DNA of 64,000 nt from positions 32,001 to 96,000 of the forward strand of contig JBGAHS010000001.1 of NCBI GenBank assembly GCA_044226015.1. Reading direction: 5' to 3'. Of this stretch, positions 1-64,000 are shown one piece after another. The stretch's first letter is position 1, and every line of letters begins with the position of its first letter. Under the pieces are notes generated by a model. That model saw only the letters and a list, made by a program, of their open reading frames with translations. It was not told the origin of the DNA and searched no databases. The position numbers were made by a program, and so were the translations under genes. The stretch comes from Candidatus Obscuribacteraceae bacterium (GTDB taxonomy: Bacteria; Cyanobacteriota; Vampirovibrionia; Obscuribacterales; Obscuribacteraceae).

Positions 1-192
1 CTCTACCTCACTGATAAAGCAATACAGGCAAGGCTGAAATCAGTTTATTTGAAATTGAACATTCCTTTAAAAGGAACTACCGAAGAGGACGAATTCAACC
101 ACAGGTGTCGGGCAATAAATACAGCGCTGCGACGAGGTCTGGTGAACAAGACTCAGCTTGAAGAATGGGAACAGAAGGTTCACCTTTGCTGA
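1..192 (+). CDS. C-terminal end of a LuxR/NarL-type HTH transcriptional regulator (partial, starts before the window)
   Basis: Frame 1 is open from base 1 to TGA at 190-192: LYLTDKAIQARLKSVYLKLNI...EFNHRCRAINTALRRGLV, resembling a LuxR HTH end (L.ls.ktv..hl..iy.KL...R..Av..A...GL). Not in the ORF track. Confidence 0.65.
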   Translation, partial: LYLTDKAIQARLKSVYLKLNIPLKGTTEEDEFNHRCRAINTALRRGLVNKTQLEEWEQKVHLC

Positions 193-265
193 TATTGTTT
201 AAGGCTATTGGATACATAAAAAGTGCTGATATTGCTTAAGGCTATTGGATAAATAACAGGTGCTG
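186..265. repeat. Two tandem ~37-bp direct repeats
   Basis: tgctgatattgtttaaggctattggatacataa followed by tgctgatattgcttaaggctattggataaataa, then a partial gtgctg. Confidence 0.8.
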
Positions 266-447
266 CGCAGGGGCACTGTCTGCTTGTGCGCTAATCACGT
301 TTTGAAATACTCAGCGACAGATTACAGTCCTTAAGAATTGCCTATTCTTAGTGGGTGAAATACGAAGCAGATGAGCGCGCTTAAATCGTCACCTTTACAT
401 CCTTAACTTATATTGGTGACAGGATTGCTAATTAAGGAAGAAGTGCG

Positions 448-2682
448 ATGGAAAGATTGACAGAATCTAACCTTCTGCAAGACCTGAGTAAAGATAACAG
501 CACGTCGACATGGTTGGCAGAGAATGTTCTGCATCCATTCATTAATGGGACAGGTGCTGTTCAAATCTATAACAATTTTGCAAAGGAAAAAGTAGGACCG
601 GCTTATGTGCCGACGGCAAAAACACTAAGTACCGATTGGGCAGTGCACACGCTCGCATCTGCAAGCGGTGCCGCAGTGACCTATGCCGTAGTTGGTAAAG
701 TTGCTGGAGCTGGAATGGGGGCTCTTAGCTCAAATCTAGGCTTTGAAGGTACAGCTGCTAAATTCATGAACAGTCAGGCTGCCGCCAACATGGTAGGCGC
801 TGGTCTCTTCGATTTAGCGAAAGCTCCGAATCCTGGTGAAACGAGAATCGGCAATGCCGCAGGTTCCGTTGCAGCATTCGGTGCTTTTGCTGTAGGAAAC
901 AAAATGTTGGGCAGCTCGGCTATGTTTGCCGAGAACGCCTTGACGCGCGGTTTAGGTCGTGTAGCTGTAGGCGCAGCAGGCGGATTGACCGGGCTTGAAG
1001 TTGGTCATTTTGTATCTAGCAAACTAGGCGCAAATGATGCAGCTTTGACCTGGGATGACCGCTTCAGAGCTATGGCATCAGGTGGCTTCGTAAACTTTGC
1101 TTTGCCACCGATGCAACAAAAACTTGGAGAGATGGTTCAGGCTGCCAGAAATGCTAAGCCTTTCAGTATGACGATGTCTGCTGAGAGAGAAGCTGAGTTG
1201 ATGAAGCAGGCTGTCGAAGGCACCATCAGCGATGCTGATTTGCCTGCCCTGCAAGCGCGCAGTGACGCCAAGCAACTCGTGAGAATGGCTTTTGGCGGAA
1301 ACAAGGATGCCGCAGCGTTAGAAGCCAGTGGAGACTTGCCGAAGGTTATTCTTCTCAAGCAACAATTTGACCCGGCCGCCAGGCAAGCGCAGATGGAAAT
1401 GGTTGCTGGAGAACTCGCCCGATTCATGAATGGAGCGAAGCAATCATTACATGGAGCAGTCTACGATTTCAGATTGACGAATCCCAAAGTTGAGAAACTG
1501 GTATTGGATGCCTTGAACAGTCGTGCTGACAATAATGTCGACGTGAAACTTGCCTTCTTCAAGCCGAATGCAAAACCTGCCGATGCTGCTGCACAAGACG
1601 GTGGTGTAGCCAAGCCAAACAGCTCTGGTGCGGCGACAGACGCAACACCAAAGGCTAGCCCGAGAACTATGCCCGAAGTGCCAGCGCCTGAGTTAGATGC
1701 ACGGGGACCTTCTCCTGAGTTTCTTGCCAAGTTGAGTCCAAAGATTCAAACTATGACCCTGACTGAGGCTATTCCTGTTGCTAAGAATGGCTCAGCACCT
1801 GAACTTGCAGGCAATGACGGAATTAGCATTGCTAGCAATCTTCCGAAAAACGTCAACAAGGTAATTGATGTTCAAAAGGGAAATCTCGATGGACTTGGCA
1901 AAGATGTAGGTGTGAATGGTATTACAGGTGGTGGACACCTGATGCACAACAAATACTTTGTGCGTGATGCTGGAACCCCAGATGCGGCAATATGGACAGG
2001 CTCGACGAATATTACTGACTCTGCATTCGGTAACCAGGACAACAACATCATTCAGATTCGTTCTGAAAAATTGGCTGGAGTCTACGAGAAAAACTTCAAC
2101 GAACTCTGGACAAAAGGTGAAATCAAAGGAACAGGCAAAGATGGTCATGCTACTGTACAAGTTGGCGACAGCACTGTAACAGTCGCATTCTCGCCCGGTG
2201 ACGGGAAATTCATCGATGCACAGTTTGCCGATAGAATCAAAGGCATGGAACAGGTTCATATAGCCTCCATGGTAATCTCGTCGAAAGATATTCTTCAGGC
2301 GCTGGCCGACAAGATATCCGAAGGGCGGGTAGTAACAGGTGTTTATGATGGACCTCAGATGGCGAATGTAGCGCGCGCATGGGGCAATTCGCAAAATCCT
2401 GAGAGTGCTGAGAAATTGAAGTTATGGAATGAGGTAAAGGCGAATCTTGTGCGCAAGAACTCCCACCCATATTCTCCAGAAGGACCGCACGATTACATGC
2501 ATAACAAGACGGTTACCGACGGCAAGGTTGTTTTGACTGGCAGTTTCAACCTCTCTAGCAATGCACGTTCAAATGCCGAAAATATGCTGGTTGTTGAGAA
2601 TTCAACAGTGGCTACTCAGTACAAGAATTACATTGATGATCTGGTCAAGACTTATGGAAGCAGGAAGCTAGCGGAGAAATAA
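448..2682 (+). CDS. Phospholipase D-family protein with a ~230-aa Gly/Ala-rich hydrophobic N-terminal domain
   Basis: Two PLD motifs: HNKYFVRD...WTGSTN and HNKTVTD...LTGSFN (the second is one residue shorter than HxKxxxxD). The N-terminus is homologous to that of the next gene. Confidence 0.85.
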   Translation: MERLTESNLLQDLSKDNSTSTWLAENVLHPFINGTGAVQIYNNFAKEKVGPAYVPTAKTLSTDWAVHTLASASGAAVTYAVVGKVAGAGMGALSSNLGFEGTAAKFMNSQAAANMVGAGLFDLAKAPNPGETRIGNAAGSVAAFGAFAVGNKMLGSSAMFAENALTRGLGRVAVGAAGGLTGLEVGHFVSSKLGANDAALTWDDRFRAMASGGFVNFALPPMQQKLGEMVQAARNAKPFSMTMSAEREAELMKQAVEGTISDADLPALQARSDAKQLVRMAFGGNKDAAALEASGDLPKVILLKQQFDPAARQAQMEMVAGELARFMNGAKQSLHGAVYDFRLTNPKVEKLVLDALNSRADNNVDVKLAFFKPNAKPADAAAQDGGVAKPNSSGAATDATPKASPRTMPEVPAPELDARGPSPEFLAKLSPKIQTMTLTEAIPVAKNGSAPELAGNDGISIASNLPKNVNKVIDVQKGNLDGLGKDVGVNGITGGGHLMHNKYFVRDAGTPDAAIWTGSTNITDSAFGNQDNNIIQIRSEKLAGVYEKNFNELWTKGEIKGTGKDGHATVQVGDSTVTVAFSPGDGKFIDAQFADRIKGMEQVHIASMVISSKDILQALADKISEGRVVTGVYDGPQMANVARAWGNSQNPESAEKLKLWNEVKANLVRKNSHPYSPEGPHDYMHNKTVTDGKVVLTGSFNLSSNARSNAENMLVVENSTVATQYKNYIDDLVKTYGSRKLAEK

Positions 2683-2695
2683 ACCAGAGGCAATC

Positions 2696-4618
2696 TTGGA
2701 AAAACTCATTGGCGATTATAAGTTAGATCCGCCCAGCGACGACAATCGAAGCTGGTTGGTTGATAACGTCTTTCACCCATTCGCCAATGGAACTGGGCTG
2801 ATTCAAGTTTATGACACTATTGCGAATAAGCCTCTCGACTTATACAAAATTCCAGAGGCGAAAACTTTCAGTACCGATTGGTGCGTTCAAGCAGTTTCCT
2901 CTGCTGCGGGAGCGGTGGTCCCTTTTGTAGTGGCCGGTAAGGTTACAGGCTTAGGAATGCGTTCCTTAAGTGATAAATTTGCTGCTCAAGGTCTGACGGC
3001 AAAATTTCTCGCGAATGAATCTGCTGCACAAGTACTGGGTGCTGGCTTATACTCGTTTGCGCAAAAGCCAGCAGATGGGCAATCTCGATTGACTGCTGCG
3101 ACTACTACAATGGCCGGATTCGCTTTCTTTTCTGCTGGTAATGCGGTTATGGAAAGGGCTCTTCCTGCGTTAAGCAGCAACATTAGTGCTTCCCTTCTGA
3201 AAGGTGCAGGACGCTTTGCTGTGGGCGCTTCTGCGGGGCTTGGCTCCTATGAGATTGGAAACTATGTCAACGGTTTACAGGGCATTAAACACGAGTCAAA
3301 CTGGAACGAACGGTTTCAGGCAATGGCGAATGGTGGCTTTGTTAATGTGGCATTGCCTGTAATGCAAGAAAGAATTGGAAAGCTTATCGACAGTGCTGCA
3401 GAAGCACGCCAATCACGCACTGAGGAAGTTCATTTGAGCAAAGGTACGGGAGAACCGAATAAAGATCGCGTTGCCAGTCTTGCAATCTCTGAGCGCCAAC
3501 TTCGGCGCGCTATGCTCGATGCCACTGATTCTAAGGGCATTGTGGATGCAACAGCGAGCTATGAAAAGTGGGCGGCGAGCCAAATCAAACTATTGCCGGA
3601 AGACTTAGCTAAGAAGCATTCTGAAATGGCTGATAGCCCCTTCAAGTTTTTGCGTGGTTCTTATTACCGCTGGGCTGAGAAGTTTCCAGAACAATTGCCA
3701 GAATTGGCTCAAGCGCCAAAAGTAAATTCTATTGGAGATCTCCACATTGAGAATTTCGGAACATGGACCGATAAAAAGGGGCGCACTATTTGGGGTGTCA
3801 ACGATTTTGATGAAGCATACAAGCTTCCATACACAAATGATTTAGTGCGCTTGCTCACCAGCGCCAATCTGCTTAAACAATCAGGTGGAATGAAGCTCAG
3901 TCTGAAAGACGCTGCTGATGCTGTTCTTGATGGATACACACGCGCGATGAAGGATGGAGGCGAGGCTTTCGTTCTTTCTGGGAAAGACTCAAAATTGAGC
4001 GACCTGGCAAAGCAGCAGGCTCCGGACTCAGCAAAGTTCTGGCGTAAACTGGAAGAACAGGTCGCAAAACGCCCAGCTAGCGATGTTTCTGCACAAGCGA
4101 CAGCCGCGCTCAAATCAATATTGCCAGATGCACAATTGCATGATTTGCGAATTGGTCAACGGCAGGCTGGAGTTGGAAGTCTCGGGCGTGAACGATATGC
4201 GGCTCTTGCAACTGTTGATGCTAAGCCAGTTGCGGCTGAAGTGAAAGCACTGTTGCCCTCCGCCAATTCATTCGTTGCCGGCAAGAAGGAAGGCAGCTTT
4301 TACACGGAAATTTTGAGTCAAGCTGTTCGTGAGCCTGATCCACTTGTGAAGGTTAGCGATTCTTGGGTGGCACGTAGTCTGTCGCCAACAAGATATCGCA
4401 TCGAATTGTCAGAACTCACGCATGCAAAAGCGGAGTCCGATCTCTTATGGGCTATGGGTTACGAAGCTGGTAATATTCATCTGGGAAGCAAAGGCGCCGC
4501 GCCGACTATTCTTAGTGACCTTGCGAATCGAAATCCTGACTGGCTTGTTGATGCTGCAAAAGTAATGACAAAGAGTACAATTGATGACCAGTCTGCTTGG
4601 AAGGCAAATCAAAAATAA
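2696..4618 (+). CDS. DUF2252-like (kinase-fold) protein with the same N-terminal domain as the upstream PLD
   Basis: Motifs SPFKFLRGS, GDLHIENFG, VNDFDEA, GVGSLG. TTG start. Confidence 0.8.
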   Translation: MEKLIGDYKLDPPSDDNRSWLVDNVFHPFANGTGLIQVYDTIANKPLDLYKIPEAKTFSTDWCVQAVSSAAGAVVPFVVAGKVTGLGMRSLSDKFAAQGLTAKFLANESAAQVLGAGLYSFAQKPADGQSRLTAATTTMAGFAFFSAGNAVMERALPALSSNISASLLKGAGRFAVGASAGLGSYEIGNYVNGLQGIKHESNWNERFQAMANGGFVNVALPVMQERIGKLIDSAAEARQSRTEEVHLSKGTGEPNKDRVASLAISERQLRRAMLDATDSKGIVDATASYEKWAASQIKLLPEDLAKKHSEMADSPFKFLRGSYYRWAEKFPEQLPELAQAPKVNSIGDLHIENFGTWTDKKGRTIWGVNDFDEAYKLPYTNDLVRLLTSANLLKQSGGMKLSLKDAADAVLDGYTRAMKDGGEAFVLSGKDSKLSDLAKQQAPDSAKFWRKLEEQVAKRPASDVSAQATAALKSILPDAQLHDLRIGQRQAGVGSLGRERYAALATVDAKPVAAEVKALLPSANSFVAGKKEGSFYTEILSQAVREPDPLVKVSDSWVARSLSPTRYRIELSELTHAKAESDLLWAMGYEAGNIHLGSKGAAPTILSDLANRNPDWLVDAAKVMTKSTIDDQSAWKANQK

Positions 4619-4621
4619 TTG

Positions 4622-6598
4622 ATGCTGACAATCGGTTCAATCTTCGACGAACGCTATCAAATCGACTCATTTCTAGGTGCAGGTGGCTTCGGTTCTGTTT
4701 ACAAGGCTACTGAACTGGCACTGAATAGAACGGTTGCTATAAAGTTATTGCATGCTTGGGATGAACATGAAGTGCGTCCAGATTCTCTCGCTCGATTTCA
4801 GCGTGAGGCGCAAGCCTTATGTCAGCTAGAGTATCAGAACATTCTGAAGGTCTACCGGCTGGGGCTCGATGAACACACACCATTTCTGGTGCTCGAGTAC
4901 TTTCCAGGTATCTCATTAAGGCAATTGATTGTGGAGAAAGCTCCACTCAACTATCGGTTCGCCTGCAATATAGCACTGAAAATTGCAGAAGCGCTTAAAT
5001 ACTCTCACGCTGCTGGTGTCATTCATCGGGATTTGAAGCCTGAAAATGTCTTGTTGGTTCCTGATTTTGACAAAGACACTGCAGAACTAAAAATTATTGA
5101 TTTTGGTTTGTGTAAGCCTGAAATTGTTCCAACAGCTGGAGCCTCAACGTTAACAGGAACGGGCGAGCTTCTTGGTAGTCCTGATTACATGAGCCCTGAG
5201 CAGGCACTTGGAAAAAAAGTCGACAAGAAAACCGACCTTTATTCTTTCGCGCTGATGTTTTTTGAAATGATAACTGGTGAAAAGCCTTTCAAAGCCGCTT
5301 CTATAGCCGAACTCTTGATGCAAAGGCTCAGCGTCAAGGTGCCACGTATTTTAGATTTGAATCCGCGATGTCAATTTCCTGCGTCAATTGATGCACTTAT
5401 TCAATCTTGCGCTGCAATCAATGTGGATGATCGACCGGATAGTTTCGATGAGGTTGTGGAAGAGCTGCAAGAGGCAATAAAGACGGTTCCGCTTGCAAGT
5501 TATTCTGCTGGCGCTGGTGCGGCAAAAAGTGGGCGACAAGTTTTATGGAAGAATGCATCGCTAGGAATTTTGCTATTGCTGATTGTTTCGCTGGGAAGCT
5601 TTTTCGGGCTTACAATTTTTAAGAGCGCTACGGTAATAAAGCCCGAGGGGCTTCGAAGAAGTCTGGCAAACAAAATAGAATCGTCTATTCGCAACGGGAA
5701 ATTAGAGGAAGCCAGAAGCGAACTCAAAAACTTTATGACAGCGACGAAACTCGATGCTTGGACATCGATTCAACGTGCCGACTTTTATTATGAGATGTTT
5801 CATTTGTTTAGTGCTGCAGATGACCAGACAACAAGCAAGCAAATGGTTCTGGGTTATCTTAAAGCAAGGTTTGCTCCGCCGACAAACCCTGCTTATCTAG
5901 ATGAGCAAAGTGAAAAACAAGTCAGCGAAATTTATGCATGGATATTCAATCCGCAAACCCACCTGGACAGAAAATTCTGGGCTTCATTGTACGCAGACTT
6001 GTGTCGTTTGGACTTCAGGGATTTGCACTCTCGTGTGGCGATTTATATTGAGGAAATCGTGACTGAGGCACTTATTAACGGAAGGGCAAATCCTCAAGCT
6101 GAGCAGCGATATTATTATCTCAAAGAGCTTTCTTCACTCATAATGGCTGCTGACTTGCATGACTGTGAGGACTTATATAAGAGGTACTGCAAGAGAGCTT
6201 TAGCAGCCTGTCATTTTCCAGGTGTCTACAGATTTGAAGCAAGAATTCTTGGGCTAATGGTGAATCACGAACTCAAGAGAAAAAACTTGGAGTTGGCAGA
6301 GGAATATATGAAAAAGAGCAATGCTATCCAAGAGCGCTTACGTAGTAACGAAGACCAACTTGAACTCAAGACTTCTTATCAAGCCAGACTTTACGAAACC
6401 GAAATTGAGTTGTGTAATGCAAAAGCCGCAAAATTCAGAGAGCAAGGTCGTGAGGCTGAAGCTAAACAAGAAGAGCGGAAAGCGAAAAAGCTACATCAAA
6501 CATCTACTGCAATGTTGCACGATGTGCAGGAAGAAGAAGATGCATTGCATGCAACTTTTGACCCCATGTACATGGAAGACAAGTCCGCAAAAAATTGA
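4622..6598 (+). CDS. Ser/Thr protein kinase with one TM helix and a helical/TPR-like C-terminus
   Basis: GAGGFG, VAIK, HRDLKPEN, DFG, YMSPE; hydrophobic segment LGILLLLIVSLGSFFGLTIF. Confidence 0.92.
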   Translation: MLTIGSIFDERYQIDSFLGAGGFGSVYKATELALNRTVAIKLLHAWDEHEVRPDSLARFQREAQALCQLEYQNILKVYRLGLDEHTPFLVLEYFPGISLRQLIVEKAPLNYRFACNIALKIAEALKYSHAAGVIHRDLKPENVLLVPDFDKDTAELKIIDFGLCKPEIVPTAGASTLTGTGELLGSPDYMSPEQALGKKVDKKTDLYSFALMFFEMITGEKPFKAASIAELLMQRLSVKVPRILDLNPRCQFPASIDALIQSCAAINVDDRPDSFDEVVEELQEAIKTVPLASYSAGAGAAKSGRQVLWKNASLGILLLLIVSLGSFFGLTIFKSATVIKPEGLRRSLANKIESSIRNGKLEEARSELKNFMTATKLDAWTSIQRADFYYEMFHLFSAADDQTTSKQMVLGYLKARFAPPTNPAYLDEQSEKQVSEIYAWIFNPQTHLDRKFWASLYADLCRLDFRDLHSRVAIYIEEIVTEALINGRANPQAEQRYYYLKELSSLIMAADLHDCEDLYKRYCKRALAACHFPGVYRFEARILGLMVNHELKRKNLELAEEYMKKSNAIQERLRSNEDQLELKTSYQARLYETEIELCNAKAAKFREQGREAEAKQEERKAKKLHQTSTAMLHDVQEEEDALHATFDPMYMEDKSAKN

Positions 6599-6778
6599 TT
6601 TTTTGTAAGCTCTGTTACAGGGTTGTTTGCCTGCGTGTCGCGAGATGTCTTACAAGTTAAGGCTTCTTTGAGCAAGGTGCATTTACCAGTTCAAGCTAAA
6701 GAGCCCAAATTCTTCGACACGGTGATTCGGCGTCGGCATTCAAACAGCTAGCGTTATCAAACTCCTTTTGGGATTGAG

Positions 6779-8035
6779 CTATGCCCGTATAATGTCGGAG
6801 AGGCTCTTATCGCCAAGCTTGAAACTTGGAAAAATGCTATCAAGCTGGGCTTGAGACAGATGCAAATGTTCTCCGATGATTGAGCCAACAACAGAGCGAA
6901 AATCAGTCGTCACTGGCAGGTCGCGTCCCTCATATAATTCGTTTTGCGCAACACCGTTCCATTTGCCGTACAGCTTGCCACCATTCACTTTGCCACCAAG
7001 TAGCCAGATAGCATTGCCGTGTCCGTGGTCGGTACCGCCGTTTCCATTCTCTTTCACGGTTCGACCAAATTCAGACATTACCATAATCATAGTTTTGTCG
7101 AAGCTCGGTCCGAGTCCTGTAGCTAACTCGGAGAGTCCTTTGCCGAGAACAGTAAGTTGATTTGCCAGTGAACCTTTGTCGTTGCCTTGGTTAACGTGCG
7201 TGTCGAATCCACCGAGAGCAACGAATGCTACTTGAACCTTGGGTTCTTGATTGATCAAGCGTCCGAGTTGTCTACCGAAGCCCCCAAATTTATTAGCTGG
7301 AATGGCGCCTCCGTTGGCTGCCTGCATTTCTCTGTCCATCTCGGAGGATGAGTTGAGCGCACTGCTTATGGTGGCTCGAGCTTCCAGTCCCTCTTCAAAA
7401 GCTTTCTCTAATTCATCTTTTCGCCCTATGTACATCTGTCTGAACTCTGAGGCGATTTCCTCGTGGTCCATTGCGGTCATTCTGCGATTTTTGCTTGGTG
7501 CATAGGTCGCAGGGGCTACTGGTCCCTGAAGAATTCTCGGTGTAGTTGCGCCAATGTTTATTGCGCGCACGGGTGAGCCATTGTTTGGCAATTGTGTAAG
7601 AAGTCGATCGAGCCACCCTGTACTGCAGACTTTGGTTCCGGGCATGCCGCTTTCCATGTAATCTTGGGCATCAAAATGCGAACGCGTAGGGTCTGGAGAG
7701 CCTGAATTCAGCACGAAAGCGAGGTTTTTGCTCTTCCAAAATGGCAACAATGGCTCAAGGACGGGATGCAAACCGAAATCGCTGTCGAGAGCAAGTGCAC
7801 CGCCAGCGGTGCCTGGTTTGGGTATGGCGATTTTGTTTCTTACTGAGTAATATTTGTCATCTCCGTAAGGCACAACAGCACTTAGACCGTCGAGCGCTCC
7901 TCGCAAAAATACCACCACAAGCTTATTGCCATTGTTCTTCTCAGTGCCAGAGTTGGCAGCCCATGCCCCGAATTCGGGTAGAAGATAGGAGAGTGATGCC
8001 ATAGAAGCTGCTTTCAAAAACTCACGTCTGTCCAT
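6779..8035 (-). CDS. DUF1501 family protein, Tat-exported
   Basis: MDRREFLK Tat motif; LVVVFLRGALDGL, RSHFDAQ, GGFDTH, SEFGRT, GTDHG. Confidence 0.9.
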   Translation of the reverse strand: MDRREFLKAASMASLSYLLPEFGAWAANSGTEKNNGNKLVVVFLRGALDGLSAVVPYGDDKYYSVRNKIAIPKPGTAGGALALDSDFGLHPVLEPLLPFWKSKNLAFVLNSGSPDPTRSHFDAQDYMESGMPGTKVCSTGWLDRLLTQLPNNGSPVRAINIGATTPRILQGPVAPATYAPSKNRRMTAMDHEEIASEFRQMYIGRKDELEKAFEEGLEARATISSALNSSSEMDREMQAANGGAIPANKFGGFGRQLGRLINQEPKVQVAFVALGGFDTHVNQGNDKGSLANQLTVLGKGLSELATGLGPSFDKTMIMVMSEFGRTVKENGNGGTDHGHGNAIWLLGGKVNGGKLYGKWNGVAQNELYEGRDLPVTTDFRSVVGSIIGEHLHLSQAQLDSIFPSFKLGDKSLSDIIRA

Positions 8036-8045
8036 GTCTGTCTCC

Positions 8046-9920
8046 TTAGTACTTCATGAATTCAGGGCTGCCTAGCAGGAGTGAAATCCGCAAGCGCTCT
8101 GGCGATTTCATCACAGCGTCAATGGTTCGGTCTGATAGTGACGGTCCAATGCAATCAGCAAGTTTTGTTGGGTCACTCAGTGCTGGTCTAACCCCTGGGA
8201 ATCGTCCGGCACCATAAGCGGTGGCGAAATTGAGTCGGTTTATTAGATTGTCCGGGTTCAGCCATGCATCTTTTGTGTTTTTGTATCCATCGGGAGTAAG
8301 GCATTTGTACAGAGGCATTCCTAGCTGTGCAAGAAGCCCAGTGCTTGGTTGCAGGTTCTCTATTTCGGCGTCAGTTGCTCGAAGGCTTGAGATTAGATAT
8401 CTGTATGGAGATTTAAATTTCGCATTCAGGGCTTTTGCATCCCAGAACTCTGGGCTATGCAGAAGCGTCCCCATAAGCTCAGCAATATCTCCATCAGTCT
8501 GTGTGAATTTTTGGCTGAGTCTATCCACCAGGGACGCCGGAGGGTTATCGCTCACGAAGTATTGCGCTAATTGATAGCTGATGTGACGAGCTGTAGATGG
8601 ATGTTTTGCGAGAATGTCGAGGACTTCTTCAATTTCAACAGCACCTTTTCCCTCAATCTTGTGACCTACCACAACTTTCTCGCCGAAATCGTGTCTGCTT
8701 TGATCAAAATATGAACCAAATCGGTCATTCAAGATTGTTGCGGGAAGAGGACCGTTTTGTGCCTGCATCATCATTTTGGGTTCATCGTTTTGCATAGCGT
8801 TGTTAGCGTGAAACTCGCCAGCACCACTGGTACTTTGTCCGTCTTGCCTTCGACCACCTCTTAATTGGTTTCTGCCAGCAAGACCGCCGCCAGCAAGCCC
8901 TCTAACAGCCCGGCCCTGTGCACCAGCAAATTGGCGCTGGCTTAGTTGACGCTGCATCATAGCCAGTCGCTGGGCCTTATTGTTATTGCCGAAACCGCCC
9001 CCGGCTCCGGGCGGTAAACCAAGCCCTGTCAGAACCCGAGCTAATTCCTGCACATCCTTTTGAGTGTAGCCTCCATCAACTCCGAGAGTATGCAGTTCCA
9101 TCAGCTCTCTGGCGTAGTTTTCGTTGATACCCTTGAACTTTGCAGCATTTTTGTTTTTGTCTGGTGCGGCGTTGGCTGCTTCACCGGTTCTGCTGTGGGG
9201 GGCCGTGTTCTGCCAGTTGTCTAGATAAAACATCATTGCTGCGTGATGGGCTGTTGCGCCGAGCAAATCTCTAAACTTACCTAATGCGTAAGGGCGAATT
9301 GACTGTTCTTCGAATGAGCCCACCCAGAGATGGTCGAGATTTTTCTCTACTGAAATATTGAAATGGTTGTACCAGAAGTCTGTCATCACCTCTTGCAGTT
9401 GTGCGGGGCTTTCCACCGCTCGCCCTAATCTTGCACTTGAGGTTTCTTCGTACAGTTTGAAGTAATTGTCGTGCAAGGCCTTTTGGACCGCTTTTTTATC
9501 TTCTTGCTTATCACTCTGACCCTTTTCGGCAATCGCTTTGAGTGCTGGGCGCCCGTATGTTAAAAAGAGTCGCGCAGGTGTTTCTTGCAGTGCTGAAACC
9601 TGGCTGAGTCGTTTGACCTTATCTGGCAGCGTAATTGATTGAGGATGGAGCTGCTCGTTGATGTAGGCTTCCACTCCTTCCGATTTGAGTTTCTCAAGGT
9701 CGCCTGGTGCAGGTCCGAAGCTTATTCGATTTAATAGATGAAGGAGTTGTTGATTTGAGTAAGTCTTGTTCTGTGTCTGTTCTGAACTTGCCAGCTTCGT
9801 TTTTTGTTCATGCTGCTTCGTTCCTGGGGTAGCGTTGACGCATTGGAGGCATAGAATGGGAGAGATAGACAAAGATAGAGCACTAACGGCCAGTCCAAAT
9901 TTCTTAAATTGGGAATTCAT
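8046..9920 (-). CDS. DUF1800 family protein
   Basis: HLLNRISFG, FWYNHFN, YLDN, NENYARELMELHTLG, KFKSP. The usual partner of DUF1501. Start placed at MNSQF. Confidence 0.9.
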   Translation of the reverse strand: MNSQFKKFGLAVSALSLSISPILCLQCVNATPGTKQHEQKTKLASSEQTQNKTYSNQQLLHLLNRISFGPAPGDLEKLKSEGVEAYINEQLHPQSITLPDKVKRLSQVSALQETPARLFLTYGRPALKAIAEKGQSDKQEDKKAVQKALHDNYFKLYEETSSARLGRAVESPAQLQEVMTDFWYNHFNISVEKNLDHLWVGSFEEQSIRPYALGKFRDLLGATAHHAAMMFYLDNWQNTAPHSRTGEAANAAPDKNKNAAKFKGINENYARELMELHTLGVDGGYTQKDVQELARVLTGLGLPPGAGGGFGNNNKAQRLAMMQRQLSQRQFAGAQGRAVRGLAGGGLAGRNQLRGGRRQDGQSTSGAGEFHANNAMQNDEPKMMMQAQNGPLPATILNDRFGSYFDQSRHDFGEKVVVGHKIEGKGAVEIEEVLDILAKHPSTARHISYQLAQYFVSDNPPASLVDRLSQKFTQTDGDIAELMGTLLHSPEFWDAKALNAKFKSPYRYLISSLRATDAEIENLQPSTGLLAQLGMPLYKCLTPDGYKNTKDAWLNPDNLINRLNFATAYGAGRFPGVRPALSDPTKLADCIGPSLSDRTIDAVMKSPERLRISLLLGSPEFMKY

Positions 9921-10217
9921 ATTAAATGGGCACCTGCTGTTACCTGCTTCTAAGACGTCAATGGGAACAAAAAAGTTCAAAAATCTTACCGCAGTTTTAG
10001 TTAAAAGTTAGGACGAACGGCCATTTTTTGATCACGAGTTCTCTCAGATTAGCTTGCCTAGATGCTCGCCTGGGGAGAGCAACATTATGCGGCTTTGTTT
10101 CTTGCTTATTTTGTTAAATGTGGTGAAATGTTGAGAGTCGTCATTTCCATTTGGGAATTTGGTCGGTCGCAAGTCTTGATTGCTCTATAGGACACAAGAA
10201 TTCAGAGGTCATAGACA

Positions 10218-11069
10218 GTGTGTTGCAATCTTCCTTCCGTTAATCGGCTTCTGCTAGTCATTTTAGCTTTCGCATTAGCGCTTTCCTGCTCTAGCGCAAA
10301 ATCAGCTGAGGAAAATTTGAACGAGGCGAAGCAATCATCTAATAGTAGTTTGCAAAACAAAGACTCCGATATGAAGCTCGTTTTTGATTGCGAGTTTGAC
10401 AGCCCTGATGATCTAAATTTGTGGAACATTGACTCGCAATGGCAGAATTACAACAATGAGCAGCAAGCCTATGTCCCAGAGGCGTGCAAGGTAAAGGATG
10501 GCTGTTTGCATATCACTGCCGAAAAGCGTGATGTTGCAAATGACGGTAAAGTGAAGCCTTATGCCTCGGGCAAGATCACTACAAAGGCGAAATTTGAAAT
10601 TCAATATGGGCGCTTTGACATTCGTTTTAAGGTGCCTGCTGGGAAGGGGTATTGGCCTGCATTTTGGCTTTTGCCCGCCGCCGGAAACTGGCCCCCTGAA
10701 ATTGATTGGATGGAAATTCTTGGTGACAATCCAAACAAGATTTACACCACCCTGCACTATGGAGTCGTGAAGAAAGGAAAGCACAAGTCATTTGGACGCA
10801 GCTTCAAAGCTAGTTCTGACTTCGCATCTGAGTTTCATCAATTGTCTGGATTTTGGACAGAGCATAAAATTACTTGTTTTGTGGATAGCAAGAAAATCTT
10901 CGAAAGCAGGAGAAATGTGCCTCGTGAAAAAATGTACGTTATTGTGAATCTTGCGGTCGGTGGCGATTGGCCTGGAAATCCTGACGAGACCACTAAATTT
11001 CCCGGCGAGATGCTTGTTGATTATGTTCGTGTATATGGAATTGATCCTGCAACGAACGAGAAGCCTTAG
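10218..11069 (+). CDS. Glycoside hydrolase family 16 (laminarinase-like), exported
   Basis: WPAFWLL...EIDWME catalytic motif, NLAVGGDWPG, MLVDYVRVY; N-terminal signal or lipoprotein-like segment. Start uncertain. Confidence 0.9.
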   Translation: MCCNLPSVNRLLLVILAFALALSCSSAKSAEENLNEAKQSSNSSLQNKDSDMKLVFDCEFDSPDDLNLWNIDSQWQNYNNEQQAYVPEACKVKDGCLHITAEKRDVANDGKVKPYASGKITTKAKFEIQYGRFDIRFKVPAGKGYWPAFWLLPAAGNWPPEIDWMEILGDNPNKIYTTLHYGVVKKGKHKSFGRSFKASSDFASEFHQLSGFWTEHKITCFVDSKKIFESRRNVPREKMYVIVNLAVGGDWPGNPDETTKFPGEMLVDYVRVYGIDPATNEKP

Positions 11070-11181
11070 GCAATGCAGTGCAATAAGTCAGGACCAGGGG
11101 ATGACGAAGGTGTGATGACAGTGCGATTAATTCGCAACATAATGTCTGTATTCTCGATTCTTACTAGGCTTTTCTTTCCAA

Positions 11182-12219
11182 ATGCTAATTTCTGGATTCT
11201 TCTCATTCTTCAAGATGTTGTGTTTTAGCGTTTGCGTTCTGGCAATTGTTGCCATTGCAATGTTGTGTCAGGTGCATCTCGCTGCAGATTTTTCTTTTTC
11301 AAAGGATCTACCTTTGCCGCCTGAGCAATTCTCTTCAGGAAGCCTTTTGGGGAATGGTCCGCAAAGGGCGAAAAGAGAGTTTCCTGGATTTCCGTTGCCC
11401 CGGCACGGATCTTTTGCTGTGTATCAAAATGGTTTGGGTGCCGTTTTGAATGCTGCGATTGACTCGGCACGCAGTGGAAATGCTGAGTCCGAATATGTAA
11501 TGGGCTGGATGTGGGCTTGCGGCTATGGCAGAGACGTTGTTGCGCAAAAAGAATTTCGACGGTTGAACGGTCTTTCAGCAGGAGAGTTTGCCATTGCAAC
11601 AAGTGCATATGTTCGAATCGCATGCTCTGATGAGGAAAATCTCGAAGCTGCGTTCAGGTTCGCACGTAACTGGTACAAGTTAGCAGCTTCCCACGGTTGT
11701 GCGAAAGCCGCAGAGGAGTTAGGGTTTCTTTCGGAATTCGGCAGGGGCGGACCCAGCGACCCGCAAGCTGCACTATACTGGTACGGAAAAGCCGCTGCGG
11801 AAGGCGATGATTCTGCGAAAATGGATCTTGCATTCATGTACGAGAACGGCAAGGGCTGCAAAGCTGACTATAACGAGGCAATGCGCTGGTATGAGCAAGC
11901 CTATAAATCTTCTGCAACTTCAGAATGGGCGTTGGAGAATATTCTGCGCTTATGGGCGACAGATCGCGCTCATCCCTCGTTAAGCTGCCGAAATGGTGCA
12001 AAAAACCTGAAAGAGTTTCTGGCGCAAATTCGCTATTATGATAATACTGGAAAGATAAGCACGACGGTAAATGACCCAGAACTATTAATCCGTGGCATTC
12101 TCGGAGGGCGCTGTATTGGTGCGTCTAAAGAGGTTGATCTTCTAAAGCATCAACATAATATCGATTTTGCACAATATTTGGGTAAAGCGGAGGCGCTCTC
12201 TCAGGAGTGTTTTCAGTAA
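11182..12219 (+). CDS. Sel1-repeat protein with an N-terminal membrane anchor
   Basis: Repeats such as ALYWYGKAAAEGDDSAKMDLAFMYENGKG and AMRWYEQA. Confidence 0.85.
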   Translation: MLISGFFSFFKMLCFSVCVLAIVAIAMLCQVHLAADFSFSKDLPLPPEQFSSGSLLGNGPQRAKREFPGFPLPRHGSFAVYQNGLGAVLNAAIDSARSGNAESEYVMGWMWACGYGRDVVAQKEFRRLNGLSAGEFAIATSAYVRIACSDEENLEAAFRFARNWYKLAASHGCAKAAEELGFLSEFGRGGPSDPQAALYWYGKAAAEGDDSAKMDLAFMYENGKGCKADYNEAMRWYEQAYKSSATSEWALENILRLWATDRAHPSLSCRNGAKNLKEFLAQIRYYDNTGKISTTVNDPELLIRGILGGRCIGASKEVDLLKHQHNIDFAQYLGKAEALSQECFQ

Positions 12220-12456
12220 CATAGGGCGCGCGTAGTGCTCTTCTCCTACATAAATCGCCTCGGAGCAGGGTCTGAACTTGTACCCTATTTGGCATTTGAA
12301 CCCAAGTTTTCGCACGTTACTTGCACGTGAAGGCTTGTATATTCTAAACATCCCGAGTAAATGCCAATTCGCAAGTCGTCGGGGACGTGCCCTCCAAATT
12401 CCTTGCCTAAAACAATCCGGCGACTTGCGAAAATCCAATTTACATACGGAAAATGT

Positions 12457-12744
12457 TTGACCTGATGCCCAGCAGCATAAGGTGTCGGAGCAAACATCAG
12501 TCAGCAACCAAACCTCAAACAACCTACCAACTGACTGGTGTTTCCCAACAAAAATTGACCTGATGCCCAGCAGCATAAGGTATCGGAGCAAACACCAGTC
12601 AGCAACCAAACCCTCAAACAACCTACCAACTGACTGGTGTTTGTCTTCCAATTTAAGTTTGACCTGATGCCTAGAAGCATAAGGTATCGGAGCAAACGCC
12701 AGTCATACCAAACCCTCAAACAACCTACCAACTGACTGGTGTTT
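12457..12744 (+). repeat. Three tandem ~100-bp units, each a candidate small RNA gene (family B)
   Basis: Units start at 12457, 12555 and 12659. Each has TTGACC, a CCTnATGC-N6-GCATnAGG dyad, then a 12-13-bp stem (aaacaccagtcag/ctgactggtgttt) around a ~27-nt A/C-rich loop. The repeat is certain; RNA status is inferred. Confidence 0.75.
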
Positions 12745-12774
12745 GTCCTCCAAAAATCATTGACAGGGCTGGAC

Positions 12775-12805
12775 GGAGGAGAGTGATGCAGAGTCATTCT
12801 CCTCC
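12775..12805. terminator. Stem-loop just downstream of the homocysteine methyltransferase gene (candidate terminator)
   Basis: ggaggagagtga-tgcagag-tcattctcctcc hairpin about 15 bp from the stop codon. Confidence 0.5.
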
Positions 12806-12819
12806 TTGGGGTTTTTAGA

Positions 12820-14763
12820 TTACTTACTAGACACTTTCGCTGGTTTTAATTTGCGAACAAACTGGCAAATGTCGTCATATCTTCCAAAAGAAGGCACCAG
12901 ATAAACACCTGCAATGAGTGGGCGAAGCTCTTCGAGGAGTTCTTCGCTGAGTCTCAACCCGACTTCGGCGCCTTTGTCTCCAGCTTCTGCCATTTCCTTT
13001 CTTACATTGTCAGGAATGGTAATGCCTGGAACTTCGTTGTGAAGATATTCGCAGTGTTTATGACTATTCAGCGGCATTATTCCAGCTACTATTGGAATTG
13101 GGCAATCACCGAAATCTTTCAAAAAGTCCGTAAGGTCGCTCAACTGATATAGCGGTTGCGTCATCACGTAATGAGCCCCGGCTTCAATTTTTGCTGCGAA
13201 GCGTTTCATCTCGAGTGCGCGATCAACAGCTGTTGGATTAAGCGCGCAAGAAATGGAAAGTGATGTGGGAGAGCCGATGGTATTACCAGCGATATCATGT
13301 CCTTTGTTGAGTTCGCTGATTATCTTAATTAGCCCAATCGAATCCACGTCGTAAACCGCTGTAGCATGTGCATAGTTGCCAATGCTGGGTGGGTCACCAG
13401 TAAGTGCTAGCACATTTCTTACGCCGAGACCCTGGCATCCCAGCAAGTCCGCCTGTATTCCCATCAAGTTGCGGTCTCTTGTGGTGAAGTGAATGATGGT
13501 GTCGATGCCGACTTGTTGTTGGATAATCAAACAAGTCGCCATGCTGGACATGCGCACTTTAGCCATTGGACTGTCGCCAACGTTGATTGTGTCAGCGCCA
13601 GCTTCTTTCACCTGCTTAGCTGCTTGAAGCAACTTCTTATATACTGCGCCCTTCGGCGGGTCTAATTCAACACTCACGAAGAAGTTATCGCGCTCGTTAG
13701 TTTTTAATTTCTGTCCTACGCCTACTTTTTGACCCTTTTGCGCAGGCTCAGCGGGTTCTTCGTTCTCTTGAACATCTACTCTACCGACACTGATTTTAGT
13801 TGGGAAATTTGCTGGTGCTTTTGCTCCATCAGTATGGTCTGCGTTGAATTTATCCAACGCTTCTCTCATTGCTTTGGTATGTTCTGGTGTTGTACCACAA
13901 CAGCCGCCGATGAGTCTTGCTCCGGCCTCAATGAAAGGTTGGACGAAACTCGCACAATATTCCGGTCGGCTGATGTACATGAAACCATTTCCGACACGAC
14001 CCGGCATACCAGCGTTCGGCTGGCAAGCTAGTGAAATCTTGTCTGGTGTAATCTTCAACTCTGCCAGTGCGGTAGAAAGCTTTTGTAAAGTCTCCAGTGA
14101 TGGTCCTGGTCCGGCACCGCAGTTGATACCAAGTAAATCAGGTCTGTCATCTCCTAGCTCTTTCACCAGGCGTGCAAGGTCGGCAGGAGTAGCGCCGAAA
14201 ACCGTGTGTCCATCTGTCGTGAAACTGAACTGCGCGACTACCGGAAGTTTTGAAATCTTTCGGGCAGCTCTAATTGCTATTGCTGTCTCGATGAGATTTC
14301 CCATAGACTCAATCATGAAGAGATCGACTCCGCCAGCGAGCAATCCTTCCATTTGTTCGCGGAAAGCTGCATCTAGTTCGTTTTTGCTCGTGTCTCCAAT
14401 CGGCGCCAATAATTTGCCTGTTGGTCCGACTGAGCCTGCGATGAAAACTGGCATGCCCGCAATTTCTCGAGCATTCCTTGCCACCTTAGCTGCCCAAACG
14501 TTAAGCTGCCAAACATCCTTTTCTAAACCGTAAGTGGCAAGGCGAAATCTGTTGCCACTGAAAGAGTTTGTTTCAATAACCTGAGCGCCTGCATTGATAT
14601 AGTCAACGTGGACTTGCTGCACTAGCTCTTGTTTGCTTACGTTGAGCTTTTCGAAACCAGCTTCAGCTGATGCTCCTCGAGCGTACAAAAGTGTACCCAT
14701 CGCACCGTCGCCCAGAAGTGGCGATTTCTTTATTGCTTCGAGAAAAGGATGTTGAGTTTCCAT
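12820..14763 (-). CDS. yitJ: Bifunctional homocysteine S-methyltransferase / 5,10-methylenetetrahydrofolate reductase (YitJ/SamT type)
   Basis: DGAMGT, GINCG, IGGCCGTTPEH in the N-terminal domain; SVELDPPK, RDRNLMG, LALTGDP, MTQP in the MTHFR domain. Start set at METQHP. Confidence 0.9.
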   Translation of the reverse strand: METQHPFLEAIKKSPLLGDGAMGTLLYARGASAEAGFEKLNVSKQELVQQVHVDYINAGAQVIETNSFSGNRFRLATYGLEKDVWQLNVWAAKVARNAREIAGMPVFIAGSVGPTGKLLAPIGDTSKNELDAAFREQMEGLLAGGVDLFMIESMGNLIETAIAIRAARKISKLPVVAQFSFTTDGHTVFGATPADLARLVKELGDDRPDLLGINCGAGPGPSLETLQKLSTALAELKITPDKISLACQPNAGMPGRVGNGFMYISRPEYCASFVQPFIEAGARLIGGCCGTTPEHTKAMREALDKFNADHTDGAKAPANFPTKISVGRVDVQENEEPAEPAQKGQKVGVGQKLKTNERDNFFVSVELDPPKGAVYKKLLQAAKQVKEAGADTINVGDSPMAKVRMSSMATCLIIQQQVGIDTIIHFTTRDRNLMGIQADLLGCQGLGVRNVLALTGDPPSIGNYAHATAVYDVDSIGLIKIISELNKGHDIAGNTIGSPTSLSISCALNPTAVDRALEMKRFAAKIEAGAHYVMTQPLYQLSDLTDFLKDFGDCPIPIVAGIMPLNSHKHCEYLHNEVPGITIPDNVRKEMAEAGDKGAEVGLRLSEELLEELRPLIAGVYLVPSFGRYDDICQFVRKLKPAKVSSK

Positions 14764-15109
14764 TTGAAGTCTCCAGAACTTGATCAAATTATGGGGCAGC
14801 ATTGTGAAGAAGCTTACACTTTGACATCCAATCCTTACATATGAGACAAATATCGACTGCAATATTCAGCCGCAGTTTCTGGCGAAACAGCTTGAACTGA
14901 AGTCTTGAAAGCTCCTCGATATAAGGACTTTGCGCTGACTAAGGCTGTATTTGATCAGAAGCTGAAATTTCTCTAGCTTCTCGAATTTGCAAACATTCTT
15001 CCGTCTTAAGTTCGCTCAGGAAGGCAATTTCCGCTATCCCTGTTATTATGTCTATGTCTGCCGGCATGTGTCGGCGGCGGTGCAATTGCCTTAGAACGGG
15101 TTAAGACTG

Positions 15110-16912
15110 GTGCCTACGCCTCCAAAATTCATTCGAAACTTCTCGATTATCGCGCACATCGATCACGGTAAATCTACTCTTGCTGACCGGCTTTTGGAGT
15201 ACACCGGAACGATCACAAAGCGCGAGATGCAAGATCAAATTCTCGACTCAATGGATATTGAGAGAGAGCGCGGAATTACCATCAAGGCTCAGGCTGCGCG
15301 AATGGAGTACAAAGCGAAAGATGGGCAAACCTATGTGCTCAATCTTATCGACACTCCGGGGCACGTAGACTTCGGATACGAAGTGTCTAGAAGTCTTGCA
15401 GCGTGCGAAGGCGCACTGCTGGTAGTTGATGCCAGCCAGGGGGTCGAGGCTCAAACTCTAGCGAATGTGCAATTGGCGTTGGACAATAAACTGGAAATCG
15501 TTCCTGTTCTCAATAAAATCGATTTGCCCAGTGCTGAACCAGAGCGCATTCTCAAGGAAATTGAGGATGTATTGCTAATTCCAGCGGACTCTCCTGTTTT
15601 GGTAAGCGCGAAGGCTGGTATTGGTATTCAGGACGTACTCGAAGCTCTAGTCGAACAGGTGCCGCCTCCTCAGGACACCGCTGATAAACCTTTTAGAGCG
15701 CTAGTGTTCGATTCCTATTTCGATAGTTATCGTGGCATTATTGTTTACTTCAGAGTAGTTGATGGCTCGGTAAAAGAGGGCACGAAAATTCGCTTTATGG
15801 CTAACGCCAAAGACTTTGAAGTCACCGAAATCGGAGTTTTGAAACCGAAGCAAGTCAAAGTCACAGAGTTAGGTCCTGGCGAAGTAGGTTATCTTGCGGC
15901 TGCCATTAAAGATGTGGAAGTCCTTGTTGGCGACACAATAACCGATGCCAATGCTCCTGCTGCAGACGCACTTCCCGGATATAGACCAGCCAAACCAATG
16001 GTGTACGCTGGCATTTATCCTGTGGATAACGATCAATACCCTGATTTGCGTGATGCTCTCGATAAACTCAAACTTAACGATGCGTCTTTGTTTTTCGAGC
16101 CAGAAACTTCTGATGCACTCGGTTTCGGCTTCCGATGCGGCTTCCTTGGTTTGCTGCACATGGAAATCGTTCAGGAAAGATTAGAGCGCGAATACAAATT
16201 GTTATTGATTACAACGGCACCATCTGTGGTGTATCGCGTAACCAAAACTGACGGCACCATCTTGATGGTGGAAAACCCTGCTAAATTGCCACCACCGACA
16301 TACAGGGAAATGATAGAAGAGCCCTTTGTTAGCGCGAGTATTATGGTGCCTAACGAGTTCGTTGGAGCTATTATGGAACTTGCTCAGGGGCGACGCGGGG
16401 TGTTTGTAGATATGAAATATCTTGACCCGCGCAGAGCTATGTTGCACTACGATATACCGCTTTCTGAAATCATCACTGATTTCTTTGATCAACTCAAGTC
16501 TCGCTCAAGAGGTTATGCGAGCCTCGACTATCATTTCAAAGAGTATGTCGAGTCACGTCTGGTCAAGCTGGATATTCTATTGAATGGCGAACCAGTTGAT
16601 GCTCTTTCTGCGATCGTGCACCATGAGAGAGCTGCTCAGTATGGTCGAATGCTTGCCGAAAAGCTCAAGAAGTTAATTCCTCGCCAGATGTTCGAAGTAC
16701 CTATTCAGGCTGCTATCGGCGGAAAGGTCATAGCTCGCGAGACCCTTTCCGCGCAACGGAAAAATGTTTTGGCGAAGTGTTATGGTGGAGACATCTCTCG
16801 AAAACGCAAACTGCTCGATAAGCAGAAAGAGGGTAAGAAGAGAATGAAATCTGTCGGACGTATTGAAATTCCGCAAGAAGCCTTTATGGCTCTTCTAAAG
16901 CTCGACGAATAA
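15110..16912 (+). CDS. lepA: Translation elongation factor 4 (LepA)
   Basis: [62 protein letters not shown]. Confidence 0.98.
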
Positions 16913-16915
16913 GTG

Positions 16916-17680
16916 ATGGGCGGAACAGAAGCAGCGAATTTGCTCAAGAGAGCGTGGCATGAGCGAGACAGGCTTTATCACGAGCTTTTCGGACCGCATA
17001 AATATAGTCTTCCAAAAAAATATGAGCCGCCCACCGATGTGGAGGCAGCTGAAGTTTCTACGCCGTCTGAAATCGCCGCACTCTCGGGGAAGACTTTGAG
17101 CGAGAAAGATGTCAGCATTCTTGCTTTCGAGCCTAACAGCTTAAGACCTTATTGGATATTTGCTACATCTGGACTGAGCAATCCCTGGTTTGGTCAAAAT
17201 GAGGACGTGTCAGGTTTTGCCTGTGAGCTAGTGATGAAAACGACAACCCCTGGAAGATGGGCTGTTCGTCTTATGCGCCGGTTGATTTATTACATAACAA
17301 GTTATAGTGGAACCCTCAGCCCAGGAGTGTCTTTGCAATTTGATGCTCCATTGATTCGCGATGGATCTTCTGAGCTAGGTGGTGTCATAGTTTGGTACGT
17401 AGATGAGGCTCCTGATACCATCTATAACCTCTCTAGTGGACAGTTTGGTATTTTTTCGATTATGGGTGTTACTCAAGACGAAGGCGACTTTATCGAAACA
17501 ATTGATCAATATGGATGCTGGTTTGTTCAGCAGATGCTTCGTGAAACAGGCTTTGAACAAAACACGGAACCCAAACGTCAGTCGCTTTTGAAACGAGAAG
17601 ATTTCGCTTCAAAGGTAAATGGATTGAAGAACTATCTCTCCAATTTTGGATTCAATTCGGTCAACGATACCGACATTTAG
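16916..17680 (+). CDS. Suppressor-of-fused (SUFU)-like domain protein
   Basis: W.fATSGLSN, sGFacEL, GVT.DE pattern; starts 3 bp after the lepA stop. Confidence 0.65.
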   Translation: MGGTEAANLLKRAWHERDRLYHELFGPHKYSLPKKYEPPTDVEAAEVSTPSEIAALSGKTLSEKDVSILAFEPNSLRPYWIFATSGLSNPWFGQNEDVSGFACELVMKTTTPGRWAVRLMRRLIYYITSYSGTLSPGVSLQFDAPLIRDGSSELGGVIVWYVDEAPDTIYNLSSGQFGIFSIMGVTQDEGDFIETIDQYGCWFVQQMLRETGFEQNTEPKRQSLLKREDFASKVNGLKNYLSNFGFNSVNDTDI

Positions 17681-18031
17681 TACTCACTGTTCGTTACTTT
17701 TCGTCGAATTGCGATTTCCTGATAAGTTTTTTGCCAAACGAATGTCTCATAAATTTATGACATCTTCAGGCGCTCTGCGTTTGAAAAACTTCTGATAAAA
17801 AATCGAAGAACTATTAGATCTGAAAAATTCCTGAAATGCCTTCGATAAAGTTTTGTGGGCGAAAACGCTTCGTGTATTTATGTTTTGGGGCGCCCTTGTC
17901 TTATGATTTCGCTCTATGAGTGCGGTAATTCTGAAATCCAATTACTTTGTTGTACATAGCGGTGTCATAATGCTGGTATCAAATGTGATGACATTCGATT
18001 TCATTCTTCATTACTAGATTGGATTACGGAA

Positions 18032-20032
18032 ATGACGACTTTAGATTCCGGCGACCAGAGTGGTATCAAAAGAGTTGGAGATTTGTCCAAGCCTGCTGTT
18101 CCTGCCGCATCAAAAGAAATCAAGTCGAAAGACATTTCAGGAACTGTTCCATCGGATGCCATGACTGCATCTTCTGGAATGAGAGCCGCGAATCTAGATG
18201 CTCGATTGCCTGAGCCGGTATTGTCTGAGACTAATAATGCGGCGGTTTCTCTCGATTGCGCTGGGCTGATAGGAAAAGTCTTGGACGGACGCTTCCGCAT
18301 AATTTCTCGACTTGGGCAGGGTGGAATGTGTGAGGTCTTCAAGGCTGAGCATCTGATCTTGCAGAAGCATCTTGCAATAAAGGTCATGCATGCTGGTGAA
18401 AAGGCTAAAGTGAATGGAATTGAACGTTTTCAGCAAGAGGCGAAAGCGATTAGTACTCTTGATCATCCTTCTATCGTCAAAATTCACGCCTTCGGCTGTT
18501 ACGAAGACAGCAATTTGTATCTTGCAATGGACTATCTTCAAGGAATTGGGCTTGACTGTATTCTTAAAGAGCAGGGTTCATTGTCCTGGCAGGATGCTAA
18601 AAGTATTGCCAGGCAGCTAGCAGAGGGACTTGCTCATGCGCATTCGAGAGGTGTGATTCATCGTGATCTTAAGCCAAGCAATGTTATTGTGCTTGATGGT
18701 GATGGCGCCGCATATGGTGGCAGGGTGAAGATCGTCGATTTTGGGGTTGCCCGTTTGACGGAGAATGCTGGTAAGGAATTGAAGCAACTCACTCTGGCCG
18801 GCAACACATGTGGAAGTCCTCCCTACATGAGTCCTGAACAATGCATGGGGCAGCCAGTAGATGCCCGTTCTGATGTATATTCTCTCGGTGTGATGCTGTA
18901 TGAATTACTTTCAGGAAAACGACCATTTCATGGCAATACCAATTTCGAGATAATGCAAAAGCACATCGAGCAATCTCCCAAGAGGTTCAAGTCACTTGTT
19001 CCAAAGATAAGCATTCCTTCTGACTTGGAAGCTGTGGTGCGTAAATGTCTTGACAAAAATCCCGATTTTCGCTACCAAAATATGAACGAGCTTTTGCAAG
19101 ACCTCGACCAGGTCAAGCCTGAAGCTGCGCCTTCATCGCCAGAGCCCCGCAGTGCTGAGAGTGCTAAAGCTGAGCTATTGAGTTTTGTACGCAGTAACAG
19201 TGCTTTTCTCAGGAATCTGTTACTTTCGATGGTATTGCTTGCTGTGGCTGGTGGTTTTGTCATCAATTACTTGCATAGCCCTGAGTACAAAATCAGTCAA
19301 TTGAAGAGCCAGTATCATGCGATTCCATCGTCTGAGCCCGATCGAATTCAGAAGTCCATATCTTTGCTCGGACAATTAGGTTCACTCGAATTGAAAAACG
19401 GCAACGCTCAGACTGCAGTTTTGAATTTGCAAGATCTCGAAGCTGAACTCAAGAGGCAAACAAGTTCAGTTGCGCAGTGCCACAGTCTTGTTTTGATTGC
19501 AAGGCAGTATAAAAGATTCGGTAAAGGTGCTGATGCGCAAAGACTCTTTGATGAAACCATAAAGTTGCTTGAGGATTTTGTTAATCAATCACATCAGCAG
19601 AGAAATTTCGATCAGCTCGAGGAAGCATCGTTTGAAATACTTCGAATTTGTAGAGATGATGACATGCGAATCGACAGAATGCTCGGTCAGTTTAACGTTC
19701 TGATTCCGCTGTATATTTTCAGAAAAGAATTTTCCAAGGCAGAGACTATGGCCAACCGTTCATTGCAGATTATTCGCTCTCATCCACGAGCAAACAGTAC
19801 CAGTGAAATTGTGGCACTCATGAATCTTGCGTGCGCTCTTGAAGAACAGTCGAAGCTTTTTCAGGCTGAGCGAACCTTAAAATCGGCGTGGGAACTTTGT
19901 ACCAGGAGTTGGTCTGAAGACAGCCCTCTTGCGCGTAATGTTGGTTCGAAACTAATTCAGATTTATCGCGCAGAGGGCAAGCAAAACGAAGCAGATGATA
20001 TTGCTGTGAGAATTGGTTCTCAGTCTAAATAG
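18032..20032 (+). CDS. Ser/Thr protein kinase with TM helix and TPR-like C-terminus
   Basis: GQGGM, LAIK, HRDLKPSN, DFG, YMSPE. Confidence 0.92.
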   Translation: MTTLDSGDQSGIKRVGDLSKPAVPAASKEIKSKDISGTVPSDAMTASSGMRAANLDARLPEPVLSETNNAAVSLDCAGLIGKVLDGRFRIISRLGQGGMCEVFKAEHLILQKHLAIKVMHAGEKAKVNGIERFQQEAKAISTLDHPSIVKIHAFGCYEDSNLYLAMDYLQGIGLDCILKEQGSLSWQDAKSIARQLAEGLAHAHSRGVIHRDLKPSNVIVLDGDGAAYGGRVKIVDFGVARLTENAGKELKQLTLAGNTCGSPPYMSPEQCMGQPVDARSDVYSLGVMLYELLSGKRPFHGNTNFEIMQKHIEQSPKRFKSLVPKISIPSDLEAVVRKCLDKNPDFRYQNMNELLQDLDQVKPEAAPSSPEPRSAESAKAELLSFVRSNSAFLRNLLLSMVLLAVAGGFVINYLHSPEYKISQLKSQYHAIPSSEPDRIQKSISLLGQLGSLELKNGNAQTAVLNLQDLEAELKRQTSSVAQCHSLVLIARQYKRFGKGADAQRLFDETIKLLEDFVNQSHQQRNFDQLEEASFEILRICRDDDMRIDRMLGQFNVLIPLYIFRKEFSKAETMANRSLQIIRSHPRANSTSEIVALMNLACALEEQSKLFQAERTLKSAWELCTRSWSEDSPLARNVGSKLIQIYRAEGKQNEADDIAVRIGSQSK

Positions 20033-20114
20033 CTTTGTATTGATTCTCTGAGTCCAATTTTTTTTCTTTTTTTTTCTGTGTATTCGTTTTGCAGGAAACC
20101 TTTATGGAGAAAGC

Positions 20115-20206
20115 AAAAACGCACCGGCGACTGCCAGTGCGTTTTTACATCGGGTTGGTTGGGCTGGTGATTAGACTATAGATATTGGAACTGACAAAAT
20201 TGTGAC
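20115..20206 (-). ncRNA. Candidate sRNA family A, class I, copy 1 (promoter + ~55-nt RNA + terminator)
   Basis: Minus strand: GTCAC-N6-GTCAG-N10-TATAGT, then ACCAGCCCAACCAACCCGATGT, then a GC hairpin with a U5 tail. Confidence 0.65.
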
Positions 20207-20248
20207 CTGGAAGAAGAAGTGAATGAGGGGAAGTTTGGAGGAGAAAGC

Positions 20249-20340
20249 AAAAACGCACCGGCGACTGCCAGTGCGTTTTTACATCGGGTTGGTTGGGCTG
20301 GTGATTAGACTATAGATATTGGAACTGACAAAATTGTGAC
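20249..20340 (-). ncRNA. Candidate sRNA family A, class I, copy 2
   Basis: Identical to copy 1; 134-bp period. Confidence 0.65.
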
Positions 20341-20384
20341 CTGGAAGAAGAAGTGAATGCGGGGAAGTTTGGGGGAGAGAAAGC

Positions 20385-20476
20385 AAAAACGCACCGGCGA
20401 CTGCCAGTGCGTTTTTACATCGGGTTGGTTGGGCTGGTGATTAGACTATAGATATTGAAGCTGACAAAATTGTGAC
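20385..20476 (-). ncRNA. Candidate sRNA family A, class I, copy 3
   Basis: Same RNA portion; two changes in the promoter spacer. Confidence 0.65.
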
Positions 20477-20603
20477 GTGCTAAGAGATTTGGAAGTGCAA
20501 GAGAACCGCATGTCTTGTGGCAAATAAACTGACCAGATAAAACGGATTCTCTGTGTCCAATTTTCTGTGGATTCGTTTTGCAGGATACCTTTATGGAAAA
20601 AGC

Positions 20604-20695
20604 AAAAACGCACCGGCGACTGCCAGTGCGCTTTTACATCGGGTTGGTTGGGCTGGTGATTAGACTGTAGCTTTTGAAACTGACACAAACGTGAC
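20604..20695 (-). ncRNA. Candidate sRNA family A, class I, copy 4
   Basis: GTCAC-N6-GTCAG-N10-TACAGT retained with diverged spacers; the one stem change gives a G-U pair on the minus strand. Confidence 0.65.
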
Positions 20696-20800
20696 TCGCT
20701 TGGATCAAAATGTTTTGGAAAGAACAACGCACCAGCTTGAGCCGGTGCGCATTTCTACAAGTTTCCACAAAACGATCAATTGAACCGGTAAAATACCATC

Positions 20801-21700
20801 ATGAATTCATTCTGGAAAATTGTCGCTACTCTTCTTTATGCTCTGTTTTTTCCGTCAATGACTTTGGCAGATCAAATCGTAGGGCAACATTACACTCTTC
20901 CTGGAACCCAAGTTCGGGAACTTCATTCTGAAATTGTGGGCATTGATTATCGGCTATACATCAGTCTTCCGAGAGATTACGACAAAGCAAATTCTTCAAA
21001 TTATCCGGTCGTTTTTCTCCTGGATGCGAACTATACTTTTGCGATGTATCAGAGTATAGTCACATTTCTTGCTGATGAAGACGAGCTACCCCCAATGATT
21101 TTAGTGGGAATTGGCTATCGTGATGTCGAGGATGAAAAGCATGGTGCTTTGTTCAAAACGAATCGAACACGGGACTACACGCCATTTCACGTTGCCGCTG
21201 GAGGGTATGGTCCGGAGTTCGATAAGCAATCAGGTGGTGCTAACCGCTTTCTTGATTTTATCGAACAAGAACTCAAGCCATTTCTTGTGGCCAATTTTCG
21301 AATCAAGAAGGATGATTTCACATTGGCAGGCAATTCATTTGGAGGATTGCTAGGTAGTTATGCTTTGCTATCTCGCCCAGGTCAGTTTCAGAGGTTCCTC
21401 ATAGTTAGCCCTTCCCTTTGGTACGATAAACGCAAGATGTTTTCGGTGGAAAACAGTTTTCTTCTAAGCCACAGGGATTTGCCTGCACGTGTTTTCTTTT
21501 GCGTCGGGGGTGACGAACGAGCCAGTCGAGGATTTACCGAGATGGTGGGCGACCTGAAGTCGTTCGTTGGCAAATTGCAAGCACAGAAGTATCCCAAATT
21601 TCGAAGTCAGCTTTGGATAGCGCCAGATGAAGGGCACCACAGCGTATTTGCGCCCGCAGCGATGCGAGGGATGCGTTGGCTGTTCTCAAACTCAAAATGA
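20801..21700 (+). CDS. Alpha/beta-hydrolase esterase (IroE/Fes-like), exported
   Basis: YPVVFLLDA, RTRDYTP, GNSFGG nucleophile elbow, SPSLW, EGHHSV; signal peptide. Confidence 0.85.
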   Translation: MNSFWKIVATLLYALFFPSMTLADQIVGQHYTLPGTQVRELHSEIVGIDYRLYISLPRDYDKANSSNYPVVFLLDANYTFAMYQSIVTFLADEDELPPMILVGIGYRDVEDEKHGALFKTNRTRDYTPFHVAAGGYGPEFDKQSGGANRFLDFIEQELKPFLVANFRIKKDDFTLAGNSFGGLLGSYALLSRPGQFQRFLIVSPSLWYDKRKMFSVENSFLLSHRDLPARVFFCVGGDERASRGFTEMVGDLKSFVGKLQAQKYPKFRSQLWIAPDEGHHSVFAPAAMRGMRWLFSNSK

Positions 21701-21701
21701 A

Positions 21702-21876
21702 TGAATACGCCGCAGTCGAGGCTTGTTCTTCTCAGAAGCCTGCGCTGCGGCGTATTCACATCGGGTTGGTTGGGCTGGTAAGAAGATACTATTGCCAATT
21801 TGTGGAATTTTTGTGCGCAAGAATGTGGGTTACACGTACACAAATCTGTATTGACTTAGCTAGGTTCGCGCTAAAT
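21702..21876 (-). ncRNA. Candidate sRNA family A, class II, copy 1, with its conserved upstream region
   Basis: Same core ACCAGCCCAACCAACCCGAT, a different 14-bp-stem hairpin, TAGTAT -10-like box; ~100 bp upstream shared with the 23.7-kb copy. Confidence 0.6.
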
Positions 21877-21959
21877 TTAATCTCCGTGACGTACAAAGGT
21901 ACAATTCTGTAATATCTTGTTTTTATTCTCGTTTGTGGATGGCGAGCGAGGGGACGGTA

Positions 21960-23672
21960 ATGGCTGAGGGCGAGAAGGACAAATTGGTTCTTGCGGTTGC
22001 GCCGGAAGATAGCGCTAATTCCTCATCTACGCAACTTAGAAATGAGGCAGATAATGCGTTTAATGAAGCCTATTTCTCAGCCAGGCGCCTCCGCAATGAT
22101 ATTTCTGGCTTACCCCCTGAAGACAGACGCAAGTGGCTGAACGTGGAGATAGAGCTGGTTGAGAGCCAAAACCCAAAATCGCGTGAAGCAACACTTGCGA
22201 AGAGAAAAGAACAGTTTCCTGAATTGGATTTGAAGGCTAGCCAGCTTCTAGACACACTTAAAACGGCAGAAGACTTGCAAGCCCGTTCAGAAGACAAGGC
22301 TCGCAAAGAATACGCTATGAAAAAGTTTGGAACTGAGCTGGTGGCGGACTACTTGCAAGGTGTGCGTTTCCTCGGAATTAGTGAAGGTAAGAAGGACTAT
22401 TTTTCAGGTCTCTTGTCGCCGACAAAGGCAAAGTCCAGCTTGTTTCTCGATTTACCTTCGGATATGAAACTCGGCAATTCTTTGTTTTCTGGCGCAAGAA
22501 CGGATGTATCGTTAACTTCTGTTTGGGCAAAAAGAGAAGCCAGCGAGTTCTCTGCTTACCCCACCTCAGTTGACCGACTGAAACTCCACCAGGACGAGAT
22601 AGTTTCGCGATTTGATGCTATTCTAATGGGCGAATTCGGAAAATTCTTGCGGGACGATATGGCTGCTCTTTTCGGCAGCAAGTATGCTTCTGCTGACGAA
22701 AAAACTGCGTTTGTCAAACAAGTGGCAAGGCTCATGGATGGTACTGACCCTAAATCACCAACCGCACATGCCAATTATTTGCTTGCGTTGCTGATGATCA
22801 GGAATGCGGGAAGTATCGACAGGATAGATCAAGGTAGTAATGGAACATGCGCCATTCAATCGTTGGAAAAGCGATTGATCGCGCGTAACCCAGGGCTTTT
22901 GTCAGAAAAAATGGTAGACCTGATGCTAAATGATAAGTTCGAGTTTGGTACCGCAGGTAGTACTGTCTCGTTGAAGCCTGAGTGGAAGTATTCGTCAAAT
23001 CCTAATTCCTATGCATACCCACCAATAGATGGGGAACGGAATTTCGCCAGTCATGTGGCAACAATGGTATTAGCAAATGCGCGATTTGAGCTGCACAATA
23101 AAAGCTATGGCACACAACTCCGCTATGGTCAGCATGAGGGTAAAGATGCTCTTTTCGATTGTTCAGGGAAAGAACCAAAGCTGGTCTACGGAGTTTCGGG
23201 CAAGAAAGTTGACCTTGAGCCTGTTGCAATAAGGAATACGTGGAAAGGAACAGAGAAGCTGCACAAAAAGCCGGTCTCTGATCCAATGGTTAGTTTGTCA
23301 AATGTGCTCGATACTTATGAGGCTTTCACTGGGCAGAGCGCTTCGAAGATTTCGCTGCAGTCCTATGATGCGGCGCGTCTTCCAGGGTCTTTGTATCAAC
23401 TACTGACGGCAACCGAAGATGTTCGAGATAAGAGAGCTCTGGTATACAGGAACCCAGGAGAGCTAGAGGAGCAGTTATTGCAAGCAAAACAGAGAGACGC
23501 TTACCCACTTCTTTTTCAGCAGCCGGGACATTTGACCACGGTCAATTACTACGATAGTACAAGAAGACGAGCGGGTTACGACAATCAATGGGGGAAAGCG
23601 AATGACGCGAAAGGAGGGCTTTCGCCTGAGTCTTTAAATAAGTTTGGCGACATGATCGTAGTCTTTAAATGA
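21960..23672 (+). CDS. Putative papain/calpain-fold cysteine protease with an uncharacterised N-terminal half
   Basis: IDQGSNGTC (Gln oxyanion residue + Cys), PGHLTTV (His), DNQWG (Asn, cf. NSWG/NPWG). Confidence 0.6.
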   Translation: MAEGEKDKLVLAVAPEDSANSSSTQLRNEADNAFNEAYFSARRLRNDISGLPPEDRRKWLNVEIELVESQNPKSREATLAKRKEQFPELDLKASQLLDTLKTAEDLQARSEDKARKEYAMKKFGTELVADYLQGVRFLGISEGKKDYFSGLLSPTKAKSSLFLDLPSDMKLGNSLFSGARTDVSLTSVWAKREASEFSAYPTSVDRLKLHQDEIVSRFDAILMGEFGKFLRDDMAALFGSKYASADEKTAFVKQVARLMDGTDPKSPTAHANYLLALLMIRNAGSIDRIDQGSNGTCAIQSLEKRLIARNPGLLSEKMVDLMLNDKFEFGTAGSTVSLKPEWKYSSNPNSYAYPPIDGERNFASHVATMVLANARFELHNKSYGTQLRYGQHEGKDALFDCSGKEPKLVYGVSGKKVDLEPVAIRNTWKGTEKLHKKPVSDPMVSLSNVLDTYEAFTGQSASKISLQSYDAARLPGSLYQLLTATEDVRDKRALVYRNPGELEEQLLQAKQRDAYPLLFQQPGHLTTVNYYDSTRRRAGYDNQWGKANDAKGGLSPESLNKFGDMIVVFK

Positions 23673-23695
23673 GGCGATGATCAGAAAAATTGGAA

Positions 23696-23864
23696 ATGAA
23701 AACGCCACAGACAGGCTTTAAGAGCCATTACTGCGGCGTATTCATATCGGGTTGGTTGGGCTGGTAAGTAAGATACTATTGCCAAATTGTGGAATTTTTG
23801 TGCGCAAAAAAGTTGCTTCCACGTACAGCAAATCTGATTTGCCCTCGCAAGGTTCGCGCTAAAT
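23696..23864 (-). ncRNA. Candidate sRNA family A, class II, copy 2
   Basis: Direct repeat of the 21.7-kb element; the stem keeps pairing through G-U on the minus strand and the loop differs. Confidence 0.6.
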
Positions 23865-24037
23865 CTAATCAGAGTGTTCGCCGCACCAAGGCGAACGTAA
23901 CTTTGCCAATTTGTTCTGAAATTGATGCAGTCGCTGTTCGGGTCAAGCAGTTGGAAGTAGCTCTGGAATAGGATGTATGTTTTTCGCTGAATCTTAGCGC
24001 GAAGTTGAAAATCAAAGCATCAATTCTTGCTCAAAGC

Positions 24038-24129
24038 AAAAACGCACCGGCAGATGCCAGTGCGTTTTTACATCGGGTTGGTTGGGCTGGTGAATTAAAT
24101 ATAAGATCGTTAGCTGACATCTTCGTGAC
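24038..24129 (-). ncRNA. Candidate sRNA family A, class I, copy 5
   Basis: GTCAC-N6-GTCAG-N10-TATATT; same core and stem, different terminator loop. Confidence 0.65.
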
Positions 24130-24294
24130 ATTGAGGTACCACCTGCCAGATCTTCCGAAAGTTCTATCATGAGGCTGATTCTGGGCTTTTTTTTCTTTTC
24201 AAAGAATTAGTTGGGCAGGGAAGACTAAACGAGATCTCTTGCTAACTTCCCGGCGCTGTGAAATGATGCTCAGCCTGCGTTTAGAGCTAATTGT

Positions 24295-25428
24295 ATGCAA
24301 CTCGGTTCCGCAGTTCTGGAAAAAACGTCAGCTTCCACGTCGGAGGCTACTGTTGCATCGCCAATTTCATACCTTCCTTTTCTTGATGGATTGCGTGCAA
24401 TTTCAATTCTCCTGGTGTTGGGTTTTCACCAGCTTGGACCTGTTACGGGGTGGATTGGTGGGCAATTGAATGGATGGGTTGGCGTAGACCTGTTCTTTAT
24501 TATCAGTGGCTATCTGATCAGTTCAATATTGCTTAAAGAGCAAGAAAAAAAAGGAACTTTCAGTCTAAAGAACTTCTATGTGCGCCGTTGGCTGAGGATT
24601 TGTCCTGCATACTATACGTTTTTGCTTTTTATGCTGGGTTTTATGTTATTCCGTGGTGGTTCTGATTTCTCAGCCTTCGCGATGGCAGGGCTTTATTTAA
24701 CTAACATTGATATGTGCGCGTCATGGGGGCTGATTCCTGCTACGACTGGATTGTTGCATTCGTGGTCTCTTAGCGTGGAAGAACAGTTTTACCTGTTGTG
24801 GCCAGGCGCTATGAAATTGTCTGGTAAACGAGCATTCGCCGTCTGTATGTTCGTTCTGGTTGCGGCCTATTTGTGGAGATTTTATCTAGCCAGTACAGGT
24901 GCCTCATGGCTTCGCCTGTCGGTTGGTCTTGATACCAAGCTCGATTCGATTATGTTGGGTGTTGCAGTTGCTTTCCTCTGGCGTAGTGAGATGTGGCGCA
25001 ACAAATTGATGCTGATCAAATCGTCTCTCGCTCAGTGTTTTATCGGGGTGGCGTTGCTTGTGGCATGCCATTTCTTGGGTCACCCAGCAACAGAGACTAA
25101 TCAGGTGTTGTTTTGGGGTGTGAAACTACCAGTGGTGCTGATGCTCATGGTGGCATTGTTGGTCAGCTTGCTCGCTAATCAGACTAGCAGGCTTGCAGCG
25201 GTTCTATCTAGCAAGCCCATGATTTGGGTTGGACGCTTGTCCTACAGCCTCTATCTCTGGCATGTAATCGTGAATTTCCCTTGTACAGACGGAATATTTC
25301 AGGCGCTTTGCCACCATAAGCGGTATCTTGTTGAATTGGCAAAATATGCAACTTGCATTGGCTTCGCTTCTGCTTCGTATTACTGGGTTGAGCAACCCTT
25401 TCTTAAGCTAAAAGGAAAGTTCTCATAG
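24295..25428 (+). CDS. Acyltransferase family 3 (OafA-like membrane O-acyltransferase)
   Basis: LDGLRAI, GVDLFFIISGYLI, FYVRRWLRI, HSWSLSVEEQFY, SYSLYLWH. Confidence 0.93.
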   Translation: MQLGSAVLEKTSASTSEATVASPISYLPFLDGLRAISILLVLGFHQLGPVTGWIGGQLNGWVGVDLFFIISGYLISSILLKEQEKKGTFSLKNFYVRRWLRICPAYYTFLLFMLGFMLFRGGSDFSAFAMAGLYLTNIDMCASWGLIPATTGLLHSWSLSVEEQFYLLWPGAMKLSGKRAFAVCMFVLVAAYLWRFYLASTGASWLRLSVGLDTKLDSIMLGVAVAFLWRSEMWRNKLMLIKSSLAQCFIGVALLVACHFLGHPATETNQVLFWGVKLPVVLMLMVALLVSLLANQTSRLAAVLSSKPMIWVGRLSYSLYLWHVIVNFPCTDGIFQALCHHKRYLVELAKYATCIGFASASYYWVEQPFLKLKGKFS

Positions 25429-25514
25429 CTTTTTCGAGCTAGTGGCTGCAATCTCATATCTGCGAAAAATATTCCTGATGATCTCTACGCTTTGTTTGAA
25501 ATCAACGTTTGCAG

Positions 25515-28007
25515 CTATAAGGCGCCAGCTGCCTGGTTCTTCGCGTTTTCGCTAAAGTTGTGCAAATTACTTGCATAACGTGGGTTGTCCGGATACAACG
25601 TTACCGCTCGCTTCTCGTACTGCACAGCTTCTTTATATTTGGCTTGTTTGTTTAGCTGCACTGCATAAGAGTTGAGTGCGTAAGCGTACATTTGGTTGAT
25701 TTCCATGTTGTTCGGATTTAATTTGTAGGCTTGTTCGTACTTCTGGCAGGCTGCCGCCCACTGCTTGCTTTCGCAAAGTTGAGTACCCTCTTTAGAGAGC
25801 GCCGCTTGCTGGTCAAGTACATTGTTGCCACCGGGCGCGCCACCACCGTTCATGCCGCTGTTTTGATTTCCTGATGATGGTGGAATGGTTCCGCCTGATT
25901 GTGATGCTATAAAGTCTTGGATCTTTGCCAGCAAGCCACCGCCATGTCCACCTGAGGCACCGCCCATGCCGCCCATTGGACCGCCAGCGCCAATGCCGCC
26001 CATCGGACCGCCGCCGCCCATGCCGCCCATTGGACCACCGCCGCCCATACCTCCCATGGGTCCGCCCATGCCACCCATCGGACCGCCCATGCCTCCCATG
26101 GGTCCACCCATGCCTCCCATAGGTCCACCGCCGCCCATCTGTCCGTTGGGCATGCCCGACGAGAAGGGAGTGCGACGAAGCACTGGCATCGGGCGCGCCG
26201 GAGGCATGTGTCTGCCTGCTTTCAGGTGGTATTGACGAAAGAACTGATTGGCTGGTGCGCTGCCATGTGCCTGCTTCGATTTAGCAGAGACCGGATGCGA
26301 GGGCACTTGCTCGACGATTGAGTTGAATCGCCCTTGCGAGCCATCTGCGGAATCAAGCAAATTATTCATCTGATTGAAAGATAACGATTGCTGCGGTTTG
26401 GGCTGGGACGAAGAAGGCTTTGGAGACGGTTGCTTTGCCGATGCTTGGGCTGAGGGTAGCTTGGCTGCAGCCAACGCATTCGCTTTGTCTAAGAGCCCAG
26501 GTGCTTCCGTGACCGGCGCATTAGCAACATCGGGTTCAACAAATGCAGAAGGCTTCGGAGCCGGATTTGCCGATGGCGTGTCTTTTGAATTGTTGTTGGT
26601 TTGACTGCCGGGTTGGTTGCTGCTAGATGATGATACTGCTGGTGGTGCTTGGGTCGTCTTTAAAAGGAAAAAAGCAAAAACCGACCCGAATCCAAAAAAC
26701 ACCAGTGCCATGCTGGCAAGTAAACCAAGTGTCTTCGGGTTGAGGCTGTCCAGCCCCAACGCAGCCAGCTTGCTTCCAATACCTTTGTCTTTGTCATCGG
26801 ATTTTTTGCCGGCTATCTTTTTCGATTTTGCTCCCTTTGCGGGGGCTTCATGTCCGCGGACGGCTGCCTCTGAAGGCGCTGCTGCTTTCTTGGGCGTTCT
26901 ATTATTTCGGACTTCTGCTTCGTCGCTCTGTTCAGACTGAACATCTTGCTTGCCAGAGGTCTTACCGGACTCTCTGTTCAAAGGTCGTTCTGCTGGTTCT
27001 CGTTCTTGTCTGGCTCCTGCGCCTGTGCCGGCACCTGGTGGTTCTGGAGGGCGCTTTGGAGCAGCAGTGCCTCCCGAGAATAATTGCTCTGGAGGTAAAA
27101 CCTTGATTCCTGATTCTGCAGCTGATGAAGGTTTCAGTGAATCAAGAAGCTCCTTCTTCAGGTGAATCATTGTGTCGTATCGATCTTTTGGCTGCTTAGC
27201 CAAACATCGTAGAACAACATCTTCAAGGCGCTTAGGTATATCAGGATTGACAGCAACCTGGTGAAAAGGTCTTGGAGTGTCATGCACATGCATGTAGATG
27301 GTGTCATATACGGTGGCGCCACGCAGAGGTGGCGTTCCAGTCAAGCACTCGTATAAGCAAACTCCGAGCGAATAGATATCAGTTCGTGCATCAAGTTCCT
27401 GATACATACATTGCTCAGGACTCAAATAGATGGGACTGCCGCAAACCTCTCCCGTCATGGTGATGGCTTCTGCTTCTTCGTCTTCGCTACCATGCACGAT
27501 TTTTGCGACGCCGAGGTCCACAATCTTCACCGTTTCGGTTCCGTCGTCATTTTTGACGACCAGCATATTCGCCGGCTTCAGATCTCTGTGAATGACTCCG
27601 CGCTGATGCGCATGGTACAGTCCGTCTGCCACCTGTGAGAACAGGGCAACAGCTCTTTCCGGAATAAGATAGCGCTCGCGCTTCATGATTTCGTACAGAG
27701 ACTGACCGCTAACAAATTCCATAACAAGATATGGATCATTGTTAGCCATATTTCCAAAGTCAACCAGCCCAATCAGGTTTGGGTGGTTAAGTCTGTTGGC
27801 CATCTGTGCTTCGCGCACAAAGCGCTTTTGTGTACGATCGTCAGTAGTGCGTTGCAGTCTTAACGTCTTGATAGCGACTATTCTGCCCAACACGTCGTGG
27901 CGACATTTGTAGACCATTCCCATGCTGCCGGAACCGAGAACCGACAAGATTTCGTAGCGACCAATGCGGTCACCAATCTTGAGTTCTTCGTTGTACGAAT
28001 TCGCCAT
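25515..28007 (-). CDS. Ser/Thr protein kinase with TM helix, Gly/Met/Pro-rich repeats and C-terminal TPR
   Basis: GSGSMG, VAIK, HRDLKPAN, DLG, YLSPE; (GGPMGGM)n tract; TPR-like end. Confidence 0.9.
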   Translation of the reverse strand: MANSYNEELKIGDRIGRYEILSVLGSGSMGMVYKCRHDVLGRIVAIKTLRLQRTTDDRTQKRFVREAQMANRLNHPNLIGLVDFGNMANNDPYLVMEFVSGQSLYEIMKRERYLIPERAVALFSQVADGLYHAHQRGVIHRDLKPANMLVVKNDDGTETVKIVDLGVAKIVHGSEDEEAEAITMTGEVCGSPIYLSPEQCMYQELDARTDIYSLGVCLYECLTGTPPLRGATVYDTIYMHVHDTPRPFHQVAVNPDIPKRLEDVVLRCLAKQPKDRYDTMIHLKKELLDSLKPSSAAESGIKVLPPEQLFSGGTAAPKRPPEPPGAGTGAGARQEREPAERPLNRESGKTSGKQDVQSEQSDEAEVRNNRTPKKAAAPSEAAVRGHEAPAKGAKSKKIAGKKSDDKDKGIGSKLAALGLDSLNPKTLGLLASMALVFFGFGSVFAFFLLKTTQAPPAVSSSSSNQPGSQTNNNSKDTPSANPAPKPSAFVEPDVANAPVTEAPGLLDKANALAAAKLPSAQASAKQPSPKPSSSQPKPQQSLSFNQMNNLLDSADGSQGRFNSIVEQVPSHPVSAKSKQAHGSAPANQFFRQYHLKAGRHMPPARPMPVLRRTPFSSGMPNGQMGGGGPMGGMGGPMGGMGGPMGGMGGPMGGMGGGGPMGGMGGGGPMGGIGAGGPMGGMGGASGGHGGGLLAKIQDFIASQSGGTIPPSSGNQNSGMNGGGAPGGNNVLDQQAALSKEGTQLCESKQWAAACQKYEQAYKLNPNNMEINQMYAYALNSYAVQLNKQAKYKEAVQYEKRAVTLYPDNPRYASNLHNFSENAKNQAAGAL

Positions 28008-28147
28008 TACCCTCACCGCGCATAGTCTGAGTGACTTGCGAAAAATTCAATGAATATGGCCGCTGGGCGACCATCTTTAATATGCGCTTTTCTTTAGTAA
28101 TTCTAACGGCATAGCGTACCCGTAGCAAATCGGCATGTCAAGATAAA

Positions 28148-29635
28148 TTAACCTTGTGGTGAGCCGGTTTTCGGCTTATTCTTGCTGGCCCAGAAGTAGT
28201 AGATTGGCAGACCGGCAAGAATTATCAGAAGCCCGAAGCCTGCCCAGTCCGGCTGTTTATACATTTGCCCCAACATAACTAACGCTGCAGAAACTATGTA
28301 AAAGACAGGCAAAAAAGGGTAAAAGATGACTTTATACGGCCTTGGTAAGTTCGGCTCACGAACACGGAGAACCATTACTGCACCGACAGTCAGAATGTAG
28401 AAGAGGAGTGCGGCAAACACAACGAAGTTGAGTAAATCGCCGTAAGTGCCTGAAGTGGCAAGTATTGCCGACCATATTCCTTGAACCACCAGTCCAAAAG
28501 TCGGAACGCCCGTTTGCGGGTGTAAAATACCTGCTTTTTTGAAGAAAAGCCCATCCTTAGACATCGCATAATAGACTCTTGCGCCCGCAAGTATCAGTCC
28601 GTTCAAGCAGCCAAAGGTTGAAACCATGATGGCAGCCGCCATAATGCTTTTACCCATAGGACCGAATATGACTTCTGCGGCTGCTGTTCCGACTCTGTCT
28701 TCTAGGGCGTGTTGAATGCCCCTTGCTGCTACAGTGGCACCGTCTGCGGTGCCATGCAAGGGTAGCAGGCACAGGTATACGATGTTCGCAAGAATGTATA
28801 AAGTTACGACGATTAGCGTTCCAATAGCCAGGCTCTTCGGCAGTACTTTCTCTGGTTCTTTTACTTCTTCGCCAGCGAAAGTGATATTGTTCCATGCGTC
28901 GCAAGAAAACAAAGTTCCCACCATTGCTAATCCTAACGTCAACATCAGGTCAATGCCTTCAATCGGCACACCCTTCTCTGTAACTGCGCTGAACATGTTG
29001 GTGAAATTAACCGAGGCGCCAGCGAATTTGTCTACCGAAAGAAAACCTAGGACGATAATTGCGGCAAGTGCAAAAACTTTTGCTGCTGTGAAAGTTGTTT
29101 GAATTACTTTTGCGGCTTCAATTCCGCGGCAATTGACTGCTGTTAGTAGCGCGATTAGAGACACCGCTACACACTGCAATACGCTCACATGCCAGTTGCC
29201 CACGCTGAATATGACGTTTTGGTTGCTGACAAAAGGAACAAAGACACCAAGAAATTTTGCAAAGCCCACTCCGACTGCTGCGATGGTGCCCGACTGAATC
29301 ACACTAAACAAGGTCCAGCCGTAGAGGAAAGCAGCCAACGGACCATATGTTTTTCGCAGAAAGACATACTGACCTCCTGCGTGTGGAAACATCGCAGCTA
29401 GTTCGCTGTAAGCGAGTGCAGCAGCCATAGTCAAAACACCAGCGAAGCCCCAGCAAAAAAGAAGCCAACCGCTAGAGCCCACATTTCGGGCAGTTTCAGC
29501 TGATACTAGAAATATGCCAGAGCCTATCATAGAGCCGACAACAACGGCGACAGAGTCAACAAGCCCAAGCGCGCGTTTGAATTGTCCACCTTCTTGCGGT
29601 GATGGTGCTGATGCGTCAGCGATTTCGGATGTCAT
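28148..29635 (-). CDS. APC-family amino acid permease
   Basis: VGSMIGSGIF, ELAAMFPHAGGQYVFL, RVYYAMSKDGLFF, RPYKV; ~12 TM segments. Confidence 0.93.
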   Translation of the reverse strand: MTSEIADASAPSPQEGGQFKRALGLVDSVAVVVGSMIGSGIFLVSAETARNVGSSGWLLFCWGFAGVLTMAAALAYSELAAMFPHAGGQYVFLRKTYGPLAAFLYGWTLFSVIQSGTIAAVGVGFAKFLGVFVPFVSNQNVIFSVGNWHVSVLQCVAVSLIALLTAVNCRGIEAAKVIQTTFTAAKVFALAAIIVLGFLSVDKFAGASVNFTNMFSAVTEKGVPIEGIDLMLTLGLAMVGTLFSCDAWNNITFAGEEVKEPEKVLPKSLAIGTLIVVTLYILANIVYLCLLPLHGTADGATVAARGIQHALEDRVGTAAAEVIFGPMGKSIMAAAIMVSTFGCLNGLILAGARVYYAMSKDGLFFKKAGILHPQTGVPTFGLVVQGIWSAILATSGTYGDLLNFVVFAALLFYILTVGAVMVLRVREPNLPRPYKVIFYPFLPVFYIVSAALVMLGQMYKQPDWAGFGLLIILAGLPIYYFWASKNKPKTGSPQG

Positions 29636-29770
29636 GAAACTCCTCCAGAGGCTGCGTATTATTGTAGTGGGTTAGGACTGAATTATTGGTATTGCTGGAA
29701 AATATGAGGGTGGTTTCAGTTTCTGAAATCCGTCTTTTGGTGTGTTGTTGATTCTCTAGACGAGGAGAAC

Positions 29771-31990
29771 TTGCCGAAGCTTGAAGCCCCCAACGTGGTA
29801 GGATGCAGTAAGAGTCGGGATTCAGTTGTGGCAAAAAACAACCTCAAATTAAGCACCCTTGACCTTAAGCGACGAATTTTCATTCGTACATTGGGTGTTA
29901 CTTATCCCTACTGGGGATTAGCCTGTGTTGGTATGATAAATGACCTGTTCAATAGGATTGCATCCCGCCAACTCTTCGGAGATTGGAAAGACATCTTTTT
30001 GATTTTCGCCCCAATTTGTTTGTTAGCTGGCTACACATTTTCTTTCCGCTTGCTTTTTTCTGCGCTCGAATTGACTCCGGAAAAATTGATATTTCCAGGT
30101 TGGCTGAAGAAAGCTTATCCTGGCAAATTTTTGAATTCTCTGGTTTGTGTTGATTCTGGCAGCAGCTCAATGCTCGAATTTAATTTTCAGGATGAGAATG
30201 CACAAACCAGCACTGAGCGCGTTCCACTACAGCGCCTGAGCTATTCTGATCGACTGGCTCTTCTAAATTTCATCGAGAAGCATTTTCCAAACACGAAAAT
30301 TGATGGTGAATCGCGGCAGCTGATCGAAAAGCCTGAGCAAGTAGAGTTTATTGCTGGGTCCGAGCTTTCTGTTCCCTACAATGGACATTTTCGGTTCAAG
30401 TCATTTCTGCAAACCTGTCTAGAAGTTGAGCGCCATTTCTGGACTGCCTGGTTGCTTGTCTGCATTCCTATTGCGATTTTCTTGATGCCGCTTCTTGCGC
30501 TGGGTCCTGTGAACCTGTTTCTTAAGTCATCTAATAAAAGTACGATGGCAGTCGATCAGCTTTGGAGTCAATGGAGCATGATTTGGGTTAACCATTTCGG
30601 TGAACTTTTGAGAGTCTTTGAAAGAGGGGTCATGGCCTGGGGCGATGTCTTTAACCGAAATGAAGCACTTGCATTAACTGTTGATTTAATTGCTTTTGGC
30701 ATTTTTGCAAAGTGGATAGTTTCTGCTATTAAACCTGCATTCATTACGGTTGGACCTTCCGAATTCAGGCTTGTTTTCTTGCAGATTGGTGGGTATCGCC
30801 TGTGTCGCAAGGTTGCTCTGAAAGATTGCAAGAAAGCAAAAATTGAGAGCGATACTAAATCAGTTGCCAAATCAAAGCTTAGATTGGAAGATGAAAAAGG
30901 CGCAGAACTTATTTCGTTTGAACTTGCTGGCATCGATAAGCAAAAGCATCGTGCTGAAATTTACAAAGCCCTGGAATTCTATGCGCCTCACGTGGAGCTT
31001 GACCCAAACTTCATTGAGTCTGTACAGCGAAATCAAAATCAAAGCTGTACTGAGCTCTGGTTGCAATCGTTGAGCACTCCGCCAAAACGCGATAGATTGA
31101 GTCCGTTGAAGGGTGGCGATCATCTTCAGGGTGGAAATTTTAGAATACTGGACATAGTTGGCTCTGGAGGGCAGGGAATAGCTTATCTCTCAGAGCAAGA
31201 GGGACAAGCAGAAACCGTCGTCGTGAAGGAATTTATACTTCCGGTTTTTGTGGATAGGCGTGCAAGGCAGCAGGCTCTTGAGCGATTTGAGAACGAGGCA
31301 AAATTGCTATATTCAATCTGCCATCCAAATGTAGTTTCATTGAAAGCTCATTTCATAGAGGACCATAGGGCTTATCTTGTACTGGAAAGGGTGAACGGAA
31401 AATCACTGCGCAAGCTTTTTAGTGAAAGTCCGATTCGCGATGAAAAGGCTTTGAATAATATTGTGAATCAGATGGTTGAGATTTTACGCTATCTTCATTC
31501 ACTTGCACCGCCCTTAGTGCATCGTGACTTTACTCCGGATAATTTGATATTGGATGAATCAGGCGTTCTTAAATTGATTGACTTCAATGTTGCAAGACAG
31601 TCTGAAGGCAAATCAAGAACGGCGGTTGTTGGAAAACATGCTTACATGCCCCCGGAACAGTTTGCAGGCAAGCCACGTCCACAAAGCGACCTTTATGCTC
31701 TAGGTGCGACGCTTTTTTTCTGCTTGAGGGGGGAAGATCCCGAACCGTTTACCCAATCTTTGCTTCCTGATTTAGGAAGCGATTTCTCGGGGCTCTGGCA
31801 TGAAATTGTTTGGAATTGCACTGCCCTGGCGCTGGCAGATAGGGTAGCTAGTGCGGCAGATTTAGCGCAATTGCTAGAAAGTTATTCGACAAAAACAGAT
31901 ATGGATACCTCTAACTCTTCTTCCAACGATCTTGATGAACCAGAGTCAATTAGTATTGCCATTGAAGAGATTGAACAAATTCATGGCTGA
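29771..31990 (+). CDS. Membrane protein with a C-terminal Ser/Thr kinase domain (start uncertain)
   Basis: N-terminal TM segments; GSGGQG, VVKE, HRDFTPDN, DFN, YMPPEQ. Confidence 0.85.
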   Translation: MPKLEAPNVVGCSKSRDSVVAKNNLKLSTLDLKRRIFIRTLGVTYPYWGLACVGMINDLFNRIASRQLFGDWKDIFLIFAPICLLAGYTFSFRLLFSALELTPEKLIFPGWLKKAYPGKFLNSLVCVDSGSSSMLEFNFQDENAQTSTERVPLQRLSYSDRLALLNFIEKHFPNTKIDGESRQLIEKPEQVEFIAGSELSVPYNGHFRFKSFLQTCLEVERHFWTAWLLVCIPIAIFLMPLLALGPVNLFLKSSNKSTMAVDQLWSQWSMIWVNHFGELLRVFERGVMAWGDVFNRNEALALTVDLIAFGIFAKWIVSAIKPAFITVGPSEFRLVFLQIGGYRLCRKVALKDCKKAKIESDTKSVAKSKLRLEDEKGAELISFELAGIDKQKHRAEIYKALEFYAPHVELDPNFIESVQRNQNQSCTELWLQSLSTPPKRDRLSPLKGGDHLQGGNFRILDIVGSGGQGIAYLSEQEGQAETVVVKEFILPVFVDRRARQQALERFENEAKLLYSICHPNVVSLKAHFIEDHRAYLVLERVNGKSLRKLFSESPIRDEKALNNIVNQMVEILRYLHSLAPPLVHRDFTPDNLILDESGVLKLIDFNVARQSEGKSRTAVVGKHAYMPPEQFAGKPRPQSDLYALGATLFFCLRGEDPEPFTQSLLPDLGSDFSGLWHEIVWNCTALALADRVASAADLAQLLESYSTKTDMDTSNSSSNDLDEPESISIAIEEIEQIHG

Positions 31991-33407
31991 TATTGTTGTA
32001 ACACTAAAGTATCCAAATCCCAGAGCGCGAGTTGCCTTTGCGATTGTGACAGCCCTGATGCCAGTCTGGGGAGCGATCATGCCCATAATGGGAGTAGCAC
32101 TTTTTGTTTTGCTGCTTATCCTGGGAGCGCCTCCAAATCAGCTTGTCTTGGTTTTGGGAATCGCTTCATCGCTTTTATTGACCGCGTTATTCAGTGCCAT
32201 TTTGTTTATAAGATTGGCTGACAAAAAACTCCTTCTCAGTCGTGATGGTTTGCGCCTTCCAGGCAGCAGTGTCATTTTCAAGAAGCGCGAATTCAACTGG
32301 GCTGAAATTAGCAATGTTATTTTCTCGGGCAGTCTGTTAGAAGGAAAGCAGAATTTTGCAATCAATATCAATACCAAATCTGGTGATAATTTCAAAATTT
32401 TTGCCAAAAGATTGAGTTACGAAGACCTCGAACAACTAGTGCTGGCGCTGGAGTTGTGGGCTGAGCCTGGAACTATGGACGATAAGATATCGTTTGTTAA
32501 AGATGAGCTGCAGGTTCATCTGCATAAGCAAATTTCTTCGTCTGAACATTCCGGTCAAAGCTACACTGAAATCTGGGAAGAGGAGTTAGAACGTAGATTT
32601 AATAGCACAGCATTTATGGTTCTGGAGCCAGATGCTTCCCTTCGTAGTGGAGAACTGGTCATTGTTCGCCAGCTTTCTTTTGGTGGTTTGTCGGCAATTT
32701 ATTTATGTCAGCAAAACAAGAGAGAGCTGATGGTCTTAAAAGAGTCGGTGGTTCCGGCTGATGCTAATGATGAATTGCGACAGCAAGCCGAGCAGATGTT
32801 TGAGCGGGAAGCTAAATTCCTGATGAAGCTCGCCCACCCTAATATCGTAAAAGTGAATGACTATTTTGTAGAAAGGGGACGCAACTACCTGCTTCTTGAG
32901 CACATTAATGGTGCAGATTTACGTCAATTCGTCATTAAGAACGGTCCCCTGACCGAAAACCGTGTGTGGCAGATTGCTCGAACACTGACCGAGGTTCTAA
33001 AATACTTGCACGAACAAAACCCCTGCATAATTCATCGCGATTTAACCCCAGACAATATAGTTCTGGAGAATGGACGTGTAGTTAAGGTCATTGATTTTGG
33101 TGCCGCCAATGAATTCATCGGAACAGCAACAGGAACGCTTATTGGAAAGCAATCATACTTGCCCCTGGAGCAGTTGCGTGGCAAGGCTGTTCCGCAAAGC
33201 GATATTTACGCTCTGGGGTGCACACTTTTTTTCTTGCTGACAGGAGAAGATCCAGAGCCGTTAGCTGTGGTTCGGGTGCGCTCTGTTCGCCACGAACTTA
33301 GCGAAGCTCTGGATGAATTCATTGCAGCTTGCACCGATGCTGATTACAAAAAACGTCCAGCCAGCGCTGCTGATATTCTCGATAGACTAGCCGCGCAAGC
33401 CACCTGA
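31983..33407 (+). CDS. Membrane protein with a C-terminal Ser/Thr kinase domain, paralog of the upstream gene
   Basis: Two TM helices; SFGGLS, VLKE, HRDLTPDN, DFG, YLPLEQ; ATG overlaps the upstream stop. Confidence 0.85.
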   Translation: MADIVVTLKYPNPRARVAFAIVTALMPVWGAIMPIMGVALFVLLLILGAPPNQLVLVLGIASSLLLTALFSAILFIRLADKKLLLSRDGLRLPGSSVIFKKREFNWAEISNVIFSGSLLEGKQNFAININTKSGDNFKIFAKRLSYEDLEQLVLALELWAEPGTMDDKISFVKDELQVHLHKQISSSEHSGQSYTEIWEEELERRFNSTAFMVLEPDASLRSGELVIVRQLSFGGLSAIYLCQQNKRELMVLKESVVPADANDELRQQAEQMFEREAKFLMKLAHPNIVKVNDYFVERGRNYLLLEHINGADLRQFVIKNGPLTENRVWQIARTLTEVLKYLHEQNPCIIHRDLTPDNIVLENGRVVKVIDFGAANEFIGTATGTLIGKQSYLPLEQLRGKAVPQSDIYALGCTLFFLLTGEDPEPLAVVRVRSVRHELSEALDEFIAACTDADYKKRPASAADILDRLAAQAT

Positions 33408-34139
33408 AATTACCCAGCTTTCGCCGGTAATCCAGCTTGACTCTGGGGAGGATAAGAACACTACAGCAGGAGCGATATCGTCTGGGGTGCCAATGCGTCC
33501 CAACGGTGTTTGGGACTCAACATGGGTTCTAAAATCGCTTTCGTGAAAACCTGCTGTTCTAAATCCCTCAGTGTCAACCATTCCAGGATTTACGGTATTT
33601 ACTCGAATTTTTCGAGGTCCGAGTTCTTTTGCTAGCGATTTCGTGATGGTATCGACTGCGGCTTTTGTTCCGCTGTAAACAGACCCTGTTGCGGGTGCAT
33701 AAGTGCTAGCAACTGAACTTATGTTGATGATGCTTCCACCGTTTTCGCTAAAGTGTTTAACCGATTCCTGAATACTCAATACAAGTCCGAGCACATTCAA
33801 ATTAAACAAGCGATGAAAGTGCTCTTCGGTAATTTTATCAATTGGAAGAAACTCGTAAACGCCTGCATTGTTCACAACAATGTCCAGCCCACCAAATGCT
33901 TTCTTTGTCTCAGCGTAAAGCTTTTCAATATCTTCCCTTTTGCTCATATCAGCATGAACTGCTATGGCTTTGCCACCATTGGCGGTGATGTCCTTTACGA
34001 CTTTGTCGGCGCCTTCTTTGCTCGATGCATAGTTCACTACTACTGAAGCACCCTCTTTTGCAAGGTGTTTAGCGATGCCTGCTCCTATGCCTTTTGATGC
34101 ACCTGTGACTACAGCTACTTTATTGATCAACTTACCCAT
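33387..34139 (-). CDS. Short-chain dehydrogenase/reductase (FabG/glucose-1-dehydrogenase-like)
   Basis: TGASKGIG, NNAG, YSGTK, NPG. Confidence 0.93.
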   Translation of the reverse strand: MGKLINKVAVVTGASKGIGAGIAKHLAKEGASVVVNYASSKEGADKVVKDITANGGKAIAVHADMSKREDIEKLYAETKKAFGGLDIVVNNAGVYEFLPIDKITEEHFHRLFNLNVLGLVLSIQESVKHFSENGGSIINISSVASTYAPATGSVYSGTKAAVDTITKSLAKELGPRKIRVNTVNPGMVDTEGFRTAGFHESDFRTHVESQTPLGRIGTPDDIAPAVVFLSSPESSWITGESWVISGGLRG

Positions 34140-34354
34140 TTCTTTTTCCTTCTTTCTGCAATCTAAGACTGGGACAGAACCGTGCTGTCCTTACTAATGA
34201 TTCGTTCTAATTTTCCTGAGGCTTGAGCCTTTGCTTTGCCTCTTCTGATGAAATAATAGACCGGTCGGTCTAACTCGTCAACTCCCCCAAAATTATTTCT
34301 TTTGAGTATCGCCATTCGTCTGCAAATGGGGTAAATAGACCTTAGAGACAATGT

Positions 34355-36403
34355 GTGGCGGTTTTTTGCGTGCTTGATATTAGCGAAATTCGAGCTGAGT
34401 TTCTAAAAGAGAGCATTACGATTCTTGAGCCTTTAGCGCAAGGAGGCATGGCTGACGTCTTCAAAGCAAAACAAGACGTTATGGACAGATTGGTTGCGGT
34501 AAAGGTTTTGCGGCTTACTGAGGAGTCAGACCTGACAAGGTTTCAAAATGAAGCGCGAGTTTTAGGGACGCTAAATCACCCTTCAATTGTCAAAACGCTC
34601 TCCTTCGGAATATTGCCTCAGTCTCGGTGTCCATACATGGTTTTGGAATTCATCGATGGCATCACTCTGGCTAAAGAGATGGAAACTGGTCCTTTCTCTC
34701 TGAAGCGATTTAGAAGTGTATTCATTCCGCTATTATCAGCGCTCAGCTATGCTCATGAGAAAGGATTGGTCCATCGAGATGTGAAGCCTTCGAACGTCAT
34801 GGTTGGTTGTGAAGCCGATGGCAGCGAGTTCGTGAAATTGCTTGATTTCGGTATTGCACGGGTTATACAAGACGAAGGTTCAGAAGCGCAAAATCTCACG
34901 CGTACCGGAACATTGTTAGGTAGCCCCTCGTACATGAGTCCAGAGCAGTGCAAAGGTCAGCCGCTTAATAATAAATCTGACATCTACTCTTTGAGCTGTG
35001 TCATGTTTGAAGCGCTATACGGTCGACCTGTTTTTGAGGCGAACAGTGCTCTGGAGATAATGTCCTTGCATGTGAATGGCTCACCACCTACGATGGCAGA
35101 TCTGCGCCGTAACTTCGATAGCAGTGATCGGCTGTCCCAGCTTATTTTAGCAGGACTTGCAAAAGAGCCTGATTCGCGACCTACAGCAGCAGAATTCACG
35201 TCGAAGTTACAGCGCATTTTAGACTCTACAACTTTAAGCAGGGTACCACGGCTGCGTACCCCTGCAAGCAATAATTCAAAGCTGATGCTACTAATTCTTG
35301 GTCTGAGTCTTTTGTTCGCCGCTGTTACAGGCAAAGTCTATTTTGATCGTGCAAGGACAAATAGCGACCCTTCCGTGAACATGCAGGAGAAAGATTTAGG
35401 TCCGAGTACCTTATGGAGTCGTGGGAAAGCGCTAGAGCAACAGGGTCACTATCTTGAGGCTATGGAGCGGTATCAAGCTGCCTTGAATGCGCTTGGACAC
35501 AGGAAGCACCATGATGAGCTGAATTTTCTCCTGAATTCTCGCATGGCAGATTGCTGCAGTAACTTGTATGTCATTAACAATAAAGATGAGCAATGGTACG
35601 AGAAAGCGAATAATTATGCGTCCATCGCATGGAATTATTCTCTTGATCATTTTGCTGACTCAGAGCGCGAACGCGGTAACTTTATGGATGCTTGTCGAAT
35701 TCAGTGCGGTCTGCGTTCTATGAAGAAGGAGCTTGAGGGCACGATACCGAATATAGTGGCAGAAGCTGAGAAGAGGCTTAAGGGAAATACCTGGGAATTA
35801 CTTGAAGTAGAAGGGGCTGCTTACGTGAAGCTGCTTGATTGCGGCAGGCTTGACCTCGCTGAGTCTTTGATAGGACGTATGCAGAAACAATCTGTGGAAT
35901 TTGGCTCGGACTCGTATCCTTATGTGAAGGTACTGTCGCAAAAATTGGTGCTGCTGTCCAAGAAAGGAGAATTTGAAGAGGTTCGCAGTGGCGCTCTCGC
36001 TCTCGGAAGGCAATTGATTCTTGCTCCGGGAAAAACGTTTACTTCCGACCGCCGTCTGAACCTTTTAGCAAATGCAATTTTTATGGCATTATCTGATGCT
36101 AAAGAGCCATCCATAATCGAAGAGCTAATTCTGTACAACGATAAGGAAAATCCAAAAGATAAGATTTCGGACGCATATCAATATGCTGTCTGCTATTTGA
36201 GGCTGGGAAGTACCTATGTCGAAATGAAGAACTGGAAGAAGGCTATACCTCCGTTGCAAACCTGTTGGAGTAATTTGAAGATGGAGCAAACAGAGATACG
36301 CCCTACGCAGAAGTCTTGTCTGGATTTGCTTGTTTTGTCATATTCTTCTCTGGGACTCGCCCGCGAAGCTGAACAATACAGGAGAATGAGGGAAAAACTC
36401 TAG
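34355..36403 (+). CDS. Ser/Thr protein kinase with TM helix and TPR-like C-terminus
   Basis: AQGGM, VAVK, HRDVKPSN, DFG, YMSPE. Confidence 0.92.
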   Translation: MAVFCVLDISEIRAEFLKESITILEPLAQGGMADVFKAKQDVMDRLVAVKVLRLTEESDLTRFQNEARVLGTLNHPSIVKTLSFGILPQSRCPYMVLEFIDGITLAKEMETGPFSLKRFRSVFIPLLSALSYAHEKGLVHRDVKPSNVMVGCEADGSEFVKLLDFGIARVIQDEGSEAQNLTRTGTLLGSPSYMSPEQCKGQPLNNKSDIYSLSCVMFEALYGRPVFEANSALEIMSLHVNGSPPTMADLRRNFDSSDRLSQLILAGLAKEPDSRPTAAEFTSKLQRILDSTTLSRVPRLRTPASNNSKLMLLILGLSLLFAAVTGKVYFDRARTNSDPSVNMQEKDLGPSTLWSRGKALEQQGHYLEAMERYQAALNALGHRKHHDELNFLLNSRMADCCSNLYVINNKDEQWYEKANNYASIAWNYSLDHFADSERERGNFMDACRIQCGLRSMKKELEGTIPNIVAEAEKRLKGNTWELLEVEGAAYVKLLDCGRLDLAESLIGRMQKQSVEFGSDSYPYVKVLSQKLVLLSKKGEFEEVRSGALALGRQLILAPGKTFTSDRRLNLLANAIFMALSDAKEPSIIEELILYNDKENPKDKISDAYQYAVCYLRLGSTYVEMKNWKKAIPPLQTCWSNLKMEQTEIRPTQKSCLDLLVLSYSSLGLAREAEQYRRMREKL

Positions 36404-36425
36404 TGGTATCAACTGCGGTATCGGC

Positions 36426-36977
36426 TTAAGGCTTGCTGGAAGGCGGCGGCGCCATTGGCTCCGAGATGCGAATTACTCGGCTAATTTGACGCAGCAAAAG
36501 TTGCGGGTCTTCCTGTGTTGGTGAGTCAATCATCAAAAGCCCGTTGTCGCGGTAATAAGGATTTACATAGCTTGGGTAAGTTTCTGCACTGGAAATATAC
36601 GCTATTTTGCCTGCCCGTTCGAGGGCTATAGCGAGAACCACTGACGCTTTCGTTCCGTATGGAGTCTCAAGATATAAAATAGCAGGTTCTAAGAGTTCTA
36701 CTCCAACATGTTCAAAAACCTCAGTCAAATAGACTGAATGCTCCGCAAGTAGCTCGGGATCATCGTTGTAGAACTTGAGTGCTTCTTGAACAACTTCGAT
36801 ATCACCGTCGATGAGAGCATAACCAAGGTTGACTATGCCGCCAAAATTCTGGTTAGGGCTCAGTTCATCCATGTTGCCCAGTTTAATGAACAATTCCAGT
36901 TGCGCTCGCATTACGTCGGAATCAAAAGCGAAGTCCGTTTGCGCGGAATAATTCATTTGTGATTTGCTGCCCAGCAT
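36426..36977 (-). CDS. Hypothetical protein
   Basis: 183-aa ATG-started ORF filling the intergenic space; no motif recognised. Confidence 0.6.
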   Translation of the reverse strand: MLGSKSQMNYSAQTDFAFDSDVMRAQLELFIKLGNMDELSPNQNFGGIVNLGYALIDGDIEVVQEALKFYNDDPELLAEHSVYLTEVFEHVGVELLEPAILYLETPYGTKASVVLAIALERAGKIAYISSAETYPSYVNPYYRDNGLLMIDSPTQEDPQLLLRQISRVIRISEPMAPPPSSKP

Positions 36978-37260
36978 CTCGATAGCCCCCAGATAATCGT
37001 ACCCAGACGAATGGAAATACGTCGGAATTCAGATCGATTCGGGATTCGGCAAGGAACATTCGTCAGTCGAGATGACAGCGCTGCTCCGCTAATTTCTAAT
37101 TGGTAAGTGCATAAACGGCTATTAGCCGAACCCGATCCTATTTATGCCCTTCAAATGTGCAACGAAAAGGCTAAAATGTCAAGTGGGCTGAAGTGCGTAT
37201 TTTGGGCGCTGGAATGCCAGTTTTGGCGGCAGAAGCATTGTATTTGTGGGCTTGTATCGC

Positions 37261-37360
37261 CTGGCGGCTTTGAGTCTGCGGCATCGAATCTGGGAGCGCC
37301 ATTCTGGCGGCTTCGAGTCTGGCGGCATCGAATCTGGGAGCGCCATTCTGGCGGCTTCGA
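37261..37360. repeat. Intergenic tandem repeat (~44-bp unit, about 2.4 copies)
   Basis: ctggcggcttcgagtctggcggcatcgaatctgggagcgccatt repeated. Confidence 0.8.
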
Positions 37361-37413
37361 CTACTTAGTTTCCATTTCGTTGCCGAGGCGCTCCCATAGT
37401 TAGTTCGGCAGTT

Positions 37414-38442
37414 TTACTTGACGCTAACTGCCTTCTTCTCAGGGGTCCAGTATTGATCACGATACTTGCGGTAGTACTCGATGGTTTTAGCGAGCCCATC
37501 TTCTAGCGATGTCGTCGGCTTCCAGCCAACAAGGCGTTCCATCTTTTTCACATCGGAATAGAAGTCGCCCGGTTCTTGCGCTTTGCGTTCTGCTGAGAAT
37601 TCTGCGAATTCCCACTTGCCTTGGTTTGCCACTTTGATGATGGACTGCACAAGTTCAAGGAAGCTGACCGGAATATCCGAGCCTACGTTAAAGATCTCGC
37701 CGTAAGCAGCTTCGGTAACCGCCGACATCAAAATTGCATCTACACAATCATCTGAGTAGAGGAAGTCGCGCAAAATGCTACCGTCGCCGAAGACCTTGAT
37801 GGTGTCGTCATCGAGTGCAACACGAACGAACCAGTTAGCCACGCCAAATCTGGAGTGCTTCATCTGCGATCTCGGTCCATATATATTGCTCAGGCGCAGT
37901 AGGACTGATCTGATGCCGTGTACGTCGTTATAAACCTTGATGATTTTTTCAGCGCTCAGATTAGAAATTTCGTATATGCCTTTCGGGTTGGTTGGCGCTT
38001 CTTCATTCACTGGAAGTGAGACTGATGGTCCGTATTGTCCGCGTGTTCCGGTATATACAACGACTGCATTTTTGTTGTGTTTACGCAGTGCTTCCATGAG
38101 AATTGCGGTGCCAGTTATGTTGATTTCGATATCTGGAAACGGATTCGAGAGGCTCATGAGATGGCAAACTTGCCCAGCCAAATGGAAAACAAAATCCTGA
38201 TTTTTAACTAGATAAATAACTGCATTCTCATCACGAATGTCACAGTAGTTAATACGAACACGATCTTTTATTGGATGAACGTTGAATTCGTTGCCACCAT
38301 AATCAGGAATCATCGAGTCCATTATTGTGACGTTTGCACCAAGCTCAACGAGACGAATGGCCAAACTTGAACCAATGAATCCCATGCCGCCTGTGATTAG
38401 CACAGACTTTCCGGCGAAACTTTTTGCATCGATGGCAGACAT
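37414..38442 (-). CDS. NAD-dependent epimerase/dehydratase (extended SDR)
   Basis: TGGMGFIG, FHLAG, YEISN (YxxxK variant with Asn), NIYGP, RDFLY. Confidence 0.9.
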   Translation of the reverse strand: MSAIDAKSFAGKSVLITGGMGFIGSSLAIRLVELGANVTIMDSMIPDYGGNEFNVHPIKDRVRINYCDIRDENAVIYLVKNQDFVFHLAGQVCHLMSLSNPFPDIEINITGTAILMEALRKHNKNAVVVYTGTRGQYGPSVSLPVNEEAPTNPKGIYEISNLSAEKIIKVYNDVHGIRSVLLRLSNIYGPRSQMKHSRFGVANWFVRVALDDDTIKVFGDGSILRDFLYSDDCVDAILMSAVTEAAYGEIFNVGSDIPVSFLELVQSIIKVANQGKWEFAEFSAERKAQEPGDFYSDVKKMERLVGWKPTTSLEDGLAKTIEYYRKYRDQYWTPEKKAVSVK

Positions 38443-38676
38443 TTGATTAGCTCCTGCTCAGATTAGAAAATCGAAAGACTGAAATTGCATCTTATCTTCG
38501 AGCGCACAAGCGCGACCTATGATCTTATCACGGAAAATCGGGCGCTTAAATGCCTGTAATGTGGCTGATATGTAGGTGATTTCAGGAGCACGTGAAGGCT
38601 ACTTAATTCAATGATTTGACGTTTCCACTACTATTACAACTGACCATATTGACGACCCCTAATAAGGAGTTTTGTA

Positions 38677-39855
38677 GTGGCTTTAAATGTTCCGTTTGGC
38701 GACATGAAAGTTCGTTATCAGGCTATTCGCTCTGACATCGATACAGCAGTTCAACGCGTTCTCGACAGTGGCTGGTACATTTTGGGACCAGAATTAGAAG
38801 CATTCGAGAAGCAATTTGCTGAATTCTTGGGCGTCAACTATGTCGTTGGTTGTGCATCAGGCACTGAAGCTATTTACCTCGCCCTGGCAGCTGCAGGGGT
38901 AGGACCCGGAGACGAAGTTATCGTTGTTGCGCACACAGCAGTCCCAACGATTTCCGCAATTTCAATGACAGGCGCAGAGCCTGTATTTGTCGACATCGAT
39001 CCGACAAGTTATGTCATGGACGTGACGAAGGTTGAAGCAAAAATTACAGCTAGCACCAAAGCAATTGTTCCTGTTCATTTGTATGGACAAATGGTCGACA
39101 TGGAACCTTTGCTGAAACTAGGTATGCAAAAGGGTATCCCTGTAATTGAAGATATCGCTCAGGCAACTGGTGCTGTGTACAAGCTTAAACAAGCTGGCAG
39201 CATGGGTGCTTTCGGTGCATTCAGTTTCTATCCAAGCAAAAATCTTGGAGCATTCGGCGATGGCGGTGCAGTTTGCACTAACTCCAAAGAAGGCTATGAA
39301 AAGCTACTGAAACTCCGCAATTATGGACAATCGAAGCGCTACTATCATGACGAAGTCGGTATCAATAGCCGTCTTGATGAAATGCAAGCCGCAATTCTTT
39401 CCGCGCAACTTCCTTACCTCGTTCAGTGGAACAAGCGTCGTCGCGAAATCGCGAAACTTTACACAGAAGGTCTGCATGACCTGGTTATCACCCCAGCAGA
39501 ATCAGCAAACACATCTCACGTCTACCACTTGTATGTAATTCAGACGAATGATCGTGACGGTTTGCAGAAGTATTTGGCTGAGAAGGGTATCGGAACCCTG
39601 ATTCACTATCCAGTTCCAGCACATCTTCAAAGAGCCTATTCATATCGTGGATACAAGACTGGCGATTTGCCTGCGACCGAGCAATTGGTTAAGCGCATTT
39701 TGAGCCTGCCGATGTACCCAGAACTAACCGACGAGCAGGTAGGCTACGTAATCAAGGAAGTTCGCAACTATCACTTGAAGAATCCGAGTGCACAACTCGT
39801 GTACAACTCGGTATTCCAAACAAACTTTGTTCCGACACCTTCTACATACATGTAG
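38677..39855 (+). CDS. DegT/DnrJ/EryC1/StrS PLP-dependent sugar aminotransferase
   Basis: SGTEA, PVHLYGQ, ED.AQA, FSFYPSKNLGAFGDGG, NSRLDE. Confidence 0.95.
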   Translation: MALNVPFGDMKVRYQAIRSDIDTAVQRVLDSGWYILGPELEAFEKQFAEFLGVNYVVGCASGTEAIYLALAAAGVGPGDEVIVVAHTAVPTISAISMTGAEPVFVDIDPTSYVMDVTKVEAKITASTKAIVPVHLYGQMVDMEPLLKLGMQKGIPVIEDIAQATGAVYKLKQAGSMGAFGAFSFYPSKNLGAFGDGGAVCTNSKEGYEKLLKLRNYGQSKRYYHDEVGINSRLDEMQAAILSAQLPYLVQWNKRRREIAKLYTEGLHDLVITPAESANTSHVYHLYVIQTNDRDGLQKYLAEKGIGTLIHYPVPAHLQRAYSYRGYKTGDLPATEQLVKRILSLPMYPELTDEQVGYVIKEVRNYHLKNPSAQLVYNSVFQTNFVPTPSTYM

Positions 39856-39901
39856 AAATGACCGTTTTTGGTAGTCCCCATTTACAAACGCAAGTGAAAC
39901 T

Positions 39902-40636
39902 ATGAATCGCACACAAGCAACACCAACAAGCGCTAGAAGCCGTTCGGGAATTCCGATTCAATCAATTTCGGTAATTATTCCGGCGTACAACGATGAGACG
40001 ACTATTGCCAAGCTAGTTCAGGACACTGACTGCTTGCTCAAGGAAATCTCTAACGAATACGAAATCGTTGTTATAAATGACGGCAGTAAGGATGGGACAC
40101 TTGCTGTGCTGAAAGATTTGACCAAGAAATTCACTAACTTGCGTTTGATCAATCATGAGGTCAATCAAGGATTCGGCAAGACGATCAAAGAGCTGTATTA
40201 TGCAGGTTCGAAGGAATTGGTTTTCTCTCTGCCGGGAGACTATCAGTTCGCACCGAAAGAACTGTTGACTATGGCTCGTGGGCTTGCTGATCACGATTTC
40301 GTAATTGGACATCGTGTGAAACGCAATGATCCACCTCGCCGTAAACTACAGAGCAATATCTATAATTTGATGTTGCGCATTTTCTACGGTTGCTCGTTCC
40401 AAGACGTAAACTCCATCAAGCTTTTCCGCAAGGAAGTGCTCAACCACTTCAAGCTTGAATCAGACACACCATTTATCGACGCTGAACTTTGTATTCGTAC
40501 CCACAAGGCCGGATTCAAGGTCGTCGAAATTCCAATCGAGCATCTGCCGCGCCTTTCACAAGGTGCCTCGGGCGGCAAATTCTCGGTTATCTGGGATACA
40601 TTCTCTGACCTGGTCAAAATGTCCTCCAGAGTGTAA
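39902..40636 (+). CDS. Glycosyltransferase family 2 (DPM1-like)
   Basis: ISVIIPAYNDE, NDGSKDGT, NQGFG; DxD position reads PGD. Confidence 0.9.
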   Translation: MNRTQATPTSARSRSGIPIQSISVIIPAYNDETTIAKLVQDTDCLLKEISNEYEIVVINDGSKDGTLAVLKDLTKKFTNLRLINHEVNQGFGKTIKELYYAGSKELVFSLPGDYQFAPKELLTMARGLADHDFVIGHRVKRNDPPRRKLQSNIYNLMLRIFYGCSFQDVNSIKLFRKEVLNHFKLESDTPFIDAELCIRTHKAGFKVVEIPIEHLPRLSQGASGGKFSVIWDTFSDLVKMSSRV

Positions 40637-40678
40637 TTGTTCGAAAGAACCACTGGCAGAATTACTTCGTAGTAGTTA

Positions 40679-40713
40679 AATACAGACTCCGGTCATTGAC
40701 TGGAGTCTGTATT
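40679..40713 (+). terminator. Intrinsic terminator, possibly bidirectional
   Basis: aatacagactccggtca-t-tgactggagtctgtatt followed by atttt, between convergent genes. Confidence 0.75.
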
Positions 40714-40796
40714 ATTTTGCAGGTACCTTATCTTGGGGTTAAGACAGGGTATTTGTAACGCTGTTGTCGGATGTGAGATTTCGTATTCGAGCTCCC

Positions 40797-40889
40797 GGAG
40801 CTGCGGTCTCGGAAGAGCGTACTCGGAGCTGCGGTCTTGGAGCTGCGGTCTCGGAGCTGCGGCCTTGGAGCTGCGGACTCGGAGCTGCG
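40797..40889. repeat. Intergenic ~14-bp tandem repeat
   Basis: ggagctgcggtctc and variants, about 6-7 copies. Confidence 0.8.
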
Positions 40890-40893
40890 ATCT

Positions 40894-42624
40894 CTACGCT
40901 TTGCTGCTTAGCACCGTAGGCGGTGGCGCGACAAAACTCTGGCTGCTTTCTAGTGTGCAGTTGGCAGCACTCCACGTGAGGTAGCCACCAGCTAGATTTT
41001 TCACCGCAAAGCCATTCTGTCTGAGGAATCTGTATGCATAATACGAGCGTTGTCCGCTCTGGCAAGAGGTTACTATAGTTTTGTCTTTCGGAAGCTTATT
41101 CAGTGCTTGTCTCAGTTCGGGCAATGGAATATGTAGGCTTCCGGGTATGTGACCGCCGTCACGTTCTTTCTTGCTTCGAACGTCAATGACGCAATAGTCT
41201 TCCGCTGGCAACTTGCTGAGTTCATCCCACTGAACCTGTATGAGAGAACCATCTCTGATGTTGAGTCCGATCATGCCGAGCAGGTTGATTGGGTCTTTTG
41301 CAGAGCCGAATGGAGGAGCGTAGGCAAGCTCGAGTTCGGCAAGATCATCGATTGTCATATGTGCTTTCATGGCTGTGGCAAGAATGTCGATTCGTTTGTC
41401 TACGCCTTCTTTTCCAACTATCTGCGCTCCTAAAACTTCTCCTGTTTCTTTTTGGAACAGCACTTTCATGTCGAGCCGCTCTGCTCCGGGGAAGTAGCCA
41501 GCGTGATGGCTTGGGTGCAGATAGATTTTTTCGAAACCAATTCCAGATTGTTTCAATTGGATCTCGTTTAGTCCTACAAGTGCAATAGTCAGATCAAATA
41601 CTCGAATAATCGCAGTGCCCAGAGTACCCTTGTATTTTTCGAGCTTGCCGAAAATGTTGTCTGCTGCGATTCGCCCCTGTCTGTTTGCTGGACCACCCAA
41701 AGCAATGCGTGTTAGTGCTTTGCTAACAGGATGCACCACTTCAATGGCGTCTCCAACAGCCCATATGTTCGGGTTGCTCGTTTGCAAATACTCATTAACT
41801 CTAATGCCGCCGCGATCGCCAACCATGACGCCTGCTTTCTCTGCAAGTTTTATTTCAGGTCTTATTCCAAGTCCCAAAATGACAATGTCTGAGGCGATAG
41901 GCTCAGCATCGCCCGCTACTGTCCAACAGCACAGAGGGCTGTCATTTCCCGAAGGCGGCAAAAACTCTCTAATAGGGCTTGATAGGCGTAGCTTGATGCC
42001 GTGCTTCTGTAATTCTTGATGCACCAGACCAGCCATTTCTGCATCTATAGGAGCCAGAACCTGCGCACCGCTGTCAATGAGGCTAACGTCTAGCCCACGA
42101 TTCTTCAATTGCTCTGCCAGTTCTAGCCCTATAAAGCCACCACCGACGATGACGGCGTTTTTTGCTTTCTTTTGTTGAATCCATTTTTCGATGGCTTGAA
42201 CATCTTCGATGCTTCTTAAAGTGAAAATGCCGGGCAGGTCTATTCCAGGCATCTTTGGTTTGATTGGCGCGGCACCAACAGCGAGAATGAGGTCATCATA
42301 AGTCTCGTCGTAAGTGTTGTTTGTCTGTGTGTTTCTGATGCTTACTGTTTTCGTAGCTGTGTTGATTTCGATTACTTCACTATTAACTCGTACGTCGAGG
42401 TTGAACCGCTCTTTGAGCCCGTCCGGAGTTTGCAGGAGAAGGCTGTTTTCGTTCTTAATTTCGCCACCAATATAATAAGGAAGACCGCAGTTAGCATAAG
42501 AAACGTGTCCGCTGCGTTCAAATACGATAATCTCAGCCCTTTCCGAAAGGCGGCGCGCTCTAGCTGCTGCACTCATTCCGCCTGCCACTCCGCCAACAAT
42601 GATGATCTTCTTTTCTTCTTGCAT
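40894..42624 (-). CDS. CoA-disulfide reductase with a C-terminal rhodanese domain
   Basis: GGVAGG, SYANCGLPY redox Cys, GGGFIGLE, YAPPF, rhodanese CQSGQRS. Confidence 0.93.
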   Translation of the reverse strand: MQEEKKIIIVGGVAGGMSAAARARRLSERAEIIVFERSGHVSYANCGLPYYIGGEIKNENSLLLQTPDGLKERFNLDVRVNSEVIEINTATKTVSIRNTQTNNTYDETYDDLILAVGAAPIKPKMPGIDLPGIFTLRSIEDVQAIEKWIQQKKAKNAVIVGGGFIGLELAEQLKNRGLDVSLIDSGAQVLAPIDAEMAGLVHQELQKHGIKLRLSSPIREFLPPSGNDSPLCCWTVAGDAEPIASDIVILGLGIRPEIKLAEKAGVMVGDRGGIRVNEYLQTSNPNIWAVGDAIEVVHPVSKALTRIALGGPANRQGRIAADNIFGKLEKYKGTLGTAIIRVFDLTIALVGLNEIQLKQSGIGFEKIYLHPSHHAGYFPGAERLDMKVLFQKETGEVLGAQIVGKEGVDKRIDILATAMKAHMTIDDLAELELAYAPPFGSAKDPINLLGMIGLNIRDGSLIQVQWDELSKLPAEDYCVIDVRSKKERDGGHIPGSLHIPLPELRQALNKLPKDKTIVTSCQSGQRSYYAYRFLRQNGFAVKNLAGGYLTWSAANCTLESSQSFVAPPPTVLSSKA

Positions 42625-42821
42625 GACTACAATAACCTCAGTTCTCGTTATTTAACTATATCGCTAATTAGTTATATAACCAATCGGTCTTAAGGATGAT
42701 TGAGCAATTTTGCAGATATGAAAGACTTGACAAATTTCTGCATCCGATGAAAACGCTATAGCAGTCATTGTGCTAATCTCTTGTCTCAACCTGAGCGGCA
42801 GGGGTTTCTAAGTGCCAGCGC

Positions 42822-43883
42822 ATGACTAAGTTTATTGACCTGATAGGCGACGGAATCGAGAATCCACATAATGCTCGCGCTCTTATTGATGTGGCGCGCA
42901 TGTTCGACTCTACTTGCCGGTTTCGCGATCGCAAAGGTCTTCACGAGTCAATCAAGCAGGTAGGGCTTCCTTCTGACTATTCTATGAACTTCGTCCATGT
43001 TCAGAACGTTGTTGACAGGTATTCGCCAATAATCGCGCTCGAAAACCTGGAGAATGCGATAGACATCTTTGGTTTCAATTTCAGATCTGGCTTGCCCGGT
43101 GCCCTGGTGGTTGGCAATGAACGTTATGGTGTGTCCCACGAACTGCACAATTCTGCTAATTATGTCTTGCATATTCCAATGACCAGTTTTACTGTTAATA
43201 CATTGAATGTTGCCACTGCTGCTGGTGTCGCACTTTATTATTTGAAGAATGGCCCAACAGCAAGAATGCATGTGCGTGCTCAGCCCGAAAAACGTCGCCC
43301 TGAAATCTTGTTGATTGGAGGTCACGATGCTGGTGAGCTAGGAAGTGCATTGCGTTCCGCTTCCGCTTTCGGCTGGGAACGTGCCTTTCTGGAAGATAGA
43401 AATTCGCTCTGGTTTGGGCGCCAGCGTGTGTCAAAAGCGGAAAACGGAAATGCCGGCAGACGAGGACGGAATACGATTAAGTTGTATCCCGTTTCTCAAG
43501 ACAACCGGTATGGGTTTAAGCGAGTCACAGTCATAAGTCGTCGCGAAGGTATTCCGCTTCAGAAGGCGAGGCTTGCAGAGGGACCACAGCAAATCGTAAT
43601 CATACCTGATGAAAGTTCGGTTGATGTAGTTGCAGAGAATTGGCACCGTGCTGGTTCAAACGTTCAATTCGTAAAAATTGAAGTGCCAGCTGTGGATTAT
43701 GATTATCACTATAGAGTTTTTGCTTCTATTGCACTTGCTGAAATTTCACGCCAGGTGGGTCATAGCGCTGCTGAGCGCTATGCACGAAAAGTCAAACAAG
43801 GACCTATATACGATAAGTTTCTTTCCTTCGTTCAACATGGTGCTTTTGAAGAAATCGATTTGGAAGATCTGGCTGTTTATTAA
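42822..43883 (+). CDS. TrmH/SpoU-family (SPOUT) RNA methyltransferase-like protein with a second degenerate SPOUT-like half
   Basis: DGIENPHN, VGNERYG, IPM...LNVATAAGVALY; the second half begins LLIGGHDAGELGSALRSASAFG. Confidence 0.7.
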   Translation: MTKFIDLIGDGIENPHNARALIDVARMFDSTCRFRDRKGLHESIKQVGLPSDYSMNFVHVQNVVDRYSPIIALENLENAIDIFGFNFRSGLPGALVVGNERYGVSHELHNSANYVLHIPMTSFTVNTLNVATAAGVALYYLKNGPTARMHVRAQPEKRRPEILLIGGHDAGELGSALRSASAFGWERAFLEDRNSLWFGRQRVSKAENGNAGRRGRNTIKLYPVSQDNRYGFKRVTVISRREGIPLQKARLAEGPQQIVIIPDESSVDVVAENWHRAGSNVQFVKIEVPAVDYDYHYRVFASIALAEISRQVGHSAAERYARKVKQGPIYDKFLSFVQHGAFEEIDLEDLAVY

Positions 43884-43995
43884 TCCCTTGGGAAAATCGC
43901 GAAATCTAAATCAGTTCTCGCGTTCGATTTTGTATTTGTGCTCCTGTGCGATACTCTCTGCAATAGTTTTTGTCAGCAGTTTTGTGCTGCGCTAC

Positions 43996-44889
43996 TCAAT
44001 GATGGCTTCGGAACTTCCATTTTTCATCTAGTTGATACACGAGCTCAAGTTCTGAAGTATCAACAGTCATTTGTCCAATCTTTCTAAACAGCACACTGTG
44101 TGAGCACAAAAATGCTGCGCAAAATATTATCGCGATCATGAATGTCAAAATTGAAGCTACGGCTAGCTGAAACTCAAGCGATGATTGGTTTTGGCAGTCA
44201 TGGAATTTATCTGCAGAGTTCCATTGTTTTGCAGCTGTCGTCGGGTCTGCAAAAGTTCTGTAGTCTGCAGAAAATTCCACTAGATCTGCTGATGCGCTCA
44301 AGCTGTCTCCAGCCTCAGCAGATCTGACAGAGAAAGCTTTTGTATATGCGTAATTTTTCAGGCGATCTTGCTTATGTGTTAGGAACGGCATCTCACCTTT
44401 TAGCTTTGCCTGAAGCCATGTCTCTTCAACATTGTCACGACATTGAGCATCTAATTTCTTGTTTATGCCGAGTTTGCTCCATTCCTCATTTGCATTTTGA
44501 CAGATTTCCTCACTCGTTAGTGGTGTTACAGGTGGTGTGTCGCTTTCCGTTTCGCCTGTTAGTGATGCAGCAGCTGTTGCGTCAATTTCCCTTTGGCTTG
44601 CCGGTGGCATCCCAGTTTGTAAATCAATGCGCTTGCCGCTTGATTCTTTCGTAGCAGCTTGCGCATCAATCTGCCTGCCGCTCGATTCCGGCATCCCAGT
44701 TTGTGCAGCATTGTGCCTACCGCTTGATTCTGGCGTCGCAGCTTGTGCATCATTTTGCTTGCGGCTCGAGCGTTTTGCTATCATCTCGCTGAGTTCTGCT
44801 TCAATAAGCGATTGACTCTGCTCTCTTTTGTTATTGTGTTTTAGCAAGTTATGTTTGCTTGCCCTTCTAAATTGCATCATCTTCAACAT
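43996..44889 (-). CDS. Hypothetical protein with 14-aa repeats and a C-terminal TM helix
   Basis: KQNDAQAATPESSG / RHNAAQTGMPESSG / RQIDAQAATKESSG / KRIDLQTGMPPASQ. Confidence 0.65.
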   Translation of the reverse strand: MLKMMQFRRASKHNLLKHNNKREQSQSLIEAELSEMIAKRSSRKQNDAQAATPESSGRHNAAQTGMPESSGRQIDAQAATKESSGKRIDLQTGMPPASQREIDATAAASLTGETESDTPPVTPLTSEEICQNANEEWSKLGINKKLDAQCRDNVEETWLQAKLKGEMPFLTHKQDRLKNYAYTKAFSVRSAEAGDSLSASADLVEFSADYRTFADPTTAAKQWNSADKFHDCQNQSSLEFQLAVASILTFMIAIIFCAAFLCSHSVLFRKIGQMTVDTSELELVYQLDEKWKFRSHH

Positions 44890-45451
44890 TTCACTGTTTA
44901 ACTAGGTTTTGGTCGAACAAAGACTTTGCACTCACCCCCACAGGAGACTGCAGCAAAAAATTGGGAGCAGTTTGATACTGTTCCGTGTGCAACTCGGTAA
45001 GAAGCGCACAATTCCATCCTAGCGCATGTTGTCAAGGGTGATTTTTGAATTTCACCACACTGAATGACTACAATCGTTTGTACCGCATGGCTTTTGGGCA
45101 AAATTTTCTCGCTCTCAAAATAAGAGAGGTTTAAACAATGCCAGTTTCAATTCTGTTTTCAGTCTCGCCGCGTTGACTCTTGTCCACGCCCAGGCTGCTT
45201 TTAGCTGTTTTTGAAACTCCAGTCGCAATCTTCCAATTGCAGCTTGGCACAATTTGGATAAGTCCTTCATGTTTTTGACGCGGCATTAACGAAAGTGCGC
45301 TTGTTTCAAATTTTACTTTGAATTGCCTATCGGTTTGCCTGTAAATACCGTTGGCTCAAGCAGTTCAGGTCTTGCTGCTGAGGTTAAGCAGCTGACTAAA
45401 TTGCTCTTAGATTTAAAACGCTCCTTACATCTCGGGCTTAAAATTGCTTGT

Positions 45452-46186
45452 ATGAGTAAAACAACAAACCTTGATCCTAAGACGGAGCACTTAGTTGTTC
45501 CTAAGTCTCCCCAGAAAACCAAGCTGGAGAAAACTCAAAGCTGGTTGACGATTATCTCTACATCGGTAGGTCTGCTGGGAATCGCCGGTTCAACTTTCGC
45601 ATTTGCGGTGTCTTCGTTCTACACGGGAAGCATCGATGTGAAGCCCGACTTCGACACACCTGGAATGGTCGTGAAAGTTTACACGAGCGAGGGGCATGAA
45701 TCTGTTTTCCACACCAAGCACATCAATTTGATGCCTGGGCAGTACCATCTAGAAATTGTCTCTCCAAATGGTCGTGTCATTCATCGTGATACCAAAGTCA
45801 GTTTTCACCACAATAGCGACATCTATGTGACGTTAGGTCCACCGCCGCAAGGCTCTACTATTTCTGCTAACCCAGTGGATGCCACATCATCTGATAGCTC
45901 ACAGCCTGAAGCAAAAGACGGTCTCGGAGCTCTTGTGAATTTTGGGGCAACTGCTTCTGGTGGCTCTGCTTCTAACAGCACCTCTGAGCCAGCGTCTTCG
46001 ACTGCGGGCGTCAGCGAGCCTGTTGCTAAATCAACAGATGAGTCCTCCGCAGCCGGCAAAGATTCTGCTGAATCGAGCACTGAAACCGCCGAGGGAGCAG
46101 CAACAAAAAAACGTTGGTGGCAAGTCTGGAAGCGTGGTGACAAGGAAGCTTCCTCGAATGAGTCCAGCGGCGAAAATTCAAAATAA
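45452..46186 (+). CDS. Hypothetical membrane-anchored protein (small beta domain, Ser/Ala-rich tail)
   Basis: One TM helix, PEGA-like LMPGQYHLEI, KRWWQVWK tail; stop overlaps the hemL start (TAATG). Confidence 0.65.
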   Translation: MSKTTNLDPKTEHLVVPKSPQKTKLEKTQSWLTIISTSVGLLGIAGSTFAFAVSSFYTGSIDVKPDFDTPGMVVKVYTSEGHESVFHTKHINLMPGQYHLEIVSPNGRVIHRDTKVSFHHNSDIYVTLGPPPQGSTISANPVDATSSDSSQPEAKDGLGALVNFGATASGGSASNSTSEPASSTAGVSEPVAKSTDESSAAGKDSAESSTETAEGAATKKRWWQVWKRGDKEASSNESSGENSK

Positions 46187-47481
46187 TGCAGATAAAAGAA
46201 GAGCAAGCAAGCGGCACCTTTTTTGCTGAACAGTCTGCAAAATACTCTGAAGAAATTGCGCGCCTCATTCCTGGTGGTGTCGACAGCCCGTTCCGCTCGT
46301 TCAAAGAAGTTGGTGGGCACACTTTATTCTTCTCTCGGGCACTTGGCTCTCGGCTCTTTGATTTAGACGGTAACGAATACATAGATTATCTTGGAGCCTG
46401 GGGACCAGCAATTCTTGGGCACTGTGTACCGTCTGTCGTTGAGGCGTGCAAGAAAGCTGTTGAACATGGACCAGTCTTTGGCTCGCCTCATATGTACGAG
46501 TTGCAACTAGCCCAGCTCTTGAATGAAGCCATGCCGTCGATGGAGATGATGCGCTTCGTGAATTCCGGTACCGAAGCCGTGATGAGTGCAGTGCGACTTG
46601 CGCGGGGCTTCAAAAAGCGTGATCTGATCATCATGTTTGAAGGCTGCTATCACGGGCATTCTGATTCTGTTTTGGCCTCACAGGGGCATTGTTCCAGTGA
46701 TGGTATTCCTGAGATTTCGAAGCAGAATACATTGCTTGTGCCGTTCAATGATGTCGAGGCGCTAGCTTCGTGCTTGAAGGCGCACAAAGGAAAAGTTGCA
46801 GGCGTAATTATTGAACCTGTCGCAGGTTCAATGGGGGTGATACCTCCTGATGAGGGATATCTCCAGCGCGTTTCTGAAATCTGCAAAGTAGAAGATGTCG
46901 TTCTGATTTTCGATGAAGTGCTAACTGGTTTGCGAGTAGCTCGCGGCGGTGCGCAGTCTATTTATGGAGTCGTGCCTGACCTTACTTGCTTGGGCAAAGC
47001 GCTTGGCGGTGGAATGGCTATCGGCGCTTATGGTGGACGGCGCGAAATAATGCATGCGCTTGAACCAATTGGAAAAGTCTATCAGGCGGGTACTTTTTCG
47101 GGAAACCCTGTCACTATGGCTGGTGGCATTGCCACGCTGACCGAACTCAAGAATTCCAATGCTTATGAACGCATGGAGATGCGAGGAACACAGCTATTCG
47201 ATGGCATCAGTGATTGGTTGCGGAGCCATTCATTTCCGCTGCAGTTACAACGAGTTGGCTCTATGTTTTGCTTGATTTTTTCAGACTTGCCTGTGCGCAA
47301 TTTCAAGGATTCACTCCGGATAGACTCTCACAGATTCGCAAAGCTCTACCATGAACTGCTGCGACGTGGCATCTACCTGCCCCCCTCAAGTGTTGACGCT
47401 GCAGCCATCTCTGCCGCCCACAGTGAAGCCGACATTGAAGAATCAGTAAGAGCCATTTGCGAATCTCTCGCAGCAGTTTAA
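46186..47481 (+). CDS. hemL: Glutamate-1-semialdehyde 2,1-aminomutase
   Basis: IPGGVDSP.R, NSGTEA, GCYHGHSD, FDEVLTG, GKALGGG, YQAGTFSGNP. Confidence 0.93.
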   Translation: MQIKEEQASGTFFAEQSAKYSEEIARLIPGGVDSPFRSFKEVGGHTLFFSRALGSRLFDLDGNEYIDYLGAWGPAILGHCVPSVVEACKKAVEHGPVFGSPHMYELQLAQLLNEAMPSMEMMRFVNSGTEAVMSAVRLARGFKKRDLIIMFEGCYHGHSDSVLASQGHCSSDGIPEISKQNTLLVPFNDVEALASCLKAHKGKVAGVIIEPVAGSMGVIPPDEGYLQRVSEICKVEDVVLIFDEVLTGLRVARGGAQSIYGVVPDLTCLGKALGGGMAIGAYGGRREIMHALEPIGKVYQAGTFSGNPVTMAGGIATLTELKNSNAYERMEMRGTQLFDGISDWLRSHSFPLQLQRVGSMFCLIFSDLPVRNFKDSLRIDSHRFAKLYHELLRRGIYLPPSSVDAAAISAAHSEADIEESVRAICESLAAV

Positions 47482-47575
47482 ATATGCAACTCGAGAGCTC
47501 AAGTTCAAATCGAAGTACGGTAGCGATATGTGAAGATGATAAGGCGTGGTTAGCGACAAGCAGTAACCGCTGGGG

Positions 47576-48247
47576 TTAATAAATGAGTTTTGTGGTGGTG
47601 TATGTTATTTCTGTTATTAGACTGTAGTCCAGGCGAGCGATTTCCGTTACTGTGAACGTGGCTTGAGAATAAAGTTGAATAGGCACTTCTTTTGACGGTT
47701 CAGTTGATGCGTTGAAGTCACACGAAGTCATGGTTTGGTATCGTCGGAGCGTAAATTTGTCCTTTTCGAGCCAAATCGTTGTCCTTAAACCAGAAGGCCT
47801 CTCCAAAACAAGCTTATAGCAGCTTATCCCCTCGATTTCTTCATCTTGCTTCGGGGTAATTTCTGAAAAGCCTTCGGTCCAAGCATTCATGTTCTCCTTA
47901 ACTGAGGGGAAAAGGATGCAAGGAATGACAAGTGCGCCTGAGCCGATCACTCCTGTAGCTTGTGCTAATGCTAAATACAAAGCTTTTGATTTGAGTCTCT
48001 TTGACAAGCCGTATGAGAAATAAGTTTCTGCGTCATCTGATTCAACAAGTCCTGTTCGGTTGTTTTTGTGCCATTCGAACTTGTATACGGCAGGGGCTTT
48101 GTATTTTGTGCAAAATTCAACACTAGGTTTTGGTCGATCATGGTCAGGAAAACTCCATTGCCGAATACAACCAACATCTTCGTATTCGCGACAAGACACA
48201 TATCGACTAATGAATTCCTCAAACACTGCTGGCACGTTCAATATCAT
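47576..48247 (-). CDS. Putative immunity protein of cassette 5 (possibly LolA-like fold)
   Basis: Directly follows the toxin tip; GAGGT RBS before the ATG at 48247; Y..c.eYeD.G start and EEIEGISCYKL...TTIWLEKDKFTLRR. Confidence 0.6.
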   Translation of the reverse strand: MILNVPAVFEEFISRYVSCREYEDVGCIRQWSFPDHDRPKPSVEFCTKYKAPAVYKFEWHKNNRTGLVESDDAETYFSYGLSKRLKSKALYLALAQATGVIGSGALVIPCILFPSVKENMNAWTEGFSEITPKQDEEIEGISCYKLVLERPSGLRTTIWLEKDKFTLRRYQTMTSCDFNASTEPSKEVPIQLYSQATFTVTEIARLDYSLITEITYTTTKLIY

Positions 48248-48251
48248 TACC

Positions 48252-49160
48252 TCACCACAATCTAAATCGCTTAATTGCATCCCATTGCGTTTTCAGTGCG
48301 TTCATAGCTTCGTTTAATGCTTGTTTCGATTGACCTAGGTTCCAAGCGATTGCGGGGTCAATGCCGTTAGCTGAAATACACTCCAAAAGAGATATGACAG
48401 CTCCAGTCAGGCACGTATCATAGGCCACAGGGCAAGGATTAATTTGGTGTTGAATTGAGTTTGGACCGTAAGATTCATAGCATGCTGCCTTTAGCGCATC
48501 ATAGCTCAGCAAACAGCTTTTGCTAGCACTTCCTGTTGGATCTAATTCATTGATTGCTTGGAGAAGATATTTTTCGCTGAGCCTGCCAGCTGTTCCCCGA
48601 AAGGGAAAAGGCAGCGTTTCACCTTTTCCATAGTCATTGGGCGTTAATCCTGTGAAATCGACGAAGTTAGTCGGGCCATTTCCAACGTAAACGTATAGAT
48701 TAGTTCCTCCTGCTTCCTCAAACGGATCTCTGTTGACAAACCTACCCCTTGAAGGAGCATATACTCTGAAGACCGGCATGTTAAGTCCGCTTCTAGAATG
48801 GTAGTAGTAATTTGCATACTGGAATTCTGCGTCGGCACTACCATTTAGTTTGACAACAAGCCCATAAGGATCATAATTGTACTGTGCTTCAATAGCAGTT
48901 ATTCCCCCCACAGTCTTAGTCAGTTCCCTGATGGAACCCAGGCGGTCTTTACTGTAAGAGTATTGATTGGAACCTGCAATGGTGAAGTTGACTTGTCCTT
49001 GATTCAAGAATTGTTTGCCAATACTCAGGCTACCTGACGCATCCCGTTCCTCACACCTAGCTGCCCCGCACCACAAATGCTGTTTCGTCGAAGTGACACT
49101 GCCAGCAGTGCGCTCTTCGATTTTCGTTGCGCGCGAAAGTGCATCATACGAAAATTGGGT
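48252..49160 (-). CDS. Orphan Rhs C-terminal toxin cassette 5 (no ATG start)
   Basis: Open from TQFSYDALSR; DRLGSIRE, YDPYG, GRFVNRDP, NLYVYV.N.P....DFTG, then a unique tip. Confidence 0.85.
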   Translation of the reverse strand, partial: TQFSYDALSRATKIEERTAGSVTSTKQHLWCGAARCEERDASGSLSIGKQFLNQGQVNFTIAGSNQYSYSKDRLGSIRELTKTVGGITAIEAQYNYDPYGLVVKLNGSADAEFQYANYYYHSRSGLNMPVFRVYAPSRGRFVNRDPFEEAGGTNLYVYVGNGPTNFVDFTGLTPNDYGKGETLPFPFRGTAGRLSEKYLLQAINELDPTGSASKSCLLSYDALKAACYESYGPNSIQHQINPCPVAYDTCLTGAVISLLECISANGIDPAIAWNLGQSKQALNEAMNALKTQWDAIKRFRLW

Positions 49161-49357
49161 GATGTTCCCAGTGCGATTTGATTGGATTTCAGAGACTTTT
49201 AAGATTAGCAGAGTCGCTTAGTTTGTCATAATTGTATTGCGCTTCAATAGCAGTTATTCCGCTTAGTCTGCTAGTCTTCCAACAGAGTTCAAAATGGAAA
49301 CGATGAAAATTAATCATTACGTCGAATCGATTCGAAACATATTACGCTCACCGGATC

Positions 49358-50056
49358 TTAAGTGCTGGGATTGGCGCGGAGCTGACAAATCAAAATTTTT
49401 TCCACAATTTCGTTCTTTATAGATATTCCGGACTCGTTTTCAACTAAAGATAAATCCAGAGATTGGTAAATCCGCAGTGCCTGCGCCCAGCGTTGTAGCT
49501 CCATAAGACTATCTGCTAAATTGATCTGATTTTCTAAATCAATTTCATCGGCGTTCGCTGAACGTAATTCAACTGCTTTTACAAAGCAGTCTAAAGCTTG
49601 TTCCAGATAAGCGGTCCTCATCGATGGATCACAGGGGTAATCCTTAAGGATCCTACCTTTTTGCGCCAGAAATCCATCATTTAGTGGAAACATCGAAATG
49701 GCCTTATCGGCAATTAAAAGTGCATCTTTGGCGACTTGGAGTTTCTCTGCAATTGATAATGGGTTCTTTTTTGTCATCCATTTGTGTATGGCCAAACTGA
49801 TCCATGTTAGAAACGTTCCCTCATCCTTCTCTGCAAGCTCGTAGATCGCGCAAACTGTCTTCCATCCAGCCGGAAAGTCCACTCGATGAGCAAGTACTAT
49901 TAGTCTTTCGTCCTCTGTAAATCCAGAATTTGCCGTGGACCTCAGGAAATGCCGGAGCTTGTCTTTGCTTATGAATTGGTCTACTTTTGTGTTGTCGAGC
50001 ACCGTCTGAAATTGCCGACCAGCATCTGTATTCCACTTATTAATGTACTCTGCCAT
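49358..50056 (-). CDS. Putative immunity protein of cassette 4 (TPR-like)
   Basis: GGAGGT RBS; start overlaps the toxin 3' end; helical TPR-like segments. Confidence 0.65.
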   Translation of the reverse strand: MAEYINKWNTDAGRQFQTVLDNTKVDQFISKDKLRHFLRSTANSGFTEDERLIVLAHRVDFPAGWKTVCAIYELAEKDEGTFLTWISLAIHKWMTKKNPLSIAEKLQVAKDALLIADKAISMFPLNDGFLAQKGRILKDYPCDPSMRTAYLEQALDCFVKAVELRSANADEIDLENQINLADSLMELQRWAQALRIYQSLDLSLVENESGISIKNEIVEKILICQLRANPST

Positions 50057-50903
50057 TAGACACCTCCATAAACCGGGTTGCCTGGCCAGGGCAGTAAAAT
50101 GGTATCAAATAAATCCACCATGGCAATTGTGGTGGAACAGCCTTGGGCAACGGTAGCGGCAGCCTGGTTTCGTCGTGGGATTTTTCAATTGGCTGCTTTT
50201 TCGGTATCGTTCGGTAATCTGGTGGTCTTTTGCCACAGTACTCCCAGCTTCCAGAAAATGTTTCGCCTTTTCCAACAGAATCATTGCATGCCGCGTCATT
50301 TTTGTAACAGCATCCTGGATCCCGACCAGCTTTCAAGCATTTTTGAGTCTGCTGCTCACAACAATCTTTGCTTGAGCAACAAGCTAATCCGTATGGGTCC
50401 ATGAATATTGTTGGAGCATTATTTGCGTATTCGAACAAATTCGTTCCGATATTTTCCCCAAGCGGATCTCTGCTTAACCACCGGGCGAATGAGGGTGCAT
50501 AGTTTCTGAAAAGCGTTTGGTTCATGCCTGAGTTCTGGTGGAAGTACATACCAGCGTAGCCGAAGTCTGAAAACGTTCCGCTCGTGCTTAAGTAAACAAG
50601 CCGTCCGTAAGGCTCATATGAAACTATAAGATCAATGAGTAAAGAGGCACCAGTAGTGTGCGTCATTTCTCTCACTGACCCCAGGTGATCAAATGTGAAG
50701 AAATGGGTTGTTGATGCACTCGCGGCAAATATCACCTCTCCTTTGCCAAAAAACTGCTTGCCATTACTCAAACTACCAGTGCCATCTCTTTCCTCGCACC
50801 TAGCGGACCCGCACCACAAATGTTGCTTTGTGGAAGTGACACTGCCAGCAGTGCGCTCCTCGATTTTAGTTGCGCGCGAAAGTGCATCATGCGAAAATTG
50901 GGT
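50040..50903 (-). CDS. Orphan Rhs C-terminal toxin cassette 4 (Cys-rich tip)
   Basis: TQFSHDALSR head; DHLGSVRE, RWLSRDP, DPYGL, then CCSSKDCC...CC...C. Confidence 0.85.
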   Translation of the reverse strand, partial: TQFSHDALSRATKIEERTAGSVTSTKQHLWCGSARCEERDGTGSLSNGKQFFGKGEVIFAASASTTHFFTFDHLGSVREMTHTTGASLLIDLIVSYEPYGRLVYLSTSGTFSDFGYAGMYFHQNSGMNQTLFRNYAPSFARWLSRDPLGENIGTNLFEYANNAPTIFMDPYGLACCSSKDCCEQQTQKCLKAGRDPGCCYKNDAACNDSVGKGETFSGSWEYCGKRPPDYRTIPKKQPIEKSHDETRLPLPLPKAVPPQLPWWIYLIPFYCPGQATRFMEVSNGRVH

Positions 50904-51158
50904 GATGTTTATGGTGGGAGAAGTCTTGATTTCGGTGAAGTCGAATGATGCAGCCAAAGTCTCTGGGTGAGAAGTCCGTCGTGCTTTTAATTCTTCCAGT
51001 GGAAGAGGTTCGAGGTTTCCGCATCCTCATGGTAATAAAAGTCAGCTGAATTCAAGGCTAAGCATTGCTCAAATTTTTGAAATGTGCATAACAGCGACCG
51101 CATCAACTATAATTTAAGTCATAGTTAGTTATGACTTACAAAAGTCCATTTTTTAGCC

Positions 51159-51761
51159 GTGGATCGATTTAAGGATTATTCGCAATTGAAAACATACTCG
51201 GACAAAGGGATCACCGAGTACGTTTCGGGGAATGGAGAGTTATTGCTTCTGGCAAGCTTTTCGACAACTTTTGAACGTGGCCAGTTGATTATCTTTGATT
51301 ACAAAAACGAAACCAGAACGCCGACAGTAGGACGCGACGGAAAATTACTTTTTAAGGGATTTAGCCCCTTTTTTCAATGCCGAATGGAATTCGATTTCAA
51401 GAATGGCCATCTGACCTACACTCCTGCGAGTCCTTCATTGAAGGAGCTAGGAAAAGGCGGTCAGCTCGTAGACTTGATTAGTGAAATAAGAATTGTCTCG
51501 ATAATTCCTTCTATGTTATTTGGACTCTATTCTCTGCCATTTGCAAACTCAGAATCGATCATTGTTCCATCAGAAGTTGAACTCGCAACAGGAACATCAA
51601 CTAGAAAAATCCGCTACAACAACAGTGGCTACATTGAGGAAATCATCAGAGACTCCGTACAGGAAGACCGCTCTGTTTTCCTTTCTGGATTGCAGCTAAC
51701 AAAATCTACTTCCTCTTACAACACTAAAATTCTGGTGGGAGAACATCGCTGGGAGGAGTAA
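51159..51761 (+). CDS. Hypothetical protein, possible orphan immunity gene
   Basis: 200-aa ORF; start YSQLKTYSDKG resembles YVSCREYEDVG in the 47576 gene. Confidence 0.5.
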   Translation: MDRFKDYSQLKTYSDKGITEYVSGNGELLLLASFSTTFERGQLIIFDYKNETRTPTVGRDGKLLFKGFSPFFQCRMEFDFKNGHLTYTPASPSLKELGKGGQLVDLISEIRIVSIIPSMLFGLYSLPFANSESIIVPSEVELATGTSTRKIRYNNSGYIEEIIRDSVQEDRSVFLSGLQLTKSTSSYNTKILVGEHRWEE

Positions 51762-51829
51762 CTCCCAGAATGCATAGCAGAATGTCCAATGAAAGTCTTG
51801 CTTCGTTCAACTGCAATCGATACTTTAAG

Positions 51830-51882
51830 GAAGGTTCCCAGCGGATTCAGCTCTGTGGTGACTCTACCCATTTCATCGAAGG
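51830..51882 (-). pseudogene. Short YD/Rhs repeat remnant
   Basis: Reads SFDEMGRVTTELNPLGTF. Confidence 0.55.
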
Positions 51883-52057
51883 ACCAACGTTTACCAGGCT
51901 CTGAGAATTCCAGACCACTCAACTGTCCCGGCTTATCAAATAACTCTCGCACTTTGCTTCGTGCTCAAATGGTGGCTCAAAGTTTTTGGCTAGATATGGG
52001 CATTACAGAGAATCGAGTATGTATACTGTATAGTGTTAGCCACTGTATGAGGCTCTA

Positions 52058-52435
52058 ATGACGTTTCTTATACATCAATGTCGGCACTTTATTCGACGAA
52101 CCGAACTAAGCGTACAAATTTTTTTTGGGTTCACTCCTGATTTCGAAAAATTAGATTACGTGTTTTACTCGCGCCCCCTCTTTTCCAAGGAAGGTTTGAT
52201 CAGGGATCACTTATCTTTACTCCCATTTGCAGACACCTCCTTGAAGCGAGTTGTTAAAGACTTGGGTGGTTGGGAGCATATTACAGATCCCGAGTATTTA
52301 CCGAATAGCGAAGAGTATGAAAGACTAGCCGAAGTCGGTTTTTCAAAGGATGATTTTAATAAAACTAGAGAGTATCTGTCCGATAGAAGCGCCTATAACC
52401 GAAGAGCCCTAGCTCGACAAAAGGAAAAGAAGTAA
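52058..52435 (+). CDS. Hypothetical protein convergent with cassette 3
   Basis: ATG with GAGG RBS, 125 aa, stops 13 bp from the cassette 3 stop. Confidence 0.55.
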   Translation: MTFLIHQCRHFIRRTELSVQIFFGFTPDFEKLDYVFYSRPLFSKEGLIRDHLSLLPFADTSLKRVVKDLGGWEHITDPEYLPNSEEYERLAEVGFSKDDFNKTREYLSDRSAYNRRALARQKEKK

Positions 52436-52448
52436 TCTCCTAATTTTT

Positions 52449-53297
52449 TCACTGACTAAGATTGACCGTTGCTCCGGGGAACTTCGTTAGACATTTATTA
52501 ATATCTTCTGCAAAATCAGTATCACAATCCTCCAGTTCCTGAGCTAGCACCGGATTGTTACTGGCTTCCGGCTCGTTGGCATGGCAGCCTAATTTGTCGC
52601 TCCGGCAATCATTCCATTTGTTCAGCGCTTTAAGAACACACATGTTCATTTTCATCTGAATAAAATTCATTTTGATATTTTTTATGGCGTTAGTGATTGC
52701 GTGCGCTGAAATCATCATAACGGCTGTGCTAGCCACGACGGCAGCGCCGACTGGGGTAAGGGCGATAGTCGCTGCCTGAGCATATCGACCGGACGGATCT
52801 ATATCCAAAGTTGGAGAGTTTTCTACATATCCGTAAAGATTCAACCCTCCTTTTTCTCCAATCGGATCTCTGTTGATGAATCTACCAAGAGCAGCATTAT
52901 AAGCCCTGTAGACCGGCATGCTGAGTCCACTTCTTCCATGCAGATAGTATCCTGCATATTGCATGTCAGCAGAGCTGGTGCCCGTCACAATGGTCTCAGC
53001 GACCACACCATAAGGATCATATGAATATCGGGTTTTAATGGCACCAGTGGAATCGGTCAGCTCTCTTATAGAGCCCAGGTGATCTTTGTTATAGAAATAA
53101 TTTGCGGGCGTGCCACCACTAAAGTTCACCTGGCCTCTGCTGAAGAATTGCTTACCATTGCTGAGACTGCCTGATGCATCTAGTTCCTCGCATCGCTCAC
53201 TCCCGCACCACAAATGTTGCTTCGTCGACGTAACACTACCTGCGGTGCGCTCTTCGATTTTCGTGGCACGCGAAAGTGCATCATACGAAAATTGGGT
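52449..53297 (-). CDS. Orphan Rhs C-terminal toxin cassette 3 (no ATG start)
   Basis: TQFSYDALSR head; DHLGSIRE, GRFINRDP, DPSG, then a hydrophobic helix and a Cys-containing tip. Confidence 0.85.
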   Translation of the reverse strand, partial: TQFSYDALSRATKIEERTAGSVTSTKQHLWCGSERCEELDASGSLSNGKQFFSRGQVNFSGGTPANYFYNKDHLGSIRELTDSTGAIKTRYSYDPYGVVAETIVTGTSSADMQYAGYYLHGRSGLSMPVYRAYNAALGRFINRDPIGEKGGLNLYGYVENSPTLDIDPSGRYAQAATIALTPVGAAVVASTAVMMISAHAITNAIKNIKMNFIQMKMNMCVLKALNKWNDCRSDKLGCHANEPEASNNPVLAQELEDCDTDFAEDINKCLTKFPGATVNLSQ

Positions 53298-53508
53298 GAT
53301 GTTTCCGGTGGGATTTGATTGGATTTCAGAGGTCTTTAAACACTTTACCCGCTACTATCAAAACGAGTTCAAGTAGGAATCGATATTGCGAAAGGGTGAA
53401 CATTTTGCCAAATCGATTCGAAGTCAACCTTTCAGCGCGAACCTGTTAGTAGTTGTACCGCATTATTCCAAACAAAGTCCCATTTCGTCACTCTTGAGGT
53501 GGAGGGAG

Positions 53509-54177
53509 TTACAATGCTGCATTAAGTCTATCGGAGAAAGGGATTCCTTTTTCAATATATTTAAGTCGAATTGAATCCCACGTATAAACATAAGCATGTA
53601 GGAGTTTTCCTCGGTCAACAACGTGGTTGGTAATGATCAGAGTTTTCGGAATTTTTCCTTCTTTTGACAGCACGAATTCTGGTTGATACAAGGATCCTGT
53701 TTCCAATACTTTCTGTATTTTTCCATGAGCGCAAAGGAATACGGTCGTCAAAATACTGCGTGGACCGTCTGAAAGAATAGCCATCTTATCATCCAGACGA
53801 AGGATGGAAATTGGTTTACCGTAGCAGAGTTCGTCAACATCATCGCCATTGTCAGAGCAATAAACTAATCTATTTTTTTTGTCAAAGATTTTTAGAACCG
53901 CTTGTTCCCCGGCTTTGCCCCTGAGCGCCCCAGGCGTTCTCATTATGCGAACAGAGTAGTGTTCAGTCTCGGTGTCGCTTTCGTTTCTAACAGTCCAATC
54001 GTAAAGAAACCAAAGTGAACTGTGTTGATCTCTCCACTTTCTCCAACGCGCAAGGCTTTTCACATCTGCTGTAGTTTTAGCTTTCACTGTTCGAAGCTCT
54101 TCATAGGCGTATCCGGCTGGCAACCAAAGAATCGCGGATATGAAAGACACAGCAAGCACATAAACCAATCCTGGCAT
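53509..54177 (-). CDS. Putative periplasmic immunity protein of cassette 2
   Basis: Starts 3 bp after the toxin stop; signal peptide MPGLVYVLAVSFISAILWLPAGYA. Confidence 0.7.
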   Translation of the reverse strand: MPGLVYVLAVSFISAILWLPAGYAYEELRTVKAKTTADVKSLARWRKWRDQHSSLWFLYDWTVRNESDTETEHYSVRIMRTPGALRGKAGEQAVLKIFDKKNRLVYCSDNGDDVDELCYGKPISILRLDDKMAILSDGPRSILTTVFLCAHGKIQKVLETGSLYQPEFVLSKEGKIPKTLIITNHVVDRGKLLHAYVYTWDSIRLKYIEKGIPFSDRLNAAL

Positions 54178-54180
54178 AAA

Positions 54181-55140
54181 TCATCCACCCTTGGACTTTT
54201 GTAAGCAGCCTTTATCGCACCGAGTCTTTTTAGCTTTTAAGCATTTTTCGCATTTTTGAATTGCTCCTAAATATCCGGGATCTCCACCACCAAATTTACT
54301 AATACCCTCCTCCAGCCCGAATTTACTGACGTAATACCCGGCAAGCATGGAACCCGCTCTCAAATTTTTTGCAGGATCTGACATTTCGCTCCACTTCGCA
54401 CCAACTTGGCTTGCAGATTGCTCGTTATATATTTGCAAAAGACCCTTTGCACCAGAGCCTTCTGTGTTGTCTACACTCGGCTCAAAATTATCGGGTGAGT
54501 GTGGAGTGCTTTCACGAAAAGCCATACATAACAAAAATTCCGTACCCAGTTGAGTCCCAACTGTGCCAGCTACGGTCTTGCCTGAATAGTTACAACCTCC
54601 GTCCAGCAACCTAGCAACTTGAACGCAAGTGAGAAGCCCTAGTGGGTCCAGGTAACGAATTGGATTTCCGCCAACATAGCTGTAAATATTTAAATCACCG
54701 GCTTCACCAATTGGATCTCTACTGAGCCATCTGCCTAATGAAGCTGAGTATTGACGAAACCAAGTCATGTTCAATCCACTTCGCATATGTGAGTAGTAAC
54801 CAGCATATTGAAAATCAGCGTCCTGTGAGCCTGAGATCTTGTTGACGACACCATATGGATCATAACCATACAGTGAAACAATGGTCCCTGAGCTATTAGT
54901 TAATTCCCTCACAGATCCAAGCTTATCTATGCAATAAAAATAATTAGATCCTGTGGCAGAATTAAAATTGATTTGTCCCATGCCGCAGAACTGCTTTCCA
55001 TTGCTCAAGCTTCCGGACAGATCTCGTTCTTCAGACTTCTCTGAATCGCACCATAAATGTTGCTTCGTCGAGGTAACACTGCTTGCGGTGCGCTCCTCAA
55101 TCTTCGTTGCGCGCGACAGTGCATCATACGAAAATTGGGT
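54181..55140 (-). CDS. Orphan Rhs C-terminal toxin cassette 2, lytic transglycosylase (SLT-like) tip
   Basis: TQFSYDALSR head; DPLGL; tip motifs MAFRES, GAKGLLQI, DPAKNLRAG. Confidence 0.85.
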   Translation of the reverse strand, partial: TQFSYDALSRATKIEERTASSVTSTKQHLWCDSEKSEERDLSGSLSNGKQFCGMGQINFNSATGSNYFYCIDKLGSVRELTNSSGTIVSLYGYDPYGVVNKISGSQDADFQYAGYYSHMRSGLNMTWFRQYSASLGRWLSRDPIGEAGDLNIYSYVGGNPIRYLDPLGLLTCVQVARLLDGGCNYSGKTVAGTVGTQLGTEFLLCMAFRESTPHSPDNFEPSVDNTEGSGAKGLLQIYNEQSASQVGAKWSEMSDPAKNLRAGSMLAGYYVSKFGLEEGISKFGGGDPGYLGAIQKCEKCLKAKKTRCDKGCLQKSKGG

Positions 55141-55191
55141 GATGTTTCCAGTGGGATTTGATTGGTTTTCAGAGGCTTTTAACGAGCTGAC

Positions 55192-55515
55192 CTAGCGACA
55201 GGAATTAAGTGCGCTAAAAGTCCGGGGCGGTGTTTTCGTTTGCTCAAGAACAATTCTGCGATCTAGCCAAACGGATTGAAGATGATCGTGGTTCCAAAAG
55301 CTGAGCTGGTCAAGCTCTTTCGCTAAAATGCTTGCCTTTGCAAAGTAGTCTTCAGCGGTTTTAAGGGAATGATTGCGGACTGCATCGTTTCCACATTCGA
55401 TGAGCCTTGCAAGTTCTATGTTCTTCGATCTAACTATGCCGTAATAGCCCACAAGAAGTCCCACAGACAGTGAGGCAAAGATCCTTTTTGACTTCGAGGA
55501 AAATTCTATATTCAT
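55192..55515 (-). CDS. Small membrane-anchored protein, possible orphan immunity gene
   Basis: 107 aa, N-terminal TM helix and one TPR-like helix pair; follows a decayed Rhs fragment. Confidence 0.5.
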   Translation of the reverse strand: MNIEFSSKSKRIFASLSVGLLVGYYGIVRSKNIELARLIECGNDAVRNHSLKTAEDYFAKASILAKELDQLSFWNHDHLQSVWLDRRIVLEQTKTPPRTFSALNSCR

Positions 55516-55611
55516 TATTCAGTGCGTATGTGTAAGGATTTACGTCCTTTCGGTCAAACGAGGGAGTCAACTGCTGGCTGATTGAAACCAGGGTTTGGTT
55601 TCACATTGTAA

Positions 55612-55818
55612 TCAATACCGGCATGTAACGTTGTTCCTGGCCCAGCATCGTGAGTCTTTGTAAGCTAGTGGATCACGGGAAAAAAATGCCCCACGAACTG
55701 GCTCATACAATCTGTACACTTGCGCAATTAAACCATTCCGGGAAAGACGATAATAGCCGGCGAAACCGAAGTCTGATTCGCGTGTCCCTGCAATTTTGAT
55801 TGATTGACAATAATACAT
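55612..55818 (-). pseudogene. Decayed Rhs core fragment
   Basis: ESDFGFAGYYRLSRNGL..QVYRLYEPVRGAFFSRDPL; lacks the head and the tip. Confidence 0.7.
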
Positions 55819-55943
55819 ACGACTTCGACATTGACGTTGTTGTTCGCCAGATTAGGCTACTACGAGTTCTCGGTTTCCTGAACTTACGCTTCTTCCCAAT
55901 CGTATTCTGATTTCAACGTATGTTGGATAGTTCTCTGCACGAA

Positions 55944-56588
55944 TTAAGGTGCATTGTCGACAATTGATTTGTCGGTTTCTATAATTGCCTCAATCGCGGA
56001 GGCGACTCTTTTCAATGTTTCATTACGGGATTTTTTCGCAAGAGACAGGTAACTAGGCAGCATTGTTGAGCGACAGGCTAGCAGCATATTTAGTGCGGTT
56101 ACCTTGTCTAGTGGTTTCTTTGATGTCCACCACAATTGAGCATATGATTCAGATTGGCTCCAGCCTGTCCCGGCTAGCAGTTGCGCCGCGTTGTCTCGAA
56201 TCACTTCACTGAAATCACTCAAAAGAAAATGCATTGCTAGCCGTTCTCTCAATGCAGAGTCTCTCAACCTTCGGCACCGCAGAAGAAAATACAATCTAAT
56301 TGATTCCTCTGGATACGGAAGAATTGCCAACTTTGATATCTCGTCATCAGAAATTGATTTAACAAGCAGTTGTGATTGCCAATCCAGAGTTATTACGTGT
56401 TTTATTGCAAGATGTTCTTTCTTGGTCCAAGCCAATGGTGCAGAATCACAAAGCAACTCACAGAAGTCCTTGACCAGTTCGGCTAGGTTTGAATAGTTAC
56501 TCAAAGAACAATTCTCTTCCTCGATCAATTTAAGGTGCTTCTTCAAGTTCGAAATTTTTTCTTTAAGGATCATTACATTCTTCATCAT
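55944..56588 (-). CDS. Putative immunity protein of cassette 1 (helical/HEAT-like)
   Basis: Start overlaps the toxin 3' end; SDFSEVIRDNAAQLL is a HEAT-like segment. Confidence 0.6.
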   Translation of the reverse strand: MMKNVMILKEKISNLKKHLKLIEEENCSLSNYSNLAELVKDFCELLCDSAPLAWTKKEHLAIKHVITLDWQSQLLVKSISDDEISKLAILPYPEESIRLYFLLRCRRLRDSALRERLAMHFLLSDFSEVIRDNAAQLLAGTGWSQSESYAQLWWTSKKPLDKVTALNMLLACRSTMLPSYLSLAKKSRNETLKRVASAIEAIIETDKSIVDNAP

Positions 56589-57492
56589 CTACAGCTGGGG
56601 TGTCGCCTGTAAAGCCACCATTGCATCTTCTTACGCAATAGCTCAAATATTGCACAGCCCAGAGAACACAACACTTGTATTTTCTTGGGTCTGGGTCGCA
56701 TCCGCCCGGTCCGTACATTTTATCGCAATAACCAGCACCAAGTTCTTTTGTATTATGCAGAGCATCAAATTTTTGATGACAACAGCGAAGACATCTCACC
56801 TTAGTACCATCTTGACACTCGAGAAATGGAAATTCATTTGGACGACCAATCGCAAAGTCTTCAGGCCAGGGAGTGAATTGTCTCTTTCGTGGCTTTGCCG
56901 CGTTCATTGTTAGTGGAATGCTAACAGGCGCCCCTGATGCACAAGCGCCTCCAGCGCATCCCATAAGACCTGTGTGGTCTACCCAGCGGATTGGATCATT
57001 GGAAACGTATGAATATAAATTTGGACCAGCGTTTTCACTTAGCGGATCTCTGCTAAGCCATCGACCATTAATTGAGGAATATACTCGATAATACGTCAGA
57101 TTTAAGCCAGATCTGACGTGTAGATAGTAATCTGCATACTGAAAGTCCGCGGAAAGAGTGCCTTGGACTTTGGTGACATCTCCATAAGGTCCATATGCGT
57201 ATTGCGCGACTATAGCGCCAGAGCTATCTGTCATTTCCCTTATACTTGAGGGAGGCGCATCCTTTGTAAATTGGTAGTTTGTACTTGAACCAGCATTAAA
57301 GTCTCGCTGTCCTCTTGCGAAGAATTGTTTACCGCTACCAAAGCCGCCGGTTAGGTCACGCTCCTCGCAACGTTCAGACCCGCACCACAAATGCTGCTTC
57401 GTAGAAGTGACACTGCCAGCGGTGCGCTCCTCGATTTTCGCTGCACGCGAAAGTGCGTCATACGAAAATTGGGTGTTTTTGTATGTGTCCAA
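56563..57492 (-). CDS. Orphan Rhs C-terminal toxin cassette 1 (Cys-rich tip), recombinase-proximal
   Basis: TQFSYDALSR head at 57474 (possible TTG start at 57492); GRWLSRDP, DHTGL, then a tip with many Cys. Confidence 0.85.
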   Translation of the reverse strand: MDTYKNTQFSYDALSRAAKIEERTAGSVTSTKQHLWCGSERCEERDLTGGFGSGKQFFARGQRDFNAGSSTNYQFTKDAPPSSIREMTDSSGAIVAQYAYGPYGDVTKVQGTLSADFQYADYYLHVRSGLNLTYYRVYSSINGRWLSRDPLSENAGPNLYSYVSNDPIRWVDHTGLMGCAGGACASGAPVSIPLTMNAAKPRKRQFTPWPEDFAIGRPNEFPFLECQDGTKVRCLRCCHQKFDALHNTKELGAGYCDKMYGPGGCDPDPRKYKCCVLWAVQYLSYCVRRCNGGFTGDTPAVDDEECNDP

Positions 57493-57521
57493 ATGCCGGA
57501 ACTGCCCTGCAGGAATGGATT

Positions 57522-58592
57522 CTAAGAAGTGCTGCTGGAATTCTTGCGAATTTTGTTTGGTGCTTCTTCGTGCCCCATAAGTTTGAGGAAATTGTTCGTA
57601 ATTTTCTCCATCGGCTGCCGTAATCTCTCCACGTCAATGACCAAATATCCAAATGTGGTGTCATTCTTTACGGAATGATTAGCTAGTTTTTTCAATGCAT
57701 AATGAGGAATTCCAAGGCTCTCAGCCTTCGTCAAAAACGTGCGGCGCAGGTCGTGAATTGTAAAGTGACAGTTTGAATGCTCTCGAAGTTTTTGAAGCGT
57801 CGCATCAAAGTGCGTGATGCCAGCACGTCTCCCTGGAAACACAAAATCTGATTTGCTAGAAGCAAACCGTCTCTTTAAGAGCCTTGTCAGAAAACTGCTG
57901 AGAGGGAGTACATGCGCTCTATGGTTTTTAGTTCTCTCTCCATCAATGGCGACAGTTTTTGCTTCGAAATCGATGTCCGACCATCTCAAGGAGGCGGCCT
58001 CAGCTCTCCTGAAACCAGTGAGCAATACGAAGAGAAGATAGTCGCGGACTGTTTCGCTTCGCACAGTCTTCAGAGCCGAATACCACCGAGTCAATTTAGA
58101 GTCTGGAATCATGCCCTGCCTTACAGTCGCCCGATACCAGCGCTTATTTTGTGTAAGCACGTCAACTGGGTTGTTTCTCAATAGCGGGCGCCCGTTTTTC
58201 TCATGATAACGACGAAGAGCGAAATTGAAGAGCATTCTCATAATGCGCATCACCATGTTGGCCTGAAGCTTGCTTGCTTCTGTTGAGTGCGTACCGATAT
58301 CTGAGTGCTTCTTCTCAATCATTGCCGAGCTAATTGAAGACAATGGTAGGTCTATCCAATCACTCAGATGGTGCGCAACAAGAGCGTTGTAGATGCGAAC
58401 AGAAGACTGACGCAATTCTGGCTTCGACTCTAAATAATCTCTGAGAACAGTTCTAAGCGTTTTTCCTCTAGATTTCTTTTTAGAGACCTGGCGCTTTGCG
58501 AAGCTGGTTTGCTTAATGCGATTCTCAATCCTTGAGACTAGACCCGGGCCGCTTTTGATTCTAACCATCACAATAATTCTTAGTTCAGTCAT
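57522..58592 (-). CDS. Tyrosine recombinase/integrase
   Basis: Complete catalytic set: TGFRRAE (R), TKNHR (K), HDLRR (H-x-x-R), LANH (H), TFGY (Y); SAM-like core-binding domain; GGAG RBS before ATG 58592. Confidence 0.93.
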   Translation of the reverse strand: MTELRIIVMVRIKSGPGLVSRIENRIKQTSFAKRQVSKKKSRGKTLRTVLRDYLESKPELRQSSVRIYNALVAHHLSDWIDLPLSSISSAMIEKKHSDIGTHSTEASKLQANMVMRIMRMLFNFALRRYHEKNGRPLLRNNPVDVLTQNKRWYRATVRQGMIPDSKLTRWYSALKTVRSETVRDYLLFVLLTGFRRAEAASLRWSDIDFEAKTVAIDGERTKNHRAHVLPLSSFLTRLLKRRFASSKSDFVFPGRRAGITHFDATLQKLREHSNCHFTIHDLRRTFLTKAESLGIPHYALKKLANHSVKNDTTFGYLVIDVERLRQPMEKITNNFLKLMGHEEAPNKIRKNSSSTS

Positions 58593-58932
58593 GTGCTTCT
58601 CCACAAATTTTTTTCCAGTTTGGAGATTGGCACTACACATAACTCAAACAAGTTGAACAGACTCATTAGAATGCAATTCGAATTGAAGTTGCGTTCTCTC
58701 ATTTCCCATGCAAACGTGTCTTTTGATGGTGTTAGAAAGCTTTGCTCCACGAAGAGCAAAAAGAGTTACCTCTTCCGCTTGTTCATTAAATTCTGAGTTT
58801 GTGGTTCGAGGGGGATGTATTTCTGTGTCATCAAAGATATACTCCTCCAATAAATTTCTTCCCGGTTGAAAGATAACAACTGGTGCACTGCGTCAAGTGC
58901 CCCAGGCATGCCGTTTCTAAAGGAGCGACGTA

Positions 58933-59790
58933 ATGTCAAAATTTGCGACAATGGCCCTTTCGTTGAGCATTTGTATTTTTGGAAATTTGATTCCAGCAAA
59001 TGCCCAATGTGTTGGCGGAAGTCCTTCATCAGCGGTCACGTCTATAGATGAAACTGGGAATTTTCCATCAAGTCGTATGTTGGTGGACGGGCTAGGAACG
59101 ACCGTGGACACTGGCACCGCAGGAAAGATAAAAGTAAATGTTAGCGCCCTGATTGCTGCACCGCAGCGGGTGGGTTGGTGGACGCCTCTCACGACTGCGG
59201 CAACGACGTTCAGCGCAGTGGGCATGACTGCCGTACCTACTGCATCTGGCACTGCAGCCAATGCTAGTGGCACATCAGGCAACTTGATAAAATACAGTAC
59301 AGCGACAACGGTGAATGCAGTTGGCGGAATTCGGTCAACTGCATTCACTGACGCGCGATATCAGTACTCGCCAACATTTGCTACGAGAGTACGTACCAGC
59401 GCCTCTGGAATAGCGAGCCAACGAATATGGATAGGACTGGCGGCAAGCAACCCCAGCGGAAGTGCTACGCCAACAGCTAATCTCGCCTCATTTCGATATG
59501 ACACCGGTGCTGGCGATACGACGTGGAAATGTGTGAGTTCAAATGCTTCCACAAACACGGTGGTTGACAGTGGAGTTACAGTTGCTACAAGTACTACTTA
59601 CGACATGTTTGTAGACAGCTCCGATCCTTCAAAACTCGTGTACACAATTAACGGTGCTATTGTTGCAACGATCACTACTAATTTGCCAGTGGACAATACA
59701 AACATCGGACCGAATATTTCAATCACAAATCTCCTGGCGGGAACTGCTCGAGATTTGAGCGTCGGCACAACTAGAATCCAGCAATATTAG
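58933..59790 (+). CDS. Secreted Thr/Ser/Gly-rich beta-strand protein, first gene of the Rhs operon
   Basis: AAGGAG RBS; signal peptide ending ANA; lectin-like beta-sandwich appearance. Confidence 0.7.
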   Translation: MSKFATMALSLSICIFGNLIPANAQCVGGSPSSAVTSIDETGNFPSSRMLVDGLGTTVDTGTAGKIKVNVSALIAAPQRVGWWTPLTTAATTFSAVGMTAVPTASGTAANASGTSGNLIKYSTATTVNAVGGIRSTAFTDARYQYSPTFATRVRTSASGIASQRIWIGLAASNPSGSATPTANLASFRYDTGAGDTTWKCVSSNASTNTVVDSGVTVATSTTYDMFVDSSDPSKLVYTINGAIVATITTNLPVDNTNIGPNISITNLLAGTARDLSVGTTRIQQY

Positions 59791-59800
59791 TGAGGTAACT

Positions 59801-61123
59801 TTGAAAACTGTGAAAAAGTGGTCAAATCATTGTTTTGCGCTTGCTGTTGTATTTCTTGCAGCGCAGCCAGTATTAAGCGCAACGGCTCCAACGCCCTTTA
59901 TTGGAACTGCTGGAGAAATGCTCTCTCCGAAAACGGTCACTATGGGAGTTAAGGCTTCCATTGGGAACTCTATCCACTTTACAACCGACGGAAGTACGCC
60001 TAACGGAGCTAGCACAACCTATCTCAATCCATTCACAGTAACAACTTCTACAACGTTAAAAGCCATTTCCATCGACGGCTCGCCCAATCCCGTAGCTACA
60101 TTGTACATCGATCTGCCGTCAGTGTATCTGGATGCCGAAGAAGGCATTGTTCCAGCTACTGGAAATCCCAACCCAGTGATTGTTTGGACTGACCAATCAG
60201 GAAATTCTAATAGTGCAAGTGCCATTAGCGGACAAGATCCAAAGTTACTTCCAAATTCAATCAATGACTTAGCCGCAATTGAATTCTCGGGACAATATTT
60301 CAACCTTCCTGCTGGTTTTGCTGATTTCACAAAAGGCGTAAGCATATTCATAGTCGCTAAGACTGCCTCCTTGACCGCTGGAGCTACTTTGCTCGATATC
60401 GGCAATGGCAGCAGCGGAAATAACATAAAAGTGCGGATTTCGAATACGGGTTCTAAAGCTGAGTTCGATGTCTATAGTGGTACCACCAGCAGTGCCGCGC
60501 AATCAGCCAGTGCTCTCAGTACCAGTGAGTACACTCTAATTGAAGCTGTGCTTGTTCCGAATGTCTCGGGAACTGATGCGACCGGAACTATCTATGTAAA
60601 TGGGCAGGCTGGAACGCCAGTCACAAACATGTTTTTAGCAGCAAATACAAGTAGGTCTATTAATACAATAGGTGCTGCTGCTGCTGGGTCCAGTCCGTAC
60701 AGCGGAAAGATCGCAGAGCTGCTTATTTTTCCAAACGCTATAAATAATCGACAAGATGTCGAGGCAGTTCTGCTGCAAAAATTTGATTTATTGCGTCAAC
60801 AGCCTCCCACACCACAGATCAGCGTTGCGGGAGGAAATAAGAACGGTCCAACGCAAGTCGTTATAAGTTCGGCAGATGACACATCCGTCCTTCACGTGAC
60901 CACCGACGGAACGACGCCGAACGCCTCCTCTCCCATTTTCAATGGCTGCCCTATTCTCATTAACTACACCACGACGCTGAAAGCTATCGCAGTAAAGAAT
61001 GGAATTTCCAGCAGCGTTGCTTCCGAAACCTATACCCTCAACGCCGACCAATGCCCGACTCCGAGCCCATCGGATATGGTTGCGCCCACAATAAATTTAA
61101 CCGTGCCTGTTCAAAGTCAATAA
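59801..61123 (+). CDS. Secreted protein with two chitobiase/Fn3-associated (CHB_HEX_C-like) modules flanking a LamG-like domain
   Basis: IHFTTDGSTP...TTLKAI and LHVTTDGTTP...TTLKAIA; WTDQSGN...YSGKIAELLIF; GAGGT RBS and TTG start. Confidence 0.75.
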   Translation: MKTVKKWSNHCFALAVVFLAAQPVLSATAPTPFIGTAGEMLSPKTVTMGVKASIGNSIHFTTDGSTPNGASTTYLNPFTVTTSTTLKAISIDGSPNPVATLYIDLPSVYLDAEEGIVPATGNPNPVIVWTDQSGNSNSASAISGQDPKLLPNSINDLAAIEFSGQYFNLPAGFADFTKGVSIFIVAKTASLTAGATLLDIGNGSSGNNIKVRISNTGSKAEFDVYSGTTSSAAQSASALSTSEYTLIEAVLVPNVSGTDATGTIYVNGQAGTPVTNMFLAANTSRSINTIGAAAAGSSPYSGKIAELLIFPNAINNRQDVEAVLLQKFDLLRQQPPTPQISVAGGNKNGPTQVVISSADDTSVLHVTTDGTTPNASSPIFNGCPILINYTTTLKAIAVKNGISSSVASETYTLNADQCPTPSPSDMVAPTINLTVPVQSQ

Positions 61124-61139
61124 AAGCGAAGAAGAGAAA

Positions 61140-64000
61140 ATGAAATTTATCAGAATGAATAACCGCTCGCGTTCGGCACTATTGATGGTGCTCCTATTGC
61201 TTAGCATGGTGCCTTCGCAAATGGTTTTATCTGCGCCTGCTGAACGCATTTCAATAAAAAAGCAGCATGAGGCTAGCAACACTGCTAACCCACGCCCAAA
61301 AATTGAAATTGGCGACTCATCGCTTTCATTTCCTGCGTCCCCCACGGACAGTGATCTCATAAATTGCCACGTATTTTTGGAGCCATTAGCACCGTCTGAT
61401 CAAGATGTTAATCAAAAGGAAAACAAAGAGCTTGCGACCGCAATCCTGAAGTATCTAAAAAGGCAGAAATCAGAAGATGTATCTGCACTTACTTCATTCT
61501 TGCAGTCTAATCCTAAGTCACGATGGACGGCTTCTCTCGCGTTGAATGTTGCGCAAAAATTGTTTGATGCGGGTTATCTAAATGAAGCAGCCGATTACTG
61601 GGAAAAATCATGGAATCTGTCTAAAGATAAGAAAGATCCGGCGATGAAAATGGTTGCAAACTCAGCCGTATCGCATTTGGTGCAACTGGAAGCTCGCCTC
61701 GGGTTAGCGGAAAAGCTCGAAGAACATTTGAGATTAGCTTCTTCACGTGTAATGGCGGCGTCAGATATGTTGCGGCTAAAAGCTGCACAAGATGGACTCT
61801 GGACCATGAACCAAAATGAAGGCATTGCCTTCAAATGTGGTCCATATGGGCTAAAGTCCCTTGCACTTTCAAAAAGCCCTGGGCTGCAAACCACTCGCTC
61901 ACCTGAAGAAGTTGATCAAATAATCAAAACCGCAGATTCCACGAAGCGTGGAACAAATCTAGAGCAGTTGAAAGATCTTGCTCGTAAATTGGATTTGGAC
62001 CTTTCACCTGTTAAGCGTAAGTCCGGATCTCAGATTCCAGTTCCTAGCCTCGTGCATTGGTCCAAAGGACACTTTGCTGCCATTCTCGAAGAGTCCAATG
62101 GTTTTTACAAAATCGAAGATCCTACTTTCGATTCTGACGGAACAAAATGGGTGAGCGCAGCTGCTCTTAATGCTGAGAGCGATGGCTATTTCATGATTCC
62201 TTCTGACAAAGTGGGCGCAAACTGGATTACGCTCGACGATAGCGAAGCAAGAAATGTTTGGGGAAAAGGTTATGCCGCGCTTCCTCAACAATTCAAAACT
62301 CCTTATTGCCCAAAAACACCTTGCGCTGGTGGTAATTGCAAGCCCAAGGGAGGATCTGGAGGAGGACCTGATTCGTGTGGTATGCCTGTAGCGTCAGCGT
62401 TTTCAATGAATGCCACCTTGAACATCGTGGATACGCCATTGACGTATTCGCCACCAGTAGGGCCTGAAATGGGGGTAGTTGTAAATTACAACTACAATGA
62501 GGGACAACAACCATCAACGTTTTCTTTCACCAACCTGGGGCATAACTGGAGCCTGAACTGGCTCTCTTACCTTACCATTGATAGCACAGACCCAATCCAC
62601 CGGATAGTTAACGTACGCGTCCGTGGTGGAGGTTATGAGACATACAAGGAGGCATTCAACCACGATGCTTATTCACTGGCGATCATTGCAGAAGTCAACA
62701 ACGCTGGCGTGATTAGTTGGGAGCGACGGATGCCGGACGGAAGTGTCGAGAAATACGAAAGAAAAAATGCAGCAGGCGACACATTCTTTCTAACGCAAGT
62801 ACTCGACCCGCAAGGTAAAGCTGCAGTTTTAGCCTATTCTTCAAACACTGTGACTGACCCAGGCTATTTCCGCCTGGCTTCGATAACAGACGCTTGCGGC
62901 AACTCTCCAATGACTGTTGCGTATGACTCAAACATCTCAACAGACCCTGGCTATTACAAGGTAACCGGGGTGACAGATGGCTTTGGTCGCTCAGCGAGTT
63001 TTGCTTATAGCGCAGATAAGAGCCAGTTGTTGAGCATGACGGATGCAGTTGGTAACCAATCTAGCTTTCGCTATCAGACGGATACGGACTCGACTTTCAT
63101 CAATCTCATGGTGTCACCGTACGGCAGTACGCAATTCTATCGCTACACTCCTGGAGGTGATACCGACACTGTTCCAGAAGGACTAAAATTCACATTGCCA
63201 GACGGAACAAGCACTCGCATCGAAAATTGGTTGAGTTCTATCAAACAAACTTACTTCTGGGATAGAGAAGCCTCTGAAATGTATCCCAACGATGCGTTCA
63301 ACAATGTGTACACACATTGTCAGACCACAAGATGGCTTTTTATTTCGAATTCTATAGAGTCTTCAATCCCTAGCTGGACTAGGAAGCCATTGGAAGCCCC
63401 CGTGAACTATTACAGCGTTGGACAAAGTGGGCAGAATGCAACTTCGGCTGGCGGTCTTACGCGATATCAGCAGATTGCCCAGCAGCTGGTGCCAATAAAA
63501 AATAGTATCACTGTTGGTGGCACCGTTACCGCGGGTAATCTAATCAAGGTTCAAATTCGTGATTTAGGACTTATTGATTCAGGAGACATTGTTCTCTCGT
63601 ACCAGGTCGTCTCTGGCGATACTATTTCTACTATCGCCGCCGGGCTTGCACAGAGTTTCAACAATGATCGGTATTGCCAGGGATATGGCATAACAGCGGC
63701 TGCAGTGGGGAACGTGATAACAGTAACTTCTCTTACTGCCAATGATTTTGACAGTAGCAAATTTGCAAATTTATCGGGTTCAATAACAGAGACCTTAACT
63801 TTTGCGTCTGGAACCAACCGGGTTCAGAACTTCAGTTTCAGCGGCACTCCTACTGCAGGACAGGTGTATGCAATTACTGTTACGGATTCCAGCCTGCCTG
63901 GTGGCTCTCAAACAGTGAGTTATACAGTTCAGGCTGGCGATAGCAATTCAGATATCGCGCAAGCACTTTCACTTGCAGTAAACGCAAATACGAACCTGCA
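61140..64000 (+). CDS. Large Rhs/YD-repeat protein with signal peptide, TPR-like region and C39-like cysteine peptidase domain (partial, runs off the window)
   Basis: Translated by hand, no stop seen in the segments read, and absent from the ORF track, consistent with no in-window stop: MKFIRMNNRSRSALLMVLLLLSMVP...; FKCGPYGL, VHWSKGHFAAI, IEDPTF; YD repeats LTQVLDPQG, LASITDACG, VTGVTDGFGR, LLSMTDAVGN. Confidence 0.88.
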   Translation, partial: MKFIRMNNRSRSALLMVLLLLSMVPSQMVLSAPAERISIKKQHEASNTANPRPKIEIGDSSLSFPASPTDSDLINCHVFLEPLAPSDQDVNQKENKELATAILKYLKRQKSEDVSALTSFLQSNPKSRWTASLALNVAQKLFDAGYLNEAADYWEKSWNLSKDKKDPAMKMVANSAVSHLVQLEARLGLAEKLEEHLRLASSRVMAASDMLRLKAAQDGLWTMNQNEGIAFKCGPYGLKSLALSKSPGLQTTRSPEEVDQIIKTADSTKRGTNLEQLKDLARKLDLDLSPVKRKSGSQIPVPSLVHWSKGHFAAILEESNGFYKIEDPTFDSDGTKWVSAAALNAESDGYFMIPSDKVGANWITLDDSEARNVWGKGYAALPQQFKTPYCPKTPCAGGNCKPKGGSGGGPDSCGMPVASAFSMNATLNIVDTPLTYSPPVGPEMGVVVNYNYNEGQQPSTFSFTNLGHNWSLNWLSYLTIDSTDPIHRIVNVRVRGGGYETYKEAFNHDAYSLAIIAEVNNAGVISWERRMPDGSVEKYERKNAAGDTFFLTQVLDPQGKAAVLAYSSNTVTDPGYFRLASITDACGNSPMTVAYDSNISTDPGYYKVTGVTDGFGRSASFAYSADKSQLLSMTDAVGNQSSFRYQTDTDSTFINLMVSPYGSTQFYRYTPGGDTDTVPEGLKFTLPDGTSTRIENWLSSIKQTYFWDREASEMYPNDAFNNVYTHCQTTRWLFISNSIESSIPSWTRKPLEAPVNYYSVGQSGQNATSAGGLTRYQQIAQQLVPIKNSITVGGTVTAGNLIKVQIRDLGLIDSGDIVLSYQVVSGDTISTIAAGLAQSFNNDRYCQGYGITAAAVGNVITVTSLTANDFDSSKFANLSGSITETLTFASGTNRVQNFSFSGTPTAGQVYAITVTDSSLPGGSQTVSYTVQAGDSNSDIAQALSLAVNANTNL

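Follow-up and report, generated by a model that had tools for sequence, protein, structure and literature searches.

What is the 20-nucleotide core that recurs on one strand of a 64,000-nt stretch of DNA (the window) from a Candidatus Obscuribacteraceae bacterium, which belongs to the Vampirovibrionia (Melainabacteria), the sister group of cyanobacteria that does not photosynthesize? The sevenfold occurrence described in an earlier note on this DNA was confirmed, with seven exact minus-strand matches in the window versus none in 100 dinucleotide shuffles (Table 1). A genome-wide count, which that note had proposed, returned 12 copies, nine exact and three carrying C11>T, the latter bearing a third hairpin type (type C). 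The core had been called invariant; this holds for the seven identical copies of the window but not for the three C11>T copies in the genome or for relatives, in which the changes lie beyond position 10. The core is itself built as an internal near-repeat, ACCAGCCC-A-ACCAACCC.

Table 1. Predicted sRNA units, their promoters and neighbouring features (window positions).
Feature	Position	Strand	Core match	Remarks
Predicted sRNA copy 1 (type A)	20108..20168	-	20149-20168	inferred +1 at 20168, core, 16-bp hairpin, U-rich tail
Copy 1 promoter	20169..20207	-		GGTCAC-N5-TGTCAG box, 10 nt, TATAGT, 6 nt
Predicted sRNA copy 2 (type A)	20242..20302	-	20283-20302	belongs to 134-nt tandem unit
Copy 2 promoter	20303..20341	-		box and TATAGT
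Predicted sRNA copy 3 (type A)	20378..20438	-	20419-20438	
Copy 3 promoter	20439..20477	-		box and TATAGT
Predicted sRNA copy 4 (type A)	20597..20657	-	20638-20657	
Copy 4 promoter	20658..20696	-		box and TACAGT
Type-A-like hairpin	20723..20754	-		has neither core nor promoter; perhaps a copy that has decayed
Esterase gene (PF00756)	20801..21700	+		between copies, convergent with copy 5
Predicted sRNA copy 5 (type B)	21694..21779	-	21760-21779	long hairpin
Copy 5 promoter	21780..21818	-		GCGCAC-N5-TTCCAC box, 10 nt, TAGTAT
Gene for 570-579-aa protein	21933..23672	+		between copies, convergent with copy 6; no Pfam match; N-terminus acidic, polar
Predicted sRNA copy 6 (type B)	23685..23765	-	23746-23765	
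Copy 6 promoter	23766..23805	-		box and TAGTAT, 7 nt to +1
Predicted sRNA copy 7 (type A)	24031..24091	-	24072-24091	
Copy 7 promoter	24092..24130	-		TGTCAC-N5-TGTCAG box, 10 nt, TATATT

Each unit is likely to be a separately transcribed small RNA gene of 60–85 nt, judging from its promoter, start and hairpin; the predicted lengths are ~61 nt for type A and 80–86 nt for type B. The pattern YAC-N5-TKYCAS-N10-TANNNT-N6/7-ACC fits 60 of 63 distinct family copies, with a near-match in the other three (three further box-less rows were dropped as chance). The box is a direct repeat of 11 bp, separated by 10 nt from the -10 hexamer, which in turn stands 6–7 nt from the core. The -10-like hexamer noted earlier was found at this distance in 54/54 family rows; because these had been pre-filtered for TANNNT 4–7 nt upstream, it is the exact spacing of 6–7 that is informative. 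The two upstream regions, previously described as unrelated, proved to share one box geometry. A generic sigma-70 scan did not detect these promoters, because the box replaces the -35 element. Position -1 is C or T in 64 of 66 rows while positions -6 to -3 vary freely, and sequence conservation sets in sharply at this pyrimidine/A step, where a start site is expected; we infer that transcription starts at the A of ACC.

Judged by its geometry only, the box is likely to be activated by a response regulator of the OmpR/PhoB type. A motif search gave 39 short response-regulator candidates. Among regulators of the OmpR family, the first candidate is C1:605459-606130, whose nearest homologues lie directly upstream of a promoter with the box in four other genera. 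In E. coli Pho box promoters the 11-bp direct repeat ends 10 nt before the -10 hexamer, and the type A boxes here similarly read TGTCAC-N5-TGTCAG. Phosphate control was considered and is not supported, because the phoU operon of the genome has no box and PstS was not found in it. The response regulator at C4:388336, considered as an autoregulated gene and RNA feedback target, was also rejected: both box and site are absent from the other homologues compared, and the site is not retained in genus orthologues.

Downstream of the start, the core is largely unpaired (84% on average) and, as the earlier note had it, runs directly into a hairpin, with z scores of -4.9 to -7.0 when the five different types present in the window were folded (0/200 shuffles each). 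Among 13 distinct type-A rows, 95.7% of the hairpin cells are paired versus 37–55% in slid controls. The covariation check across related genomes revealed that 8 of the 16 type-A pairs are altered on both sides (0/500 shuffles). These compensatory changes, together with the G-U pairs from which the minus-strand orientation had been read, favour one RNA strand. The two hairpins are not unrelated as had been supposed, since they have a common base, GAT-RT-RAA-ACGC, and copies of a second genus look intermediate. A start–stop mini-ORF after the core (ATG followed by TAA, TGA or TAG) was discarded as a candidate feature, since neither type C nor the copies of two relatives (G003 and G005) have it.

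The family was present in 8/8 genomes of the genus and in 2/2 of a second Obscuribacteraceae genus, with 1–14 copies each, and CCCAA is also retained in divergent single-copy homologues of a third genus. The main locus is syntenic across the two genera in most carriers: copies lie in or beside a lepA/SUFU/kinase/permease neighbourhood in seven genomes (G001, G002, G003, G006, G007, G084 and G085), while those of G004 flank an acyltransferase orthologue. Lineage-specific satellite copies exist besides this locus, and the genes between and next to copies vary among genomes, apart from housekeeping-type flanks. A 19-mer scan gave 113 stretches in all, in which the matches outside Obscuribacterales had no box and did not combine the core with a hairpin (L106, a row of this sort that got through the filter, was dropped).

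By these observations the family is probably one of sibling sRNAs: its copies are related, every one has a promoter and a hairpin to itself, and the RNA structure covaries. Anatomy, covariation and synteny uphold the earlier proposal of sibling sRNA genes, at ~60–85 nt instead of ~55–80 nt; its base-pairing part finds suggestive support, set out below. The family could not be assigned to a known one, then or now, since nothing in the window reached the gathering score of an Rfam model and eight weak matches fell far below the cut-off. In Rfam and in the literature searched, supplements aside, we met neither a paper on this family nor any sRNA family or regulon described from Vampirovibrionia.

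The closest likeness is to the csRNAs of the Streptococcus CiaRH regulon. Their promoters are described as hexamer-N5-hexamer-N10-(-10), transcription starting about 7 nt further downstream, preferably right after a C (PMC3091779); these RNAs are multicopy, tandem and distal, with a terminator hairpin and an unpaired stretch that complements sites of translation initiation (PMC3091779, PMC4211561). The family here has the same promoter spacing, hairpin, tandem plus distal copies and unpaired region. It differs in its box (YAC-N5-TKYCAS versus TTTAAG-N5-TTTAAG for CiaR), in a core that is not anti-SD/anti-AUG, in copy number (up to 14 versus 2–6), in phylum and in having no Rfam match. The 14 FopS paralogues of Bacteroides thetaiotaomicron consist of a single-stranded conserved 5' seed and one terminator hairpin; they act close to the start codon to repress a class of mRNAs and are bound by RbpB, an RNA-binding protein (PMC11697453). 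The unpaired 5' seed and single terminator hairpin are found here too, whereas sequence, targets and phylum differ and FopS promoters are canonical sigma-A with no defined response-regulator box; the Rfam copy in which our family had no match may lack a FopS model. LhrC of Listeria monocytogenes is a multicopy sRNA dependent on the two-component system LisRK, whose C-rich single-stranded motifs block translation without needing Hfq (PMC4132741). It has 111–114 nt, two stem-loops and three UCCC motifs, in contrast to the one hairpin and CCCAA-centred 5' core here.

Which genes might such RNAs serve? Of the 6104 called genes, 21 have the box in the 300 nt that precede them, versus 1–6 in 20 shuffles. 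Eleven of these 21 code for proteins that are lineage-specific and have an acidic, polar N-terminus, versus a background of 434/6104 (7%; p = 4e-8), this N-terminal class having been set by composition thresholds, on start codons from a rough gene caller, after the box list and a first target list had been seen. Pfam had no match for 10/17 proteins tested in one set and 4/7 in another, and the ESM Atlas gave no usable match for one class protein. Secretion cores of the VirB4 and FlhA types (PF03135, PF00771) were not found in the genome.

Upstream of the class genes, the most enriched of all 1024 5-mers is TTGGG, which is complementary to the invariant CCCAA. It precedes 38/434 class genes versus 189/5670 others (p = 4e-7), and the excess is confined to positions -40 to 0 and to the sense strand, peaking at -15 to -6; under a looser class definition, the 60 genes with TTGGG are spread over 51 families. 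When predicted duplexes were ranked, class genes made up 35 and 34 of the top 200 for the two cores, versus 14–30 in 14 shuffles. The best predicted site (C8:65477) reaches -28.0 kcal/mol, and a 43%-identical orthologue keeps a double site at -19.8. Further candidate targets are C8:288282, C11:323764 and C4:272721. C7:528454 was rejected as a target, its scorable homologues having no site.

Broader tests gave less. When the k-mers of the entire core were pooled and tested in this genome against 1500 shuffles, the result was not significant, with empirical p of 0.06–0.5, and CCCAA is present in 25% of shuffled cores anyway. Over all genes, a Markov model as background gave the seed k-mers only modest z scores, up to ~3. 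Site conservation in 573 orthologue pairs (rho 0.22) fell inside the range of 40 shuffles at its upper edge, three shuffles being higher. The TTGGG excess was not clearly replicated in 260 genes taken from loci of other carriers, nor in the G007 sample described below.

We hold it somewhat probable, by a narrow measure, that the whole is best explained by regulator-driven sibling sRNAs that pair with ribosome-binding regions and block translation. Seen directly in the DNA are the box with its fixed spacing, the sharp onset of conservation, a hairpin that covaries, how many copies there are and their synteny; transcription, the regulator class and base-pairing would be read from them as follows. 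A response regulator of the OmpR/PhoB type would activate each unit at the common 11-bp direct-repeat box. The unpaired C-rich 5' end would then pair with U/G-rich sites of the TTGGG type near start codons, blocking translation of predicted targets, some 25–35 lineage-specific proteins with acidic polar N-termini. With class genes also enriched for the box, the resulting circuit would be an incoherent feed-forward loop, in which copy number, through tandem duplication, might set the RNA dose.

In place of pairing with mRNA, the same regulator could drive sRNA genes whose core is a site titrating an RNA-binding protein (RRM or KH), which we consider rather unlikely: the highly conserved near-repeat of the core, a copy number of 1 to 14 that fits a dose-dependent sponge, the lack of a clear signal in the global pairing tests and the presence of genes for RRM-type proteins speak for it, whereas each RNA has a single core and no site array, and co-regulated class genes are preceded by an excess of the complement that is specific in position and strand. 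Candidates for the titrated protein also include a cyanobacterial-type Hfq. Nor does the family resemble protein sponges of the CsrB/RsmZ type, as it has no GGA loops and CsrA was not found with PF02599 in the 92%-complete genome. The RNAs might instead pair with one or a few specific other targets, the TTGGG excess being a property of class ribosome-binding regions unrelated to them. That TTGGG sits at the Shine–Dalgarno position, that other G-rich words are also enriched upstream of class genes and that replication was weak in a 1.2-Mb sample of another carrier, G007 (strict class 1/66 versus 23/886; loose class 6/137 versus 18/815, p = 0.12), agree with this. We nevertheless judge it improbable, given that four paralogues in this genome with otherwise unlike leaders all bear U/G-rich complementary stretches (-21.8, -19.4, -18.1 and -12.4 kcal/mol) and that a 0.8-Mb sample of G069, in which no family member was found, has no excess (1/76 versus 13/555, at low power).

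The units might act as DNA and give no functional RNA, either as a regulator decoy or operator or as a dispersed repeat of the MITE/REP kind, which would suit the near-identical 134-nt tandem units and the lineage-specific satellites. We think it very improbable, and the MITE/REP origin that the earlier note had kept in view is disfavoured: inspection by eye of the 12 copies of the genome showed neither inverted repeats at the ends nor duplications shared by the flanks, synteny of the main locus extends over two genera, one RNA strand is favoured and conservation begins exactly at the expected start. Tandem promoter–RNA units also look outwardly like antitoxin arrays, yet we give next to no credence to antitoxin or guide RNAs of a toxin–antitoxin or defence system, since the interspersed and adjacent genes differ from genome to genome except for the housekeeping-type flanks, variable spacers are absent and the single IMG/VR match has neither box nor hairpin.

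Returning to regulator-driven sRNAs that pair with mRNA, a wider picture seems possible to us, if doubtful. A family-wide Obscuribacteraceae regulator would switch on a large undescribed class of lineage-specific proteins that have an acidic, polar N-terminal leader in common, and in a few genera also expanding sibling RNAs that shut off translation of the class through TTGGG at the ribosome-binding position, with copy number as dose control; the class might be carried by a route of export or loading that has gone unrecognised. If the targeting is true, the RNA family and the box mark a functional class among the hypothetical proteins of these 7–9 Mb genomes, and the csRNA/FopS design arose independently in another phylum, in up to 14 copies. 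Already, the family is defined by a promoter box, a putative start site, a seed and candidate targets, and can be tested in a heterologous reporter without culturing.

The esterase gene was not seen between copies in the relatives examined. Contig depth over the 134-nt unit was 45 versus ~12 (X1) and 73 versus ~13 (X2), which, depth not being equal to copy number, hints at a tandem array longer than assembled.

The seven minus-strand occurrences of the C-rich 20-mer listed in the earlier note were all recovered, against none in 100 shuffles, and copies 1–3 form a tandem of 134–136-nt units. The genome-wide count that the note had proposed gave 12 copies in the own genome, which is 8.19 Mb in size and 92% complete: nine are exact, and three carry C11>T together with a hairpin of a third type. 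The upstream regions, previously described as unrelated, share one promoter design: a direct-repeat box (YAC-N5-TKYCAS), 10 nt, TANNNT, 6 or 7 nt and then ACC. With minor variants allowed, it fits 54/54 rows of the first set; in the final census, which left out three further rows without a box, it fits 60 of 63 distinct copies, with a near-fit in the other three. Because position −1 is a pyrimidine in 64/66 rows and positions −6 to −3 are variable, the most likely RNA start is the first A of ACC.

When five window types were folded, the core was largely unpaired and the hairpin after it was strong, with z between −4.9 and −7.0; four of five type-A hairpins reach the intrinsic-terminator score. 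Pairing covers 95.7% of cells across the 13 distinct type-A rows, and both sides are changed in 8 of 16 pairs, a level reached by 0/500 shuffles, a result that relatedness of the rows can inflate. This bears out the covariation that the note had suggested seeking. Despite the possible inflation, the slid controls (37–55%) and the G-U pairs indicate one RNA strand, as had been argued from the G-U pairs. The type A and B hairpins, once thought unrelated, have a common base. The units very probably represent sRNA genes.

In a screen of 185,579 species genomes, 113 stretches were returned. Carriers among the relatives bear Obscuribacterales or Obscuribacteraceae in their titles, and a −10 plus hairpin filter left a single row from outside Obscuribacterales, without a box; IMG/VR gave one chance-like match. 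A 16-mer with at most one mismatch matched in five of the seven other genus genomes (1, 9, 9, 13 and 8 copies; 14 in G006 once its loci were read), and the remaining two carry a core variant after position 11, so the family is present in 8/8 genus genomes. Both genomes of genus g43 have 4–5 copies. Two genomes of genus g38 each hold one divergent unit, which combines the same promoter with a hairpin and a C-rich leader in which CCCAA is retained. Other matches among 104 family genomes are single, and those examined lack the box.

The lepA-SUFU-kinase-permease neighbourhood holds or adjoins copies in G001 (one copy), G002, G003, G006, G007, G084 and G085, while in G004 copies flank an acyltransferase orthologue. 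The genes between copies vary among genomes, and satellite copies occupy lineage-specific sites. The RNA locus is vertically inherited and expands by duplication. Judged by eye, the 12 own-genome copies show neither terminal repeats nor duplicated flanks of the MITE/REP kind that the earlier note had set against its reading.

Among known systems, csRNAs resemble these units in promoter build, with the same spacings (PMC3091779), FopS in its anatomy and its number of copies (PMC11697453), and LhrC (PMC4132741) in control by a two-component system and pairing through C-rich sequence, both predicted for the units here. The box and core differ from all three and Rfam, a search also proposed earlier, yielded nothing at gathering score and only weak chance-level matches; the family therefore belongs to none of them. 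No description of it was found in the literature searched. The units probably form an additional family within an established kind of sRNA.

Box and −10 lie within 300 nt upstream of 21 of the 6104 own-genome genes (rough caller), against 1–6 in 20 shuffles. Eleven of these 21 encode acidic, polar, non-hydrophobic N-termini, compared with 434/6104 overall (p = 4 × 10−8). Most proteins tested from this lineage-specific class of about 434 have no Pfam match or a partial one only; some carry a common N-terminal domain on differing C-termini. VirB4 and FlhA, which bear on a putative export route for the class, were not found in the own genome.

On balance we lean, by a little, towards a model in which one response regulator would switch on both the sRNAs and part of this class, and the 5′ core would pair with ribosome-binding regions, with damped translation as the outcome. 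The strongest predicted duplex is in the leader of a class gene, C8:65477 (−28.0 kcal/mol), where two sites match the two core halves; its G007 orthologue, 43% identical, keeps a double site (−19.8), and distant homologues in non-carriers give −4 to −13. The top 200 predicted duplexes include 35 and 34 class genes for the two cores, versus 14–30 in 14 shuffles. TTGGG, complementary to CCCAA of the core, is the most enriched of all 5-mers upstream of class genes (38/434 versus 189/5670, p = 4 × 10−7); the top 6-mers include TTGGGT and GTTGGG. The excess is restricted to −40..0 and the sense strand, peaks at −15..−6, is spread over 51 families among 60 genes and amounts to ~25–35 genes.

Against this, pooled whole-core enrichment fell within 1500 shuffles (p 0.06–0.5), and CCCAA occurs in one in four shuffled cores. 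At low power, the TTGGG excess was absent from 260 genes of other carrier loci and 631 of non-carrier G069; among 952 genes of G007, also at low power, it was absent under the strict class threshold and twofold, not significant, under the loose one. Site conservation in 573 orthologue pairs was within the range of 40 shuffles, although the best-kept pairs look like class genes. Given these tests, and a class defined after the box list and first target list had been seen, the case for base-pairing on the class is no more than suggestive. That the RNAs pair with other targets seems improbable. Two individual candidates, a feedback site on regulator C4:388336 and a site at C7:528454, were dropped as not conserved. 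Titration of a protein by the sRNAs is the less unlikely of the two alternatives. The own genome encodes RRM-type proteins and a cyanobacterial-type Hfq of 79 aa (best match Ssr3341, E 4 × 10−9; also close to Asl2047), and CsrA was not found there.

An 11-bp direct repeat replacing the −35 is characteristic of activation by the OmpR/PhoB family, and the E. coli Pho box resembles type A boxes. Despite this likeness Pho-type control was rejected: the phoU operon lacks a box, and PstS (PF12849) was not found in the 92% complete own genome. In many genomes of the family, the box pattern outnumbers its reversed control. In genera g35, g37, g33 and g6 it directly follows an OmpR-type regulator gene, ahead of a 74–85-aa ORF; the one ORF tested has no Pfam match, and those tested have no tblastn match in the own genome. 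The best own-genome match of this regulator, C1:605459 (59–67%), is a candidate for the box, as a lead only.

Locations of features in the window, the own genome (contigs C) and loci read (L)
Feature	Location	Remark
Box between OmpR-type regulator gene and 74–85-aa ORF	L330:2190-2438, L331, L332, L333, L334:2378-2635, L340, L344	four other genera
phoU operon and regulator	C11:1091781-1093968	own genome
Hfq gene	L347:1459-1698	own genome, C7
Class genes (examples)	C11:1031432, C10:304555, C8:65477, window 21933-23672	own genome
Boxed promoter, short leader, terminator-like hairpin, different core	L219:1500-1620, L260:1500-1600	may be further sRNAs with the same box
Boxed gene with GATGGGCTGG leader	L266, L267	G005, G003
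Single-copy RNA homologues	L338, L339	g38
Two near-identical 134-nt units	window 20106-20373	assembly
Convergent sibling pairs	L005, L008, L016	G004, G002
Unrelated repeat with core near-match	L080, L081, L098, L099, L117, L150	Ca. Poriferisodalis

The boxed gene of G005 and G003, which lacks an orthologue in the own genome, has a 5′ leader with GATGGGCTGG, complementary to the 5′ core, immediately 5′ of AGGAG. The g38 homologues adjoin a different response-regulator gene, NarL-like by reading. In the chromosome of Ca. Poriferisodalis, the unrelated repeat occurs six times, and the rows seen have neither a box nor a terminator. Judged by contig depth in two runs, the 134-nt unit may be present in ~4–6 copies. 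The convergent sibling copies have adjoining terminators.

Follow-up and report, generated by a model that had tools for sequence, protein, structure and literature searches.

Introduction

Whether a tyrosine recombinase encoded beside silent Rhs C-terminal cassettes exchanges the toxin tip of a neighbouring full-length Rhs gene is the question raised by the locus described here, which comes from an uncultured bacterium. In the parts of the Rhs C-terminal displacement account used here, silent tips reach the gene by homologous recombination, for which a circle is proposed, and no integrase is known with Rhs (Jackson 2009, PMC2935791). Integrase-like or Xer genes near Rhs or poly-immunity loci have been reported and a role in capture was suggested (PMC5727410; PMC3482391; bioRxiv 10.64898/2026.07.13.738213); the sections of these reports used here give no site, crossover point, clade or tip-switch mechanism. 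Our literature search for a recombinase-driven switch of Rhs tips found none. The window, i.e. the whole stretch of 64,000 nucleotides that was analysed, is carried by a contig designated C11 (window position 61140 corresponds to C11:93140). The evidence assembled below indicates that a dedicated recombinase probably swaps Rhs tips at a fixed core, at this locus by inversion, with the library of tips being stocked by integration.

Organization of the recombinase locus

The features of the locus are compiled in Table 1. An intact recombinase shortly before the first cassette head had been described in the initial annotation, and indeed the ORF ends 47 bp ahead of this head and the catalytic residues R211, K238, H296, R299, H322 and Y332 are kept. 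The five co-oriented Rhs C-terminal cassettes were likewise recovered, their common head sequence CACCCAATTTTCG being present exactly five times on the minus strand (window positions 49161, 50904, 53298, 55141 and 57475; the initial annotation had counted from the first codon base). In all five cassettes the heads are near-identical over ~96 nt, which agrees with the ~32 codons given earlier, and divergence is seen beyond. No in-frame ATG is located upstream of any of the five heads, as had been noted, and an in-frame TTG lies a few codons before the site in two of them. A separate downstream gene had been noted for most of the cassettes; in four of the five tips a same-strand ORF overlaps or abuts the stop, and behind the third (head at 53298) a convergent ORF is found.

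On the other side of the recombinase, the long ORF on the opposite strand was verified as a gene for an Rhs protein with YD repeats and a TIGR03696 match, a signal-peptide-like N-terminus and a peptidase C39-like domain. Homologs of the preceding ORF P2 are also found before the Rhs bodies of many relatives. A partner site within the large gene and further plus-strand cassettes behind it had been predicted, and both were encountered outside the window. The site is located on the plus strand at C11:99088, 3088 bases past the window end (core C11:99088-99094), with TQFSY at residue 1984 in frame and in inverted orientation relative to cassettes c1 to c5; one further cassette, silent and in the orientation of the body, is located at C11:100925-101801. 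The sites are opposed, one of them lies within the full-length Rhs gene, and judging from the sequence an exchange between them would preserve the reading frame.

Table 1. Features of the recombinase locus (window coordinates unless stated otherwise)
Feature	Position	Strand	Description
c5 immunity gene (predicted from position)	47576..48280	-	234 aa, overlaps tip stop, no Pfam match
Silent cassette c5	48252..49171	-	site (core 49155-49161), Rhs core end, 130-aa tip
c4 immunity gene (predicted)	49358..50056	-	232 aa, weak TPR-like matches below cut-off
Silent cassette c4	50040..50914	-	site (core 50898-50904), core end, 115-aa tip
Left-arm and cargo module before c4	50905..51830	+	contains 200-aa plus-strand ORF (51159-51761)
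Candidate immunity gene, convergent ORF behind c3 tip	52058..52435	+	125 aa
Silent cassette c3	52449..53308	-	site (core 53292-53298), core end, 112-aa tip
c2 immunity gene (predicted)	53509..54177	-	222 aa, hydrophobic N-terminus
Silent cassette c2	54181..55151	-	site (core 55135-55141), core end, 151-aa tip
Additional ORF in c1 cassette	55192..55515	-	107 aa
c1 immunity gene (predicted)	55944..56588	-	214 aa, overlaps tip stop
Silent cassette c1	56563..57474	-	Rhs core end (TIGR03696, E 1.6e-18), 133-aa tip
Recombinase-side site s1	57459..57485	-	left arm 57476-57485, core CACCCAA 57469-57475, right arm 57459-57468
Tyrosine recombinase	57522-58640	-	372 aa, PF00589 E 3e-21
ORF P1	58933..59790	+	285 aa, signal-peptide-like N-terminus, no family match
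ORF P2	59801..61123	+	440 aa, LamG and Fn3/chitobiase domains
Full-length Rhs gene, 5' part	61140..64000 (whole gene C11:93140-100069)	+	2309 aa

Anatomy of the recombination site

The 24 sites on C11 share one design, consisting of a fixed 7-bp core, a nearly invariant right arm and a variable left arm. A relaxed form of the site is matched 30 times in the genome, whereas the reversed pattern used as a control gives 0 matches. None of 400 further genomes from the class exceeds 2 matches, and the site count is therefore not attributable to chance. Identity to the body begins at the first core base in all 21 silent heads. The base at position -1 matches the body in 2 of the 21 heads and that at -3 in none, and the 30 nt upstream of the body site are carried by no silent head among the 21.

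The two 10-bp arms of s1 form a 9/10 inverted repeat, a palindrome that was spotted post hoc and that is matched at 13 of 200,000 random positions. In X3, a metagenome dataset from sludge (another study, independent lineage), s1 differs from the genome at the sole mismatched base, resulting in a 10/10 inverted repeat. Arm symmetry is 3-5/10 in the other 23 sites of the genome and averages 3.7/10 in the sites of relatives, which is not above that of other settings (3.75).

Second locus and silent tips of both loci

A second locus on C11 has the same divergent layout, with 12 silent heads to the left in inverted orientation and 3 to the right. It has no cognate enzyme and its body is missing the first 323 residues; moreover, two truncated cassettes, one degenerate head and transposon-like insertions are present. 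Taken together, 17 of the 21 silent heads of both loci lie upstream of the body and inverted to it, and open frames of 282-345 codons are retained in 19 of the 21. The module fronting c4 is 96.5% identical to a module of the second locus which fronts a different tip. Additionally, an identical 433-bp left flank joins two unrelated right parts, the identity stopping 18 bp into the site, which reads as a footprint of exchange there, and three cassettes that are 92-96% alike over ~730 bp sit behind different arms. One arm-plus-site pair is 100% identical over 451 bp, which points to a recent event. No integrase remnants were detected within the arrays of the genome and no tRNA targets in the two loci. 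One further Rhs copy (C11:1261350) is of the variable, body type. Classical orphan tips are present in the genome and in its relatives.

Recombinase clade and Rhs arrays in relatives

A linkage of recombinase homologs to Rhs arrays had been anticipated, and an Rhs-associated clade was found in the Obscuribacterales. Among 97 integrases, all 39 that are Rhs-linked fall into one clade of 56 members (FastTree support 97). Rhs linkage changes 6 times on the integrase tree compared with 26.9 times after shuffling, and outside the clade an RHS core is located near 1 of 40 integrases checked. The integrase family as such is common, occurring in 69 of 104 genomes of the family.

The arm-binding domain is absent from the window recombinase, which is nested among arm-domain integrases and reaches no NCBIfam family cut-off. 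Its four closest homologs are also devoid of the domain and form with it an arm-less clade of five within the Rhs-associated integrases (support 100/99), and when the region upstream of the recombinase was searched with profiles for remains of a decayed arm domain, no match was significant. The N-terminal arm domain (PF13356) was found in 3 of 3 integrases of relatives that were scanned; these arm-domain integrases are presumably IntS/P4-like.

In most relatives, tip, immunity and integrase genes form tandem units in the same orientation, with arm-domain integrases and a fixed crossover point. In relatives, 28 silent heads from 15 genomes start sharply at a 7-mer, a match to a body being observed at base 0 in 27 and at base -1 in 10 of them. 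An integrase is located at most 3 kb upstream of 22 of these 28 heads vs 2 of 56 body-type cores, the former count being inflated because loci were chosen around integrase matches. At L052/L053, integrase-free units have arm sequence in common with integrase-bearing units, and near-identical integrase modules occur in different loci and genera of the relatives. Loci without integrase (L130, L132, L135, L138 and L145) show long overlaps of the body type.

Searches further afield were performed as well. The 151-bp head DNA was found in 0 of 40 relatives, the site pattern gave no match in viral contigs, and the best 16 of 80 integrase loci on viral contigs yielded no Rhs match. In a metagenome scan, a single homolog of full length exceeded 40% identity, and its 2.5-kb contig contains no Rhs. 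The query P0003 gave no copy and no match above 55% identity in 107 genomes of the order.

These data bear on the classical explanation, in which tips are displaced by homologous recombination and the recombinase is a mobile-element bystander. The near-identity of the heads over ~96 nt, in which perfectly matching blocks reach 50 bp, would allow some homologous exchange, and the frequency of the integrase family and the classical orphans also fit such an explanation. However, core fragments of variable length in the orientation of the body are expected according to the part of the model's description used here (PMC2935791), whereas all 21 heads begin at the same base and 17 of them are inverted. 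For some heads the stretch in common with the body is as short as 18-21 bp, the long body-type overlaps are a feature of the integrase-free loci, and Rhs linkage tracks one integrase clade. Homologous displacement as the sole explanation is thus highly improbable.

Metagenome data and search for the flipped state

In X3, the order site-recombinase-P1-P2-body is conserved on one 8957-bp contig. Between X3 and the genome, 48 differences were counted in 1578 bp of the recombinase piece vs 161 in 1157 bp of the body, and in codons 286-342 of the recombinase all 7 changes listed are at third positions. The complete divergent layout is seen only at the two loci of the window genome, and X3 provides the central platform alone; its tips have no cover, and this lack of cover was not counted as absence.

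No flipped junctions were found in the 31-mer contigs of the runs, which drop rare variants. In X1 (probably the source sample, ~12x), a 7449-bp contig is unbroken through s1 into c1, indicating that inversion between s1 and the body site is not common there; this weakly disfavours frequent flipping at the recombinase-side site. Two kinds of candidate junctions were rejected. An X2 contig joining the recombinase side to a different cassette keeps the letters of c1 to +68 and switches within a 34-nt block identical between the cassettes, so that a 31-mer assembly could make the joint unaided. Opposite-strand joints in X3 rest on similar heads of 40-126 nt with 80% likeness.

A formerly active tip exchange that is now frozen or very rarely active would match the single dominant arrangement at s1 in X1 and the decay of the second locus, which has lost the enzyme and the 5' end of its body and contains the damaged cassettes and insertions. 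In the same direction, a promoter and terminator scan around the recombinase gave no excess over shuffles, and this simple scan found nothing promoter-like upstream of the recombinase start. Such a relic is nevertheless very unlikely in view of the intact catalytic residues and the third-position bias between lineages, the open frames in 19 of 21 silent heads and the identical 451-bp pair.

Proposed mechanism

The proposal of a tip switch made in the initial annotation is strengthened by the inverted body site, the further plus-strand cassette, the Rhs-linked homologs and the sfx-like sites; an inverted state was not observed. Inversion alone, as initially proposed, cannot explain the family, most relatives having tandem units with arm-domain integrases. 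Since inversion cannot add cassettes, the library is likely stocked by integration, and the tandem units in most relatives point to site-specific integration as the ancestral, library-building step.

A system of integration and excision only is rather unlikely, though less so than the relic and the classical displacement. Tip-immunity circles would be inserted at the core, s1 would act like an integron attI, and the inverted layout would be frozen and not a switch. Tandem body-tip-immunity-integrase-tip units in many relatives, the arm sequence shared at L052/L053, the three similar cassettes behind different arms, which inversion cannot create, and the lack of the flipped state in X1 are all in accordance with it. 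Yet two loci are divergent, the back-to-back platform is kept in X3, the arm domain of the relatives' integrases was lost throughout the subclade, and the arrays contain neither integrase remnants nor attC-like hairpins. Furthermore, a recombinase that pairs cores at all is generally expected to invert opposed ones.

In the preferred mechanism, combining inversion with integration, the recombinase would bind the conserved right arm and exchange strands in CACCCAA. Recombination of the body site with any site of the left array would invert the intervening DNA without loss and join the body in frame with a new predicted toxin tip, the old one being parked by the flip. Left-array cassettes could be moved to the right array by such inversion, and the library is likely stocked by cassette circles integrating at the same core. 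The second locus, having no enzyme, may be served in trans or may be a relic.

A broader evolutionary reading, towards which the balance tips only slightly, is that a dedicated Obscuribacterales integrase lineage targets a fixed 7-bp Rhs site. An ancestral mobile tip-immunity-integrase element, re-arming the toxin on insertion, would have lost its arm domain, had its crossover point shifted by 30 nt, and thereby become domesticated into a reversible shufflon serving 20 or more tips and, in trans, several loci. If true, a polymorphic toxin would here for the first time have its warhead switched by a recombinase in a programmed manner, both stages of this evolution would be visible, and the family would show a route from integrative element to shufflon. 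For the transfer of silent tips to an expressed gene, the locus provides an enzyme, a 7-bp core for the crossover and a product that can be tested. Clonal cells could, if the mechanism is right, change toxin and immunity identity programmatically, a point of relevance to bet-hedging and to discrimination of kin. A recombinase and its site would then also become available as a new pair, the natural sites being numerous and asymmetric.

Comparison with known systems

The R64 (IncI1) shufflon is similar in that a tyrosine recombinase adjoins alternative C-termini and opposed sites would permit an in-frame 3' exchange; in its sfx sites the core measures 7 bp, the right arm is conserved and the left arm varies, as given in the portion of the source used (PMC11852207). 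The likeness to the R64 system lies in site design and layout, the enzyme described here being an arm-less offshoot of arm-domain integrases. In contrast to R64, where the pilus adhesin gene pilV is the target, an Rhs polymorphic toxin and immunity genes would be affected, the invertible segment, flanked by two divergent arrays, includes the gene body, and up to 21 silent tips are distributed over two loci. Inversion is here a prediction from sequence.

With Rhs C-terminal displacement, the locus has in common a full-length Rhs gene and silent core-tip-immunity arrays, and the tandem arrays of relatives would follow from a circular intermediate; it differs in that the heads begin at a single fixed base and that this start goes with an integrase clade. 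Integrative elements with arm-domain (IntS/P4-like) integrases rebuild the 3' end of the gene they target. The relatives resemble them in having an arm-domain integrase by an att-like core, direct repeats and cargo, but the incoming 3' end is a new toxin tip with immunity gene and not the old copy. In addition, the window enzyme is without arm domain, and its flanking sites are opposed, whereas those in the relatives' tandem loci are direct.

The start-less modules, arrayed next to a tyrosine recombinase that has a special site at its side, are also reminiscent of integrons. However, the enzyme is not IntI (TIGR02249, 20.6 bits vs a cut-off of 265), the cassettes are gene ends and not whole genes, and there are no attC-like hairpins: the 80-nt site regions of 24 heads showed no consistent folding beyond shuffles, with z<-2 on either strand in 3 of 24.

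Toxin tips and immunity genes

An antibacterial Rhs toxin that is secreted and paired with a cognate immunity gene is the likely product. If this is right, the arrays hold a stock of tips and immunity proteins, mostly without family assignment. Among 21 scanned tips, one passed a toxin family cut-off (Ntox37), and M91 and SLT matches were weak; the SLT (lytic transglycosylase) match of the c2 tip (E 0.003) is below the cut-off. A DUF4279 match was found in 3 of 16 ORFs downstream of tips.

Architecture of the Rhs locus

The five Rhs cassette heads and the long opposite-strand gene described in the initial annotation were found in the window, as was the recombinase, located 47 bp from the first head. 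The long gene, here called the body, encodes an Rhs protein of 2309 aa, in which a signal-peptide-like start, a peptidase C39-like domain and YD repeats were recognised. It had been proposed that this gene carries the head site beyond the end of the window and is followed by plus-strand cassettes; the site was indeed located there, on the plus strand and in frame and thus opposed to all five cassettes, and one such cassette lies beyond the gene.

A protein with LamG and Fn3 domains is regularly encoded 5′ of the Rhs body across the family (homologs in the fetched stretches L048, L052, L059, L095, L123, L126, L130, L133, L139 and L140) and is a candidate delivery or receptor-binding partner of the body. 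Contigs of the sequencing runs X1, probably the source sample, and X2 contain a match to 32 bp of the Rhs 5′-end, with flanks that are absent from the genome assembly; this may be a spacer, or another organism may match by chance. Imperfect repeats were observed in a further ORF of the window.

Coordinates of features at and around the Rhs loci (window positions unless a contig, C, or a fetched stretch, L, is named)
Feature	Position	Strand
ORF with repeats	43996-44889	-
Imperfect 42/84-bp repeats	44569-44778	
Convergent ORF behind tip	52058-52435	
Convergent ORF behind tip	L013:8797-9222	
Convergent ORFs behind tips	L014:2716-3315, 7167-7835, 8953-9630	
Convergent ORFs behind tips	L015:9160-9840, 11818-12279	
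Piece of predicted c1 immunity gene	56448-56549	
Recurrence of this piece	C11:1289522-1289654	
Recombinase	57522-58640	
LamG + Fn3 protein	59801-61123	
Body, start	61140	+
Rhs 5′-end piece	61210-61241 (L011:12191-12222)	
Head site of body	C11:99088	+
Cassette beyond body	C11:100925	+
Second locus	C11:1,238-1,289 kb	
Insertions in second locus	C11:1250354-1260619, 1281836-1284788	
Arm-domain integrase, subclade member	C4:23998-28097	

Site anatomy and proposed mechanism

Across 21 silent heads on C11, the contig that has the window at 32001-96000, homology to the body begins with the initial C of CACCCAA: 20 or 21 of the 21 equal the body at bases 0-17, two at base -1 and none at base -3. The upstream 30 nt of the body occur in 0/21 silent heads and in all three body-type copies (cores with the body's upstream sequence), from which we infer that exchange has to occur at the first core base or immediately behind it. 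The C11 sites hardly differ in the right arm, and vary in the left. At s1, the enzyme-side site beside the first cassette (c1), the arms on the two sides of the core are inverted repeats of each other at 9/10 bases, which was met at 13 of 200,000 random positions, the chance rising to several percent when all settings and sites are counted for this symmetry spotted post hoc. The other 23 sites reach only 3-5/10, so that s1 is the sole symmetric one, and arm symmetry is not general in the sites of relatives. The symmetry of s1 is persuasive because it lies exactly on the homology edge and beside the enzyme, and because X3, a run from another study with an independent sludge lineage, differs at the one mismatched base and thereby reaches 10/10. 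Two copies of a 433-bp left flank, identical to each other, stand on the two sides of the body of a second Rhs locus on C11 and lead into unrelated right parts; their identity stops 18 bp into the site, which we read as a footprint of exchange. Three right parts, 92-96% alike over ~730 bp, stand behind different arms and in both orientations.

Probably, a dedicated recombinase exchanges strands in the 7-bp core and flips tips, with integration likely stocking the library. Exchange between opposed sites would invert the DNA from enzyme to body and so give the body a new in-frame tip without loss of the old one; use of a more distant site would transfer cassettes to the array on the right, in keeping with the presence of tips on both sides. 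Since inversion cannot add cassettes, the library would likely be stocked by integration at the same core.

Arrangements in metagenome contigs

Read evidence consisted of 31-mer contigs from four runs, two samples and two studies. X1 contigs break at or near most heads; one of them, 7449 bp long, crosses the enzyme-side site into c1 without a break, which means that flipping there is not common in the X1 sample. X3 has the site, the recombinase, P1 and P2 (the ORFs between recombinase and body) and the body on a single contig of 8957 bp, likewise back to back, and this platform is therefore not an assembly artefact; the adjoining contig ends just beyond the body site. Between X3 and this genome 48/1578 bases differ in the recombinase piece and 161/1157 in a body piece. 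An apparent alternative junction in X2 was explained by a 34-nt block identical between cassettes. The opposed in-frame partner site of the previously suggested inversion switch is present; the flipped state was seen in the 31-mer contigs of none of the four runs. Integration without routine inversion, with which these contigs agree, is considered unlikely. That the system is a relic, a reading also compatible with the contigs, appears highly improbable: all seven recombinase changes listed for codons 286-342 between X3 and this genome are third-position, and open frames of 282-345 codons are kept in 19 of the 21 silent heads. In the switch, integration and relic readings alike, the enzyme acts, or once acted, site-specifically at the core.

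The recombinase and its relatives

The family was placed in Candidatus Obscuribacterales, homologs of the enzyme at E 1e-40 being present in 69 of 104 family genomes. The expected tie of recombinase homologs to Rhs was borne out in a part of all matches, namely 80 stretches around top-ranked matches (some short contigs skipped) and 20 around Rhs cores: 39 of 97 integrases have a core within 6 kb, and all of them belong to one clade of 56 (FastTree support 97) that includes this enzyme. Linkage changes six times on the tree vs 26.9 times after shuffling, a contrast inflated by near-copies. With a more sensitive profile an RHS core was detected near 8/14 checked clade members first scored as unlinked, and near 1/40 checked outside the clade. 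The N-terminal arm-binding domain PF13356 was found in 3/3 relatives scanned, which we liken to IntS/P4-like elements; it is absent from this enzyme and from its four closest homologs (among 120 listed of 1503), and these five form a clade with support 100/99 (IQ-TREE, 32 rows). L064, a member of the sister clade, adjoins a head starting near the same codon as in the window. An arm-domain subclade (one member on C4 of this genome; L054, L055, L091, L095, L099) has an RHS core 5′ on the opposite strand, which adds a second element design to the Rhs-associated clade. Integrase modules of ~1.5 kb in L048, L060 and L065 are 85-94% similar in genomes belonging to two genera and have different flanking tips, which suggests that the module may have been transferred.

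The usual layout in relatives is tandem (P2, body, tip, immunity gene, cargo, integrase, arm, next tip), a few loci being inverted, and suggests that integration may be the ancestral activity. Among 87 cores, 56 were body-type, 28 fixed-start (15 genomes of 9 genera, several sharing a locus) and 3 neither. Fixed-start heads equal a body at base 0 in 27/28 and at base -1 in 10/28, the crossover point lying 30 nt upstream of that in this genome. An integrase is located ≤3 kb upstream of 22/28 fixed-start heads vs 2/56 body-type cores, in loci that were selected around integrases. The first 7 bases of the head equal the body on the same contig in 17/19 cases, with 2.5 expected from other genomes, an agreement that shared ancestry alone would raise. 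Five integrase-free loci have long body-type overlaps rather than fixed starts. Plain homologous displacement is the least probable reading of the window locus.

Comparison with known systems

By its sequence-level properties the locus appears to work like a shufflon, and it does not fit an integron, an arm-domain element or a classical orphan array. In R64 sfx sites a 7-bp core is accompanied by a right arm that is conserved and a left arm that varies (PMC11852207); the C11 sites are alike in all three. Further papers mention integrase-like genes near Rhs genes of bee-gut bacteria, their role left open (PMC5727410), genes for Xer or integrase proteins close to poly-immunity loci (PMC3482391; 2026 Stenotrophomonas preprint) and dif sites around vgrG clusters (PMC10210955). 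For effector displacement in Vibrio, evidence of an integrase was not found (PMC5361080). Neither a recombinase-driven Rhs tip switch nor any mention of Rhs in Obscuribacterales was found in a mostly open-access body of full-text literature.

Other site-bearing loci in the genome

The second locus has a divergent plan like that of the window locus, in which the inverted left side contains 12 silent heads plus a body-type fragment, and the right side three silent heads; its body is without the first 323 residues, and no cognate recombinase was found there. It is broken up by three tandem tyrosine recombinase genes, presumably RIT-like, and by what we take from motifs to be a reverse-transcriptase-like fragment and an IS66-like element, the latter also present in the C3 array. 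A piece of the predicted c1 immunity gene, about 100 bp long, recurs just past the right end of the locus and was also found in X3. Six more heads at the C3 start and C13 end have the same 7-bp core, a related right arm and a fixed start. The relaxed site gave 30 matches in this genome vs 0 for the reversed control, and at most 2 per genome in 400 other genomes of the class. Four contig ends (C3 start, C3 end, C5 end and C13 end) break inside Rhs cores reading into the contig, and no body matching these cores was found in the assembly; divergent arrays may here enclose a body that is missing from the assembly. The arrays at the C3 and C5 ends are classical orphans with long body-type overlaps.

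Tips and predicted immunity genes

Most tips, the variable C-termini predicted to be toxins, are followed by an overlapping same-strand ORF. Among 21 tips scanned, one matched Ntox37 (E 1e-19), which PMC3482391 counts among polymorphic toxin domains, and two gave weak enzyme matches; DUF4279 was detected in 3/16 downstream ORFs. With so few family matches, the predicted toxin-immunity role draws on Rhs architecture. Behind seven tips a convergent ORF abuts the stop codon in place of the same-strand gene, and these ORFs, if immunity genes, would need their own promoters.

Follow-up and report, generated by a model that had tools for sequence, protein, structure and literature searches.

The window (64,000 nucleotides of contig C11 from a Candidatus Obscuribacteraceae bacterium) was found to contain five conserved gene heads, which by their sequence are silent Rhs toxin-tip cassettes (C1 to C5), next to a tyrosine recombinase gene and the 5' part of an Rhs operon (Table 1). 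The full-length Rhs gene (2309 aa) runs past the window to position 100069 of the contig and is followed by a sixth cassette at 100925. A full-length RHS-repeat gene, a conserved core, variable C-termini and adjacent immunity genes were all present, as expected of an Rhs polymorphic toxin locus. The toxin and immunity families detected were Ntox37 (1 of 17 tips scanned) and Imm53 or DUF4279 (4 of 5 neighbouring genes scanned). From these family matches, the toxicity of the tips and its neutralisation by the adjoining gene are predicted.

Table 1. Features of the cassette array, recombinase and Rhs operon in window coordinates
Feature	Position	Strand	Remarks
Probable immunity gene of C5	47576..48280	-	ORF overlapping toxin end; role suggested by position
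Silent Rhs tip cassette C5	48252..49160	-	Rhs-associated core TIGR03696 above cut-off; variable C-terminal domain
Dyad of C5	49120..49155		Perfect 8-bp arms
Candidate core site of C5	49145..49171	-	Left arm 49162-49171, spacer 49155-49161, right arm 49145-49154
Probable immunity gene of C4	49358..50056	-	Weak TPR matches; putative role
Silent Rhs tip cassette C4	50040..50903	-	
Dyad of C4	50863..50898		Imperfect
Candidate core site of C4	50888..50914	-	Spacer 50898-50904
C4 left flank	50905..51830		Contains 200-aa + strand gene (51159-51761)
Possible convergent immunity gene of C3	52058..52435	+	Putative role
Silent Rhs tip cassette C3	52449..53297	-	
Dyad of C3	53257..53292		Perfect outer arms
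Candidate core site of C3	53282..53308	-	Spacer 53292-53298
Probable immunity gene of C2	53509..54177	-	Putative role
Silent Rhs tip cassette C2	54181..55140	-	Weak lytic-transglycosylase SLT match, below cut-off
Dyad of C2	55100..55135		One arm mismatch
Candidate core site of C2	55125..55151	-	Spacer 55135-55141
Probable immunity gene of C1	55944..56588	-	Putative role
Silent Rhs tip cassette C1	56563..57474	-	
Dyad of C1	57434..57469		One arm mismatch
Candidate core site of C1	57459..57485	-	Spacer 57469-57475; 36 nt past recombinase stop codon
Tyrosine recombinase	57522..58640	-	PF00589, 76 bits vs cut-off 27
First gene of Rhs operon	58933..59790	+	No family match
Second gene of Rhs operon	59801..61123	+	LamG and Fn3-associated domains
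Full-length Rhs gene, 5' part	61140..64000	+	C39 peptidase, RHS repeats

The catalytic residues R-K-H-R-H-Y of the recombinase were present and were invariant in a 10-row alignment. The arm-binding domain PF13356 was absent from the window enzyme, which set aside a lambda-like integrase of an integrative element; it was also absent from G006:C15 and P0002-P0006 and present in the G019 and G031 relatives. The trees placed the enzyme in a small arm-less subclade, and relatives with 54-59% identity share the arm-less form. The tail after the catalytic domain is short. An integron integrase was rejected (TIGR02249 scored 20.6 bits, with the cut-off at 265), as was membership of the Rci family, with no Rci or shufflon-recombinase name among the 12 plasmid matches listed of 73.

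The initial annotation had proposed a dyad in each cassette head, an 8-bp inverted repeat around a 20-bp centre, as the recombination site, possibly as an attC-like bulged hairpin. Its 36-nt motif was confirmed in all five heads, with 0, 2, 2, 2 and 3 mismatches from C5 to C1; none is expected by chance and none appeared in 100 shuffles. The outer repeat was perfect in two of the five window copies (C5 and C3), imperfect in the other three, and perfect in 11 of the 24 heads of the contig. Single-strand folding of the + strand gave z-scores of -2.85, +0.50, -1.41, -1.00 and -2.54 for the five heads, hence a stable hairpin in only two of them. The outer helix showed no compensatory change (0 of 8 pairs), and its C-G pair was broken in 8 of 23 distinct rows. 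These results argue against an attC-like hairpin as the core, and the attC inverse-core and core boxes were found in none of the 24 heads. In favour of the dyad, 95% of the outer-helix cells pair if G-T is allowed. By the annotation's own criterion, free synonymous variation would refute its site. The second arm does vary like the background (diversity 0.38 and 0.31, downstream mean 0.35; wobble bases kept in 16 and 20 of 24 heads). This arm is lost in 2 of 24 heads and, given Thr-Lys-Ile, would be expected about 10% of the time from genome codon usage. The second arm is probably a codon coincidence, the annotation itself having cautioned that the dyad might arise by chance from its codons. 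Conservation of the dyad centre (+19 to +31) exceeded background, and this part could be an accessory site; codons 6-10 were conserved (diversity 0-0.2) after three divergent heads and one indel head were dropped. The pentamer TTTCG occurs three times, at +9, at +24 and inverted at +36.

The element that is frozen is shifted from the dyad and consists of a 7-bp spacer, CACCCAA, with the arm TTTTCGTATG. On the coding (-) strand the dyad occupies positions +7 to +42 of this site, and only its first arm (+7 to +14) belongs to the candidate core. Homology with the full-length Rhs gene begins 6 nt further 5' on the coding strand than annotated, at the spacer, whose last base is the first base of the dyad. 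Positions +1 to +13 were invariant in 24/24 heads, with C4 the sole head changed at +14. Among 23 heads the codons T-Q-F-S-Y had a synonymous diversity of zero, and each of the remaining 23 of the 28 codons varies; different codons are used there in control heads whose homology extends far upstream (contigs, not cassettes, C2, C3 and C5). Heads without the dyad, namely two of type 1 and all 6 of type 2, also keep the spacer. The codon phase is identical at all 24 sites, two of them inside full-length Rhs genes, and cassette C5 is in frame from the spacer. The Rhs-core homology ends at one shared point in 21/21 cassettes. A tyrosine-recombinase site very likely lies at the head boundary and includes the first arm of the dyad.

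The left side of the site is different. The spacer and right arm are conserved and the 10-bp left arm is variable, as at C5, which is the asymmetry of shufflon sites. The recombinase-proximal copy, C1, is the only near-symmetric one: its left arm mirrors the right arm at 9/10 positions around the 7-bp spacer, against 3-5/10 at the other 23 sites in the same register (chance about 0.03 when 24 sites x 21 registers are allowed for). Of the four left-flank bases that are invariant, three agree with the C1 mirror. Positions -3 to -1 read TAA in all 3 expression-type copies and CAT in 19/21 cassettes, and a weaker non-coding consensus among cassettes reaches to about -30.

The arrangement of the sites was analysed at two assembled loci of 7 and 17 sites. 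The second locus shows the same layout, an Rhs core with outward cassettes, and carries no copy of the window recombinase. All 22 non-expression sites at the two loci face away from their Rhs core. Five sites are inverted at the first locus, where the recombinase is adjacent, and 13 at the second. The full-length Rhs gene of the first locus holds a site in frame at contig position 99088 (window-equivalent 67088), inverted with respect to C1-C5. A separately assembled contig that reaches from C1 across the recombinase into the 5' part of the Rhs gene confirms their opposite orientation.

Comparison between heads revealed reshuffled joins of flank and toxin. In one pair the left flanks are identical (433 bp, 100%) and the right parts diverge from +19, two expression-type copies differ at 2/120 positions on the left and 32/120 on the right (the latter from +21), and one toxin (92-96% over about 715 bp) stands behind three unrelated left flanks. 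Over 926 bp the C4 left flank is 97% identical to the left flank of a second-locus cassette with a different toxin. Such sharing of flanks by different toxins brackets the crossover to +1 to +18, 5' of the dyad centre.

The reading preferred here, with a probability of roughly 0.58, is that the adjacent arm-less recombinase cuts at the spacer, inverts the central block and swaps toxin tips in a shufflon-like manner. The stored tips begin with the same 7-bp spacer and 10-bp arm as the full-length Rhs gene, in frame. Cutting at the spacer would invert the block of promoter, recombinase and Rhs core and fuse the constant Rhs body in frame to another toxin tip with its immunity gene; an event between the expression site and C1 would flip 9.6 kb. 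Whenever a left site and a right site recombine by inversion, the cassettes would still face outward, as is observed, and all immunity genes would be retained; the second locus would be served in trans. The dyad would give the core its first arm only, with its centre perhaps an accessory site. The site with its codon phase and orientation, the layout of cassettes and immunity genes, the catalytic residues and the reshuffled joins are observed; action of the recombinase on this site, a spacer of 7 bp and inversion as the main reaction are inferred from them. Within 4.5 kb of the integrase an Rhs head occurs in 22 of the 25 relatives that scored best in the fetched loci, and in none of a separate 11-row clade, which suggests descent of the recombinase from Rhs-targeting integrative elements. 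Several observations count against this reading. Among relatives arm symmetry is not general: it reaches at least 7/10 in 2/22 orphan heads, with a mean of 4.0 for orphan and 3.7 for core-type heads. Conservative inversion could not by itself have produced the duplicated cassettes, the duplication of 433 bp or a core remnant of 173 bp. The second locus is partly decayed, with two frame-broken cassettes, one IS66-like insertion and one RIT-like insertion. No switched state was seen: the source-sample contigs (4 runs, about 10-14x, with rare variants dropped and repeats broken) contained no strand-changing joint, and crossed the C1 and C2 sites without a branch.

A less likely possibility is that the same site and enzyme mainly excise cassette circles and re-integrate them at the expression site, in the manner of an integron or an integrative element, pushing older tips outward, with the left arrays left by a rare historical flip. 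This is in accordance with the relatives. Their usual layout is a full Rhs gene, tip, integrase and orphan head on one strand, often stacked; integrase and nearest head share a strand in 31/33, which fits integration and not inversion. Their orphan homology begins at one fixed codon, and the motif GCAC-N8-RTGC precedes 8/22 orphan heads and 0/14 core-type heads. Cassettes and flanks occur in duplicate, from one locus to the other and on either side of a core, and the symmetric C1 site could permit excision, as symmetric sfx sites are described to do (PMC11852207). However, this route alone leaves unexplained the long outward arrays, of 5 and 13 sites, that lie upstream of two independent cores, and the window enzyme has lost the arm domain that its integrating relatives keep.

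It is rather improbable that the boundary is a relic of earlier site-specific insertions, with tips now exchanged only by RecA-dependent recombination or gene conversion in the head homology and the recombinase inactive or unrelated. Over their first 90 bp the heads show about 90% identity and share exact stretches of 18-50 bp, on which RecA could act as well, and conservation declines as a gradient that gene conversion could produce. The unswitched source-sample contigs and the second locus, where a perfect 433-bp inverted repeat flanks the centre and the recombinase is absent, agree with this, and homologous recombination over 522 bp is the route demonstrated for Salmonella Rhs (PMC3967940). 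Nevertheless, two heads that match exactly from the spacer over just 18-21 bp still have an intact core, the left arm of C1, which is non-coding, mirrors its right arm, and the catalytic residues and arm-less form are maintained. That the 36-bp dyad is itself the site, as duplex or hairpin, is very improbable: the dyad is real, with G-T-tolerant pairing, conserved inner codons and a repeated pentamer, but its second arm drifts like background, its helix does not covary, some heads lack it, crossovers fall 5' of its centre, and neither attC boxes nor an IntI-type enzyme accompany it.

Under the preferred inversion reading, a tentative history, at somewhat less than even odds, may be drawn. Obscuribacterales-type integrative elements would target a fixed Rhs codon and swap tips; in this lineage one integrase would have lost its arm-binding domain, moved its site 28 bp downstream and become a resident invertase, giving a reversible, lossless shufflon of two or three loci and about 30 tips. 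Against the inversion reading, a two-sided array was found in this genome only (0/103 family genomes in the loci examined), and metagenome and viral pattern scans were empty. No published description of the system was found in the literature searched.

Integrons use an IntI enzyme, attI and attC sites and a special site beside the recombinase gene. The cassettes here likewise end in a conserved non-coding flank, seem to move as units and have a special site by the recombinase gene; unlike integrons, they lack attC boxes, a covarying hairpin and IntI, and their sites lie in both orientations within coding sequence. The closer likeness is to the R64/IncI1 shufflon (Rci, sfx, pilV), described as a tyrosine recombinase beside multiple in-frame sites, through which alternative C-termini are attached to a constant N-terminus (PMC11852207, PMC3414803). 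In the sfx site a conserved spacer of 7 bp lies between a left arm that varies and a right arm that is conserved (PMC11852207), the same division as here. This likeness is one of sequence and the activity is predicted. In contrast to the adhesin tips of R64, the cargo is toxin plus immunity; the constant part and recombinase lie mid-array and would flip themselves; and the enzyme lacks the long extra C-terminal domain credited with the inversion bias of Rci. The Rin shufflon of Bifidobacterium prophages is also described with an arm-less tyrosine invertase, a short asymmetric site (11 bp) before 4-5 variable C-terminal cassettes and inside the expressed gene, direct and inverted site copies, and demonstrated inversions (PMC6109161). 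Rin varies a phage receptor-binding protein, whereas the present system is a chromosomal polymorphic toxin system whose enzyme probably descends from arm-bearing Rhs-linked integrases.

Rhs orphan arrays resemble the locus in that a full-length Rhs gene is accompanied by a series of silent tip-immunity modules. As described, the known orphans lie downstream with core fragments of variable length and are ascribed to homologous recombination (PMC2935791, PMC3967940, PMC5361080, PMC5727410), whereas the present locus has a boundary that is exact to the base, arrays to either side and a defined site. The rAID of Bacteroidales (PMC12247911) and Xer-linked poly-immunity arrays (PMC3482391; Martinkus 2026, as cited in 10.64898/2026.07.13.738213) similarly place a tyrosine recombinase by conflict-gene arrays with motifs between modules. 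Theirs are described as co-oriented immunity genes with intergenic motifs, unlike the motif here, which lies inside the toxin frame and would rebuild an expressed toxin. Membership of rAID was rejected on the toxin-plus-immunity modules, coding motif and bidirectional arrays.

How Rhs tips are swapped has been a question since the C-terminal displacement model. Published accounts invoke homologous recombination and report no known integrase for the exchange (PMC2935791, PMC5361080), and integrases near Rhs genes have been noted in an account that gives no site (PMC5727410). If the history drawn above is true, Rhs C-terminal displacement would for the first time have a site-specific mechanism. 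The locus offers a named enzyme and a candidate site of 27 bp, together with SNP-marked substrates and a prediction of the crossover window, which makes the question testable with one gene and two oligonucleotides. If the switch is reversible, a clone could vary its weapon and keep its immunity genes, a form of phase variation for interbacterial toxins, and the recombinase with its site could serve synthetic biology as an orthogonal multi-site invertase.

The five copies of the 36-nt motif lie exactly where the initial annotation had placed them, against none expected in 100 shuffles, and are embedded in a family of ~300-bp repeats with five members in the window. Minus-strand ORFs begin with the five heads, which are the conserved coding 5' ends of Rhs tips; the Rhs-associated core was above the cut-off in 5/5, and each head leads into its own distinct C-terminal domain followed by a probable immunity gene. 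A pair of accessory genes and an Rhs gene of 2309 aa, the latter extending out of the window, diverge from the recombinase, and the genes upstream of the Rhs gene hint at a module dedicated to export or display. The full Rhs gene carries the identical sequence in frame at C11:99088 (an expression-type copy), inverted with respect to cassettes C1-C5; downstream of it lies a sixth one (C6). The opposite orientation was confirmed by a contig of sequencing run X1 (possibly the source sample of the genome), which runs from the recombinase-proximal cassette C1 across the recombinase and takes in 3.7 kb of the Rhs gene. The promoter and terminator scan near the recombinase remained at chance level.

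Coordinates of the features at the two loci and of the second-type heads
Feature	Position	Strand	Remark
Window	C11:32001-96000		Part of an 8.2-Mb genome
36-nt motif, five copies	Starts 49120, 50863, 53257, 55100, 57434 (window)		0-3 mismatches
Tyrosine recombinase	57522-58640 (window)	minus	Stop 47 nt ahead of the first site
Two secreted-looking genes	58933-61123 (window)		Ahead of the C39-peptidase-bearing Rhs gene; one with LamG and Fn3-associated domains
Perfect 433-bp inverted repeat	C11:1271676-1272108 and 1279436-1279868		One copy on either side of the second Rhs core and its expressed tip; no coding content recognised
Orphan head	C11:1261330 (L003:5350)		Site preceded by 173 bp of expression-type Rhs core; differs from the other 21 cassettes
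Six second-type Rhs heads	G000:C13:100269-103561 and C3:1586-4694	minus (C13), plus (C3)	

The conservation of the head boundary was analysed in a coding-strand numbering that starts (+1) at the initial C of CACCCAA; the dyad, an inverted repeat of 8-bp arms around a 20-bp centre, then covers +7 to +42. Across 24/24 heads no change was seen at +1 to +13 or at +15 to +18, and +14 was kept in 23. The T-Q-F-S-Y codons showed zero synonymous difference in 23 of the 24 heads (one with a codon deletion being omitted; a second count omitted four heads and used 20), while the other 23 of the 28 codons all differed. The chance of the five frozen codons being the first five is 1 in 98,000, a figure that ignores relatedness and gradient. 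Heads elsewhere in the genome with long upstream homology use different codons for the same residues. The whole dyad had been proposed as the recombination site; this is partly supported by the sequences, which very probably place a site at this boundary, the candidate being the spacer CACCCAA together with the first arm of the dyad and not the entire repeat. For the spacer we infer a 7-bp register, in which the left arm of C1 mirrors the right arm at 9/10 positions and those of the other 23 sites at 3-5 (chance ~0.03 for C1, allowing for 24 sites and 21 registers). Of the four left-flank bases that never vary, three (-10, -4 and -2) agree with the C1 mirror. An XerCD/dif reading was dropped because of the 7-bp register and because the candidate site probably bears no resemblance to dif. 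The layout of variable left arm, 7-bp spacer and conserved right arm is that of the R64 sfx sites as described in PMC11852207.

The bases flanking the spacer delimited the exchange. At -3 to -1, TAA was present in 3/3 expression-type copies and CAT in 19 of 21 cassettes; exchanges with the core therefore lie to the right of -1. The two sites flanking the second core share 433 identical left bases and diverge from +19, and a pair of expression-type copies shows two differences in the 120 left-hand positions compared to 32 in the 120 right-hand ones, the latter starting at +21. Further, a 926-bp flank (97%) stands ahead of unrelated toxins, one at each locus, and one toxin (92-96%, ~715 bp) stands behind three unrelated flanks. 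Judged from these alignments, the exchange point is within +1 to +18, because shared flanks are joined to different toxins.

At the second locus (C11:1.239-1.288 Mb), which has a full Rhs gene of its own, 13 sites lie on the left of that gene, three on the right and a single one within it; at both loci together, the sites outside the two full Rhs genes are all oriented away from their core (22/22). Ntox37 was found in one of 17 scanned tips of the second locus, and Imm53 and DUF4279 in 4/5 scanned neighbouring genes. The orphan head at this locus looks like an ordinary displaced tip. The insertions in the second array are presumably a RIT-like recombinase cluster and an IS66-like element (L002/L003/L004; C11:1.255-1.258 Mb and 1.282-1.285 Mb). 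A XerC-like gene lies ~9 kb past the right end of this array. Six heads of a second type retain the CACCCAA spacer and the sharp 5' boundary with a different arm and the dyad absent; they lie at two contig ends, both of which fall inside a head, and are oriented inward. Contigs C13 and C3 could be a third two-sided array with its centre unassembled, the adjacency of the two being a guess.

The recombinase has its catalytic residues, which are invariant among ten aligned proteins, and lacks the arm-binding domain present in two relatives tested. Our preferred reading (probability about 0.6) is that this arm-less enzyme would act on inverted copies of the site and so invert the central block. 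An inversion between the expression-type copy and C1 would reverse 9.6 kb, and tip C1 would be fused in frame behind the Rhs body; by geometry any left-right inversion would keep the outward-pointing pattern and lose nothing. Such a switch would work like the R64 and Rin shufflons (PMC11852207, PMC3414803 and PMC6109161); unlike in the R64 shufflon, the recombinase is apparently no Rci homolog, with no shufflon recombinase named among the 12 listed of 73 plasmid matches. Its locus is not an integron, and it is not an rAID array as described in PMC12247911. Duplications are accounted for better by the excision of cassette circles and their integration at the same site, a possible but distinctly less likely course. 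In favour of RecA-only exchange at a fossil boundary, which appears improbable, is the ~90% likeness of the heads over 90 bp. Rhs tip exchange elsewhere has been credited to homologous recombination (PMC3967940).

That the dyad or its hairpin forms the core is very improbable, as the outer helix shows no compensatory change in any of its eight pairs, one of which, a C-G pair, is broken in 8/23 rows. The outer 8-bp dyad is perfect in two of the five window copies, imperfect in the other three, and perfect in 11/24 heads overall. The proposed check of synonymous divergence went against it: 16 and 20 of the 24 heads retain the wobble bases of the second arm, whose diversities are 0.38 and 0.31 compared to a downstream mean of 0.35. 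The second arm is expected at ~10% from codon usage alone, and two heads retain the core with the second arm lost. Folding of the plus strand gave z = -2.85, +0.50, -1.41, -1.00 and -2.54 for the five heads. The whole-structure covariation score of the hairpin exceeded most shuffles (3/500) but was rejected as support, since it came from three cells of the inner helix, in which only 63% of cells pair. An accessory role for the dyad centre or second arm stays conceivable, because codons 6-10 are more conserved than downstream (0-0.2) once four heads are set aside and the TTTCG pentamer is repeated at +24 and, in inverted form, at +36.

Searches for homologous loci with the recombinase protein returned only distant integrases from genome and metagenome contigs, among them one 41% match on a 2.5-kb contig that carries no Rhs head. 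Exact site patterns had 0 matches in metagenome and viral contigs; among 103 family genomes the pattern found only a related head type, in six genomes of one genus. A DNA search of these genomes matched one full-length gene. In the assembled contigs of the probable source sample, C1 and C2 of the first locus are traversed unbranched, and no strand-changing joint is seen there. A contig of run X2 joining the C1 flank to a second-locus head was not counted as evidence, being a likely assembly chimera, because the differences lie beyond a 34-bp stretch common to both heads. Counted against activity were the lack of a switched joint in contigs, the absence of the two-sided array from every other genome examined, and the state of the second locus, which is without a copy of the recombinase and shows signs of decay. 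In the literature searched, with supplements and Martinkus 2026 (Curr Biol) outside its scope, no account of Rhs tips being switched by a site-specific mechanism was found.

The arm-binding domain is also absent in the five best database relatives of the recombinase, which form a supported clade with it and an integrase (G006:C15) that adjoins a short-boundary Rhs head; deeper branches disagree between the two integrase trees. The sources of its closest named relatives assign them to Candidatus Obscuribacterales or Melainabacteria. In the fetched loci, picked from ranked integrase matches except for two picked for Rhs, an Rhs head lies within 4.5 kb of 33/49 matches and of 22 of the best 25, on the same strand in 31 of the 33, where heads below 33% identity are uncounted and some loci labelled as having no Rhs (G101 and contig C4 of the present genome) adjoin other Rhs types. 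A separate integrase clade of 11 has none with an Rhs head. The usual order in the relatives is full Rhs gene, tip, integrase and orphan head, with up to three stacked, and orphan homology begins at a fixed codon ~28 nt upstream of the CACCCAA spacer. The motif GCAC-N8-RTGC stands ahead of 8/22 orphan heads compared to 0/14 core-type heads; general arm symmetry at this boundary was found in only 2/22 orphan heads. The layout suggests that these units are integrative elements replacing the toxin tip. Stacked integrase and tip units past full-length Rhs genes, with the fixed homology start, were observed at L126/L127 (G019:C40), L226-L231 (G097), L236/L237 (G110) and L238 (G104), and are probably a family of Rhs-targeting integrative elements.

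Some further observations were made. An arm-bearing paralog of the recombinase (43%) adjoins a 788-codon fragment of a different Rhs type at G000:C4:23998-28097. Among plasmids, the recombinase is matched best by an integrase of 42% identity, carried on a 14.6-kb plasmid of Legionella fallonii (NZ_LN614829.1). A gene similar to those ahead of the Rhs gene also lies upstream of an Rhs gene on contig C2. A short near-copy of Rhs core (C11:98265-98327) is found at L001:8698-8760 (C11:100697-100760), between the expressed immunity gene and C6. The 297-aa ORF at window 43996-44889 holds imperfect 42/84-bp repeats at 44569-44778.
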